Source of the DNA: a virus
Lineage: Duplodnaviria; Heunggongvirae; Uroviricota; Caudoviricetes
Virus record (IMG/VR): IMGVR_UViG_2877973648_000001
Span: 1-20,998 of that record
Length of the DNA: 20,998 nucleotides
Reading direction: 5' to 3' (one strand)
Shown here: in pieces, positions 1 through 20,998 of the stretch
Position numbering within the stretch: position 1 is the first letter of the stretch
Layout of the letters: each line of letters starts with the position of its first letter
The notes under the pieces: model-generated
What the model was told of the DNA's origin: nothing
Seen by the model: the letters and a program-made list of their open reading frames with translations, nothing else
Databases searched by the model: none
Translations under genes and position numbers: made by a program

Positions 1-174
1 ATGAATTGGATATACAAAATAATCTTTGAAATCATTGCTACGGCAATCTATATGTTCGTACTATTTCCATGTTGGATAGTACTGTGCATCTTTTTTATGT
101 TACTAACAGTATTAGCACTACCTTTGAAAATTCCAACCATAAATAAAATGGTTATCAAGTTTTTGGAACGATAA
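1..174 (+). CDS. small hydrophobic membrane peptide (57 aa); may be 5'-truncated by the window edge
   Basis: ATG at 1 to TAA at 172-174, read directly. Translation MNWIYKIIFEIIATAIYMFVLFPCWIVLCIFFMLLTVLALPLKIPTINKMVIKFLER is almost entirely hydrophobic (1-2 predicted TM helices). Below the 60-aa cutoff of the ORF track. Confidence 0.3.
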   Translation: MNWIYKIIFEIIATAIYMFVLFPCWIVLCIFFMLLTVLALPLKIPTINKMVIKFLER

Positions 175-192
175 AAAATAACATGGTATAAT
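163..192 (+). promoter_or_regulatory. candidate sigma70 promoter with extended -10 (TTGGAA, 18-bp spacer, TGgTATAAT)
   Basis: TTGGAA at 163-168 and TGG-TATAAT at 184-192, read directly; positioned upstream of the small ORF at 313-465. Confidence 0.35.
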
Positions 193-312
193 CCATATTA
201 TGGTGATCACTACCTCAACGTGATAATTATAATTCTACATCAAAAAGTAATCCCCAACATGGGGATCTTTTTGCGTTGAGAAAAAATGGAAAATGTTAAA
301 CAAAGGAATGTT

Positions 313-465
313 ATGAAAGAAAAGAAAACTATTAGTGTTGGGGTGAGATTAAGTCCTACACAAGAAGAAATACTAAAATCACTTATAGTGTGTGGTAAGG
401 CTACAACGATGAGTTCAGCCATTCAGTATCTGATACAGCAATATGGGATTTTAGATAGTAAGTAA
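313..465 (+). CDS. small ribbon-helix-helix-like DNA-binding protein (50 aa)
   Basis: ATG at 313 preceded by AAAGGAA with 4-nt spacer; stop TAA 463-465. N-terminus KKTISVGVRLSPTQEEILKSL resembles the beta-strand/helix start of RHH (CopG/Arc/MobC-like) proteins. An alternative upstream ATG at 286 gives 59 aa. Confidence 0.4.
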   Translation: MKEKKTISVGVRLSPTQEEILKSLIVCGKATTMSSAIQYLIQQYGILDSK

Positions 466-538
466 GGGTTTGGTACTTTCACTTTAGAAAGGTACTAACA
501 GTACTTCAGGATGAAGTACTTAGTTTCAAGGATGAAAT

Positions 539-1039
539 ATGGAAAAGGAAAAAAGAAATGACCTAAAGGGTCAGGAATTACCACATGTAAAACAAGCACT
601 ACGAGTATGGAATAATTTTCACTCAAGAGTACGTAATAACATCAATTACAGTACTGTTACCATCTGCGATGACTGGTATCGGTTTAGTGATTTTTATTAT
701 TGGTATGTTGAAAATGTTGTTGATGGTTGGCATTTAGATAAAGACATATTAGGAGGTAATGAGTACAGCCCAAGTAACTGCATCTTTGTACCGAGAGAAG
801 TAAATCAATTGTTCCGTAAAGTACCAACATCATTATCAACCGGTGTTGTCGTTAATCATAAGGGCTATCAAGCACAAGCAACATTTGATAAGAAAGTACA
901 TAAGTTTGGGACATACCCAACGATAGAAGAAGCTCATGCTGCTTATGTTGTTGAGCGTAAATCATATATCTATAAAATATCGCAGCAGTATAAAGCATTT
1001 CCAAAACTTAGTGCGGTACTATTACAAAAATCAAAATAA
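539..1039 (+). CDS. HNH endonuclease with C-terminal AP2-like DNA-binding domain (phage homing-endonuclease-like)
   Basis: Track ORF 166 aa. Motif GWHLDKDILGGNEYSPSNCIFVPREVN matches the HNH_3-type pattern (H-x-D...N...N); VVNHKGYQAQATFDKKVHKFGTYPTIEEAHAAYV matches the AP2 domain pattern. Confidence 0.7.
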   Translation: MEKEKRNDLKGQELPHVKQALRVWNNFHSRVRNNINYSTVTICDDWYRFSDFYYWYVENVVDGWHLDKDILGGNEYSPSNCIFVPREVNQLFRKVPTSLSTGVVVNHKGYQAQATFDKKVHKFGTYPTIEEAHAAYVVERKSYIYKISQQYKAFPKLSAVLLQKSK

Positions 1040-1104
1040 CGAAATGGCCTGAGTACTGGAAATACTACAGGCCAATATTAACATCTATCATAGGGGTATT
1101 TATT

Positions 1105-1629
1105 ATGACAAAAAAGAAAGAGCCGCATGAAATAAAGAAACGTGGACGAAAACCAAAAAAACACGATAATGCAGAATTACAAGATCATCTAAGGGGAGTA
1201 CGCCATCTCAATCAACTTACAGATGAAGCACGTAGAGTAATATCAAACTCTGTTAAAAGTTACTTTGAAAAGAACAAGAAACGTAAGACTTTCTCAAACA
1301 AGAATATGCTACTTCTGGTTACATCGACTCGATACATCACAGATGAAGCGATAAAGAACAATATCGAGTACTTTGATGCCTTTACACTCAATGAGTACGG
1401 CGATTCCTCAGTACGAGATTATAAGATGGTCACGATTGCTATATGTGAAGGCCTGAATGCGATTCTAAGTAGTGGTAAGCCGGTAAGAAGTGATACACCA
1501 GAGGGAGCACAGTACTTAACTGGTGAAGAAGCATATCAACTACGTATGGCTTTAGATGGTGGCTGTACTAAGGCAGACCTACTAAAGGTTATAGCTACAA
1601 TTTATCCCGAATTAAGACATTCTAAGTAG
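1105..1629 (+). CDS. hypothetical protein with N-terminal AT-hook-like basic motif (KKRGRKPKK)
   Basis: Track ORF 174 aa, co-directional with the upstream HNH-AP2 gene; GRKP core flanked by lysines at residues 12-19. Confidence 0.55.
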   Translation: MTKKKEPHEIKKRGRKPKKHDNAELQDHLRGVRHLNQLTDEARRVISNSVKSYFEKNKKRKTFSNKNMLLLVTSTRYITDEAIKNNIEYFDAFTLNEYGDSSVRDYKMVTIAICEGLNAILSSGKPVRSDTPEGAQYLTGEEAYQLRMALDGGCTKADLLKVIATIYPELRHSK

Positions 1630-2301
1630 TGTTTTAATAACGGTTCAAATGTCGTAATTAAGGTTAAATGTGGTTTTTATGGGGTTGATTAGTGTTGCTT
1701 GCACTAGATATAGTATCTATATGAGTTAAAACACACTGTATATGGGTTGCCCAGAATTTCGACACCATAATTAGAAATTATTAAGACCTCTTGTACTACG
1801 TCCAAATCGGTCTTTGAGTGCCTACACTCCCTGCGGTCGTATAGTCACTGAAAAACAAATTAAACCGAACCTTGCGTTTTTTCTCGCTAGTACTCGAAAA
1901 GAACTAAGGGATTTACTCGCTTTCGCTCAGACAAGTAACAGTACTGACAAAAGAAGAACTCAAAGTGATTTGGTAAGTATTCGTGAGTAACTACGTGGTC
2001 GTAAACTCCCTTGTCGGGGCGTTCGGCTGTTAAAGCCTCACATAATTACTTTCTAAGTACTGGCAAAGTAATTGATCAAATTATTAGTGAGTTGCCCACG
2101 CAGTCCCAACCGCGAACCGTGGATCGACCGAACCCAGATTGTTGCATACGATTTACATAATCGTTCCTTGCAAGTAGATATATTAATTTGAACAACAGAA
2201 GCAGTCTTAGCTTTCTATCTAAGCTGTAAGGTTGCTTATCTGATACTTGAACAATTACAGGCATTTGGAGTACTATTAGCAATACATTCTGTTTAGAGAT
2301 A

Positions 2302-3180
2302 TTGATTCATATGTACAATTCAGGCAAGGAATATGAAGAACTAGTACGGGATATCCAGCGGTCACTTATTGCAGCTGAGAATATACCAAGCCTCAATAAT
2401 ATTAACATTGAGAAGAATAAAAAGATTAAAGATCGTTCAGGTATTGAAAGGGAATTTGATATCTATTGGGAATTTGAGTTAGGGGGTAATATCTATAGAT
2501 CAGTGATAGAGTGTAAAGATTATTCAACACCAGTATCTATTGAAAAAATTGATGCATATATTGGTAAAACTTCAGACATCCCAGGTCTTAAGCTAATTTA
2601 TGCTACACGGACAGGATATCAGAGTGGTGCAAAGATAAAAGCTGAACAGCACAATATACAGTTGCTTGTTATACGTGGTCAGCAAGAGTCCGATTGGATT
2701 ACTGAAGATGGTGAGCCATTGTTAAAAACAATTCATATGAATATAATTGCACGGACATTACCAGAAATTAAAAATTTTAATGTGCGTGTTGATGGTGCAT
2801 GGTTTAACTCTCAGAGCGACTATAAAGAAGATGATTTCCAAAATATATTTAAAGGAAAGATGAACAATGAGGTCTTCATCAATGATGTTCAAAACAATGT
2901 GAAATATACTATACATGATATACCAAACAGGATTTTCAGTTTGAGTAAAGAACTGAAATATGGCCCTGGTGAATATTTTGAAAAATTCAATGATGGTTGG
3001 CTCGAGGGTTTAGATAGTAAGGTGCGATTTAAAATTACAGAATACCATTGTGATTACGTTTATCGAGAACCTATAGCTAGTACATCCATTATAGATTTTT
3101 CAGAACAAATTAAAGCTATAGTCGAGGATTTTCAGTCGGGCAAGAAAAAATGGGTTATGAATGATGGTAGTGTTAAATAG
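2302..3180 (+). CDS. Mrr-like PD-(D/E)xK restriction-endonuclease-fold protein with an uncharacterised C-terminal domain
   Basis: Track ORF 292 aa (TTG at 2302; in-frame ATG at 2311). EFDIYWEF...VIECKDY...IDAYIGK...GLKLIYATRTGYQSGA follows the D / E-x-K core and downstream layout of Mrr_cat-type nucleases. Confidence 0.6.
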   Translation: MIHMYNSGKEYEELVRDIQRSLIAAENIPSLNNINIEKNKKIKDRSGIEREFDIYWEFELGGNIYRSVIECKDYSTPVSIEKIDAYIGKTSDIPGLKLIYATRTGYQSGAKIKAEQHNIQLLVIRGQQESDWITEDGEPLLKTIHMNIIARTLPEIKNFNVRVDGAWFNSQSDYKEDDFQNIFKGKMNNEVFINDVQNNVKYTIHDIPNRIFSLSKELKYGPGEYFEKFNDGWLEGLDSKVRFKITEYHCDYVYREPIASTSIIDFSEQIKAIVEDFQSGKKKWVMNDGSVK

Positions 3181-3279
3181 TGATGGGATAAGATACTTTT
3201 AATACATAACCATAAGAGAACCAAAAGATGAGTACTTTAATGAAGCCATTGTAAATACGTATATTGAAGTATTAATTAT

Positions 3280-3302
3280 AGCGGTGAAGATTGTCCACCG
3301 CT
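3280..3302. terminator. candidate bidirectional intrinsic terminator hairpin between convergent genes
   Basis: Perfect inverted repeat AGCGGTG (3280-3286) / CACCGCT (3296-3302) with 9-nt loop, A/T-rich flanks; lies between the 3' ends of 2302-3180 (+) and 3321-4013 (-). Confidence 0.4.
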
Positions 3303-3320
3303 TGTTGAACTATGTGAACT

Positions 3321-4013
3321 CTAATTAGAGAAATGGAAAAGATTATTCATGTCCTTTTTAAGTGTTTCATGCGTGTTAATTAAACCTTTAAAAGTGTCAA
3401 CTAATACTTTTCCATAGTTCATGTTGTAATGATATCGCTCAGATATATCATTTATATCAAAATTTATTGCTTCCTTTAAAGTGCTCAGAGCCATTTGATT
3501 GCTGAAAAAATAATTTTTAAAAATGGTTGCATCCTTTGGTGATACCTTCCAAAAAGTAAGCGATTGCAACTCATTTTTTAATGAAGTTAGCTTTATTTGT
3601 AGTTGATCGATAACTTCTTTTTCTGTCCTCACTAAGTAAGCGAAGTCTTTTGGCTCAAAATCAGGATCTGTATTGTTGAGACTGCGTACATTTTCATATG
3701 TTTTTAACATTTCTAACGAAAAAAGATCGCAATTAGTCCAGAACTTAGTAACTTGATTTAATGCATTTTCCTTTATTTTAGTTTGAAACCAATTTTTAGC
3801 GTTCCATGCTGCATATAGGGCTGCCCCTGCCATAATTAGATTGGCGATAGAACTAACCCAATCACTAATAGATCCCCATTCCAATTGGCTACCTCCATGA
3901 AAAAGTACTTTAACCAACACCAATATTGCTACACATAGAAGTACGATAACTGTGGATGCAAGTATTCTATTTGTTATTTTAATATTCACATGAAGTACTC
4001 GAAACTCAACCAA
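3321..4013 (-). CDS. membrane-anchored hypothetical protein (N-terminal TM helix, helical C-terminal domain)
   Basis: Track ORF 230 aa; hydrophobic segments ILASTVIVLLCVAILVLVKVLF and IANLIMAGAALYAAW near the N-terminus; no recognisable catalytic motif. Confidence 0.5.
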   Translation of the reverse strand: MVEFRVLHVNIKITNRILASTVIVLLCVAILVLVKVLFHGGSQLEWGSISDWVSSIANLIMAGAALYAAWNAKNWFQTKIKENALNQVTKFWTNCDLFSLEMLKTYENVRSLNNTDPDFEPKDFAYLVRTEKEVIDQLQIKLTSLKNELQSLTFWKVSPKDATIFKNYFFSNQMALSTLKEAINFDINDISERYHYNMNYGKVLVDTFKGLINTHETLKKDMNNLFHFSN

Positions 4014-4216
4014 TAATGATGGATGTTAACATTTGGGAAAGTGAATCGTAAATATTAATTTTCTGTACCCATCAGTGCTACTTAAATTTAACTTAAGGTT
4101 AGTTATAATTATGGTGTTGATAATGATCACAAATTATATGAAAAAATTGCTCTCTCTCCTGAGATCCCGATAACATAAGACATTACATATCAGCATCATA
4201 CAACAAAGGATTAGAA

Positions 4217-4945
4217 ATGAACCGGAAGCAATTCATCCAGTCGCACGGAGCTACTTGCAGTAACTGGACGTGGAGTTGGTCATTTGTTAACCATGAAAAG
4301 AAGATGGTCATCTTTGGGTCATGGGATGTTGAGAGTGAACAAGAGCGGTCAGTCATTCTTCGAGAGCGTTGGGAGTACAACTCAAACAACAAAAAACAAC
4401 TGGGATACACCCAGGCACTGGAACACGTCAGGTTAGTCCATGAAGGCTACGAACTTTACACCTTCAATATGGTTTTCGCAGAACACCCGGATAACCCTGA
4501 AATTGCAGTTATCAAGGATTTTGAGCGTAAATTAAACAAGCGATATCTGCGTAAAGAAGGCGTTGTTTGGTATGCAGACTTCTTACCTAATCCATTCCCT
4601 GATGAAATTCCTTCAGGAGAGAGTTTTGTTGAAGGTGCAAAGACTCAAGTAACAGTGAACTACTACGAACGCGATCCAAAGGCCAGACAAGCCTGCATCC
4701 AACATCACGGTACTACCTGTAAATGCTGTGGTTTCGATTTTGAGAAGGTCTATGGTACACATGGCCGTGGATTCATTCATGTACATCACATCAAGCCGCT
4801 TCATACGATTGGGGAAAACTATGTGGTCAACCCCGTAACAGATATGGTCCCATTATGTCCAAATTGCCATGCAATGGTACATCGTGGGAGCAAAGTACTT
4901 TCAATTGCAGACTTGAAAGAGAAAATGACCTTTTGGAGCGAGTAA
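4217..4945 (+). CDS. HNH nuclease-domain protein with an uncharacterised N-terminal domain (candidate type IV restriction / defence nuclease)
   Basis: Track ORF 242 aa; AAAGGA 7 nt upstream of ATG. C-terminal CKCCGFDF...GFIHVHHIKPLHTIGENYVVNPVTDMVPLCPNCHAMVH is a zinc-finger HNH motif (C-x2-C ... HH ... N ... C-x2-C-H). Confidence 0.7.
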   Translation: MNRKQFIQSHGATCSNWTWSWSFVNHEKKMVIFGSWDVESEQERSVILRERWEYNSNNKKQLGYTQALEHVRLVHEGYELYTFNMVFAEHPDNPEIAVIKDFERKLNKRYLRKEGVVWYADFLPNPFPDEIPSGESFVEGAKTQVTVNYYERDPKARQACIQHHGTTCKCCGFDFEKVYGTHGRGFIHVHHIKPLHTIGENYVVNPVTDMVPLCPNCHAMVHRGSKVLSIADLKEKMTFWSE

Positions 4946-5806
4946 ATGGATTTATCACAATTGAGTAACGTCGAATTGATGCAACTGAATCAGTTGACGC
5001 TTGATGAGTTAGAACGACGAGAGGTTATCAGAACCAGAAACAATCCTATCAGTGAGTACACTGAATGGCTGGTTGCGGATAAGATGCAAATGGTACTGGC
5101 TGCACCTAGTACTAAAGGGTATGACGCTACAACGATTGATGATCGAAAAATTCAGATTAAGTCTCGTAAGAATAATTTAAAAAACAAATCATTAATTCTT
5201 GGGATTATCAGAAATTATGATCTGAACCAATTCGATGAGCTCATTGCCGTAATATATAACCATGATTTCTCAATTCGTTATGCTGTATCCATACCACATG
5301 AATTAGTGAAGGAATATGGTTTTTATAATGAGCACCAGAATGGTTACACTTTAAGAATCAGCAATTTATTACTTAACGATCCACGTGTAACAGACATCAT
5401 TGAATTTATTGATCCAGACACTGAACGTTCAAAGGAAGAGATCACGGTGAAGCCAGATTCAAACACTATCCGGGATCTACAGACAATAGGAATGCAGACA
5501 TTTATTGAGTACTATCAGTATGTTGAAAGTGGTATGAACACAACTGATCTTGTTGAAAAGATGGTAACTGACCATCCAGAATGGAAGGAAAGTACTGCAA
5601 GAACAAAGGCATCTTCAATGCGAAGAGTATTCAAGAATGGCGACAACGTTGAAGCACTAAAAATCATCTATAAGTCGAATCACTCAGCAATAACGGATGA
5701 GATTAAGAGTAAACTTATGACGCTTTGTGAACCGCTCCGGTTTTCCTGGAGAGTATTTTGCCTGAGTGATCAGGCTGCCACATCCCGGTCATTCAGCGAA
5801 GCGTAA
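4946..5806 (+). CDS. hypothetical protein translationally coupled to the HNH gene; native C-terminus replaced by IS-derived codons
   Basis: ATG at 4946 directly follows the upstream TAA (TAAATG). The IS629-like end lies at 5728, so residues after ...KLMTL are read from IS sequence. The reconstructed native gene ends ...MTLWDK (263 aa) using 9306-9314. Possible PD-(D/E)xK-like motif GYDATTIDDRKIQIKSRK. Confidence 0.55.
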   Translation: MDLSQLSNVELMQLNQLTLDELERREVIRTRNNPISEYTEWLVADKMQMVLAAPSTKGYDATTIDDRKIQIKSRKNNLKNKSLILGIIRNYDLNQFDELIAVIYNHDFSIRYAVSIPHELVKEYGFYNEHQNGYTLRISNLLLNDPRVTDIIEFIDPDTERSKEEITVKPDSNTIRDLQTIGMQTFIEYYQYVESGMNTTDLVEKMVTDHPEWKESTARTKASSMRRVFKNGDNVEALKIIYKSNHSAITDEIKSKLMTLCEPLRFSWRVFCLSDQAATSRSFSEA

Positions 5807-6242
5807 TAGGCTTTTTCTGCCTCCACTGGCGGGATATATCCGGTCCGTTCCATCAATCGGTGATTATTGTACCAGTCCACCCATTTCAGCGTAGCCAGCT
5901 CAACATCCTGTCGGGTTTTCCAGCTTTGCCTGTGGATCACCTCCGCTTTGTACAACCCGTTGATACTTTCTGCCATCGCATTGTCATATGAGTCGCCCGT
6001 GCTGCCTGTTGAAGCCAGCAGCTCCGCGTCCTGCAGCCGTTGCGTGTACGCCAGTGACACATATTGCGAACCTTTGTCGCTGTGATGGATGGTACCGCTC
6101 GGGCGTCTGGCCCACAGCGCCTGCTCCAGTGCATCCAGCACGAACGACGTTTCCATCGTGGATGAGACCCGCCAGCCCACGATAACACCGGCGAACACAT
6201 CAATGATGAAGGCCACATATGCGAACCCCTGCCAGGTGCTGA
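5770..6242 (-). CDS. IS3-family transposase OrfB, C-terminal exon (downstream of the group II intron)
   Basis: Translation ...STWQGFAYVAFIIDVFAGVIVGWRV...DSYDNAMAESINGLYKAEVIH... is the DDE catalytic/C-terminal region of IS3-family OrfB; the track ORF 5770-6216 begins at an internal GTG. Confidence 0.75.
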
Positions 6243-8512
6243 GTAGAGTAAGAGGCAGGGCGTAGTCGGACTATTTCCCTGCCTCTCCTCCCCGAACCGG
6301 ACGTGCACCTTTCAGCGCATCCGGCTCTCCATTTAAATGCTGGCGAACGCCATTGCCACTTCTGTAAAGCGCGATGTATACGTGTTTCTGGTCTCCGTCC
6401 TCAGATAGGGATTACCTTCGGGTAGCCGCCAGCGGAACAGCTTCTTGCCTTGCCCCACCAACCGGTACAGTATTTCGCCGCTGAGCTTGCCGTGATTGGT
6501 TTTACCAAATAAAACCCACGTTTTGCTCTGACCCGGTTTCGGTGATTTACACCACCACCTCATCAGGGAAGCGATACCTGTACGGTATTTGCGGGCCAGC
6601 CAGTGAGCCAGCTTCCAGAACACGACACGGTCGATATAACTGAAGACTTTGGCCTTAAAATCAACGAACTGATAGAACATGGCCCAGCCTTTCAGTTTTC
6701 GGTTGAGTTGTTCAGCCATATCGACTTTGCTTTCACTGTAGTTGCCTGATAACAGTGCTGTCAGCGATGCGGCGAAGTTTCTGGCTTTCTCCTGCGGGAT
6801 CGTTGAGACCACTCGCATCTCGCCATAACGACTGCGTTTGCGAATGATCCTGTGCCCCAGAAAGATAAAGCCGTCATTAACATGGGTGATTTTAGTCTTA
6901 TCCATGTTCAGCCTGAGTTTCAGACTGCCTTCGAGCACACCCCGACACTCCTCCCTGATGGCTTCCGCCTGTGCTTTGGTGCCTTTGACGATGAGGACAA
7001 AATCATCGGCATAGCGGCAGTACGCCACCGCGGGTTTCCACTGCCAGTTTTCTCTGACCGCCGTACTTCGGCCCCGTTGGATACTGTTATTCCAGTACCA
7101 CCGATCTTTTCTGGCTTTCCCGCTCAGGTAGCGCTCATGCAGGTATTGATCGAACTCATTCAGCATGATGTTCGATAATAGCGGCGATATAACACCGCCC
7201 TGTGGCACACCTTCACTGGCCGCCCGAAAGAGACCGACATCGATATGTCCCGCCTTGATGGTTTTCCACAGCAGAGTCATGAAACGTGCGTCACTGATCC
7301 TGCGGCGTACAGCCTTCATCAGCAGTCGATGATGTACGGTGTCGAAGTAACTGGACAGGTCGCCTTCAATCACCCAGCGTCCCCGGGTTTCACCACAGTC
7401 TGTGAGCTGTAATTTCACCGTGCGGATCGCGTGGTGGACACTGCGCTCAGGCCGGAAGCCATATGAGAGCGTATGAAAATCACTCTCCCATATCGGCTCC
7501 ATCGCCATCAGCATGGCCCGCTGAACAATACGATCCCGCAACGCGGGGATACCCAGTGGTCGCAGTTTGCCGTTGCTTTTAGGGATGTAAACCCGTCTGG
7601 CGGGCAAGGGCTGGTAGTGGCCTGAGAGTAATTCATCCCTGAGGATTTGCAGCTCAACAGCCAGTCTGGCCTGTAGCATTGTTTTGTTCACGCCATCAAC
7701 GCCGGGGGTATGGGCCCCCTTTGATGAAAGCGTGATCCGCGCCGCTTCAGCCAGCCATTCTGGTTGTGTTATCAGACGCAGCAGCCGTTGAATCCGTAGG
7801 GACGGATCGGTGACTGCCCATGTGGCAAGCTTGCGTTGCATTTCGCTGATTATCAAAGGTCTTCACCTCGTTAGGTCAGTTAATTCACGTCGCAAACACA
7901 TTCAAACTGCTTCCCTTCGCCATGTAATGGGCTTTCCCCATCGCGGACTACTACGGAAGCTCCGCCAGCCAGCGCGTCATCGGAGCCATGCCCCCTTAAC
8001 ATCCGTCGCTGACCTTCCCCGGTTTACCTGCCTGGACTCAGGCATACTGAGGAGGCTGCCCGTCGCACTCTTTATCCTTGCTTGCCGCAAGTTGGCAGAA
8101 GTCAGCAACGCAAGCGTGATAGACGCTGCTGCCCCGGTGTTTCGCATACATGTCAAAACACCTTCGACCGGCAGTGCTTACGTATCACTGCCAGTTCCTC
8201 CTGCACGGCCTGTCAGATCACGTAGGCCGTGGTGACGTTTTCAACCCACAGAGGCGGATTAACGGGTTCATGTTCTTCAGCCTTTCAGTACTTAACCTTG
8301 AGGATCATCTCGGCTTAGTGATCTCGCCTCAATCCCCGTTGTCAGCGGGTTACATCACCCTGCGGGCATGCCGCAGGTCACTGCCGCTCAGGTTCTCCAC
8401 CGTCACACCCGGTGGGATTGTTGGGTTTCTCATCGTGAGTTACCGGTTCAATATTCCAGACAGACTCGCGGTTCATTTAAGCATCCATGCCCGCCCTGAA
8501 CTCCGGGCACAC
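6243..8512 (-). mobile_element. bacterial group II intron inserted in the IS629-like orfB
   Basis: Minus-strand 5' end GTGTGCCCGGAG (GUGYG consensus) starting at 8512; domain V GAGCCGGATGCGCTGAAAGGTGCACGTCCGGTTC at 6294-6327; domain-VI-like stem and 3' end ...CTAC at 6243. Joining the flanking exons gives a continuous OrfB (...ADFTY-V-STWQGF...). Confidence 0.8.
6333..7856 (-). CDS. group II intron-encoded reverse transcriptase/maturase
   Basis: Track ORF 507 aa with RT motifs (...RPLGIPALRDRIVQ..., ...YCRYADDFVLI...) and a maturase X region; ORF ends just upstream of domain V, as is typical for an ORF within domain IV. Confidence 0.85.
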   Translation of the reverse strand: MIISEMQRKLATWAVTDPSLRIQRLLRLITQPEWLAEAARITLSSKGAHTPGVDGVNKTMLQARLAVELQILRDELLSGHYQPLPARRVYIPKSNGKLRPLGIPALRDRIVQRAMLMAMEPIWESDFHTLSYGFRPERSVHHAIRTVKLQLTDCGETRGRWVIEGDLSSYFDTVHHRLLMKAVRRRISDARFMTLLWKTIKAGHIDVGLFRAASEGVPQGGVISPLLSNIMLNEFDQYLHERYLSGKARKDRWYWNNSIQRGRSTAVRENWQWKPAVAYCRYADDFVLIVKGTKAQAEAIREECRGVLEGSLKLRLNMDKTKITHVNDGFIFLGHRIIRKRSRYGEMRVVSTIPQEKARNFAASLTALLSGNYSESKVDMAEQLNRKLKGWAMFYQFVDFKAKVFSYIDRVVFWKLAHWLARKYRTGIASLMRWWCKSPKPGQSKTWVLFGKTNHGKLSGEILYRLVGQGKKLFRWRLPEGNPYLRTETRNTYTSRFTEVAMAFASI

Positions 8513-8927
8513 CGTAGGTAAAATCGGCCACCCAAAGACTATCGGGCCGTTCAGCCACGAACTGCCGGTTCACCCGATCCTGCGGTGTTTCGGCTTTGTT
8601 GCTGCGGGTGGTTCTGACACTTTTGCCGCGTGTCACCCCACGTAGCTGCAGGGCTTTCATCAGGCGCTCAATGGTGCAGCGGGCAACGCCGACACCTTCA
8701 CGTTTTAGCTGTCGCCAGACCTTACGCACACCGTAAACGCTGTAGTTTTCTTCGTATACGCGCTGTATCTCAGGTATCAGCACGGCATCGCGTTTATCCC
8801 GACTACTGCGTCGTTCAGGACACTTCCGGCGTTGCTGATGCCAGTAGTACGTTGACGGAGCAATATCCAGCTCATGACAGACTGGCCCGACCCCGTGTTC
8901 ACCGCTCAGATTTTCCAGAAGCGGCAT
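8513..8927 (-). CDS. IS3-family transposase OrfB, N-terminal exon (interrupted by the group II intron)
   Basis: Translation MPLLENLSGEHGVGPVCHELDIAPSTYYWHQQRR...RPDSLWVADFTY; after Y (codon 8514-8516) the sequence enters the intron. The track ORF continues to 8448 reading intron sequence. Confidence 0.75.
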
Positions 8928-9268
8928 TATTTTTTCCAGTGGCGGTCGAGCTCCGCCTGGGCAAAATACGCTGAAGCCTGACGCAGAATATCATTGCTGC
9001 GGCGCAGCTCGCGGACTTCCCGCTCCAGTTCTTTCAGACGCTGGCGTTCGCTGGCAGTCAGCGCATTCTGCTCATCATCAACGGGCTCCTGCTGACGGAT
9101 CCAGATACGCAATGTCTCGGGAGTGCAGCCGATCTTAGGGGCAATGGAGCAGATAGCGGCCCATTGTGAGTTGTAGGTATTCTGGTTTTCCAGAACCATA
9201 CGAATAGCGCGTTGACGAACTTCAGGGGGAAATCGGTTATGTTTTGTCATCCTGGTTACCTCTCTCAA
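8927..9268 (-). CDS. IS3-family (IS629-like) transposase OrfA, helix-turn-helix protein
   Basis: Track ORF 113 aa: MTKHNRFPPEVRQRAIRMVLENQ...LKELEREVRELRRSNDILRQASAYFAQAELDRHWKK; stop overlaps the orfB start (ATGA). Confidence 0.85.
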   Translation of the reverse strand: MREVTRMTKHNRFPPEVRQRAIRMVLENQNTYNSQWAAICSIAPKIGCTPETLRIWIRQQEPVDDEQNALTASERQRLKELEREVRELRRSNDILRQASAYFAQAELDRHWKK

Positions 9269-9415
9269 AGAGTGTAGTCTCCAGGATTACCGGGGCGGTT
9301 CATTGGGATAAATGAACAAAGTTTTGGTTATATTTTTGATGCAAAAAGATATAATTGTAGTACTTCCACCTTTCGCATTTGGGTAGGTTTGTTTGGGCGA
9401 TTGGTGGAAGTGCTA

Positions 9416-9727
9416 TCAAAACGGTAATTCTCCCTGCCCAGAGAACCAACCATCTTCTTCATGCTGCTTATAGACGGCATTCTCAGTACTCAGATAATGC
9501 AAGCCTTCCAGTACTGAACTTAGCGGCGTTTCCAGTATGAACACGAAGCAATCACGCTCAATCGTGCCTAACCAGTATGTACCTTGCTGGTTCTGAAAGA
9601 AAACACGATCCCCATATGAAAACTCATCAAGACTGTATCCCCAATAGCAGACCTTAGCCCATTGGCCTAAATGCTCAAACTGCTGAACCCCGTGTTTGAT
9701 TGCCGGATCAAAACCATTCTTGCCCAT
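9416..9727 (-). CDS. hypothetical protein (103 aa)
   Basis: Start chosen at the internal ATG 9727, which is preceded on the minus strand by GGAGGG with a 6-nt spacer; the track ORF extends to 9805 without a ribosome-binding site. Confidence 0.5.
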   Translation of the reverse strand: MGKNGFDPAIKHGVQQFEHLGQWAKVCYWGYSLDEFSYGDRVFFQNQQGTYWLGTIERDCFVFILETPLSSVLEGLHYLSTENAVYKQHEEDGWFSGQGELPF

Positions 9728-9850
9728 GATATGCCCTCCACATGAATACTGGTTATTTATACAGTATCGCATCACATTTCGCACAGATCCAGCCGTGAAA
9801 ATCACTAACCACTAAAAATGGTAGGAAAGGTTATACCGATCGATAATGAG

Positions 9851-9865
9851 TTGACTGATAGTCAA
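9851..9865. promoter_or_regulatory. operator-like palindrome TTGACTgatAGTCAA in a divergent intergenic region
   Basis: Perfect 6-bp inverted repeat with 3-bp spacer, read directly; flanked by near-repeats ACCGATCGATAAT / ACCGATCAATTAT; lies between divergent genes 9416-9727 (-) and 9909-10418 (+). Confidence 0.25.
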
Positions 9866-9908
9866 GACCGATCAATTATCAATCAGTTATGACAACTGAG
9901 AGATCAAC

Positions 9909-10418
9909 ATGAAACTCGAACATTGGGCAGTTCCTATTACGTCTTTGGACGGTATGTTACTCGGCGTAGAGCTGGAAACCCGTGTACTGATAAACGGTTG
10001 CCGGGTACTGATGGGGGCAGGAAAGGAAAGTGAATACATTCGTCACGTGGTCTATCAGAACCAGTTAAGAATGATTCAGGGCAAAGCCGCATGGTTCAAA
10101 GAAAAGGGGGTGTTGTGCGTGCTCAGTACTGGCACAGGTACACGCTATGAAGATCTACCATTCATACGGTACATGGCTGCTGAACCGCTGCTAACGGACG
10201 GTTACGACTTAGTTCGACTAAATAGACGGTTCACTGAGGAATACATAGAGCGGTTGATCTTCCCGGTACTCATTAAGAACATCATGCAGTACTGCGACAA
10301 GGTGATCGTACAAGTCAGCAGCAACCGAAATCACAGGATTTTACGAGAGTCGGGCATATGGGCAGTACAGGGAGAGTACAGGCCAATCCGCTTTGAACAA
10401 TGCGAACAACTTCTATAG
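9909..10418 (+). CDS. hypothetical protein with EAL-domain-like N-terminal motif (short, probably degenerate)
   Basis: Track ORF 169 aa; WAVPITSLDGMLLGVELETRVL resembles the start of EAL domains (QPIvsL.g.l.GvEaL.R), but the protein is too short for a complete EAL phosphodiesterase. Confidence 0.45.
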   Translation: MKLEHWAVPITSLDGMLLGVELETRVLINGCRVLMGAGKESEYIRHVVYQNQLRMIQGKAAWFKEKGVLCVLSTGTGTRYEDLPFIRYMAAEPLLTDGYDLVRLNRRFTEEYIERLIFPVLIKNIMQYCDKVIVQVSSNRNHRILRESGIWAVQGEYRPIRFEQCEQLL

Positions 10419-10428
10419 GGATATAACA

Positions 10429-10701
10429 ATGAAAATACTAATCGTCATGTTGGTAGTACTGCTCACAGGCTGCGGCACCGTACATCATTCATTCATGGAT
10501 AAAGCCTTGGTCGGTAACGTTGATAACAAAGCTATAATAGTACTGTTTGATACAGGTACACGTAACGGGGTGAAGTACTACCGTCCTCAGTTCCAGAGTG
10601 ATTGTGGCCGCACCTACAATCCGATCTATCAGGTGGACAATGGCAGTACTACATGCCATATACGAGAGGAAAGAATTAAAAAAATGCATCAATATAGATA
10701 A
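10429..10701 (+). CDS. small lipoprotein (signal peptide with lipobox LTGC)
   Basis: ATG at 10429 preceded by AGGGA with 7-nt spacer; MKILIVMLVVLLTGCGTV... carries a type II signal peptide. Starts 10 nt after the stop of 9909-10418, so probably co-transcribed. Confidence 0.55.
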   Translation: MKILIVMLVVLLTGCGTVHHSFMDKALVGNVDNKAIIVLFDTGTRNGVKYYRPQFQSDCGRTYNPIYQVDNGSTTCHIREERIKKMHQYR

Positions 10702-10723
10702 TAAACAAAAATCAAAGAGATAG

Positions 10724-10787
10724 AATTATTAAATTATTAAATTATTAAATTATTAAATTATTAAATTATTAAATTATTAAATTATTA
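10724..10787. repeat. perfect tandem repeat (AATTATTA) x 8
   Basis: Eight uninterrupted 8-bp units counted directly, between the 3' ends of convergent genes. Confidence 0.9.
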
Positions 10788-10829
10788 AGTGTATGTGGCA
10801 TGATGAAAAATTAAATAATATATAATACC

Positions 10830-10859
10830 CTCATGCTGTTATTGATAAAACAGCATGAG
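10830..10859. terminator. candidate intrinsic terminator hairpin (11-bp perfect stem)
   Basis: CTCATGCTGTT (10830-10840) / AACAGCATGAG (10849-10859) with 8-nt loop and A/T-rich flanks; immediately downstream of the minus-strand gene ending at 10870. Confidence 0.5.
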
Positions 10860-10869
10860 AATATATATT

Positions 10870-12024
10870 TCAACGTAGCATGGCTAATGTTCTGGAAATT
10901 CTTATTATATCCTTCTCAATATCATCTAAAACAGGAGTTGAGTTTCTGCTTCGCTCTGCAATTTCTTGCAAAATATATCTATTTAAATGGTTGTTAACAT
11001 TTTTAGGGTCAAGGTTTTCTGGTGTGGGAACAACACAGCACTGCCAATAAAAAATCTCATCTTCAAAATGATTTAGCCATTTAGAATGATATTTTTCTTT
11101 CGATTTTTTCTTGTTAAGGACATAAATGCTAGCCGCAGCTACCACATCCGCAATTTGTATACCATGCGTGACTTTAGAATCAGAAAGAATCATTGGCTCA
11201 GATAGCTTAAATGTGATCGGGATTTTTTTATCATGAAAAGTCTCGAACACAATCTCATCATTGCCTATCATCTCATTGAATGAGTCCTGATGAGTAATTA
11301 ATGGTTTTGAGCTGTCGCATATAGCTCTCAATGTACCAAACTTACTACTCATATCGCACAGGAGATTATAAAGAGAAGTCGTTGTCAAATCTAATAACCA
11401 CTTATCAATCCCAGTACCCTCAAGGCCTTCATATTCTTCTTCAATTATAGAGATGTTATTCTTGGCGAAATCATGAATGTCCATCATAATTTCAGAATTT
11501 TTAGAACCAACAACTGGTTCGATAAAACTATTAACCAATATTTTACCTCGTGAAAAATCTTCAAATCGCGAATGTAATAGTTCTGAATATTCATCCTTAG
11601 CTATTAAAGAAAAATACATTATATTTGAGATGAATAGGTGAAATTTAAGGTTGTAAAAAATTGAGCTTTTAGCTGCTAATACTGGCTCAAAAATATATTC
11701 GAAGAATTTTCCTGAGAGGGCATATTTTTTTTCGTTTACAACCACACGCATACGACCACGGAAATGATTAAGTATTTCATCTACGGCTGGTTGAAATCTC
11801 TTGCTATTTACGAGAGTGCTACCTTTTAGCTCTTCGGCTGCGATCGAGTACTTGTTTATTATATAATCAACAAACTGTTTACTTTCCTCATCATCAGTCA
11901 CGACTGCTGCGTAACTAAAAAAAGGCTGATCTTTTGAAAGTAAGTTATTACCAGTGAATCCTGATTCATCGAAATATACATTCTTTACCAATTTGGTCAT
12001 TCCTTTATGAGCTACAATGTGCAT
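10870..12024 (-). CDS. DUF3800-like protein (conserved DESG motif near N-terminus, Q-x-AD motif near C-terminus)
   Basis: Track ORF 384 aa; ...VYFDESGFTGNN... and ...HGIQIADVVAAASIYV... match my recollection of DUF3800 signature motifs. True start uncertain (ATG 12024, ATG 12000 or TTG 11991). Confidence 0.55.
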   Translation of the reverse strand: MHIVAHKGMTKLVKNVYFDESGFTGNNLLSKDQPFFSYAAVVTDDEESKQFVDYIINKYSIAAEELKGSTLVNSKRFQPAVDEILNHFRGRMRVVVNEKKYALSGKFFEYIFEPVLAAKSSIFYNLKFHLFISNIMYFSLIAKDEYSELLHSRFEDFSRGKILVNSFIEPVVGSKNSEIMMDIHDFAKNNISIIEEEYEGLEGTGIDKWLLDLTTTSLYNLLCDMSSKFGTLRAICDSSKPLITHQDSFNEMIGNDEIVFETFHDKKIPITFKLSEPMILSDSKVTHGIQIADVVAAASIYVLNKKKSKEKYHSKWLNHFEDEIFYWQCCVVPTPENLDPKNVNNHLNRYILQEIAERSRNSTPVLDDIEKDIIRISRTLAMLR

Positions 12025-12203
12025 GTGCTATTAATATAACATTGTAATAATGCTAATGTAAAATAGAATGTAAGTATTTTTAAGCAAGCTAATTAAGTTA
12101 AATTACTAATTAAGGTACTCCGGCAGCCCAGCTTAGAACGCGAGTTTTCGGCACCGGATTCTTTAAGTTATGTGTGAAGTTTAGATAGCTTCCCGCACCG
12201 CAC

Positions 12204-12767
12204 TTAGCAAAGTACAACACCTATTTCATTTAACGCACAATCGCAATGACGGTTTGTCGGACATTCGCATAATTTGAATACTGCATAAGATCCTTTAAGG
12301 GTATCGGTTACATACTTGTCCATTTCTTCAACTACAGATGATGAGCAATATAAATGAAAACCAACACAGAAAGAATTTCGCATCGGATACTTACATTCTT
12401 GTATAGAGTTGAGTTTCAAATGGTCTGCTTGCAATCCTCTTTTTAAGGCAGATGAACGCTTAGTACATTTCAGCTCAATAAAGATATAGTCTTCAAAAAG
12501 GGTATCTTTTTCTCTCATTATTATATCGATTTTTGAGAGCTTGCTTGCAGGGAAATTATTAGGGGCAAGAAAAGCTGTAACTTCACGTTTAACTTCATAT
12601 TTTCTTTTTTTGTTAAGGAAGTGCTCAAATTCAATTTGTAGCCATTTTTCCCAATCATTAGTTTCATTACTGACGAAGGAATACAGACGCCTCTTTATAT
12701 CTTCATTCTTTAGGAAGCTATTCAGTAACTTTACCAGCAAAGAAAAATCATTGTTGCGGTCTGACAT
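12204..12767 (-). CDS. hypothetical PD-(D/E)xK-like nuclease-fold protein with C-terminal cysteine cluster
   Basis: Track ORF 187 aa; KIDIIMREKDTLFEDYIFIELKCTK fits D ... E-x-K spacing; C-terminal CVGFHLYC...CECPTNRHCDC is Cys-rich (possible metal site). Same strand as, and upstream of, the DUF3800-like gene. Confidence 0.5.
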   Translation of the reverse strand: MSDRNNDFSLLVKLLNSFLKNEDIKRRLYSFVSNETNDWEKWLQIEFEHFLNKKRKYEVKREVTAFLAPNNFPASKLSKIDIIMREKDTLFEDYIFIELKCTKRSSALKRGLQADHLKLNSIQECKYPMRNSFCVGFHLYCSSSVVEEMDKYVTDTLKGSYAVFKLCECPTNRHCDCALNEIGVVLC

Positions 12768-12781
12768 AGTGATCTCAATAA

Positions 12782-14027
<1,246 letters not shown>

Positions 14028-14900
14028 TCTTGACCCTCCATCTCCGAACAGCTTTTGTATCTTAAGTTAACGATGTCCGCTGCCGCCGGTATTCCCTCGG
14101 GGAGTGATATCCCAGCGCGCTGTGCGGGTGGTTTTCATTGTAATGCGTGAACGCTACTGCAAGGTTTCGCAGTGCTGTTCTCACATCCGGTTTTGGCATG
14201 AACGCGATATAGTCTTCTTTCATCGTTTTCACGAACCGTTCGGCCATGCCATTACTCTGCGGGCTGCTCACCGCTGTTGTGCAGGGCTCCAGATTCAGCT
14301 CTCTCGCGAACCTCCGCGTTTCATACGCGGTATACGCTGAACCGTTATCCGTCAGCCACTGCACCGCTGTGTCGGGCAACCTGTCGCCGAAGCGCTTTTC
14401 CACCGACCTCAGCATCACATCCTGCACGGTCGAACTGTCATAGCCTCCCGTGCTTGCTGCCCAGTCTATGGCCTCACGGTCGCAGCAGTCCAGCGCGAAC
14501 GTTACCCGCAGTTTTTCGCCGTTGTCGCAGCCGAACTCGAAGCCATCTGAACACCAGCGCATATCGCTTTCTGCCACCGCTATCTTGCCCTTATGTTCAA
14601 GCTTCGGTCGCTCTGGTTTGTGATGCAACAACAACAGGTTATGCTCGCTCATTATCCTGTAAAGCCGTTTGGCATTCACAGGTGGCTGTCCCTCTGTGCG
14701 ACGTTGCTTGCGCAGGATGCCCCACACGCGTCGATAACCATAACTCGGCATATCGCTGATAATGTTGAGGATAGCCGACAGTATTTCTGCGTCTGCTTCT
14801 TCATTACGCCGGTTACAGCGCCTGTCCTGCCAGTCGGCAGAACGGTTAATCCGCAGTGACAGTTGCGCACGCGACACGCCCATGGTCCGGCTGACCATGG

Positions 14901-16871
<1,971 letters not shown>

Positions 16872-17039
16872 CTAGATATACTTCAATTGGAATCATTACG
16901 TGAAGATGAATTTAACCTACATAAAATACATGAAAGTACTTTAGGCATAACAATATCTGTAGACCAGCTGACCTGCTCCCCGTTGATTAGTACACCCCGA
17001 TGTTAGTAATGTCTTCATAAGCCACATGAGGACATCCCC

Positions 17040-17303
17040 ATGAAGAAGCGTTTTTCCGACGAACAGATCATCAGTATTCTCCGCGAAGCCGAAGCTGGGG
17101 TACCCGCCCGTGAACTCTGCCGCAAGCATGCCATTTCCGATGCCACGTTTTACACCTGGCGTAAGAAGTATGGCGGTATGGAGGTGCCTGAAGTTAAGCG
17201 CCTGAAGTCGCTTGAGGAAGAGAACGCCAGACTCAAGAAGCTGCTTGCCGAAGCCATGCTGGATAAAGAGGCGCTTCAGGTGGCTCTTGGGCGAAAGTAC
17301 TGA
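17040..17303 (+). CDS. IS407-group transposase OrfA
   Basis: [49 protein letters not shown]...[15 protein letters not shown]... closely resembles IS407 OrfA as I recall it. Confidence 0.8.
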
Positions 17304-17326
17304 CGACAGACCAGAAGCGGGAAGCC

Positions 17327-18160
17327 GTGATGTTGATGTGTGATGCGACCGGTCTGTCGCAACGTCGTGCCTGCAGGCTTACAGGTTTATCCCTGTCGAC
17401 CTGCCGCTATGAGGCTCACCGTCCGGCTGCTGATGCGCATTTATCAGGGCGCATCACTGAGCTGGCACTGGAGCGCAGGCGTTTTGGCTACCGTCGTATT
17501 TGGCAGTTGCTGCGCCGTGAAGGGCTTCATGTTAATCATAAGCGCGTGTACCGGCTTTATCACCTCAGTGGCCTGGGCGTAAAACGCAGAAGACGTCGTA
17601 AAGGGCTGGCAACAGAACGTCTGCCGCTGCTCCGTCCGGCGGCGCCCAATCTGACCTGGTCGATGGATTTCGTCATGGACGCACTTTCCACCGGTCGCAG
17701 GATCAAGTGTCTTACCTGCGTCGATGATTTCACAAAGGAATGCCTGACGGTCACTGTTGCCTTTGGGATTTCAGGCGTTCAGGTCACGCGTATTCTGGAC
17801 AGCATTGCACTGTTTCGAGGCTATCCGGCGACGATAAGAACTGACCAGGGGCCGGAGTTCACTTGCCGTGCACTGGATCAATGGGCCTTTGAGCATGGTG
17901 TTGAGTTGCGCTTAATCCAGCCGGGCAAGCCAACGCAGAACGGATTTATTGAGAGCTTTAACGGACGATTTCGCGATGAATGTTTGAATGAGCACTGGTT
18001 CAGCGATATCGTTCATGCCAGGAAAATTATTAATGACTGGCGGCAGGATTATAACGAATGCCGCCCGCACTCCACGCTGAATTATCAGACACCGTCTGAA
18101 TTTGCAGCGGGCTGGAGAAAGGGTCATTCTGAGAATGAAGATTCCGACGTTACTAACTGA
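17327..18160 (+). CDS. IS407-group transposase OrfB (DDE integrase)
   Basis: Track ORF 277 aa with ...[10 protein letters not shown]...[56 protein letters not shown]... (rve-type catalytic core). Confidence 0.8.
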
Positions 18161-18414
18161 GTGTTGTATCTAATCGTGGGGGCAGGTCATTCTGTACACT
18201 GTATTCCGCGACAATACAAAAGATACTGATGGACTACTTACACGTGTTTCAGAACTGGAAACTAAACAAGCAGTACAGGAAAGTAGTATGGTGCGTATTG
18301 AAGCTGATCAGAATAAGATGCGTGATGCTTTAACTAAACTTGAAAACCAGATCCATGATCTGGATGTGAAAATTGAAAAAATCATTACCATTCTTGAACA
18401 GAAACAATAAGAAG

Positions 18415-18450
18415 AAAGGCGATAGTACATAATGCTATCGCCTTTTTGTT
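18415..18450. terminator. candidate bidirectional intrinsic terminator
   Basis: AAAGGCGATAG (18415-18425) / CTATCGCCTTT (18435-18445) with 9-nt loop, followed by TTGTT; lies between the terminase tail stop (18410, +) and the lysozyme stop (18449, -). Confidence 0.5.
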
Positions 18451-18898
18451 ATTTGTTGGTTAGTACTGCAATCATTGCATCAACACGATTAGGTGTTTGT
18501 TTATACCATAATGAATCTTTAGCCTGTCTGATGGCTTCCGGGTAATCTTTTGCTTTAAGGGCTACTAACATCTTTTTGAATTTCTGTACCCCGCCTAAAC
18601 CTAACTGGAACATCATTATCACAAGAAAATCTTTCCACTCGTCAGGTAGCCAGATATTGAGTGTTTCGACGTTATGCACTGCAATTAGTATATCTTGGTC
18701 TAGTAGGCTTTCCGCTTGCTCAATAGTAATACCATCTGGATACTTTTCACCAACATGTAGTAAATGACCGTAGCCGATGGTTTCAAATTCTAGTGAATCT
18801 TTGTATGTCCAAAATTTGTTATCGTGAAAGTACTTCAATTTTGTTTGATAAGCGATAGTACCTTCATATTCTTTTAATCTGTCTTTTAGTTTACTCAT
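18449..18898 (-). CDS. phage lysozyme, T4-type (glycoside hydrolase family 24 endolysin)
   Basis: Track ORF 149 aa; ...YKDSLEFETIGYGHLL...DQDILIAVHN...MMFQLGLGGVQKFKKMLVALKAKDYPEAIRQAKDSLWYKQTPNRV... parallels T4 lysozyme (YKDTEGYYTIGIGHLL...NMVFQMGETGVAGF...SRWYNQTPNRA). Confidence 0.8.
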   Translation of the reverse strand: MSKLKDRLKEYEGTIAYQTKLKYFHDNKFWTYKDSLEFETIGYGHLLHVGEKYPDGITIEQAESLLDQDILIAVHNVETLNIWLPDEWKDFLVIMMFQLGLGGVQKFKKMLVALKAKDYPEAIRQAKDSLWYKQTPNRVDAMIAVLTNK

Positions 18899-18938
18899 TA
18901 ATAAATACCTATAATAAATCTATATAGGGATATTTATT

Positions 18939-19388
18939 GTGAGAGTTAATAAAGCATGGGAGATGTTCGATATTAATATGTGGAATATGTCAGAAGTAAC
19001 AGATGGGAATTACGTTTCGTTTATCTACATTATTCAGTTTCCAGAGACTGGCGAGTACTATTTCGGTAAGAAGCAAATCTATAAAAAAGTACGCGACATA
19101 AAGAATTTAAAGTCTACTTCAGTTGAATCGAACTGGCCTGATTATACCGGTAGTAGTAAGTGCGTTAATGAAATGATTGAAGCCGGAATGCCATACACTA
19201 AAAAGATTTTGTACTGTGTTAAATCTGACGCAGAGGCAACGATTTTAGAAACAGCATTGATTAGCTACTTTGGTTTACATCCCGACTGTTTAAATAAGGC
19301 AATAATGTGTAAGGCACGATTACCAAAAAACCGTTTGGATTTATTTAAAGTACTGCAATATTTAACTGATTTATTGGGTGTGAGGTAA
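18939..19388 (+). CDS. GIY-YIG-like nuclease-domain protein (possible free-standing homing endonuclease)
   Basis: Track ORF 149 aa (GTG start after AGGGA); N-terminal NYVSFIYIIQFPETGEYYFGKKQ resembles the GIY...YIG motif pair. Assignment tentative. Confidence 0.45.
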   Translation: MRVNKAWEMFDINMWNMSEVTDGNYVSFIYIIQFPETGEYYFGKKQIYKKVRDIKNLKSTSVESNWPDYTGSSKCVNEMIEAGMPYTKKILYCVKSDAEATILETALISYFGLHPDCLNKAIMCKARLPKNRLDLFKVLQYLTDLLGVR

Positions 19389-19392
19389 ATAT

Positions 19393-19953
19393 ATGACAAG
19401 AATAACGGGTATAGATAATGTCACGAACTATATAAAAACAACAGGAACGAAGTTAGGTAAACAGTTCCAAGATGAAATTATTAAGCGTTCAAGAGTATTA
19501 TCTATGAAAGTACAGGCAGATATGAACAATGCCGTAGACAAAGGTGCAGTACCTTTCACTCAACGATCAATTCTATTCTTTTATAAAAAACGGGGTAGTG
19601 GGGTCACAGCTACAATCATGGTCAAAGATGTTCAGGCACAGTACTTATATGGTGTACTGGTTGAACAAAAGGCCATTGATAAATTTGTGCCTACTTCGAA
19701 AGCAAGACTAACGAAGCAGGGTAACATTAGTGGACTAAAGAAAAATTTGGCCTCTGGTCGTTACAAGATAGTCAAAGGTAAAAACGGAAAAGAACGATTA
19801 ATAGATACTACTCAAAAGAAAAAACAAAAGCGTGTAATCGGCCTACGGGAAAGTAAACGCCGTAAACTAATTTATGATTTCTATCAGGAAGTGAATAATG
19901 GTGTGATGTTAGTCATGAGTGGTATACAGGGAACATTCAAGGTAACAAGATGA
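19393..19953 (+). CDS. hypothetical basic protein
   Basis: Track ORF 186 aa, lysine/arginine-rich; starts 5 nt after the previous stop; no recognisable motif. Confidence 0.5.
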   Translation: MTRITGIDNVTNYIKTTGTKLGKQFQDEIIKRSRVLSMKVQADMNNAVDKGAVPFTQRSILFFYKKRGSGVTATIMVKDVQAQYLYGVLVEQKAIDKFVPTSKARLTKQGNISGLKKNLASGRYKIVKGKNGKERLIDTTQKKKQKRVIGLRESKRRKLIYDFYQEVNNGVMLVMSGIQGTFKVTR

Positions 19954-20261
19954 ATTTTGATGAACATTATGGTGAACTAACCAGTGAGATTAAACTCGAT
20001 GGTAATACACCAGAGGCTAATAGTATGCCAATTCATAAATGCTTTCTTGGTAATAAGTTCAAGAAGGTACTAAAGAGTAAACAGATTAATATCGAGCATT
20101 TTATGAATGTTTGCTATGAGAAAAAACAAAATATAACGGACGGTTCAGTACTTACATGGTCACTACAAGGTGACCAGATGGATGTGTACGTAATCGAACA
20201 TAAAAAACTATTCGTTAAGGGAAAACACTTTTGGGTGTATTGCGTGGGGATCATTGAATGA
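19950..20261 (+). CDS. hypothetical protein
   Basis: Track ORF 103 aa; start overlaps the upstream stop (ATGA), suggesting translational coupling. Confidence 0.45.
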   Translation: MNFDEHYGELTSEIKLDGNTPEANSMPIHKCFLGNKFKKVLKSKQINIEHFMNVCYEKKQNITDGSVLTWSLQGDQMDVYVIEHKKLFVKGKHFWVYCVGIIE

Positions 20262-20548
20262 TTGGAATGATAATTGATTTAATCAAAACTGGAGTAGGTT
20301 TCTTCCAGAAGAAAGAACAAAGTAAGCAAGAGCTGGACGCACAGAACAGCCATGAACAGAACCAGATCACACTTGAAGAAACGCGTAAGGGCTTCACTTG
20401 GCGACAGGGCTTAGGATGGGTACTGACGTTCATCATTCTATGGAACTACGTCATTGTGCCAGTACTGGCCTTATGTGGTGTAGTACTCCCCATTGTTCCA
20501 CTTGATGAAATATGGAAAGTACTGATAATCTTGATTGGTGGGAGCTAA
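20258..20548 (+). CDS. small membrane protein with two C-terminal TM helices (holin-like topology)
   Basis: Track ORF 96 aa; charged N-terminal half followed by WVLTFIILWNYVIVPVLALCGVVLPIV and KVLIILIGG; start overlaps the upstream stop. Confidence 0.4.
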   Translation: MIGMIIDLIKTGVGFFQKKEQSKQELDAQNSHEQNQITLEETRKGFTWRQGLGWVLTFIILWNYVIVPVLALCGVVLPIVPLDEIWKVLIILIGGS

Positions 20549-20566
20549 ACCTATTGGAGTACTTAC

Positions 20567-20998
20567 ATGATAAAGGTTCTTGTACCTTGTATTGTTATGC
20601 TGCTTTCTTTTTCTACTATGGCAAAATCTGTAACATATTCCTGTGAGCAAAAGTACACTGTTAATATTAATGCATCGGGCCATGCAGGTACTGTTAAAAT
20701 CTATAAAGATGGTAAGCCAGTTGCAATAACTAGTTCTGATAAATTTTTTATTGATCTTGAATCACATGCTTACGATATGAATGGTGACACTGTATTCAAT
20801 TATGCTGCATATAAAGGGTATGATCATACAATTGAAAGTATACCAGTTTCTGATTTTTATACACTAATAACTAAGAATAGTACCTTGGATTCACCTGCAA
20901 AAGTTGCAAAGCTAAAGGTAGTATTATCCAGTAATGCAATGGATAAAATTTTGAACTGCTCACTCGGATTAGACTTGTCTGGAATTGACTTTAATTAA
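20567..20998 (+). CDS. secreted/periplasmic hypothetical protein (N-terminal signal peptide)
   Basis: Track ORF 143 aa ending TAA at 20996-20998; MIKVLVPCIVMLLSFSTMA looks like a Sec signal peptide. Confidence 0.5.
   Translation: MIKVLVPCIVMLLSFSTMAKSVTYSCEQKYTVNINASGHAGTVKIYKDGKPVAITSSDKFFIDLESHAYDMNGDTVFNYAAYKGYDHTIESIPVSDFYTLITKNSTLDSPAKVAKLKVVLSSNAMDKILNCSLGLDLSGIDFN

Follow-up and report, generated by a model that had tools for sequence, protein, structure and literature searches.

We identified a pronounced excess of the palindromic hexamer AGTACT in phage DNA, with 13-fold over-representation in the non-IS DNA of the window (the whole stretch of 20,998 nt analysed here) and 8.4-fold over-representation in 315 kb of pooled DNA of related phages. 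Enteric-bacterial phages unrelated to these show it too, among them the well-known giant phages 121Q, RaK2 and CBB. The reading that we favour, with considerable reserve, is that AGTACT is a hyper-abundant signature palindrome, maintained by selection, shielded, independent of position and probably read by the host.

Abundance and form of AGTACT in the window

The window consists of what remains of an AT-rich temperate phage, riddled with IS elements and inserted in E. coli between the genes yeaG and mipA. By exact count it contains 50 AGTACT sites, against 4.17±1.95 (maximum 10) in dinucleotide-preserving shuffles. The non-IS DNA (13,754 nt, ~13.75 kb) accounts for 48 of these, where 3-7 were expected, in agreement with the 45-50 sites in about 13.6 kb estimated in a preliminary description of the sequence. 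The IS and intron DNA (7,244 nt, ~7.24 kb) holds the other two, at 8287 and 17296 (binomial p = 3e-7); the preliminary description was right that this DNA is poor in the motif, but had counted only one site there. In 118 kb of flanking E. coli chromosome, AGTACT occurs 6 times where 11 would be expected. The excess in the window is real, and is restricted to the non-IS phage DNA.

The left arm of the phage remnant (non-IS, 1-5769) contains 18 AGTACT sites, at 78, 500, 515, 650, 1052, 1367, 1511, 1889, 1940, 2056, 2269, 3231, 3904, 3994, 4894, 5108, 5508 and 5591. It is followed by an IS3-family element (minus strand, approximately 5770-9300; GC 0.55) that is interrupted by a group II intron (ltrA, 6333-7856) and has one site, at 8287. 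The central phage DNA (9301-14039), comprising small genes, DUF3800 cargo, terS and the N-terminal part of terL, contains a further 18, at 9359, 9485, 9510, 10125, 10288, 10455, 10539, 10574, 10645, 11847, 13057, 13084, 13307, 13458, 13472, 13508, 13637 and 13854. There are no sites in the IS3-family element inside terL (minus strand, approximately 14040-15300), one in the terL fragment encoding the gpA nuclease (plus strand, 15301-15699; site at 15403), none in IS5 (plus strand, approximately 15700-16900), one in the short phage fragment with IS5 and ISSen4 on either side (16901-16979; site at 16935), and one in ISSen4 of the IS3 family (plus strand, approximately 16980-18230; site at 17296). 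The right arm (18231-20998), with lysozyme, GIY-YIG and small late genes, contains ten, at 18462, 18829, 19054, 19349, 19640, 20147, 20461, 20482, 20518 and 20558.

Among individual genes, the Nu1-like terminase small subunit (12815-13363, plus strand) contains three sites, and the N-terminal part of the terminase large subunit (GpA_ATPase; 13371-14027, plus strand), which served as family marker, contains five in 657 nt. The GIY-YIG nuclease-domain protein (18939-19388, plus strand; PF19835, E 4e-15) is a core gene of the phage family. Other genes are cargo-like: an HNH endonuclease and DUF6998 protein (4217-5806, plus strand), matching the PADLOC methyl-directed restriction-enzyme models mREase_IV (E 4e-8) and mREase_II (E 2e-62); a weak Mrr_cat-like gene without AGTACT (2311-3180, plus strand; GC 0.34); and the DUF3800 gene with a 187-aa gene (10870-12767, minus strand; GC 0.34-0.35), with one site in 1.9 kb. 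Together the cargo-like genes span 4.8 kb and hold 6 sites, whereas the remaining 9.0 kb of non-IS DNA holds 42 (p = 7e-4), and the HNH and Mrr-like genes, to which the preliminary description had drawn attention, look like motif-poor defence cargo.

Markov expectations for the non-IS DNA were 3.7, 8.3, 20.3 and 45.0 at orders 1 to 4, the order-3 value giving P = 1e-7 for the 48 sites observed, so that the excess persists in the third-order comparison, with IS and non-IS DNA kept apart, that the preliminary description had proposed. That description had also taken an observed-to-expected ratio near 1 under a high-order model as evidence against the motif. Such a ratio is formally reached at order 4, but the comparison is circular, because AGTACT accounts for the majority of its own sub-words (114 of the 173 AGTAC pentamers sit within AGTACT) and dominates the sub-word tables. 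With tables built from AGTACT-masked sequence, expectations fall to 3.0, 4.7 and 6.7.

Within coding sequence, we found 35 AGTACT against 6.9±2.4 (maximum 15) after synonymous-codon shuffling. Ser-Thr pairs are spelled AGTACT in 15 of 31 cases, Val-Leu pairs GTA-CTN in 31 of 46, and [K/Q/E]-Tyr-T.. xAG-TAC in 12 of 17. The sites split 15/12/18 over the three reading frames, and 13 are intergenic or outside assigned genes. The excess acts at the DNA level, and earlier statements that sites occupy all frames and intergenic DNA, and that codon usage cannot explain them, are borne out. A compositional or codon-usage artefact of AT-rich DNA, to which only a negligible probability attaches, could draw on the order-4 expectation were it not circular; it is refuted by the synonymous shuffles, by the AT-rich cargo genes of the same element that lack the motif, and by other AT-rich phages with zero AGTACT.

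We take AGTACT to be a classical restriction site of the ScaI type (ScaI/Eco255I). The palindromic variants GGTACC, CGTACG and TGTACA occur 0, 0 and 4 times in the window by exact count and are not enriched, as had been stated for the first and last of these. The single outer-position variants GGTACT, CGTACT and TGTACT are enriched 2-4 fold. The motif is a GTAC core with weaker A/T outer positions, and has a weaker version in the pentamer GTACT. The flanks carry little information (at most 0.10 bit per position), with C favoured and G excluded at position -1 (0.01-0.12 in all lineages). 121Q, RaK2, GAP32, Yen9-04 and the window, the five compared in this respect, obey one and the same rule at that position.

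Distribution and turnover in related and unrelated phages

Using terL as family marker, we identified ~100 related (pro)phage loci in at least seven enterobacterial genera, all with 1-4 AGTACT per kb, so that the excess, which the preliminary description had suggested looking for in related phages, is family-wide. The same density holds for 62 viral loci (terL identity 65-99%), in 57 of which AGTACT is the top hexamer, and related prophages in Cedecea, Citrobacter, Pluralibacter, Enterobacter, Kluyvera, Phytobacter and Pseudescherichia give z = 19-33. Distant Lachnospiraceae relatives have just 0-6 sites, and the minus-strand accessory genes of one relative (L038, 3.5 kb) have none. Nearly all other palindromes are purged from the pooled family DNA, with observed/expected values of 0/31 for AGCGCT, 0/33 for GAGCTC and 1/41 for GGTACC, and a 0.07-fold representation of GCGC.

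A 6-kb alignment contains 97 AGTACT columns, 34 of them occupied in one genome only, with repeated recoding of TCN-ACN to AGT-ACT. Conservation of AGTACT is 0.24 at 60% identity and 0.52 at 80% identity, against 0.10 and 0.33 for other hexamers. Because sites turn over fast yet are kept above background, and are scarce in cargo and IS DNA, it is density that is selected and not position. The conservation above background and the independent gains in the 97 columns uphold the earlier suggestion of a selected motif of the highly iterated palindrome type.

Outside this family, we found 62 AGTACT per 25 kb in 121Q, 91 per 25 kb in RaK2, 57 per 20.7 kb in GAP32, 51 per 20.7 kb in Yen9-04 and 31 per 14 kb in CBB, jumbo phages showing an enrichment of 10-17 fold. 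The T4-like and T7-like phages examined have none, nor was any found in one 12-kb control from PA5oct of Pseudomonas. T7-like prophages are instead rich in AGTAGT/ACTACT, at ~3 per kb, the two words being equally frequent.

At ~3 per kb, AGTACT is scattered near-randomly through the long-resident phage DNA, both between genes and in every frame. Single sites are lost and re-created elsewhere yet retained longer than other hexamers, so that their number, not their location, is under selection. Other enterobacterial phages purge the site completely, and carriers must therefore shield it; in the temperate family, the shield would most likely be a conserved, late-transcribed N6-adenine methyltransferase (MTase) encoded 52 bp past the window. 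The reader is probably a function of the enterobacterial host, each site adding a small, independent benefit. A host-encoded reader is suggested because no tested phage gene is common to all carriers and the Pseudomonas relative lacks the motif, a comparison based on partial genome samples and the single 12-kb control. We know of no host protein that binds H-AGTACT-D. A broader proposal, possible but held more loosely, is that AGTACT and its non-palindromic twin AGTAGT form a phage signature that had gone unrecognised, and that a conserved function of the enterobacterial host reads it. Unrelated AT-rich phages, from 35-kb temperate to 350-kb jumbo (121Q, RaK2, GAP32, CBB), would have converged on ~3 sites per kb so as to evade this function or to exploit it, using whatever MTase they could acquire to protect the palindromic form against AGTACT-specific restriction. 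If true, this would make the bulk sequence of phage genomes itself the carrier of a novel interface between host and phage.

The adjoining methyltransferase and rival explanations

The MTase gene of the family (NZ_CP123310.1 2175639-2176349, equivalent to L003:640-1350) encodes a protein with an NPPF motif and a fold like those of M.TaqI and METTL5, which matches DNA-MTase models. The gene belongs to the family core and matches terL in conservation (67-95% versus 66-89%). In one relative (L182) it directly abuts the GIY-YIG gene, likewise core, with one boundary base common to both, and four genes lie between the two in the element of the window. The pair would be a candidate type II restriction-modification system of the ScaI/Eco255I type. 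T4-like phages have homologs 47-55% identical and 0 AGTACT, so that the MTase family is not uniformly AGTACT-specific. The gene is absent from the syntenic slot in 121Q and CBB, the two jumbo phages checked there, and 121Q encodes a C5-MTase. The family MTase is a plausible shield of AGTACT but not the common cause of the excess; the earlier idea of a modification target is thus plausible for this family, where the conserved enzyme adjoins the window, and fails as a general cause. The parallel idea of a packaging or uptake signal gained nothing, since no evidence for one was found.

A stronger role for the enzyme, which we consider unlikely, would make AGTACT its target and the dense methylated sites useful in themselves, for instance as a label of self for phage or host nucleases, much as HIP1 was reportedly linked to cognate methyltransferases by Elhai (2015). 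Consistent with such self-marking are the terL-like conservation of the MTase, the methyl-directed restriction-enzyme-like cargo in the window, and the MTase homologs of the jumbo phages GAP32 and Yen9. T7-like prophages, in which AGTAGT/ACTACT, one letter away from AGTACT, reaches an equal density of 3 per kb, have MTases in a separate clade from those of the temperate family, and a monomeric enzyme accounts for the change to a non-palindromic motif as well as for the enrichment of the half-site GTACT. In the last ~10-11 kb of two MTase-bearing T7-like prophages, the MTase is the sole protein clearly shared with the temperate family by tblastn, besides one weak 34% match. However, a complete 34.5-kb T7-like provirus without the MTase or any NPPF-bearing ORF, which shares only a distant lysozyme with the temperate family, holds ~97 AGTAGT/ACTACT; CBB and 121Q, without the MTase gene at the syntenic slot, still show an 8-fold excess; and the GAP32 enzyme is closer to homologs of T4-like phages with zero AGTACT (54-56%) than to the MTase of the temperate family (48%). 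One site per 300 bp is also too sparse for physical shielding of the DNA. Less probable again is a non-adaptive molecular drive, in which biased repair, gene conversion or a nuclease-linked process turns near-cognates into AGTACT in long-resident phage DNA. The spacing of sites is Poisson-like (exponential; median 262, mean 380), one-mismatch neighbours are mildly raised (1.1-1.8 fold), and recent cargo and IS DNA lack the motif, as slow amelioration predicts. Yet orthologous non-sites mostly lie 2-4 substitutions away, among them changes of Ser TCN to AGT that require non-synonymous intermediates, transition neighbours are not depleted (AGTATT 1.07, AGCACT 1.42), AGTACT is retained beyond background, and the motif recurs in phages with wholly different replication machinery. 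Nor is m6A, the product of the sole modification enzyme present, mutagenic. The exponential spacing itself fits an additive benefit and molecular drive equally well.

Two further explanations are each very improbable. Weak sites for the nucleoid-occlusion factor SlmA might let phage DNA sequester or activate this protein and block host division. SlmA is found in Enterobacterales and is not known from Pseudomonas, matching the host range of AGTACT seen here, and phages commonly block FtsZ. The SlmA consensus GTGAGTACTCAC has AGTACT at its centre, but binding requires G1, T2, a purine at position 3, A4 and G5 (PMC3020112). In the window, a GTR flank is found on 2 of 100 half-sites and no 12-mer matches with at most one mismatch; G at -1 is excluded in all lineages, and the AGTAGT variant is incompatible with a symmetric dimer. 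The other candidate is a single-strand signal for a translocating enzyme, either a Chi-like stop for a helicase-nuclease or a primase start with a CTG flank and the primer pppAGUACU. The pentamer GTACT is enriched alone, there is precedent in the 5-nt Chi of B. subtilis, and in 23-50% of half-sites the C at -1 and G at +1 yield a CTG on each strand. Most sites nevertheless lack the CTG flank, and pooled BGTACT shows no strand asymmetry (1970 versus 2003). ACTACT equals AGTAGT in T7-like genomes despite their strongly directional replication and transcription, and in one such genome the counts on the two strands are 27 versus 23, with no orientation bias. AGTACT is recognised in double-stranded DNA or symmetrically.

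Comparison with known sequence motifs

The closest likeness to the selected signature that we favour is with HIP1 (GCGATCGC) of cyanobacteria, described as a short hyper-abundant palindrome in coding and non-coding DNA, maintained by selection and of still unknown function (PMC5861425). AGTACT is likewise a short perfect palindrome in genome-wide excess (8.4-fold in the pooled family DNA, 13-fold in the non-IS DNA of the window and 10-17 fold in jumbo phages), present in all frames and between genes and kept by selection. It differs from HIP1, an 8-bp motif of cellular genomes, in being a phage-borne 6-bp site of restriction type, in coexisting with extreme purging of other palindromes, and in recurring in unrelated phage lineages. 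GATC is over-represented in haloarchaeal genomes with a cognate orphan methylase (PMC7230728), a case in which the target of a resident MTase is not avoided, and to which the AGTACT-MTase pairing is a candidate parallel only. The haloarchaeal excess is modest and found in cellular genomes, and a link to an MTase as general cause is contradicted for AGTACT by carriers without the enzyme. Restriction-site avoidance occurs in phages (PMC6286503); the AGTACT family is extreme in this respect for other palindromes, and AGTACT itself is the opposite, enriched 8-17 fold.

Like Chi, DUS/USS and KOPS, AGTACT is position-independent, occurs at ~1 per kb or denser, lies inside genes and is shaped by selection or drive. 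Those motifs are asymmetric and either orientation-biased or tied to natural competence, whereas AGTACT has no orientation bias and involves no competence. The stoperators of cluster A mycobacteriophages are asymmetric 13-bp sites that number ~30 in each genome, lie between genes and follow the direction of transcription. They resemble AGTACT in placing many copies of one short site, read in their case by one protein, across a temperate phage genome; in contrast, AGTACT is a 6-bp palindrome with near-uninformative flanks, present at ~100 sites that lie mostly within genes.

The element and its excess of AGTACT

The window is nearly identical to positions 2154598-2175595 of NZ_CP123310.1, the chromosome of E. 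coli AREA_C483, with the first SNP at 6671, within the group II intron/IS region, and an 8-bp shift of gene coordinates from about 10.8 kb onwards. It lies inside an AT-rich element of about 25 kb, situated between yeaG and mipA, which starts with a large serine recombinase, finishes with a methyltransferase gene and a DUF2188 gene, and encodes a Nu1-like TerS, a gpA-like TerL, a lysozyme, a GIY-YIG protein and small late genes. An IS3-family element interrupted by a group II intron occupies 5770-9300 (ltrA at 6333-7856, minus strand), and terL is broken by three further insertions (a second IS3-family element, IS5 and ISSen4), indicating that the element is a defective prophage. One element protein is indexed in 1,267 collection blocks, and the ten places listed for it, all NCBI assemblies, represent the same locus adjoining mipA. 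The left arm had no megablast match among plasmids or phages, and distant DNA and TerL protein searches gave no close isolated phage, the top TerL identity being 35%. A 166-aa protein (539-1039) resembles HNH homing-endonuclease families (phrog_953, E 1e-37) in their C-terminal DNA-binding part alone, and is without a nuclease domain.

The preliminary description had claimed that AGTACT is strongly over-represented in the non-IS DNA, beyond what codon usage could explain, and our counts bear out both statements. The window contains 50 sites, against 4.2±2.0 in dinucleotide shuffles, with 48 in 13.75 kb of non-IS DNA and two in 7.24 kb of IS/intron DNA; the whole element in the record contains 60 in about 24.5 kb, and a 118-kb sample of the E. 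coli chromosome contains 6 against 11 expected. Under Markov models, 3.7 sites would be expected in the non-IS DNA at order 1, 20.3 at order 3 and 45 at order 4, an increase that is circular because two thirds of AGTAC pentamers sit inside AGTACT; taking the sub-word tables from site-masked sequence, the order-3 expectation is 6.7. Shuffling synonymous codons among the window phage genes (2,000 runs), which preserves protein sequence and the already motif-inflated codon usage, yielded 6.9±2.4 sites with a maximum of 15, against 35 observed. Nearly half of the Ser-Thr pairs (15/31, about 3 expected) are spelled AGTACT, as 31/46 Val-Leu pairs are spelled GTA-CTN and 12/17 (K/Q/E)-Tyr-T.. contexts xAG-TAC. 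Sites occur in every reading frame (15, 12 and 18), and 13 are intergenic or unassigned, in agreement with the distribution first described.

AGTACT is a selected, position-independent and symmetric motif at the DNA level. Half-sites per strand number 1970 and 2003 over 970 kb, indicating no strand bias, and distances between sites are exponentially distributed (median 262, mean 380), with a shortage under about 20 bp and no helical or other periodicity in the spacing analysis. The flanks hold little information: position -1 favours C (0.33) and disfavours G (0.11), position +1 mirrors this, and flank analysis revealed no longer motif. LexA-box and TrpR-operator arrangements, judged by spacing and consensus sequences, were unsupported. 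The preliminary description had also held that close variants (TGTACA, GGTACC) are not enriched: GGTACC and CGTACG are indeed nearly missing, but outer-position variants (BGTACT) are enriched 2.2-4.4 fold, against only 0.6-1.8 fold for inner-position variants and 2.6 fold for GTAC overall.

Sites are unevenly shared between gene classes. The cargo-like genes, comprising the Mrr-like gene, the HNH/DUF6998 pair, DUF3800 and two minus-strand genes, contain only 6 sites over their 4.8 kb, whereas the remaining 9.0 kb, of similar AT-richness, has 42 (p = 7e-4), and the accessory minus-strand genes of a relative contain none. The motif is not produced by AT-richness or by residence in E. coli. The HNH endonuclease and adjoining DUF6998 protein (4217-5806) match PADLOC methyl-directed restriction-enzyme models (mREase_IV, E 4e-8; mREase_II, E 1.6e-62). 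Ten further E. coli genomes carry the pair, with 83% conservation, in another remnant, which lies at ffs; the pair could be a weapon against methylated relatives.

Distribution and turnover in related prophages

We extended the counts to related phages, using the N-terminal part of TerL as query, and identified 62 viral contigs (65-99% identity, GC 36-42%), all of which contain 1-4 AGTACT per kb and 57 of which have AGTACT as their top hexamer. Related prophages of Cedecea, Citrobacter, Pluralibacter, Enterobacter, Kluyvera, Phytobacter and Pseudescherichia are enriched at z = 19-33, and two other E. coli remnants, one at the same locus (L004, 74% identity) and one at ffs (L005), are equally enriched. 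Lachnospiraceae prophages with a distant terL contain 0-6 sites. In 315 kb of pooled family DNA (L010, L015, L019 and other loci), AGTACT is 8.4-fold over-represented (871 sites, 104 expected), while nearly all other G/C-containing palindromes are purged, including AGCGCT (0 of 31 expected), GAGCTC (0/33), GCATGC (1/48), GGTACC (1/41) and CTGCAG (2/47); GCGC stands at 0.07-fold, and CCCGGG and GCCGGC are absent. In the family genomes of about 35 kb (L038+L151 and seven others), we could not recognise an initiator, helicase loader, primase, polymerase or CI/Cro-type repressor. The stretch from recombinase to terS is highly mosaic in family genomes.

Individual sites turn over quickly. Aligning 6 kb from 15 loci (60-83% identity) gave 97 distinct AGTACT columns, of which 34 are private to one genome and just 5 are common to at least 10, and Ser-Thr positions toggle repeatedly between TCN-ACN and AGT-ACT. 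Orthologous non-sites mostly differ from AGTACT at 2-4 positions. Conservation of AGTACT nonetheless exceeds that of other hexamers, at 0.24 against 0.10 (about 60% identity), 0.52 against 0.33 (about 80%) and 0.76 against 0.67 (about 90%). The family-wide spread, the turnover, the above-background conservation and the deficit in cargo therefore indicate long-term selection on site number, not position, in resident phage DNA.

A methyltransferase and other AGTACT-rich phages

The methyltransferase (MTase) gene of the family starts 52 bp past the window and encodes a protein of 236 aa, with motif I followed by NPPF. Sequence searches of Pfam, NCBIfam and PDB left it unplaced; it belongs to phrog_3820 ("DNA methyltransferase"), and PADLOC mad2 and type II MTase models match it. 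Its predicted fold (pLDDT 83) is nearest to METTL5, PH1948, M.TaqI and type I M subunits; these AF2 neighbours are only generic NPPF amino-MTases, uninformative about DNA specificity. Nearly every family contig has the gene at its right end, and it is a core gene conserved like terL (67-95% and 66-89% identity, respectively). In a Salmonella member (L182:9564-10747), the end of the GIY-YIG gene and the start of the MTase gene share base 10001, a layout resembling a restriction-modification operon, whereas four small genes separate the two in the window element. The KP15/KP27 paper contains nothing on the family MTase.

An MTase profile search led to the jumbo phages GAP32 and fHe-Yen9-04, with 57 and 51 AGTACT per 20.7 kb. 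We found comparable densities in their relatives 121Q (62 per 25 kb, 35 per 14 kb), RaK2 (91 per 25 kb, z = 51) and CBB (31 per 14 kb); cultured Rak2-like jumbo phages of Enterobacterales overall contain 2.2-3.6 per kb, or 8-17 fold over expectation; in 20-25 kb samples, 28-31 of the 64 palindromic hexamers are missing from the jumbo phages. The position -1 rule holds in 121Q, RaK2, GAP32 and Yen9-04, and the flank preference is stronger in some jumbo phages (CAGTACTG in RaK2 and 121Q). In GAP32 the MTase sits in the nrdD-nrdG slot, where CBB has a Gly-rich structural protein and 121Q has nothing; absence was judged from this syntenic slot, with 14-39 kb covered in each of 121Q, RaK2 and CBB. 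The GAP32 enzyme is 54-56% identical to T4-like homologs, against 48% to the family MTase, and T4-like phages with MTase homologs contain no AGTACT in 13 loci (about 35 expected in total). A 12-kb stretch of PA5oct (GC 31%), which is related to the jumbo group but infects Pseudomonas, also has none. Across the enteric phage loci sampled that bear the MTase, AGTACT tends to be either purged or at about 3 per kb, though a few loci are near expectation. 121Q has an annotated tRNA-Ser with anticodon ACT (L245:15464-15555), expected to decode AGT, the codon that opens the motif when it lies in frame, and also encodes a C5-cytosine MTase (record 62483-63343).

MTase homologs (61-66% identity) were additionally identified at the right end of Salmonella and Yersinia T7-like prophages, two of which also adjoin mipA. 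These temperate prophages (L174-L176, L181+L187+L188, L184) have about 3 copies per kb of the one-letter variant AGTAGT/ACTACT, in either orientation, with AGTACT at zero and GTAC depleted about 5-fold. When the last 10-11 kb or so of two MTase-bearing prophages was compared with the window element by tblastn, the MTase was the sole clear match, alongside a weak 34% hit. A complete 34.5-kb T7-like provirus contains about 97 AGTAGT/ACTACT sites, yet has no MTase homolog and no NPP[F/Y] ORF, and its single match to family proteins is a distant lysozyme. Within the DNA compared, the lineages in which the abundant state arose share no clearly common gene.

Explanations for the abundance of AGTACT

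We first favoured the MTase as general cause, as a one-letter change of motif accompanying a diverged, monomeric enzyme seemed strong support for the MTase as reader. We then dropped it, because of the MTase-less T7-like provirus, the jumbo phages with no MTase at the syntenic slot examined and the site-free T4-like phages with homologs; self-marking centred on this enzyme is accordingly unlikely. Molecular drive as the source of the copies is less probable still. A decoy for SlmA is improbable: AGTACT forms the centre of the SlmA consensus GTGAGTACTCAC, but the required G1/T2/purine-3 flanks (PMC3020112) are absent and G is excluded at -1. Chi-like or primase signals are just as improbable, strand bias being absent. 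A compositional artefact is refuted by the shuffles.

Our preferred reading, which we hold tentatively, joins the selected motif to a shield and to a host function behind the benefit of density. AGTACT is the ScaI/Eco255I specificity, and because other enterobacterial phages eliminate this restriction-type site, carriers would have to shield it from restriction. In this family the one modification enzyme is the conserved N6-adenine MTase of the late operon, which is, with nearly even confidence, the best candidate shield; AGTAGT, not being a palindrome, would do without one, in keeping with the sporadic MTase of T7-like prophages. The benefit of density might, somewhat more doubtfully, come from a host function specific to Enterobacterales.

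Phage genomes are well known to avoid restriction-type palindromes. One palindrome at 8-17 times expectation, with others purged, points to a strong positive function reshaping synonymous coding genome-wide. The signature is of high interest, being convergent and opposite to the avoidance rule, and its presence in unrelated phages of enterobacteria, some of them cultured jumbo phages under consideration for therapy, makes the question directly testable; a new host factor or defence interface may emerge. AGTACT is also a simple k-mer marker that spots these prophage remnants and separates long-resident phage DNA from recent cargo.

Full-text literature searches, including the 121Q, RaK2, GAP32 and CBB papers, returned no description of AGTACT over-representation in phages. 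The closest analogue is HIP1 of cyanobacteria, likewise a selected, hyper-abundant palindrome, and one described as without known function (PMC5861425); the over-representation of GATC in haloarchaea carrying the cognate methylase (PMC7230728) is a second precedent. Chi, DUS/USS and stoperators share the many dispersed copies, but differ in symmetry, orientation or location. Two candidate analogues were discarded: CAGCAG/GCTGCT enrichment at some loci is strand-biased, in-frame and confined to a few structural genes, indicating a coding repeat, and the enrichment of ACCGGA in RB49 is explained by avoidance of CCGG in its palindromic contexts instead of by hyper-abundance. Other phage and prophage loci (L177, L178; L120, L122, L113, L127; L110, L112; L080; L126; L199) contain a dispersed enriched palindrome of their own at about 1.3-1.7 per kb, for example TCCGGA (in a T4-like phage and Lachnospiraceae prophages), GGCGCC, GATATC or CTGCAG. 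These are candidate phage or host features, and each lineage may, as a general pattern, favour a single palindrome.

Follow-up and report, generated by a model that had tools for sequence, protein, structure and literature searches.

Four copies of the pentamer GTACT lie on the plus strand between two genes of a prophage-like element, at 473-477, 492-496, 501-505 and 516-520 of the window (the whole 20,998-nt stretch of DNA analysed herein), and the question arises whether this cluster serves as an operator for a DNA-binding protein, acts after transcription as an RNA, or has no function of its own. The positions given in the initial annotation, GGTACT at 472 and 491 and AGTACT at 500 and 515, were all confirmed, the last motif ending 18 nt upstream of the ATG at 539. 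The features of the region are as follows.

163-192, plus strand: predicted sigma-70 promoter (TTGGAA, 18-nt spacer, TG-TATAAT; 10 of 12 matches, extended -10)
250-272, plus strand: leader hairpin of terminator-like form (ATCCCCAACATGGGGAT followed by a T run), 3' of the promoter and 5' of the small gene
313-465, plus strand: gene for a 50-aa RHH-like protein (ORF; annotated in NZ_CP123310.1; family alignment)
466-538, plus strand: intercistronic spacer holding the cluster, 73 nt from the small-gene stop (465) to the ATG at 539, with a conserved core at 466-522 (57 nt)
470-498, plus strand: hairpin A, its arms being GTACT copies 1 (GGTACT 472-477) and 2 (GGTACT 491-496)
500-520, plus strand: hairpin B, AGTACTTCA-GGA-TGAAGTACT, a perfect 9-bp stem with copies 3 (500-505) and 4 (515-520) as arms
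523-538, plus strand: Shine-Dalgarno (SD) region, TTTCAAGGATGAAAT, with GGA 530-532 in a weak third hairpin
539-1039, plus strand: gene encoding a 166-aa protein (HNH-like beta-beta-alpha region; AP2-like domain at the C-terminus)

The prophage-like island and the genes flanking the cluster

Over its first 5.7 kb the window is identical to the chromosome of E. coli AREA_C483 (NZ_CP123310.1), in which an island of about 25 kb (34-38% G+C) between yeaG and mipA contains the window. From window 10701-10870 onward the gene coordinates are 8 bp off, and therefore the window does not correspond to NZ_CP123310.1 base for base over its whole length. The island starts with a large serine recombinase gene, carries lambda-type terminase genes, a lysozyme gene and a conserved methyltransferase gene, is interrupted by IS3-family elements, IS5 and a group II intron, and is a degraded prophage-like element. 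The insertions in the window occupy 5770-9300, 14062-15296 and 15700-18200 (IS3-family elements, IS5 and ISSen4), one IS3-family element carrying the group II intron with an ltrA-type reverse transcriptase, and the large terminase gene is split into 13269-14027 and 15277-15699, so that the prophage is defective. The native non-IS DNA was taken as 1-5766, 9300-14061, 15297-15700 and 18200-20998 (13.7 kb).

Related elements, often more intact and located at the same or other sites, were found in E. coli, Klebsiella, Raoultella, Citrobacter and Cedecea/Dryocola, and further in Buttiauxella, Pluralibacter, Enterobacter, Scandinavium and Pseudescherichia; individual lineages are cited below by L numbers. 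A search of cultured phages and plasmids gave no nucleotide match, the TerL identity being 34% at best. An HNH endonuclease gene paired with a DUF6998 gene at window 4217-5806 is present, as the pair alone, in 10 other complete E. coli genomes (about 83% identity) and is probably a mobile two-gene cassette. The 680 bp at 1630-2300 hold no convincing ORF and five (A)GTACT sites (1793, 1890, 1941, 2057 and 2270). The record L003 (PQ671644.1, Escherichia phage DCP80), which lacks GTAC enrichment, combines a lambda-GpA-type terminase/structural block at 1-25 kb with T4-like genes (motA, ndd and, twice, rIIA), and its assembly may be chimeric.

The small gene and the 166-aa gene are probably expressed together, as one operon, from the predicted promoter at 163-192. 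In the relatives, too, the RHH gene is preceded by a TATAAT promoter and then a hairpin; CCCC...GGGG leader hairpins are present in most of those examined (L018, L014, L021, L022 and L023) and are weaker or different in others, the combination with the TATAAT promoter being clear in L018, L021, L022 and L023. Several of these relatives also carry a conserved TGATAAATAAA box upstream. The conserved leader at 150-272 could be an attenuator or a small RNA.

The 50-aa protein has no match in Pfam. Its AF2 model (pLDDT 85) consists of an N-terminal extended strand and two helices and gave weak Foldseek matches to TCP, MazE, ParD, NikR and Arc. The RHH-like designation in the initial annotation is reasonable; almost all lineages have the gene conserved, and an Arg in the predicted strand is invariant. 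The AP2 naming of the downstream gene is likewise reasonable: in the AF2 model of the 166-aa protein (pLDDT 91) strands 103-126 and helix 129-150 form the three-stranded sheet packed on a helix that characterises the AP2 fold, and the top Foldseek matches of this C-terminal domain were the AP2 domains of Arabidopsis TEM1 and WRINKLED1 (probability 0.99-1.0, E only 0.14). No Pfam match was obtained for this protein even at E 5, and for its beta-beta-alpha element at 65-91 (HLDKD...N...N) neither a Pfam HNH nor a structural HNH match was detected. The genes syntenic to it in L020, L023 and L024 encode NUMOD4 plus HNH_3.

Density of the cluster and enrichment of GTAC through the element

The density of the four copies had been taken as a sign of function, an argument that the counts do not sustain. 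The cluster density alone is not beyond chance, since (A)GTAC(T) is enriched about tenfold throughout the degraded prophage: GTACT occurs 152 times on the two strands of the window, against 30 +/- 6 expected, and AGTACT 50 times, against 6.4 (whole-window shuffles). Four sites within about 43-44 bp make the tightest run in the window, and 22% of random placements of the 93 GTACT/AGTAC sites in 13.7 kb yield such a run. Over 198 kb from 11 related elements, runs of four in 50 bp are rarer than random (8 versus 18.8 +/- 5.1 expected), and comparable runs lie within the coding DNA of relatives (L021 13266; L023 7103 and 17763; L025 3645). Judged by the refuting condition set in the initial annotation, similar clusters in coding stretches, the argument from density alone fails. 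The search for similar arrays 5' of other genes in the window, proposed as a check in the initial annotation, found none. No preferred AGTACT spacing stood out except codon periodicity, and flank symmetry of AGTACT was as expected (12 observed, 13.2 expected).

One reading of these figures is that the cluster has no local function and represents a chance aggregation of an element-wide motif, which would serve the whole genome, for instance as a site that an element-encoded factor modifies or binds. The scan statistic (P of about 0.22), the similar motif density in coding and non-coding DNA (3.15 and 4.57 per kb, respectively) and the runs within relatives' coding DNA agree with this reading, whereas the depletion of tight clusters otherwise in the family does not.

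The enrichment itself is a property of the whole family. The native 13.7 kb holds 47 AGTACT and 111 GTAC; in every lineage (window, L002, L014, L017, L018 and L020-L025) GTAC has an observed/expected ratio of 1.9-2.6 and AGTACT is 5-10-fold enriched, GTAC occurring once per about 112 bp in the family, and the IS elements and E. coli flanks show no enrichment. Within coding sequences 35 AGTACT were counted against 7.3 predicted by synonymous-codon shuffling, with all three codon frames used (9/15/11). Between lineages GTAC is the best-conserved of 40 tetramers, 72% of its sites being kept (about 30-75% for tetramers overall; four pairwise alignments), which suggests that something reads GTAC at many places; judged from these comparisons, GTAC sites are under selection across the whole element. 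Adjacent GTAC sites are over-represented at 11-40 bp and triplets are depleted, and 24 adjacent pairs, against 6.8 expected, carry at least 5 extra complementary flank bases. Long perfect inverted repeats built on two AGTACT copies occur at L025 2551, L020 15722 (= L021 15457 and L023 15750), L022 1767, L025 1838 and window 1040-1075; examples are AAAGGCAGTACTGAA-CT-TTCAGTACTGCCTTT and ACGGGAAGTACTT...AAGTACTTCCCGT, and these repeats are probably terminators.

A second feature of these elements is the absence of GCGC, of which not one copy was observed in any related element against about 16 expected per 14 kb; L020-L025 contain GCGC-free stretches of more than 21 kb, and CTAG and GGAC/GTCC are also low in the native DNA of the window and in the related elements. 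Strong restriction avoidance, or a signature of self against non-self, would look like this. Just right of the window (L001 41040-41750) lies the gene for a 236-aa class I SAM methyltransferase with the motifs CAGIGRL and NPPF, which is conserved and accompanies the family; the protein itself has no Pfam match, some of its 1380 homologues across Enterobacteriaceae match PF05175 (MTS), and its NPPF motif is of the amino-methyltransferase type, not the m5C type. It is a candidate modifier of the iterated motif. Repair of the very-short-patch type has been proposed as the origin of HIP1 and Dcm sites; such repair-driven creation was ruled out here, since GTAT and ATAC, each one step away from GTAC, are not depleted (observed/expected 0.8-1.0) and the methyltransferase carries NPPF. 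The AP2 protein was also ruled out as a general GTAC reader, since five of six TerL-defined relatives lack its gene and are equally GTAC-rich.

A broader reading is conceivable, to which we give rather little credence and in which (A)GTAC(T) would be a highly iterated palindrome selected family-wide in serine-recombinase prophages of Enterobacteriaceae and read by an element-encoded factor, for which the conserved RHH-like protein and the NPPF methyltransferase are the candidates. The motif would then be a genome-wide self mark or structural signal, and the cluster at 472-520 the place where this system was co-opted for regulating a gene. Our literature search for over-representation of AGTACT or GTAC in phages returned nothing relevant, and no description was found of the combination of GTAC/AGTACT enrichment, purifying selection and GCGC absence in such elements. 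In L023, the divergent intergenic region at 1420-1600, beside a leftward 221-aa gene, contains 9 GTAC in 180 bp, direct repeats GGTACTTTAGGAAT(A/T)A alternating with GAAGTACTTATA; this array, for which no counterpart was found in the E. coli element (L001 19200-19998), looks far more operator- or iteron-like than the cluster in the window.

Pairing between the motif copies and its conservation

Folded as RNA, the region 460-545 forms two adjacent hairpins with a single unpaired base between them. The minimum free energy is -20.9 kcal/mol (z -2.9); hairpin A, with 11 pairs, a 1-nt bulge and the loop ACTTTA, gives -8.5 kcal/mol (z -2.2) and hairpin B alone -9.5 kcal/mol (z -4.9), z-scores that overstate the significance of the fold because the stems consist of a palindrome abundant for other reasons. 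We propose that the GTACT copies are the base-paired arms of two adjacent mRNA stem-loops, copies 1 and 2 in hairpin A and copies 3 and 4 in hairpin B, the stems being built from the element's abundant self-complementary word. Since GUAC is self-complementary and the commonest palindrome in the element, two nearby copies would seed a stem easily. The sense strand folds better than the antisense strand by 0.4-2.8 kcal/mol in all variants, and from this slight preference together with the operon layout we infer that the region is transcribed on the folding strand. In an Rfam search no family reached its gathering score, the best being freshwater-2 with 22.5 bits (against 49.9), and CsrB, with 11.3 bits (against 71), was insignificant (E 0.74).

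An alignment of seven distinct spacer sequences (E. coli, K. pneumoniae, Klebsiella sp., Raoultella, K. michiganensis and an IMG/VR contig) showed variation in only 9 of the 57 core columns. The core is 88-96% identical between genera, compared with 70-82% at the third-codon positions of the 166-aa gene and 42-82% at those of the RHH gene; because the core is more conserved than these positions of the flanking genes, the cluster is regarded as a selected cis-element. Eight of the nine variable columns lie in a loop, bulge or linker or preserve pairing, helix A being 100% and helix B 98% paired over the seven variants. In Klebsiella sp., Raoultella, K. michiganensis and Cedecea, copy 1 reads GATACT and copy 2 AGTATT, the facing G and C of the stem having switched jointly to A and T so that pairing is kept and GTACT is lost. 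The arms in C. koseri, GTTAC and GTAAC, carry a matched 1-nt insertion per side that abolishes GTAC and keeps the stem. At two stem positions of hairpin A that face a U, either A or G is found (U-A to U.G), and a single G.U pair does not vary among the seven variants. Eight of the nine pairs of hairpin B are invariant in the close variants, and its loop is GGG in L110. These observations, pairing-preserving changes and variation mostly in unpaired positions, are those expected of a structured cis-regulatory RNA, with the limit that the close variants contain few independent substitutions, the G-C to A-U change having probably arisen only once.

A covariance model was built from the close variants and used to locate syntenic spacers; it recovered those of C. 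koseri (L151), of L014, in which the downstream protein is only 55% identical, and weakly of Dryocola (L017). In the resulting alignment of distant relatives, which leans towards the model structure because it was fitted to it, 91.8% of the cells were paired compared with 83.2% in shuffles, the pairing fell to 36-47% once partners were slid by 1-3 columns, and 11 pairs had changed in both partners, with 4.5 expected (0 of 500 shuffles), including five of the nine pairs of hairpin B. A MAFFT alignment of the distant variants was left out of the pair counts because it is not structure-aware. A DNA pattern scan of IMG/VR gave 119 matches, mostly chance, with two true relatives, L080 and L110. Altogether, the comparative evidence for pairing, drawn from aligned sequences, gives good but not conclusive support for a structured RNA, and we consider it likely that the cluster is an RNA structural element. 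For the reading without local function, conservation of the core beyond synonymous sites, compensatory changes that preserve pairing, and the recurrence of a GGA-loop hairpin in lineages with unrelated stems, described below, are all difficult to accommodate, and we hold that reading to be very improbable.

The initial annotation had proposed a non-random binding array. A selected cis-element is supported by the core conservation, and four equivalent GTACT sites on DNA, as in an operator, are not supported. As a rival explanation at the DNA level, dimers of the RHH-like, AP2-domain or AT-hook protein would bind the palindromic (A)GTAC(T) and control transcription into the nuclease-like gene. 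RHH dimers (Arc, MetJ, CopG, omega) usually recognise short palindromic or tandemly repeated sites with a two-fold symmetric beta-ribbon, and this explanation gains from the RHH-like gene lying directly upstream and being conserved in nearly every lineage, from the rank of GTAC as the best-conserved tetramer, and from the resemblance of the GGTACTTTAGGAAT repeats in the L023 intergenic array to copy 1. As GTAC is selected across the whole element, a DNA-level reader could also act at the cluster. However, five lineages have other sequences in place of two of the four motifs and yet keep the RHH strand KTISVGVRL identical; the site sequence is thus lost where the DNA-reading residues are conserved. 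Furthermore, the replacements are complementary between the arms, and the G.U-compatible changes and the invariant G.U fit RNA pairing, not a symmetric operator. The sites are not located at a promoter: no sigma-70 promoter was predicted within 466-538 on either strand, and the predicted promoter of the RHH gene (163-192) has no GTACT within 80 bp. The AGTACT centres of hairpin B are 15 bp apart and hence on opposite helix faces, no similar array precedes any other gene in the window, and the AP2 and AT-hook genes are each missing from most of the equally GTAC-rich relatives. On this balance the DNA operator is an unlikely explanation, and for the RHH protein it is a weaker one than the RNA element. 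TrpR and SlmA sites contain GTACT or AGTACT; these host regulators were ruled out since the spacing is N9 instead of N8, with no CTAG and no GTGAG...CTCAC flanks.

The GGA loop, its possible reader and comparison with known systems

If the cluster is an RNA element, the next question is what reads it. The apical loop of hairpin B holds GGA at 509-511, within CAGGATG, upstream of the SD sequence, and a second GGA overlaps the SD at 530-532, 21 nt downstream. The loop region is nearly duplicated at the SD (AGGATGAAGTA at 508-518, AGGATGAAATA at 529-539), the two GGA contexts, UUCAGGAUGAAGUA and UUCAAGGAUGAAAUA, forming a direct repeat with a spacing of 21 nt. In the window, L017, L021, L020 and L023, the hairpin closest to the ribosome-binding site (RBS) has GGA at its apex despite unrelated stems. 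The RBS-proximal hairpins (5' arm, loop, 3' arm) are as follows.

Window: UUCA-GGA-UGAA
L017: UACA-GGA-UGUA
L021: UUAC-AGGAC-GUAA
L020: UCAA-CGGAU-UUGA
L023: GUAC-AUGGA-GUAC
L014: AGUACUAC-AAGGA-AUGUUAGUACU
C. koseri: GUACUA-ACACGGAUGA-UAGUAC

The GGA-loop pattern, recognised post hoc, is present under a strict test in five of seven lineages and in looser form in two more, L014 and C. koseri, where GGA stands within larger or interrupted loops; in comparison, a hairpin of 4 bp or more whose loop includes GGA is found in only 1.4% of random 48-nt windows taken from these elements. L025 has ACAGGGAUGU at the SD instead. The spacing between the loop GGA and the SD GGA is 19-24 nt in the relatives, which vary in the gene after the small gene as well as in stem sequence.

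This arrangement points to CsrA as a candidate reader. According to an account of CsrA in PMC7652899, features of its targets are CAGGA(U/A/C)G repeats in hairpin loops, and the SELEX consensus is RUACARGGAUGU; at glgC a CsrA dimer bridges a hairpin-loop site to the SD so that the ribosome is blocked. By analogy, selection at the present locus would preserve the pairing plus the GGA in the loop of hairpin B (CAGGAUG), 21 nt from the SD GGA (CAAGGAUG), and host CsrA, or another reader of GGA loops, would bind both GGA sites and block ribosome entry, one half of the CsrA dimer holding the hairpin-loop GGA and the other half being bridged to the SD. Several observations count against this account: hairpin A has no GGA and a conserved loop, CACTTTAG; hairpin B presents a 3-nt loop on a stable 9-bp stem; the Rfam match to CsrB is insignificant; and CAGGAHG is not enriched in the window (8 versus 6 expected). 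The role of CsrA as the reader is accordingly put forward as a tentative proposal, somewhat more doubtful than probable. As to the whole account, a conserved two-hairpin post-transcriptional brake on a nuclease-like gene, probably of the CsrA type, our confidence is evenly balanced.

Hairpin B together with the U-rich tail that follows it may also attenuate read-through. In a stricter form, independent of CsrA, the pair would be an intercistronic attenuator, a weak intrinsic terminator limiting read-through from the RHH gene to the nuclease gene. Downstream of the 9-bp stem, 3 of whose pairs are G-C, come UUAGUUUC in the window and UUAUUUUC in L002 and L110, the tail has 4-6 U in 8 across the variants, and L020 carries at the same place a GC-rich hairpin followed by UUUAUUUU. 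However, the stem is AU-rich and reaches only -9.5 kcal/mol, the terminator scan made no call on hairpin B, the hairpin lacks a U tract in L021 and L023, and attenuation leaves the conserved GGA loop and hairpin A unexplained. We therefore judge a pure attenuator to be quite improbable.

If the proposed brake is confirmed, this would be another prophage-like island in which a nuclease-like gene, potentially toxic, is made subject to the global post-transcriptional regulator of the host, and an abundant self-complementary motif would have supplied ready-made stems for a regulatory RNA. For motif-based annotation the locus gives a caution, in that palindromic repeats beside a small DNA-binding gene resemble an operator and the comparative data indicate RNA pairing. 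The larger question is the background of the cluster, namely the GTAC/AGTACT enrichment, the purifying selection and the GCGC absence in these elements.

For that background the nearest parallel is HIP1 (GCGATCGC) of cyanobacteria, a palindrome enriched several-fold in coding and non-coding DNA, the carrier of which also encodes a methyltransferase. The likeness concerns the element-wide motif only, a short palindrome enriched in coding and non-coding DNA with a methyltransferase in the same unit; unlike HIP1, the motif is a different one and marks a mobile element, not the host genome, the methyltransferase is of the NPPF type, and GTAT and ATAC are not depleted. RHH proteins bind arrays of 4-8-bp repeats, and the window resembles the operators of P22 Arc and Mnt, the MetJ metboxes and the omega heptads in that a small RHH-like gene lies beside short palindromic repeats. 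It differs from them in that its array overlaps no predicted promoter, the sequence of half the motifs is dispensable, and the changes in the arms are complementary. In the P22 immI region the arc-ant intercistronic region is where the downstream gene is controlled post-transcriptionally by the sar antisense RNA; the small RHH gene followed by a short structured intercistronic region is common to both, whereas the window has no predicted antisense promoter and no sequence similarity to immI. RBS-proximal hairpins of the T4 I-TevI type limit the expression of phage homing endonucleases, and here too an HNH-type gene is preceded by RNA structure near the RBS, although the SD of the window is in a loop, not sequestered in a stem, and no internal late promoter was found.

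The dual-site CsrA leader of the E. coli glgC type shares with the window an apical-loop GGA just upstream of the SD and a second GGA overlapping the SD. The bridging range of CsrA, reportedly described by Mercante et al. 2009, is said to include 21 nt. The predicted stem in the window is long and stable with a 3-nt loop, whereas short stems and hexaloops prevailed among the SELEX ligands of CsrA described in PMC7652899. In its context, CAGGAUG, the loop matches the CsrB repeat, CAGGA(U/A/C)G, as given in the same source. The putative target, unlike those of the CsrA leaders, is a gene of a prophage-like element, and for a CsrA target on a mobile element the account of ColE7 cel in PMC2896534 provides a precedent.

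Follow-up and report, generated by a model that had tools for sequence, protein, structure and literature searches.

A conserved non-coding module beside gene X in enterobacterial defence islands and its proposed link to RaK2-like jumbo phages

Positions 1630-2301 of the window, the whole 20,998-nt stretch analysed here (IMG/VR record IMGVR_UViG_2877973648_000001, positions 1 to 20,998), form a gap without convincing ORFs in otherwise densely coding DNA. An earlier sequence-only reading took the gap for the leader of an Mrr-like nuclease gene. We asked to which gene this DNA belongs and what its function might be.

The ORF-free stretch and the gene to which it belongs

The window is part of the chromosome of Escherichia coli AREA_C483, in a low-GC island located between yeaG and mipA. 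The island opens with a large serine recombinase, is bounded by the serine recombinase and chromosomal genes, and is annotated without capsid or tail genes. Methyl-directed restriction enzymes are encoded in the window, whose island also contains terminase fragments and IS elements, and homing-endonuclease-like genes are found near the gap. The island also has a methyltransferase, located a short distance outside the window.

The RefSeq record of this strain (NZ_CP123310.1) has no annotated feature within 1630-2301; the unannotated interval runs from the stop codon of the upstream gene, gene X, at 1629 to the annotated CDS start of the next gene at 2311. No supported ORF of at least 60 aa was found in 1630-2301, the ORFs there being only 20-68 aa (58, 49 and 68 aa among them), and the six gap ORFs had no Pfam match at E ≤ 1. 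The gap is thus real. Its G+C is approximately 0.38-0.42, compared with 0.30-0.36 in the flanking genes. The GC-rich string at 2091-2135 and the paired short repeats TACTCG (1891 and 1914) and GGTCGTA (1836 and 1997), all pointed out previously, were found in place.

Known RNAs were not detected. Rfam 15 returned no family for the gap at gathering score, group I intron models included, and the matches at E ≤ 10 were noise only (15-19 bits, against cut-offs of 36-140). Rfam was likewise negative for the corresponding gaps in 10 other loci and in Klebsiella jumbo phage RaK2, and no tRNA or tmRNA was found in the gap. The suggested Rfam scan was therefore negative, and the idea of a group I intron remnant was abandoned.

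The gene upstream of the gap is as follows.

1105-1629, + strand: gene X, 174 aa, helical, with a basic N-terminus (RGRKPK); proposed binder of the adjoining repeats

More than 20 related islands of Enterobacterales had an ORF-free stretch of 420-670 nt directly 3′ of an X homolog and in the same orientation, and the genes past this stretch differed in identity and strand in every related locus. Because the downstream genes differ by locus and the region always lies 3′ of X, it is not the leader of the Mrr-like gene, as had been supposed; judged by this arrangement, the gap belongs to the upstream gene X and not to the downstream nuclease. The name Mrr-like for the latter appears weak, its Pfam Mrr_cat match (E 0.0016) reaching 19 bits where the cut-off is 21.

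When 5,426 E. coli genomes were searched with sensitive blastn, window positions 1834-1973 matched unannotated DNA of 32 other strains at 76-83% identity, with no match outside the island family and none in conjugative elements. Two of these 32 strains were inspected, and both had a different island, located beside ffs and carrying a tyrosine integrase; in the ffs-associated islands the element lies just 3′ of a hypothetical protein of 155-158 aa that is 16-21% identical to X. Pattern scans detected the core of the region also in Mangrovibacter, Dryocola, approximately 20 metagenome contigs and 4 IMG/VR contigs. Given its conservation in these genomes and contigs, the gap is more than a chance feature. 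In a profile search, the X family was restricted to Enterobacterales and bore no name anywhere.

The divergent loci (Kosakonia, Yersinia, Edwardsiella, and Serratia) share one layout: a recombinase, a few small genes, X, 420-670 nt free of genes, and variable cargo. The islands open with a serine or a tyrosine recombinase, and their cargo is often defence-like; that of L037 includes a retron-type reverse transcriptase, and those of L036 and L037 include CI/S24 repressor pairs.

Anatomy of the module

Alignment of the related loci divided the DNA 3′ of X into the following parts.

1635-1670, + strand: distal direct repeats TAATAACGGTTCAAATG and TAATTAAGGTTAAATG, starts 20 bp apart, read from the sequence
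1751-1763, − strand: proximal inverted repeat CCAGAATTTCGAC, a 10/13 match to the reverse complement of 1651-1663
1766-1785, no strand assigned: AT-rich block CATAATTAGAAATTATTAAG, aligning with TTATATTAATATTA and TTAATATAATATT of other islands and with TCTATTATTAAAT, RaK2 included
1816-1850, + strand: hairpin of arms GAGTGCCTA and TAGTCACTG around a 17-nt loop, at the same position in 8 lineages including RaK2
1871-1973, + strand: conserved core CTTGCGTTTTTTCTCGCTAGTACTCGAAA...TTTACTCGCTTTCGCTCAGACA...ACAGTACTGAC, with two AGTACT sites at 1889 and 1940
1974-2040, + strand: downstream module 1, TTCGTGAGTAACTACG followed by the GC hairpins CTCCC-TTGTC-GGGG and GGCT-GTTAA-AGCC, in most lineages and absent from L002 and L003
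2041-2135, + strand: downstream module 2, which is a second, degenerate copy AGTACTGGCAAAG...ATTAGTGAGTTGCCCACGC... and is conserved in part in L005, L016, and L032
2136-2310, + strand: lineage-specific stretch upstream of the cargo gene, similar only to the identical metagenome contig L029

The repeats were completely different between lineages, and their positions and 20-bp phasing were kept. Other lineages had a different repeat sequence in the same place and 20 bp apart, as in L034 (22/42) and L038 (23/43), and every lineage had a proximal copy approximately 100-125 nt from the distal set, touching the AT-rich block. The repeat sequence followed the lineage of X and not the type of integrase. 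L003, L036, L037, L038, and L039, with X proteins 65-94% identical and with tyrosine or serine recombinases, had the identical repeat CATCTTGCGACC; the window and L034 (Kosakonia), with X proteins 46% identical, had repeats matching at 10/13 positions; and lineages with X proteins 13-32% identical had unrelated repeats. Such a pattern has the look of a binding site for X, and the 20-bp spacing indicates that the presumed binding would be to duplex DNA.

The conserved block consisting of A and T only, at approximately 14-20 bp, does not reach the usual length of an unwinding element. Its role could be that of a −10-like element or of a short DNA-unwinding element.

The arms of the hairpin were only approximately 33% identical between lineages; nevertheless, 67 of 72 arm positions were Watson-Crick paired, with 2-4 pair types per position, and G:T pairs were found at none of the 72 positions in the 8 lineages. 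The loops, 9-20 nt in length, had in common a motif of the TCGTCG...CCTC type. Seven of the 8 lineage hairpins were significant against shuffled sequences (p ≤ 0.02), the window copy being the weakest (p = 0.13). Folding of the whole gap was not better than that of shuffled sequence on either strand (z approximately −1.2), and alifold gave no consensus RNA structure for the core. Thus, of the proposed folding and covariation analysis, covariation was borne out in the hairpin arms and a global fold was not. Loops of such varied length speak against a rigid dimer on duplex half-sites, and the lack of G:T pairs weakly favours a hairpin of DNA over one of RNA.

The core was nearly invariant between islands (GCGTTTTTTCTCGC.AGTACTCGAAA...TTACTCGCTYTCGCTCARACA...ACAGTACTGAC), two of its invariant positions being AGTACT sites, and one copy was present in the window. 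Over approximately 100 nt it was 76-83% identical across islands whose X proteins share 13-30% identity and was thus conserved far more strongly than X; conservation in related elements, which the sequence-only reading had left to be sought, was found. A spacer inside the core is 12, 13, 14 or 15 nt long depending on the lineage, and since these lengths place the conserved bases in different reading frames, the core is non-coding. A small protein from the 58-aa ORF at 1814-1990, which overlaps the core, was considered and rejected on the ground that indels shift its frame between lineages.

These data bear on the proposal that the gap is a decayed gene, an intron remnant or a non-functional spacer. 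The ORFs of 58, 49, and 68 aa and the nearby homing-endonuclease-like genes would be in keeping with decay. However, the core has been conserved at 76-83% across genera next to a protein at approximately 13-30% identity, its spacer lengths of 12-15 nt shift the frame, the gap ORFs have no Pfam hits, and no intron model matched. We consider decay scarcely credible, and the decayed gene of the sequence-only reading did not hold up.

Downstream of the core, 1974-2135 consists of one or two modules depending on the lineage, each beginning with TTCGTGAGTAAC... and continuing with short GC hairpins; some lineages lack them. The first hairpin of module 1 occurs as CCC/GGG, CTCC/GGAG or GCC/GGC, with T:G alternating with T:A on the + strand. 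Module 2 takes in the GC-rich island and contains the direct repeats D2 and D5 and a palindrome at 2059-2092. The sequence GTGAGTAC shows a possible likeness to an SlmA-binding site. No convincing promoter or terminator was found in 2136-2310; more generally, no intrinsic terminator was found, and neither a −35 element nor a sigma-70 promoter was conserved across lineages.

These features allow a reading in which the region is a promoter controlled by X, with the repeats as operators and the AT-rich block as the −10 element. The promoter would drive a non-coding RNA of approximately 250-350 nt from the + strand (about 1790 to 2040 or 2135) that includes the hairpin, the core and the GC hairpins and has a regulatory role or serves as primer or R-loop RNA. 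In all lineages the proximal repeat abuts a −10-like TATAAT, TATATT or CATAAT; the hairpin has a conserved loop and covarying arms; the downstream hairpins CCC/GGG, CTCC/GGAG, and GCC/GGC admit T:G pairs on the + strand only; and the G+C of the gap exceeds that of the flanking genes. The primer version would moreover be compatible with a replication origin, RNA-primed origins being annotated in the T4 record. On the other hand, Rfam gave no match, the gap as a whole folds no better than shuffles and the core yields no alifold consensus, and neither a conserved −35 element nor an intrinsic terminator was found. The absence of G:T pairs from all 72 positions of the main hairpin is unusual for an RNA helix, and the 20-bp phasing of the repeats is a property of duplex DNA. 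This reading is doubtful. The suggestion of a structured RNA or regulatory region thus stands in part: the region is conserved and non-coding, with cis-acting features and a structurally conserved hairpin, but neither a known RNA nor a global fold was found.

The counterpart in jumbo phage RaK2 and the AGTACT signature

No match to the gap was found by blastn in 50,697 phage records or in 72,556 plasmids, nor did four concatenated core variants match any of the phage records. The link to phages was through the protein. A local HMM of 80 X sequences matched ORF075 of RaK2 with an E value of 4.5e-29; ORF075 matched the window X by BLASTP (E 4e-8) and the X of five other islands by tblastn (1e-10 to 2e-14). 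Among sequenced phages, X was found by tblastn only in Alcyoneusvirus, and we know of no Alcyoneusvirus that infects E. coli.

Similarity between the module and RaK2 DNA was noticed only after the X homolog had been located. The DNA 3′ of ORF075 has the layout seen in the islands, with repeats, AT block, hairpin, and GCGTTTTGTTCTCG. It contains two 36-bp direct repeats and an inverted copy, the AT block TCTATTATTAAAT, and a perfect hairpin, AATATTGATC-(18 nt)-GATCAATATT, the loop of which resembles that of the Kosakonia island. After the hairpin, RaK2 has AATTTGCGTTTTGTTCTCG where the islands have AACTTGCGTTTTTTCTCGC; in this alignment by eye, only the first 20 nt or so of the core are recognisable. 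Using nhmmer with the core profile, zero matches were found in 300 kb of RaK2, 121Q, and T4. The region as a copy of known phage sequence was rejected, there being neither a blastn match in phages nor an nhmmer match. At the level of sequence, the relationship between the islands and RaK2 is one of architecture and short motifs, anchored by protein homology.

Two small opposite-strand ORFs, 076w and 077w, are annotated over the module DNA of RaK2. ORF076w probably, and ORF077w possibly, overlies non-coding DNA. ORF074-075 lie behind a sigma-70-like promoter (TTGACT-17-TACATT), which suggests early expression or function, and the X homolog is located between lysozyme and baseplate genes. The lysozyme gene ORF073w adjoins the ORF074-075 pair and has a relative in the window.

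18449-18898, − strand: island lysozyme gene, 47% identical to RaK2 ORF073w (tblastn E 1.5e-39)

GC skew at the RaK2 locus tracked gene orientation and was uninformative with respect to an origin.

An oligonucleotide signature was also shared. The window had 50 AGTACT sites against 4.2 expected, nearly all of them in island DNA, coding and non-coding alike, and not in the IS or intron inserts. The observed/expected ratios were as follows.

Island: 7.8-10x
RaK2 (100 kb): 5.6-7.1x
E. coli jumbo phage 121Q (25 kb): 7.4x
T4 (25 kb): 0.4x
E. coli chromosomal flank (17 kb): 0 sites, 4.5 expected

Related islands also had an excess of AGTACT around their conserved module. Literature searches on the AGTACT signature returned nothing, and those covering AGTACT, RaK2, Alcyoneusvirus, and satellites found no description of this element. 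On these comparisons, the gap is a widely conserved non-coding module linking enterobacterial defence islands to jumbo phages of the RaK2/121Q type, and the best explanation of the gap together with X appears to be a cis-acting module common to RaK2-like jumbo phages and enterobacterial integrative islands.

Since a lytic phage has the module, the region is unlikely to be an integration site or an oriT. In the latter case the island would be mobilisable and X would be an accessory protein of the relaxosome. Variable hairpin arms beside a conserved stretch do resemble the layout of an inverted repeat plus nick site, and islands carrying only an oriT are common (bioRxiv 10.64898/2026.01.13.699239). 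Nevertheless, no blastn similarity was found in the 72,556 plasmids or in conjugative elements of the 5,426 E. coli genomes, no relaxase is present, and a lytic jumbo phage has the same module, which makes an oriT very improbable. The sequence TACTACG at 1794 resembles the nick site of pMV158 and was not conserved in other lineages.

A putative phage-type replication origin and its known parallels

Phased lineage-specific repeats next to a co-varying X, an AT-rich block, a hairpin of DNA type and a core that has outlasted the protein together suggest a cis-acting site at which an element-specific protein would recruit conserved machinery. The reading to which we incline, held at somewhat less than an even chance and drawn from anatomy, is that the gap serves a putative jumbo-phage satellite as a replication origin of phage type, dependent on X. 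X would bind the lineage-specific repeats at 1635-1670 and 1751-1763, and its binding would open or mark the adjoining AT-rich block and hairpin. The invariant core at 1871-1973 would be the part read by the conserved machinery of the phage (helper), and the excised island would replicate during infection from this phage-type, iteron-controlled origin.

A pac site would call upon much the same parts: X would be a binder of the repeats resembling a small terminase, a helper large terminase would cut or engage the core, and concatemers would be packaged. The pac site of phage SPP1 has a comparable repeat layout, and some satellites redirect packaging through a small terminase of their own. At 150-175 aa and all-helical, X would suit a small terminase; two repeat sets approximately 100 bp apart would permit DNA looping; and a terminase is annotated in neither of the two fully spanned minimal islands, L003 (a locus of approximately 7 kb) and L002. 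However, X had no match to a terminase in PHROG, Pfam or PDB, and the RaK2 homolog, preceded by a promoter of early type, has lysozyme and baseplate genes as its neighbours. A pac site is unlikely in our estimation.

An origin is favoured by the early appearance of the RaK2 genes, by the need for an island of 7-25 kb to be amplified to concatemers in order to fill a jumbo capsid, and by the precedent of the satellite PLE. Phased repeats beside the gene of a co-varying protein, as in iteron origins, were present in all lineages, with X as their presumed binder. Among the options listed by the sequence-only reading, a replication site fits best and an integration site worst, the latter because a lytic phage carries the module.

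Several points count against an origin. The AT-rich block, at approximately 15-20 bp, is short for an unwinding element. Sites for the host factors were not found: a DnaA box at ≤ 1 mismatch and a conserved IHF consensus were absent in 9 lineages; a phage-dependent origin would not need them. The islands have no recognisable helicase or primase gene, and comparison of X with RepA_N, primase-helicase proteins and known initiators detected no similarity. The core past approximately 20 nt is unrecognisable in RaK2, and the phages with X are all Alcyoneusvirus. T:G pairs are tolerated in the GC hairpins downstream, as would suit an RNA.

We propose that the islands are satellites of RaK2-like jumbo phages. 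The window island shares X, a lysozyme, and the AGTACT signature with phages of this type, yet it also contains terminase fragments and IS elements. More tentatively, and well short of an even chance, the islands would form a satellite family new to science that depends on RaK2/121Q-type phages and occurs across Enterobacterales (E. coli, Yersinia, Edwardsiella, Serratia, Kosakonia, Enterobacter, and others), with X plus the origin-like region as its defining module and AGTACT as a mimicked 'phage-self' signal. If so, the module would have been captured from, or be common to, the phage, AGTACT would saturate the islands as it does their helpers, and the phage machinery would read AGTACT for replication, protection or packaging.

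To our knowledge, small defence islands with only an integrase are very common in Enterobacterales, and their movement is mostly unexplained. A module and an oligonucleotide signature in common with a giant lytic phage suggest a candidate route, hitch-hiking on jumbo phages. The pairing of X and the core could serve as a marker for finding such islands in genomes, and the islands offer a way to study the genome-wide AGTACT excess of RaK2/121Q-type phages, which is so far without explanation.

Among known systems, the satellite PLE of Vibrio has its own initiator (RepA) and a non-coding iteron origin and depends on the helper phage to replicate, and the rep-ori modules of SaPI/PICI are iteron-type origins with an adjacent element-encoded initiator. 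Like these, the present islands are integrative, with a large serine recombinase, defence cargo and presumably helper-dependent replication, and have a non-coding region beside a small element-specific gene, phased repeats that track that gene and an AT-rich block. They differ in that X has no detectable similarity to a known initiator, the conserved-loop hairpin and the invariant core of approximately 100 nt are additional, and the helper would be a jumbo myovirus.

In the T4 record, oriE lies inside gene 5, and the RaK2 module is approximately 0.8 kb from the RaK2 gp5 homolog, a resemblance in position only; the X HMM run against the T4 gene 5 region (RepEA, RepEB, gp5.1) gave a best hmmsearch E value of 0.44. 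In origins of the T4 type (oriE, oriF), a promoter is combined with an unwinding region downstream of it and with an RNA primer. The nut sites of lambda (boxA and boxB) and put of HK022 are also similar, in that a hairpin, conserved in its loop and variable in its stem, lies near a conserved stretch containing CGCTCT, at the border of a conserved module and variable downstream genes. Unlike nut and put, the present hairpin has no G:U pairs, and, since the cargo frequently begins with a gene on the other strand, transcription reading through into it would not be the general purpose of the site.

Transduction of integrase-bearing Pseudomonas islands (I55 and relatives) by jumbo phages has been demonstrated experimentally (Zhao et al., PNAS 2025, PMC12595487). 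The family is defined there by intY and alpA downstream of tmRNA and has core genes such as radC and yqaJ. By annotation, intY, alpA, radC, and yqaJ do not appear in the island records examined here; the sections of PMC12595487 consulted describe no module of X plus non-coding DNA; and its islands are known to transfer by experiment, the present ones being known from sequence. The two groups nevertheless have in common an integrase, a small RNA gene as neighbour (tmRNA there and, for part of the islands here, ffs), diverse defence cargo, a lack of genes for autonomous transfer, and an association with jumbo phages.

Genes and repeats beside the non-coding module

Upstream of gene X, the 174-aa predicted DNA-binding-type gene that the conserved non-coding module directly follows, the window carries a gene for a 166-aa protein (539-1039, + strand). 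Its family matches are to HNH endonucleases of phages (phrog_953, E = 1e-37), and its C-terminal half was judged by eye to be AP2-like. This is different from the ffs-type islands, in which the place of this protein is taken by an unrelated basic 88-aa protein. In one metagenome variant (L007, approximately 6450-6640), many TTCTTTTAT units in a long tandem array stand after X where the repeat region would be; the hairpin and core were intact.

Past the weakly labelled Mrr-like nuclease gene downstream of the module and its opposite-strand neighbour, two genes (window 4217-5806) matched PADLOC models of methyl-directed restriction enzymes. On the strength of these matches, the cargo adjoining the module in the window is of defence type. 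The cargo of the Edwardsiella island (L037) includes a pair that looks like a retron-type defence system.

Cargo genes
within window 4217-5806, HNH protein, mREase_IV, E = 4e-8
window 4946-5806, methyl-directed restriction enzyme match, mREase_II, E = 1.6e-62
L037 8155-10222, reverse transcriptase (RVT_1) adjoining an STM3845-family gene

Insertions, decay and the far end

Window 5770-9268 is occupied by an IS3-family element interrupted by a group II intron. Decay is under way at 12815-18160 in the island, where the small and large terminase genes are interrupted by IS3, IS5, and ISSen4 insertions.

Insertion features in the window
6243-6329, group II intron domain V-VI (Rfam match)
6333-7856, group II intron reverse transcriptase
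8856-8972, ALIL frameshift pseudoknot of the IS3-family element
17270-17387, IS1222-type frameshift element

The far end was seen in two islands, the window island and the ffs-type island L003, and forms a second conserved end: both have a DUF2188 gene there. Beside the DUF2188 gene of L003 lies a small resolvase-type serine recombinase, and a resolvase was likewise found at the far edge of the sequence stretch examined in L002 (ffs-type) and L036 (a related island).

Far-end genes
L003 8923-9988
L002 from 11700
L036 from 10199
L001 (stretch with the window island) 41844-42065

The AGTACT palindrome and links to jumbo phages

The palindrome AGTACT occurred 50 times in the whole window, compared with approximately 4 copies expected (for example at 500, 515, 1052, 1889, 1940, 2056, 2269, 13057-13854, and 20461-20558). 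Copies were spread over coding and non-coding island DNA; the inserted IS elements and intron had hardly any, and 17 kb of chromosomal flank had none. Just past the window edge lies an island methyltransferase gene (L001 41042-41752). Like the island, the jumbo phages RaK2 and 121Q exceeded the expected AGTACT count, by 6-7-fold; phage T4 was without such an excess.

In RaK2, ORF076w overlaps module DNA, namely the hairpin and core-like sequence (L041 15849-16294 = RaK2 65849-66294), and ORF077w possibly overlaps the module too. Because the islands have no counterpart ORF to either, ORF076w, and possibly ORF077w, is probably mis-annotated. The RaK2 module is followed by two copies of a ~75-nt repeat (L041 16100-16420), with terminator-like hairpins on the minus strand. 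The island lysozyme (window 18449-18898, - strand) and RaK2 ORF073w, which adjoins the ORF074-075 pair, share 47% identity (E = 1.5e-39); the island lysozyme is also similar to the lysozyme domain of RaK2 gp5.

Follow-up and report, generated by a model that had tools for sequence, protein, structure and literature searches.

The window analyzed here, a 20,998-nucleotide stretch of DNA, carries two mobile elements nested one inside the other. We favor, with a probability of roughly 0.93, a reading in which a copy of the group II intron E.c.I4 has retrohomed into its usual target in orfB of a 1305-bp insertion sequence related to IS629 and ISEc25 (DNA identity about 75%), this host element being itself inserted, with a TTG duplication, in a decayed prophage. 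All parts of the composite lie on the minus strand (Table 1). An earlier sequence-only reading had proposed just such an intron within a transposase gene, and every part was recovered where that reading had placed it. Its view that introns in insertion sequences are a known pattern was also sound, as E.c.I4 in IS3-family elements is already documented and the locus is a catalogued, already known arrangement in E. coli. The ends, intron, domains, proteins and empty sites listed below are no chance pattern.

Table 1. Features of the composite element, in window coordinates
Feature	Position	Strand	Details
Composite element, IS3-family insertion sequence plus intron E.c.I4	5728-9302	-	3575 bp with intron, 1305 bp without
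TTG target-site duplication, left copy (window orientation)	5725-5727		Read from sequence; partner at 9303-9305
TTG target-site duplication, right copy	9303-9305		Read from sequence
Left terminal inverted repeat (element orientation), TGAACCGCCCCGGTAATCCTGGAGACT	9276-9302	-	TG...CA termini, characteristic of IS3-family elements
Right terminal inverted repeat (element orientation)	5728-5754	-	Pairs with left end
orfA, 107-aa helix-turn-helix protein	8927-9250	-	Pfam HTH_Tnp_1, 1.8e-10
ALIL pseudoknot, proposed -1 frameshift signal for OrfAB	8856-8972	-	Rfam RF01497, 93.3 bits (gathering score 50)
orfB exon 1, ending ...GAT TTT ACC TAC G after D-F-T-Y motif	8513-8927	-	Pfam HTH_21, 8.7e-18
orfB exon 2, starting TC AGC ACC TGG; remainder of DDE/rve catalytic domain	5770-6242	-	Pfam rve, rve_2, rve_3
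Group II intron E.c.I4, 2270 nt, 5' GUGUG ... CUAC 3'	6243-8512	-	Runs from 8512 down to 6243
Domain I	8018-8507 (intron 6-495)	-	RNAalifold, 39 related introns; compensatory changes in closing helix 6-9/492-495 and internal helices
Second conserved domain I hairpin loop, AUACGUAAG	8177-8185 (intron 328-336)	-	Same G-U-A core as proposed EBS1
Proposed EBS1, UGUAUG in hairpin loop	8145-8150 (intron 363-368)	-	Covariation with 5' exon
Domain II	7964-8017 (intron 496-549)	-	Consensus fold, 39 related introns
Domain III	7909-7960 (intron 553-604)	-	Consensus fold; compensatory changes in many pairs
Hairpin at start of domain IV, with Shine-Dalgarno GAGGUG	7856-7869	-	Near-invariant in 39 of 39 sequences
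ltrA, reverse transcriptase/maturase, 502 aa	6333-7841	-	RVT_1 1.5e-34, GIIM 1.3e-10, TIGR04416 341 bits (cut-off 300)
Domain V, 34 nt	6294-6327	-	AGC triad, 2-nt bulge, GAAA loop; Rfam RF00029
Domain VI, with bulged branch-point A at 6249	6245-6291	-	Fold; helix covaries

Genomic setting and layout of the host element

E. coli AREA_C483 matches the window at 99.94% identity, and its PGAP annotation shows the same parts. The host element went into a DUF6998 gene, three codons ahead of its stop codon, and this gene lies within a decayed, IS-riddled prophage of an E. coli chromosome. The ends of the element, correctly described in the sequence-only reading as imperfect 27-bp inverted repeats flanked by a TTG duplication, are TGAACCGCCCCGGTAATCCTGGAGACT and TGAACCGCTCCGGTTTTCCTGGAGAGT, with 23 of 27 positions matching, and their TG...CA termini and 3-bp duplication are those of the IS3 family. 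Two intron-free copies with the same ends carry 3-bp duplications of their own, GTG in one and CTT in the other, bringing the independent insertions with 3-bp duplications to three (TTG, GTG and CTT). Both the RF01497 match and the PGAP annotation of intron-free copies indicate that orfA and orfB are fused by a programmed -1 frameshift, again as in the IS3 family. The modelled OrfAB fusion has 403 aa, equal in length to the programmed-frameshift CDS that PGAP annotates in intron-free copies (WP_369707198.1). A UAUUUUG stretch lies at the 5' end of the pseudoknot, and the exact slip site of the frameshift is a predicted one.

Exon joining and intron-free alleles

At least nine E. coli records contain intron-free copies that equal, at 100% identity from end to end, the 1305-bp sequence obtained by joining the exons, and a shift of either intron boundary by a single base would lose this match. 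Because the intron-less sequence is 100% identical to natural empty sites, the boundaries of the 2270-bp intron, as originally proposed, are exact and fixed to the base. The joined exons read ...ADFTY/VSTWQ... in frame, in agreement with the earlier claim that exon joining restores OrfB, and the rve match expands from partial (profile 27-101, 58.6 bits) to full (profile 2-101 of 102, 85.8 bits). Joined OrfAB fits the IS3 transposase model NF033516 along its entire profile (1-369 of 369; 355 bits, cut-off 160). At the level of sequence, excising the intron exactly yields a complete IS3 transposase of the DDE (rve) type. The locus explains the two "incomplete" IS3 transposase pseudogenes that annotation pipelines place on either side of ltrA, and marks the element as intact rather than broken.

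Identity and distribution of the intron

The intron is 99.7% identical over positions 1-1764 (1764 bp) to the K-12 ykfC fragment, which is listed as "E.c.I4-tr1 ... prophage CP4-6. Fragment of 1764 bp", class A (Leclercq & Cordaux 2012; PMC3522654 supplement). To E.c.I4-10 of strain IAI39 (NC_011750 489783-492052) the identity of the intron is 98.6%. Both values lie above the threshold of 95% nucleotide identity that the intron database uses to assign a copy to an existing name (PMC3552965). By its identity as E.c.I4 the intron belongs to ORF class A (PMC3552965), which supplies the class that the sequence-only reading had left to be assigned. The window copy agrees with E.c.I4, which has a Shigella twin in S.f.I1, in essentially the whole sequence, in the length of 2270 nt, in the endonuclease-less intron protein and in the IS3-family orfB target, and differs from it in nothing of substance.

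E.c.I4 is present in 2669 of 5426 complete E. coli genomes, and copies of the entire 3575-bp composite are found on other E. coli chromosomes (100% identical) and on plasmids (99.9%). Known targets of the intron are IS629, IS911, ISEc16 and ISEc31 (PMC3522654), and the host element here may or may not be among them. In our own sample at least six distinct E. coli elements of the IS3 family carry E.c.I4 at the same orfB codon, and in the window it holds this set position in an IS3-like transposase gene, one base after D-F-T-Y. Roughly half of complete E. coli genomes carry such pairs of intron and insertion sequence, repeats exceeding 3 kb that can drive recombination, make chimeric elements and mislead both assembly and annotation.

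Ribozyme structure

The intron ends conform to the GUGYG and AY expected of group II introns (GUGUG at 8512, CUAC ending at 6243), and domains I-IV follow in canonical order with long-range closing helices, domain IV beginning at intron position 634 in the consensus fold. That the segment should fold into domains I-VI had been put forward as a check on the original proposal, and the RNAalifold consensus of 39 related introns supports this fold, with compensatory changes in 97 of 150 pairs. The support for domains I-III comes from our own alignment, because no domain I-IV family was matched in the Rfam search. The hairpin that opens domain IV is, by analogy with other group II introns, probably the binding site of the intron protein. 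Further downstream, RF00029, which models domains V and VI, matches 6243-6329 at 64.9 bits (gathering score 40), a segment with a folding z of -5.3, and puts domain V exactly where the sequence-only reading had located it. Domain V combines the 34-nt helix, AGC triad, bulge and GNRA loop of a group II intron, and its helix covaries among relatives (CCGGAUG/CGUCCGG versus CCGUAUG/CGUACGG), as does that of domain VI (GGCAGGG/CCCUGCC versus AGCGC/GCGCU). The bulged A lies 7 nt from the intron 3' end, within the usual 7-8 nt.

Exon recognition appears to involve the proposed EBS1, which forms 5 of 6 pairs with IBS1 (CCUACG, 8513-8518), a C-U mismatch falling at -5. In all 54 related introns, each taken together with its neighboring 5' exon, intron position 364 paired with exon position -2, through four pair types, and 270 of 324 cells were paired across the set, a value reached by none of 2000 exon shuffles that ignore the kinship of the sequences. 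The assignment is not unique, because the second loop at 8177-8185 could pair similarly; the value observed for that loop as EBS1 was attained in 15 of 2000 shuffles, and we regard it as the weaker alternative. The search for exon-binding sites suggested in the sequence-only reading yielded a putative EBS1 at 8145-8150, and no convincing EBS2-IBS2 pairing was found with three pairing models and covariation with the 5' exons.

Intron-encoded protein

The protein encoded within domain IV is a reverse transcriptase/maturase, as its matches to RVT_1, GIIM and TIGR04416 confirm for what had been read from the open reading frame, and its YADD motif is intact at residue 277. A Pfam search of ltrA returned solely RVT_1 and GIIM, with no endonuclease/HNH domain, and the 76-aa C-terminal tail after domain X holds one Cys and one His. 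The protein in the window is thus of the kind expected of E.c.I4, without a DNA endonuclease domain.

The host element is a distinct relative of IS629

The description of the host as IS629-like in the sequence-only reading stands in a loose sense, covering the IS3 family, the ends, the ALIL pseudoknot and the similar length (1305 against 1310 bp), but does not extend to IS629 itself. The host has much in common with the IS629/IS1203/ISEc25 group, including the TGAACCGC... terminal repeats, the 3-bp target duplication, a length of about 1.3 kb, an rve domain, and -1 frameshifting from orfA into orfB with an ALIL pseudoknot. These shared ends, pseudoknot and gene layout are what would speak for the host being IS629 or an isoform of it, a reading we consider barely credible in view of the DNA: identity is only 74.3% to a copy that PGAP labels IS629 ("IS3-like element IS629 family"), 76.9% to one labelled ISEc25, and 77.5% to the 1310-bp relatives found by megablast. 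Elements below roughly 95% identity are treated as different by ISfinder. For the intron-free copies, moreover, the PGAP name is just the generic "IS3 family transposase". By DNA identity, the host element is a distinct IS3-family relative of IS629, 74-77% identical to the group and 5 bp shorter, and not an isoform.

Probable retrohoming, splicing and the fate of the transposase

The anatomy of the locus suggests how the two elements came together and how they may interact. The intron would target the codons just past the D-x-T-Y first-aspartate motif of IS3-family orfB, entering by reverse splicing guided by pairing between EBS1 (UGUAUG, 8145-8150) and exon CCUACG. Reverse transcription would then be primed without DNA cleavage, because the intron protein has no endonuclease domain. 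As the sequence-only reading had argued, and as follows logically from the anatomy, full-length transposase would be made solely from spliced mRNA, and unspliced mRNA would yield a protein ending 21 codons into the intron, which would keep the DNA-binding domains and lack two of the three catalytic residues. The best-studied model of such intron and insertion-sequence pairs is RmInt1 in ISRm2011-2 of Sinorhizobium meliloti, likewise a mobile group II intron lacking an endonuclease, which naturally resides in an insertion-sequence transposase gene. RmInt1 differs in being class D rather than class A and in its host element family and target motif, and its measured properties carry to E.c.I4 by analogy only. 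In vivo exon ligation of RmInt1 is 0.07% (PMC3035460), and by this analogy splicing of E.c.I4 is probably inefficient and the copy largely silenced.

The intron could serve mainly as an off-switch, with exon ligation too rare to matter and the copy moving only when an intron-free copy provides transposase in trans, and the read-through protein, consisting of the helix-turn-helix domains and 21 intron-encoded residues, might additionally bind the ends and inhibit transposition. We consider the odds of this emphasis being right about even. The RmInt1 figure comes from another endonuclease-less intron in a transposase gene, the study behind it suggests that introns of this type keep other mobile elements in check (PMC3035460), the same repressor idea was raised by Waldern et al. 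(PMC7306698), and the unspliced frame here does stop 21 codons into the intron. The class of E.c.I4 is nonetheless a different one, so the splicing figure is an analogy, and the two exons match intron-free copies at 100% with no sign of decay, an observation that says little either way if the insertions are recent. The off-switch overlaps with the retrohoming account and differs from it in emphasis alone, rather than replacing it. A starker alternative, that the composite is a dead relic in which intron or insertion sequence has been inactivated by changes invisible to a motif check, draws on reports of E.c.I4 copies with disrupted ORFs and of truncated fragments (PMC3522654), and on other E.c.I4 copies that we saw with an internal stop or an IS421 interruption. 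We judge it very unlikely here: the intron ORF is complete, including YADD, and many genomes carry intron copies of 100% DNA identity, in which the encoded protein is WP_001189123.1. Also intact are domains V and VI, both intron ends, the terminal repeats, orfA, the frameshift signal and the two exons of orfB. As far as sequence can tell, then, everything that both elements need to work is in place.

A possible specialism of the wider intron lineage for transposase catalytic-motif DNA

Any novelty would lie in the intron lineage and not in the locus. We raise, as a tentative idea that we hold to be somewhat less probable than its opposite, that this lineage is a specialist parasite of the transposase active-site motif; such specialism, if true, would explain movement of the lineage between unrelated insertion-sequence families and would make it a case of one selfish element parasitizing, and possibly restraining, another. 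Class A has appeared in papers as three near-identical members (2013) and as very scarce (2020). By contrast, among species-representative genomes, introns whose protein is 66-100% identical to that of E.c.I4 occur in 311 places across many phyla. Nearly all inspected copies sit at one spot, after GAY-NTN-ACN-TAY-N, the D-x-T-Y codons of the first catalytic aspartate in rve-type transposases, and their hosts come from the IS3 family and, in at least one case, the IS6 family; one more is IS481-like or IS3-like.

Nested organization and host transposase

The nested arrangement put forward by the sequence-only reading, a 2270-nt group II intron lying between the two halves of orfB of an IS3-family insertion sequence, is present in the window, together with the imperfect 27-bp terminal repeats and the TTG duplication that it described. 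Removal of the intron leaves a 1305-bp sequence that intron-free copies in at least nine E. coli records (BLAST matches H51-H59) match from end to end at 100% identity; these fix the intron boundaries exactly where they had been placed, and two of them carry 3-bp duplications of their own, GTG and CTT. Because such natural empty sites exist, the ends of both the element and the intron are confirmed. The composite of strain 2273-PO3 (L001) was uninformative on the element ends, as it abuts another insertion sequence fragment and has no target duplication.

Restoration of the OrfB frame across ...FTY-V-STWQ... holds as well. Joining 8513 to 6242 gives the in-frame series ...A-D-F-T-Y-V-S-T-W-Q..., with a predicted ligated-exon sequence of ...TTTACCTACG joined to TCAGCACC..., and completes the rve domain (profile positions 2-101, 85.8 bits, as compared with 27-101 and 58.6 bits in unjoined exon 2). 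If the frame is shifted by -1 at UAUUUUG, just 5' of the ALIL pseudoknot, the joined OrfAB model is 403 aa long and matches the IS3-family transposase profile NF033516 end to end (355 bits, positions 1-369 of 369); PGAP annotates the intron-free copies as programmed-frameshift transposases of equal length, 403 aa.

Features of the window and of the intron; window positions unless stated, intron positions counted from the intron 5' end
Feature	Position	Strand	Evidence or remark
HNH endonuclease gene	4217-4945		
DUF6998 gene	4946 onward		
Direct TTG repeat	5725-5727 and 9303-9305		Flanks composite; read from sequence
Composite element, 3575 bp	5728-9302	minus	Terminal repeats and target duplication
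Terminal inverted repeats, 27 bp	Ends of 5728-9302	minus	23/27 match; read from sequence
orfA	9250-8927	minus	HTH_Tnp_1
ALIL frameshift pseudoknot	8972-8856	minus	Rfam RF01497, 93.3 bits
orfB, first half		minus	HTH_21
Group II intron, 2270 nt	8512-6243	minus	Starts GUGUG, ends CUAC
Intron domain I	Intron 6-495		Consensus fold of 39 relatives, mapped to window copy
Intron domain II	Intron 496-549		Consensus fold of 39 relatives
Intron domain III	Intron 553-604		Consensus fold of 39 relatives
Intron domain IV, start	Intron 634		Nearly invariant hairpin holding ribosome-binding site
Reverse transcriptase/maturase, 502 aa	7841-6333	minus	RVT_1, GIIM, TIGR04416 (341 bits)
Intron domain V	6327-6294	minus	Rfam match; GAAA loop
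orfB, second half		minus	rve, rve_2, rve_3
DUF3800 gene	10862-11983	minus	Prophage remnant, between composite and terminase genes
IS3-family element	14054-15261	minus	
IS5	15737-16717		
ISSen4-like IS3-family element	17032-18152		IS1222-type frameshift element 17270-17387, 156.6 bits
Host transposase in locus L061	L061 837-1500		IS481-like or IS3-like

The description of the host as IS629-like stands in the sense of kinship but not of identity. The host DNA is 74.3% identical to a copy that PGAP labels IS629 (L004), which rules out IS629 itself, and 76.9% identical to one labelled ISEc25 (L007); on these values the host is a 74-77% relative distinct from IS629. The PGAP label on its intron-free copies is a generic family name only.

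Identity and distribution of the intron

The intron is E.c.I4, because its positions 1-1764 are matched at 99.7% in K-12 strains (gene name ykfC), where the supplement of Leclercq and Cordaux 2012 (PMC3522654) lists the 1764-bp class A fragment E.c.I4-tr1 in prophage CP4-6 of DH10B, BW2952, MG1655 and W3110, and because the full-length 2270-bp E.c.I4-10 of strain IAI39 (NC_011750 489783-492052) is 98.6% identical to it. Of 5426 complete E. coli genomes, 2669 carry E.c.I4, mostly with at least 99% identity. Within a small sample of E. coli loci it interrupts the same codon, following D-x-T-Y and one further base, in at least six different IS3-family elements. Some copies, on a plasmid of E. coli ETEC4088 (L006) and in the same supplement (PMC3522654), lie between exons from two different insertion sequences, which fits the published remark that recombination across a common intron gives chimeric host elements.

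Composites identical or 99.9% identical to that of the window occur on chromosomes and plasmids of E. coli, Citrobacter and Klebsiella, and identical ones are already annotated in RefSeq. The locus thus shows E.c.I4 in a type of host that is usual for it, an already known finding, in keeping with the earlier judgement that the pattern is not novel. E.c.I4 targets were reportedly first described by Dai and Zimmerly in two papers of 2002, as cited in later papers. On several plasmids (matches H15-H18 and H22-H25) the IS4-like IS421 has in turn inserted into an E.c.I4 copy that lies within its insertion sequence, giving three nested mobile elements.

The reverse transcriptase/maturase frame reported within the intron is confirmed by its RVT_1, GIIM and TIGR04416 matches; the protein has an intact YADD motif and no endonuclease domain, and E.c.I4 and S.f.I1 have been placed in ORF class A, a class without that domain (Toro and Martinez-Abarca 2013, PMC3552965). 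Its annotated ATG (7841) lies 22 nt from the Shine-Dalgarno sequence GAGGUG, and an in-frame TTG (7856) lies 7 nt from it. The stretch UUGAUAAUCAGYGAA between them (within 7841-7869, minus strand) is almost invariant in 39 of 39 relatives, and because its wobble positions are also kept, this near-invariance suggests a constraint at the RNA level, for example a candidate binding site for the intron protein.

Ribozyme fold and target recognition

Domain V sits exactly where the sequence-only reading placed it. Window positions 6329-6243 score 64.9 bits with the Rfam group II intron model, whose gathering score is 40. This domain V/VI segment folds much more stably than shuffled sequence does (z = -5.3), and in domain VI an A bulges out at 6249, at a distance of 7 nt from the 3' end. 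Even at an E-value of 10, none of the Rfam models of domains I-IV in bacterial group II introns matched, and the evidence on domains I-III was therefore built from relatives. Of the places found by scanning a single genome for each species, 80 were kept, from many phyla and at 66-100% protein identity. In nearly every one, GUGYG precedes the ORF by about 670 nt, domains V and VI are conserved and visibly covary, and the 3' exon begins with U. When the 5' parts of 39 relatives are folded together, the consensus contains 150 pairs, and in 97 of them both partners have changed while pairing was kept. This bears out the fold into domains I-VI, the failure of which would have refuted the sequence-only reading. 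Closure of domain I at intron 379, obtained from a single-sequence fold, is wrong; covariation puts the closing helix at 6-9/492-495.

The same relatives allowed candidate exon-binding sites to be weighed against one another by testing each column of the alignment against the 5' exon belonging to each relative. Exon position -1 pairs best with intron 363 and -2 with intron 364, the latter paired in 54 of 54 relatives through four pair types. A model at 363-368 (UGUAUG, window 8150-8145) pairs in 270 of 324 cells, a value reached by none of 2000 exon shuffles, a shuffle that ignores sequence kinship. The neighbouring loop at 328-336 has this G-U-A core too and ranks next (15/2000 shuffles as good), and UGUGGGU at 263-269 forms 7/7 pairs with the window exon but shows no covariation (1428/2000 shuffles as good), so that its match is a chance one. 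We propose 363-368 as EBS1. In the window copy, whose presumed target is GAYNTNACNTAYN followed by T, UGUAUG pairs with exon CCUACG at 5/6 positions; A362, beside it, faces U at +1 (52/53), an invariant base, so no variation bears on that pair. Of the EBS/IBS pairings that the sequence-only reading had proposed identifying, EBS1 is tentatively placed by covariation; three models of EBS2 in the loop at 327-336 (M3-M5) gave no signal above exon shuffles, and no EBS2 was found. Two neighbouring domain I hairpin loops (window 8177-8185 and 8145-8153, minus strand) both carry A-N-G-U-A-N-G, and either could pair with the U at +1 and with one and the same set of exon bases. Only in L021 among the relatives does the 3' exon begin with G, and there intron position 330, in the first loop, is U instead of A.

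The lineage beyond E. coli

The one-genome-per-species scan gave 311 places encoding a protein related to the intron protein. Class A was described in 2013 as three near-identical members (PMC3552965) and in 2020 as very scarce, and these accounts of a tiny class contrast with the 311 places, which are putative members of it. Nearly all relatives are inserted after GAY-NTN-ACN-TAY-N, which encodes the D-x-T-Y motif with the first aspartate of rve transposases, and when the exons of ten distant relatives were joined, long open frames ran through the junction. In six joined relatives that were scanned, four match IS3-family transposases, L033 (564-1241) an IS6-family transposase (209.9 bits, cut-off 125), and L061 an IS481-like or IS3-like one. 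A large lineage sharing the D-x-T-Y target may extend beyond the published descriptions of class A.

Predicted consequence for the host element

Because intron and orfB have the same orientation, splicing could restore the mRNA. Translation of unspliced mRNA would run 21 codons into the intron and then stop, and the product would include the DNA-binding domains but lack the DDE domain beyond the first catalytic aspartate. An exon ligation level of 0.07% in vivo has been measured (PMC3035460) for RmInt1, a comparable intron that also has no endonuclease domain and lies in the transposase gene of an insertion sequence; if E.c.I4 behaves like RmInt1, the window copy would in practice be silenced.

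Prophage context

Over its full length the window shares 99.94% identity with the E. coli AREA_C483 chromosome, which has the same insertion. The point of insertion is three codons ahead of the stop in the DUF6998 gene, which follows the HNH endonuclease gene within a decayed prophage adjoining yeaG. An uninterrupted allele of this target gene was not found, only 86%-identical E. coli homologues. The insertion exchanges the last three codons (W-D-K-stop) for a 26-residue tail read from the element end. The terminase gene of the prophage (terminase region 12807-18152) is broken by three further insertion sequences.

Follow-up and report, generated by a model that had tools for sequence, protein, structure and literature searches.

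Two putative accessory nucleases, probably independent of one another, in a terS-proximal cargo zone of an Escherichia coli prophage

Introduction

Two genes on the minus strand, at 10870-12024 (ORF A) and 12204-12767 (ORF B), stand beside the terminase genes of an Escherichia coli prophage, and the question they raise is whether they work together as one system or are separate pieces of cargo that happen to be neighbors. They lie in a stretch of 20,998 nucleotides (IMG/VR record IMGVR_UViG_2877973648_000001; hereafter the window) from an IS-riddled, defective prophage between yeaG and mipA. An earlier sequence-only reading had taken the two genes for a paired cargo or defence cassette of a DUF3800-like protein and a Cys-rich PD-(D/E)xK-like protein, and both open reading frames are indeed present and co-oriented. 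The reading that we favor, to which we would give a probability of roughly 0.6, is that the interval holds two independent accessory genes, both putative nucleases, stacked in a variable cargo zone just upstream of terS that amounts to a defence hotspot.

The locus is of interest beyond this prophage. DUF3800 has been described as an RNase H-like domain and is the accessory protein in type VII retrons (PMC7736814); it also accompanies Cas12a2/a3 and Cas13 loci (PMC10910872, PMC13594972, bioRxiv 10.64898/2026.08.25.746378). The domain turns up repeatedly, be it in retrons, in accessory loci of CRISPR systems or next to orphan structured RNAs; its biochemical function is not reported in the literature that we found, where it is described as unknown or putative.

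Results

The prophage and its terminase genes

Judged by sequence, the host element belongs to a family of uncultured temperate enterobacterial phages; as for cultured relatives, the best TerL match among GenBank phages reaches only 35.7%. The conserved anchor of the locus is terS, the gene for the small terminase subunit (plus strand, 12815-13363; phrog_57, E 5.7e-23; annotated as terS in RefSeq). It is followed by a 5' fragment of terL (plus strand, 13371-14027) which encodes a gpA-type ATPase domain (PF05876, GpA_ATPase, E 3e-41) and is annotated as such in RefSeq at the near-identical locus L001. That terL is cut, by an IS3-family element at 14062-15296, shows the prophage to be defective. 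ORF B begins 47 nt from the start of terS and is divergent from it, which bears out the earlier placement of the pair next to the terminase genes, and the spacer between the two (12768-12814) overlaps a (ATAAAAAGG)x3.2 repeat at 12788-12816.

ORF A is a long, solitary form of DUF3800

The longest open reading frame of ORF A starts from an ATG at 12024 and encodes 384 aa. The likely start, however, is the TTG at 11991, which would yield a product of 373 aa beginning MVKNVYFDESG (minus strand, 10870-11991); it is favored because it is annotated in the near-identical RefSeq record and fits the homologues. Against the Pfam DUF3800 model (PF12686) ORF A scores 38 bits (E 3.3e-9; gathering cut-off 21), in a match that covers aa 15-298 of the protein and positions 1-145 of the 149 in the profile, and it matches phrog_12991 from end to end (E 8.5e-119). 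Two motifs, YFDESG (aa 17-22) and Q290-I-A-D293, provide the N-terminal DE and the C-terminal QxxD by which DUF3800 membership is recognized (PMC7736814). Across 30 homologues, with identities down to 37%, D19, E20, Q290 and D293 do not vary; all the homologues listed carry PF12686, the family-invariant acidic residues are all intact in ORF A, and the gene is under strong purifying selection.

The predicted structure has the type-2 RNase H-like fold expected of DUF3800, with RNase HII, RNase HIII and RNase H2A as the best structural matches, so that score, motifs and predicted fold all agree with the family assignment first made by eye. Added to this fold are a helical insertion of ~100 aa (about aa 128-229) and a C-terminal helical extension of ~85 aa, and these set ORF A apart from other DUF3800 proteins as a long form. 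The suggestion that it is about 130 aa longer than typical is correct relative to the 149-position Pfam model but not relative to its own subfamily, in which more than 100 homologues measure 373-421 aa and 384 aa is normal. No relative with a solved structure was found at the sequence level, none of the PADLOC v2 models, retron models included, matched ORF A, and GenBank phages yielded a single 40% match, to a stretch of a Pseudomonas phage record that carries no annotation.

In threshold, motifs and predicted fold ORF A is like the other members of PF12686, among them the type VII retron accessory protein and the CRISPR-associated TPR-DUF3800/Csx32, and like them it is carried by a mobile element in a defence setting (PMC7736814, PMC10910872, PMC13594972). 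It differs from the type VII retrons in that there is no reverse transcriptase and msr/msd ncRNA beside the gene: the only reverse transcriptase within the window is a group II intron maturase (6333-7856), and none recurs in 83 loci of the subfamily. It differs from TPR-DUF3800/Csx32 in lacking a TPR domain and nearby cas genes, of which the annotated 32-kb locus has none. The DUF3800-I to -XI RNA motifs (PMC5737381) are frequent companions of DUF3800 genes, although not a requirement for membership, and no such Rfam motif was found in the window or in 13 homologous loci. We considered, and rejected, that the intergenic region might encode a structured RNA of the DUF3800-associated kind, with no Rfam match at the gathering threshold or at E <= 10; the 186-nt intergenic spacer folds no better than its shuffles (z 0.25), and RNAalifold on five close intergenic copies gives -3.4 kcal/mol with a positive covariation term.

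ORF B belongs to an uncatalogued PD-(D/E)xK-type family

ORF B (minus strand, 12204-12767; 187 aa) matches nothing in Pfam, NCBIfam or PADLOC v2, and neither a PDB sequence search nor tblastn against GenBank phages returned a match; one of 44 family members shows a sub-threshold TnsA-like match (E 0.007). Its predicted fold has the alpha-beta-beta-beta-alpha-beta core of PD-(D/E)xK enzymes, the closest solved folds being the CinB nuclease domains and the type II enzymes OkrAI, BamHI and BglII. Across the 44 members, at a mean column identity of 17%, the catalytic positions E46, D81 and E98-x-K100 are invariant, with the Glu on helix 1, the Asp on strand 2 and the ExK on strand 3, as are E40, W42, Q44, E62 and D115. 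The D...E-L-K nuclease-like core that had been picked out in the sequence (D81, E98-L-K100) is thus both present and conserved, and the predicted model places ORF B within PD-(D/E)xK at the superfamily level only. The family comprises at least 192 sequence clusters.

The C-terminal cysteine cluster, likewise noticed before, is present but specific to the closest relatives. C101, C125, H138, C141, C167, C169, C175 and C177 are invariant in the seven closest homologues and the cluster is missing from most of the 44-member family, so that the C-terminal CxC-x5-CxC is a mark of the subfamily. Nucleases of the Cas4/AddB type that carry an Fe-S cluster have four conserved Cys, one N-terminal and the others in a C-x2-C-x5-C at the C-terminus; an Fe-S reading of the ORF B cluster was rejected, as both the pattern and the absence of family-wide conservation are wrong for it. 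As regards a type II restriction-modification system, there is no methyltransferase near ORF B in the window, and the nearest annotated one in L001 is more than 8 kb away.

The two genes rarely occur together

Among 40 related phage loci anchored on TerL, 15 carry ORF B alone, two carry DUF3800 alone, three (all of one lineage) carry both and 20 carry neither. In the larger sets of 101 loci with a DUF3800 hit and 71 with an ORF B hit, the genes co-occur in only two lineages, that of the window itself and one diverged Enterobacter remnant (L085); the locus sets were not fully dereplicated, so these counts exceed the number of independent events. E. coli G3/10 and IMG/VR loci L155-L158 have the DUF3800 cassette beside terS without ORF B. 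Neighbor clustering over 83 loci of the DUF3800 subfamily found no shared protein neighbor beyond the phage backbone of close relatives. ORF B homologues, for their part, adjoin terS or terL in 51 of 63 IMG/VR loci, where the co-oriented gene downstream varies or is missing.

Between the two genes lies a conserved non-coding element of ~89 nt (minus strand, 12113-12201; GCGGTGCGGG ... CACAYACA ... GCCGAAAAC.CGC ... GGAG(T/A)ACC) that is part of the phage backbone. When 30 copies were made into a profile, this detected the element in every one of the 44 TerL-anchored loci with at least about 100 nt of sequence upstream of terS. Where ORF B is absent the element is directly upstream of terS, and where ORF B is present the element follows 2-3 nt after its stop codon. 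As an insertion between the element and terS, ORF B is optional: about 45% of relatives have it, and in these no gene lies nearer to terS. The element itself had gone unmentioned in the sequence-only reading.

Could the two nonetheless form a two-gene system, transcribed as one operon and acting as sensor and effector or as toxin and antitoxin? They are co-oriented neighbors, and the interval between them, about 212 nt if the TTG start is used, holds no strong terminator hairpin; the same arrangement is found in Enterobacter roggenkampii, at 87% and 63% amino acid identity, and both genes have stayed intact although the prophage is decaying. Yet joint occurrence is limited to those two lineages among the 101 and 71 loci, and to three of the 40 TerL-anchored loci, from a single lineage; either gene is common without the other, and an element that all relatives possess separates them. 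The DUF3800 gene also keeps its promoter-like site (see below) where ORF B is absent, and divergence over one and the same locus pair differs four-fold between the two proteins (against L085, dN is 0.066 for DUF3800 and 0.261 for ORF B). With this we regard a two-gene system as very improbable, and the claim of a paired cassette is not supported. The two genes could still be co-transcribed at the window locus, as there is no strong terminator between them.

The same distribution bears on what ORF B might do by itself. It might be an accessory packaging nuclease needed for cos cleavage, in the manner of the HNH proteins encoded beside HK97-like terminase genes, and its constant position next to terS, between that gene and a conserved element which might be cos, would suit such a role. 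But 22 of 40 close relatives with the same terminase and the same element lack it, the TerL of this phage family has a GpA nuclease domain of its own, and ORF B points away from the packaging operon; a packaging role therefore seems very improbable. We give somewhat more credit, while still thinking it unlikely, to a selfish, free-standing endonuclease of the homing type that would cut the empty junction of element and terS in sister phages, be copied in by repair and so spread. ORF B is small, single-domain and oriented against its neighbors; it is a discrete presence/absence polymorphism of ~0.6 kb whose single, fixed site is bordered by two highly conserved features, it occurs patchily in phages that share 86-97% TerL identity with the query, and its sequence has diverged quickly while its catalytic residues remain invariant. 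Any optional moron would be expected to produce the identical pattern, however, and the insertion site is non-coding rather than within a conserved gene. Homing enzymes of the PD-(D/E)xK type are, moreover, rare in comparison with those of the LAGLIDADG, GIY-YIG and HNH types.

The DUF3800 gene is an exchangeable cassette

On the far side of the element, which ends at 12113 and forms the inner border of the cargo slot, lies an exchangeable DUF3800 cassette of ~1.45 kb (minus strand, 10668-12112), composed of a (AATTATTA)8 repeat, a hairpin, the gene and a promoter-like site. The hairpin (minus strand, 10825-10864), a 16-pair stem from a terminator scan, has an MFE of -23.7 kcal/mol (z -5.4) and was equaled in stability by none of 200 shuffles. 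It is slightly larger than the terminator hairpin proposed earlier for this gene, at 10830-10859, which is its perfect 11-bp core. It probably terminates the DUF3800 transcript and could function as a bidirectional terminator, and the sequence downstream of the gene is alike in other phage-borne copies of the cassette. Upstream, a sigma-70-like promoter (minus strand, 12033-12062; TTTACA, an 18-nt spacer and a TG-extended TATATT, with 10 of 12 positions matched) would be expected to drive the gene, and the -10 region, TGTTATATT/TATAAT, is kept in loci without ORF B (L002, L156, L158). Backbone similarity to phages that have only ORF B (L003, L092, L094, L100) ends at about 12137-12144, and in one of them, L092, it returns at 10168-10667, with a different gene, of 205 aa, in between.

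The cargo slot of sister phages holds known defence genes

On one flank of the slot are terS and the ~89-nt element, on the other backbone genes, and in sister phages the slot is occupied by OLD, PDC-M45A/C, PDC-S29, TIR-like or unknown genes. OLD directly follows ORF B in L135 (E 8.5e-72), PDC-M45A/C is found in L130, L134, L136 and L138, PDC-S29 in L111 and TIR-like genes in L148; in L004 a Drt2 gene (E 2.9e-205) is located deeper in the cargo region, about 2.9 kb downstream of ORF B. The zone also yields one JukA match and AbiJ_NTD5 and SLOG domains, and many of the occupants in sister phages have no defence annotation. Conserved flanks and a variable content that includes known defence genes are what characterize a phage-borne defence hotspot, and this locus has both. 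The region of phage lambda between the lysis genes and cos, which holds the bor moron, offers a positional parallel to the terS-proximal slot.

The exchangeability of the cassette also bears on a further possibility, that the phage uses the DUF3800 protein as a conventional RNase H in its own replication or repair, to clear away primers or R-loops. The structural matches to RNase HII, HIII and H2A and the invariant acidic residues are what such an enzyme would show. But the gene is missing from 35 of 40 related phages, occupies, in reverse orientation, an exchangeable slot that is not part of a replication module, and is found elsewhere alone in chromosomal islands or followed by attC-like sites, while the ~100-aa insertion and the C-terminal extension have no counterpart in housekeeping RNases H; we consider this explanation very improbable as well. 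More generally, the results that had been named as refuting the earlier reading did not turn up: both the DUF3800 and the nuclease relationship were recovered, the search with PADLOC v2 brought up no characterized system to which the genes might belong, and neither gene is part of a replication module.

Outside these phages the DUF3800 subfamily has mobile, defence and housekeeping genes as its neighbors, among them integrases, type I restriction-modification S subunits, PDC-S46 and mad5; in Serratia the gene stands alone beside icd. In seven unrelated genomes an attC-like site lies directly 3' of the DUF3800 homologue.

Discussion

Of the cargo/defence cassette that was originally proposed, the cargo status holds, as the same slot in sister phages carries defence-type genes, whereas the pairing is not supported, and we infer a defence role for either protein from its location alone. 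If the two genes are indeed independent accessory nucleases in a terS-proximal hotspot, a more specific picture can be offered, although only tentatively: the long, solitary DUF3800 protein may be a self-sufficient single-gene anti-phage nuclease, the slot a hotspot that has so far gone unrecognized, and ORF B a second new single-gene nuclease, for defence or for homing. The DUF3800 protein would act as a stand-alone, prophage-encoded superinfection-exclusion nuclease whose D19/E20/D237/D293 site cleaves a nucleic-acid intermediate of the incoming element, plausibly one resembling an RNA-DNA hybrid as for RNase H2/H3, and the ~100-aa helical insertion and C-terminal helices might supply target sensing or auto-inhibition. 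ORF B would be a separate, metal-dependent DNA endonuclease that either serves exclusion as well or is a selfish insertion of the homing type where element and terS meet, and neither protein would need the other.

Defence hotspots are established in P2-like phages and P4-like satellites (PMC9122126), and the slot described here shares with them conserved flanks and reverse-oriented variable cargo near the packaging end; in relatives, the cargo includes OLD and a defence reverse transcriptase. It differs in belonging to a phage family without a cultured member, and in its anchors, terS and the ~89-nt non-coding element. There is also a likeness to integron defence cassettes (bioRxiv 10.1101/2024.07.02.601719), as DUF3800 homologues at about 40% identity are directly followed by attC-like sites (ATAACAA ... 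GCGGCGTTRRRY; assigned by sequence pattern only) in Vibrio, Marinomonas, Thalassomonas and others. Such an arrangement would fit a single-gene, promoter-less mobile cargo, from which the copy in the window differs: it is a phage moron, lacks an attC and brings a promoter-like site and a terminator of its own.

Should the proposal for the DUF3800 protein prove true, it would provide a first functional handle on a domain that is found in type VII retrons, in accessory genes of Cas12a2/a3 and Cas13 and beside eleven orphan RNA motifs. The copy in the window is native to E. coli, solitary, compact at about 1.45 kb and equipped with its own expression signals, and it comes from a slot with proven defence genes in sister phages, which together make it a convenient construct for phage challenge and for biochemical testing. 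If neither gene has a phenotype, the locus would be two morons in a decayed prophage. ORF B in any case defines a PD-(D/E)xK family outside the curated libraries, and the slot, bounded as it is by a sharply conserved non-coding element, could be mined for further cargo genes.

The element invites attention for its own sake, and a cos or packaging site and an operon leader are the candidates for its function. A consensus RNA structure was sought with RNAalifold on the 30 copies, which returned 0 pairs, and a hand-specified helix was rejected, being no better paired than in column shuffles (57.9% against 56.8%). Within individual copies, the inverted repeats show an excess of G-T over A-C mismatches, of 37 to 3.

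Two accessory genes in a cargo slot

The sequence upstream of terS contains two accessory nuclease genes, independent of each other, in a cargo hotspot next to terS. The sequence-only reading had taken them for a paired cargo or defence cassette, a claim not borne out since each gene is common alone and the two are joined only in two lineages, that of the window and an Enterobacter roggenkampii remnant. The DUF3800 gene (ORF A, 10870-12024, minus strand) lies with both of its flanks directly beside terS, without ORF B, in E. coli G3/10 and in IMG/VR loci L155-L158, and in Serratia marcescens it is found alone, adjoining icd. Homologues of ORF B (12204-12767, minus strand) adjoin terS or terL in divergent orientation in 51 of 63 IMG/VR loci, and downstream they have either varied neighbours or none that is co-oriented. 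When related loci were gathered through TerL, an anchor that is neither cargo gene, those with enough upstream sequence (40 loci) had ORF B alone in 15 cases, the DUF3800 gene alone in 2, both in 3 and neither in 20. The three loci with both are all of the window's lineage, and neighbour clustering across 83 loci yielded no recurrent partner protein for the DUF3800 subfamily. Comparison of the window with the Enterobacter locus gives a dN of 0.066 for the DUF3800 gene and 0.261 for ORF B. A shared operon or two-gene system is very improbable.

A non-coding element of ~89 nt (12113-12201, minus strand) directly after the ORF B stop codon, with the conserved blocks GCGGTGCGGG, CACAYACA, GCCGAAAAC.CGC and GGAG(T/A)ACC, marks the cargo-slot border; further copies are present at L085:5807-5896 (the diverged Enterobacter remnant), at L158:4841-4928 and in 40+ other loci, and a profile of the element matched all 44 of the TerL-anchored loci with about 100 nt or more upstream of terS. 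Where ORF B is absent the element is directly upstream of terS, and where ORF B is present the element lies 2-3 nt past its stop codon; this identifies ORF B as a discrete insertion of ~0.6 kb, present in some relatives only, between the element and terS. That the site is fixed, the spread among close relatives patchy and the divergence fast would fit a homing-type selfish insertion at this junction, a reading that we consider unlikely. The element, which can be read as GCGGTGCGGG ... GCCGAAAAC.CGC ... GGAGTACC, has no consensus secondary structure; in its per-sequence inverted repeats (ORF B-sense strand), G-T outnumber A-C mismatches 37 to 3, and it may be a cos site. In ORF B-less lineages (L002:8001-9422, L155 and L156), upstream of the DUF3800 gene, a perfect GC-rich hairpin (GTCCTCCTGA ... 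TCAGGAGGAC) stands in place of the first ~15 nt of the element (GCGGTGCGGG), and terS differs in its 5' part, which points to a putative recombination junction at window position ~12186.

Backbone similarity to phages that have only ORF B stops at about 12137-12144 and, in the sister phage L092, picks up again at 10168-10667, with a different 205-aa gene between, so that the DUF3800 cassette spans about 10668-12112. It comprises a (AATTATTA)8 repeat, a terminator hairpin, the DUF3800 gene and a promoter-like site (TTTACA, an 18-nt spacer and a TG-extended TATATT) that is kept where ORF B is absent. The repeat is a perfect tandem array of 8.1 copies at 10724-10788, just past the terminator hairpin. 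Two plus-strand genes of the backbone flank recur in sister phages L092 and L157: one (10393-10701) encodes a 102-aa predicted lipoprotein with weak similarity to Cor (E 0.015) and PD-T4-4_B (E 0.003), and the other (9909-10418) a 169-aa protein with weak resemblance, at its C-terminus, to the end of an EAL-type c-di-GMP phosphodiesterase (E 1.2e-5, falling far short of the cut-off).

Among 31 non-redundant genes co-oriented 3' of ORF B in sister phages, the scan found an OLD-family nuclease (E 8.5e-72), PDC-M45A/C in four loci, PDC-S29 and TIR-like proteins in one locus each, one JukA match, and AbiJ_NTD5, SLOG, DUF4326 and DUF488 domains; many other occupants are unannotated. The same scan gave a Drt2 reverse transcriptase (E 2.9e-205) at one further locus, about 2.9 kb from ORF B. 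Such variable content, known defence genes included, is like that of the phage-borne defence hotspots described for P2 and P4 (PMC9122126), and the terS-proximal slot carries the signature of a hotspot of this kind.

Properties and possible roles of the two proteins

The first-stage family assignments were confirmed, and the sequence had been read accurately. ORF A scores 38 bits against Pfam DUF3800 (threshold 21) and matches phrog_12991 along its full length; its D19, E20, Q290 and D293, together with E109, E113, D212 and D237, are the same in all of 30 aligned homologues with identities as low as 37%, and the hairpin on its 3' side is strong (z -5.4). The view that the protein is longer than typical family members did not hold, since more than 100 homologues have 373-421 aa and the apparent extra length is thus normal for this subfamily. 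Both the homologues and the near-identical record's RefSeq annotation place the start at a TTG (11991), which makes the protein 373 aa long. Purifying selection on the gene is strong (dN/dS about 0.06). None of the eleven RNA motifs described near DUF3800 genes by Weinberg et al. (PMC5737381) was found in the window or in 13 homologous loci.

Outside phages, integron attC-like sites lie directly 3' of DUF3800 homologues (about 40% identity) in seven unrelated genomes, those of Ectothiorhodospira, Vibrio ruber, Marinomonas, Marinobacterium, Thalassomonas, Methylobacter and a Desulfuromonadaceae MAG, and the sequences suggest that these homologues are integron gene cassettes. An attC-like sequence (ATAACAA ... 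GCGGCGTTRRRY) is common to the first ~95 nt past the stop codon at these seven loci. Elsewhere the genes near such homologues include housekeeping genes as well as integrases, type I R-M specificity subunits, PDC-S46 and mad5.

Both proteins have nuclease folds. The DUF3800 protein probably works alone, as an exclusion nuclease expressed from the prophage. Its D19/E20/D237/D293 centre would cleave a nucleic-acid intermediate of an invading element, and recognition or auto-inhibition would come from the helical insertion and the C-terminal helices. That it acts as an RNase H in replication is very improbable, and a packaging-accessory role for ORF B is just as improbable. ORF B probably acts as a metal-dependent endonuclease on DNA, and may be either another exclusion gene or a homing-type insertion. 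It has no match in Pfam, NCBIfam, PADLOC or GenBank phages and only a chance-level one in PHROG; a word-indexed search found seven clusters of homologues, and an exhaustive profile search 192 cluster representatives, mostly of 175-200 aa. The nuclease-like core and cysteine cluster first noticed in ORF B are both real, but the cluster is invariant only in the seven closest homologues and absent from most of the wider family; it is a lineage-specific feature and probably forms a small metal-binding loop, and within this region the structure model has low confidence at residues 171-174. Most of the 47-nt spacer that separates ORF B from the divergent terS is taken up by a (ATAAAAAGG) repeat of 3.2 copies (12788-12816), which overlaps the terS ribosome-binding site and start codon and could be a binding array for terS or a regulator.

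The novelty here is modest because both superfamilies and phage-borne hotspots are already known. A DUF3800 cassette that is native to E. coli, stands alone and lies in a defence slot is a simple means to test the function of a long-unexplained domain.

The host element

Part of the E. coli AREA_C483 chromosome is 99.7% identical to the window, and among 5,426 complete E. coli genomes just 2 have a match to this region. In the AREA_C483 record it forms an island of ~25 kb, flanked by yeaG and mipA, that begins with a serine recombinase and has terS, a terL broken by IS3-, IS5- and ISSen4-type elements, a gene for lysozyme and, within another IS3 copy, a group II intron. As terL is broken and the island has no portal, capsid or tail genes, it is a decayed prophage, inside which ORF A and ORF B are both intact.

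The host phage family, seen in IMG/VR and Logan contigs (L003, L092-L213), has elements of about 31-38 kb with a lambda-type portal, a TerL of the gpA type and a gene in which S78 protease and capsid are fused; a serine recombinase is carried as well by L001, a relative of the window. The family has no close cultured relative, and among GenBank phages TerL identity reaches 35.7% at best. In the window, three insertion sequences, nested or adjacent, split terL (14062-18160), namely an IS3 family element (14062-15296), an IS5 (about 15709-16725) and an ISSen4/IS1222-type element whose frameshift element is at 17270-17387, and a fragment of the TerL nuclease domain sits between them. The group II intron, on the minus strand, comprises an Rfam Intron_gpII match (6243-6329) and an ltrA-type maturase ORF (6333-7856), and the IS3-family element around it has its frameshift pseudoknot (ALIL) at 8856-8972, also on the minus strand.
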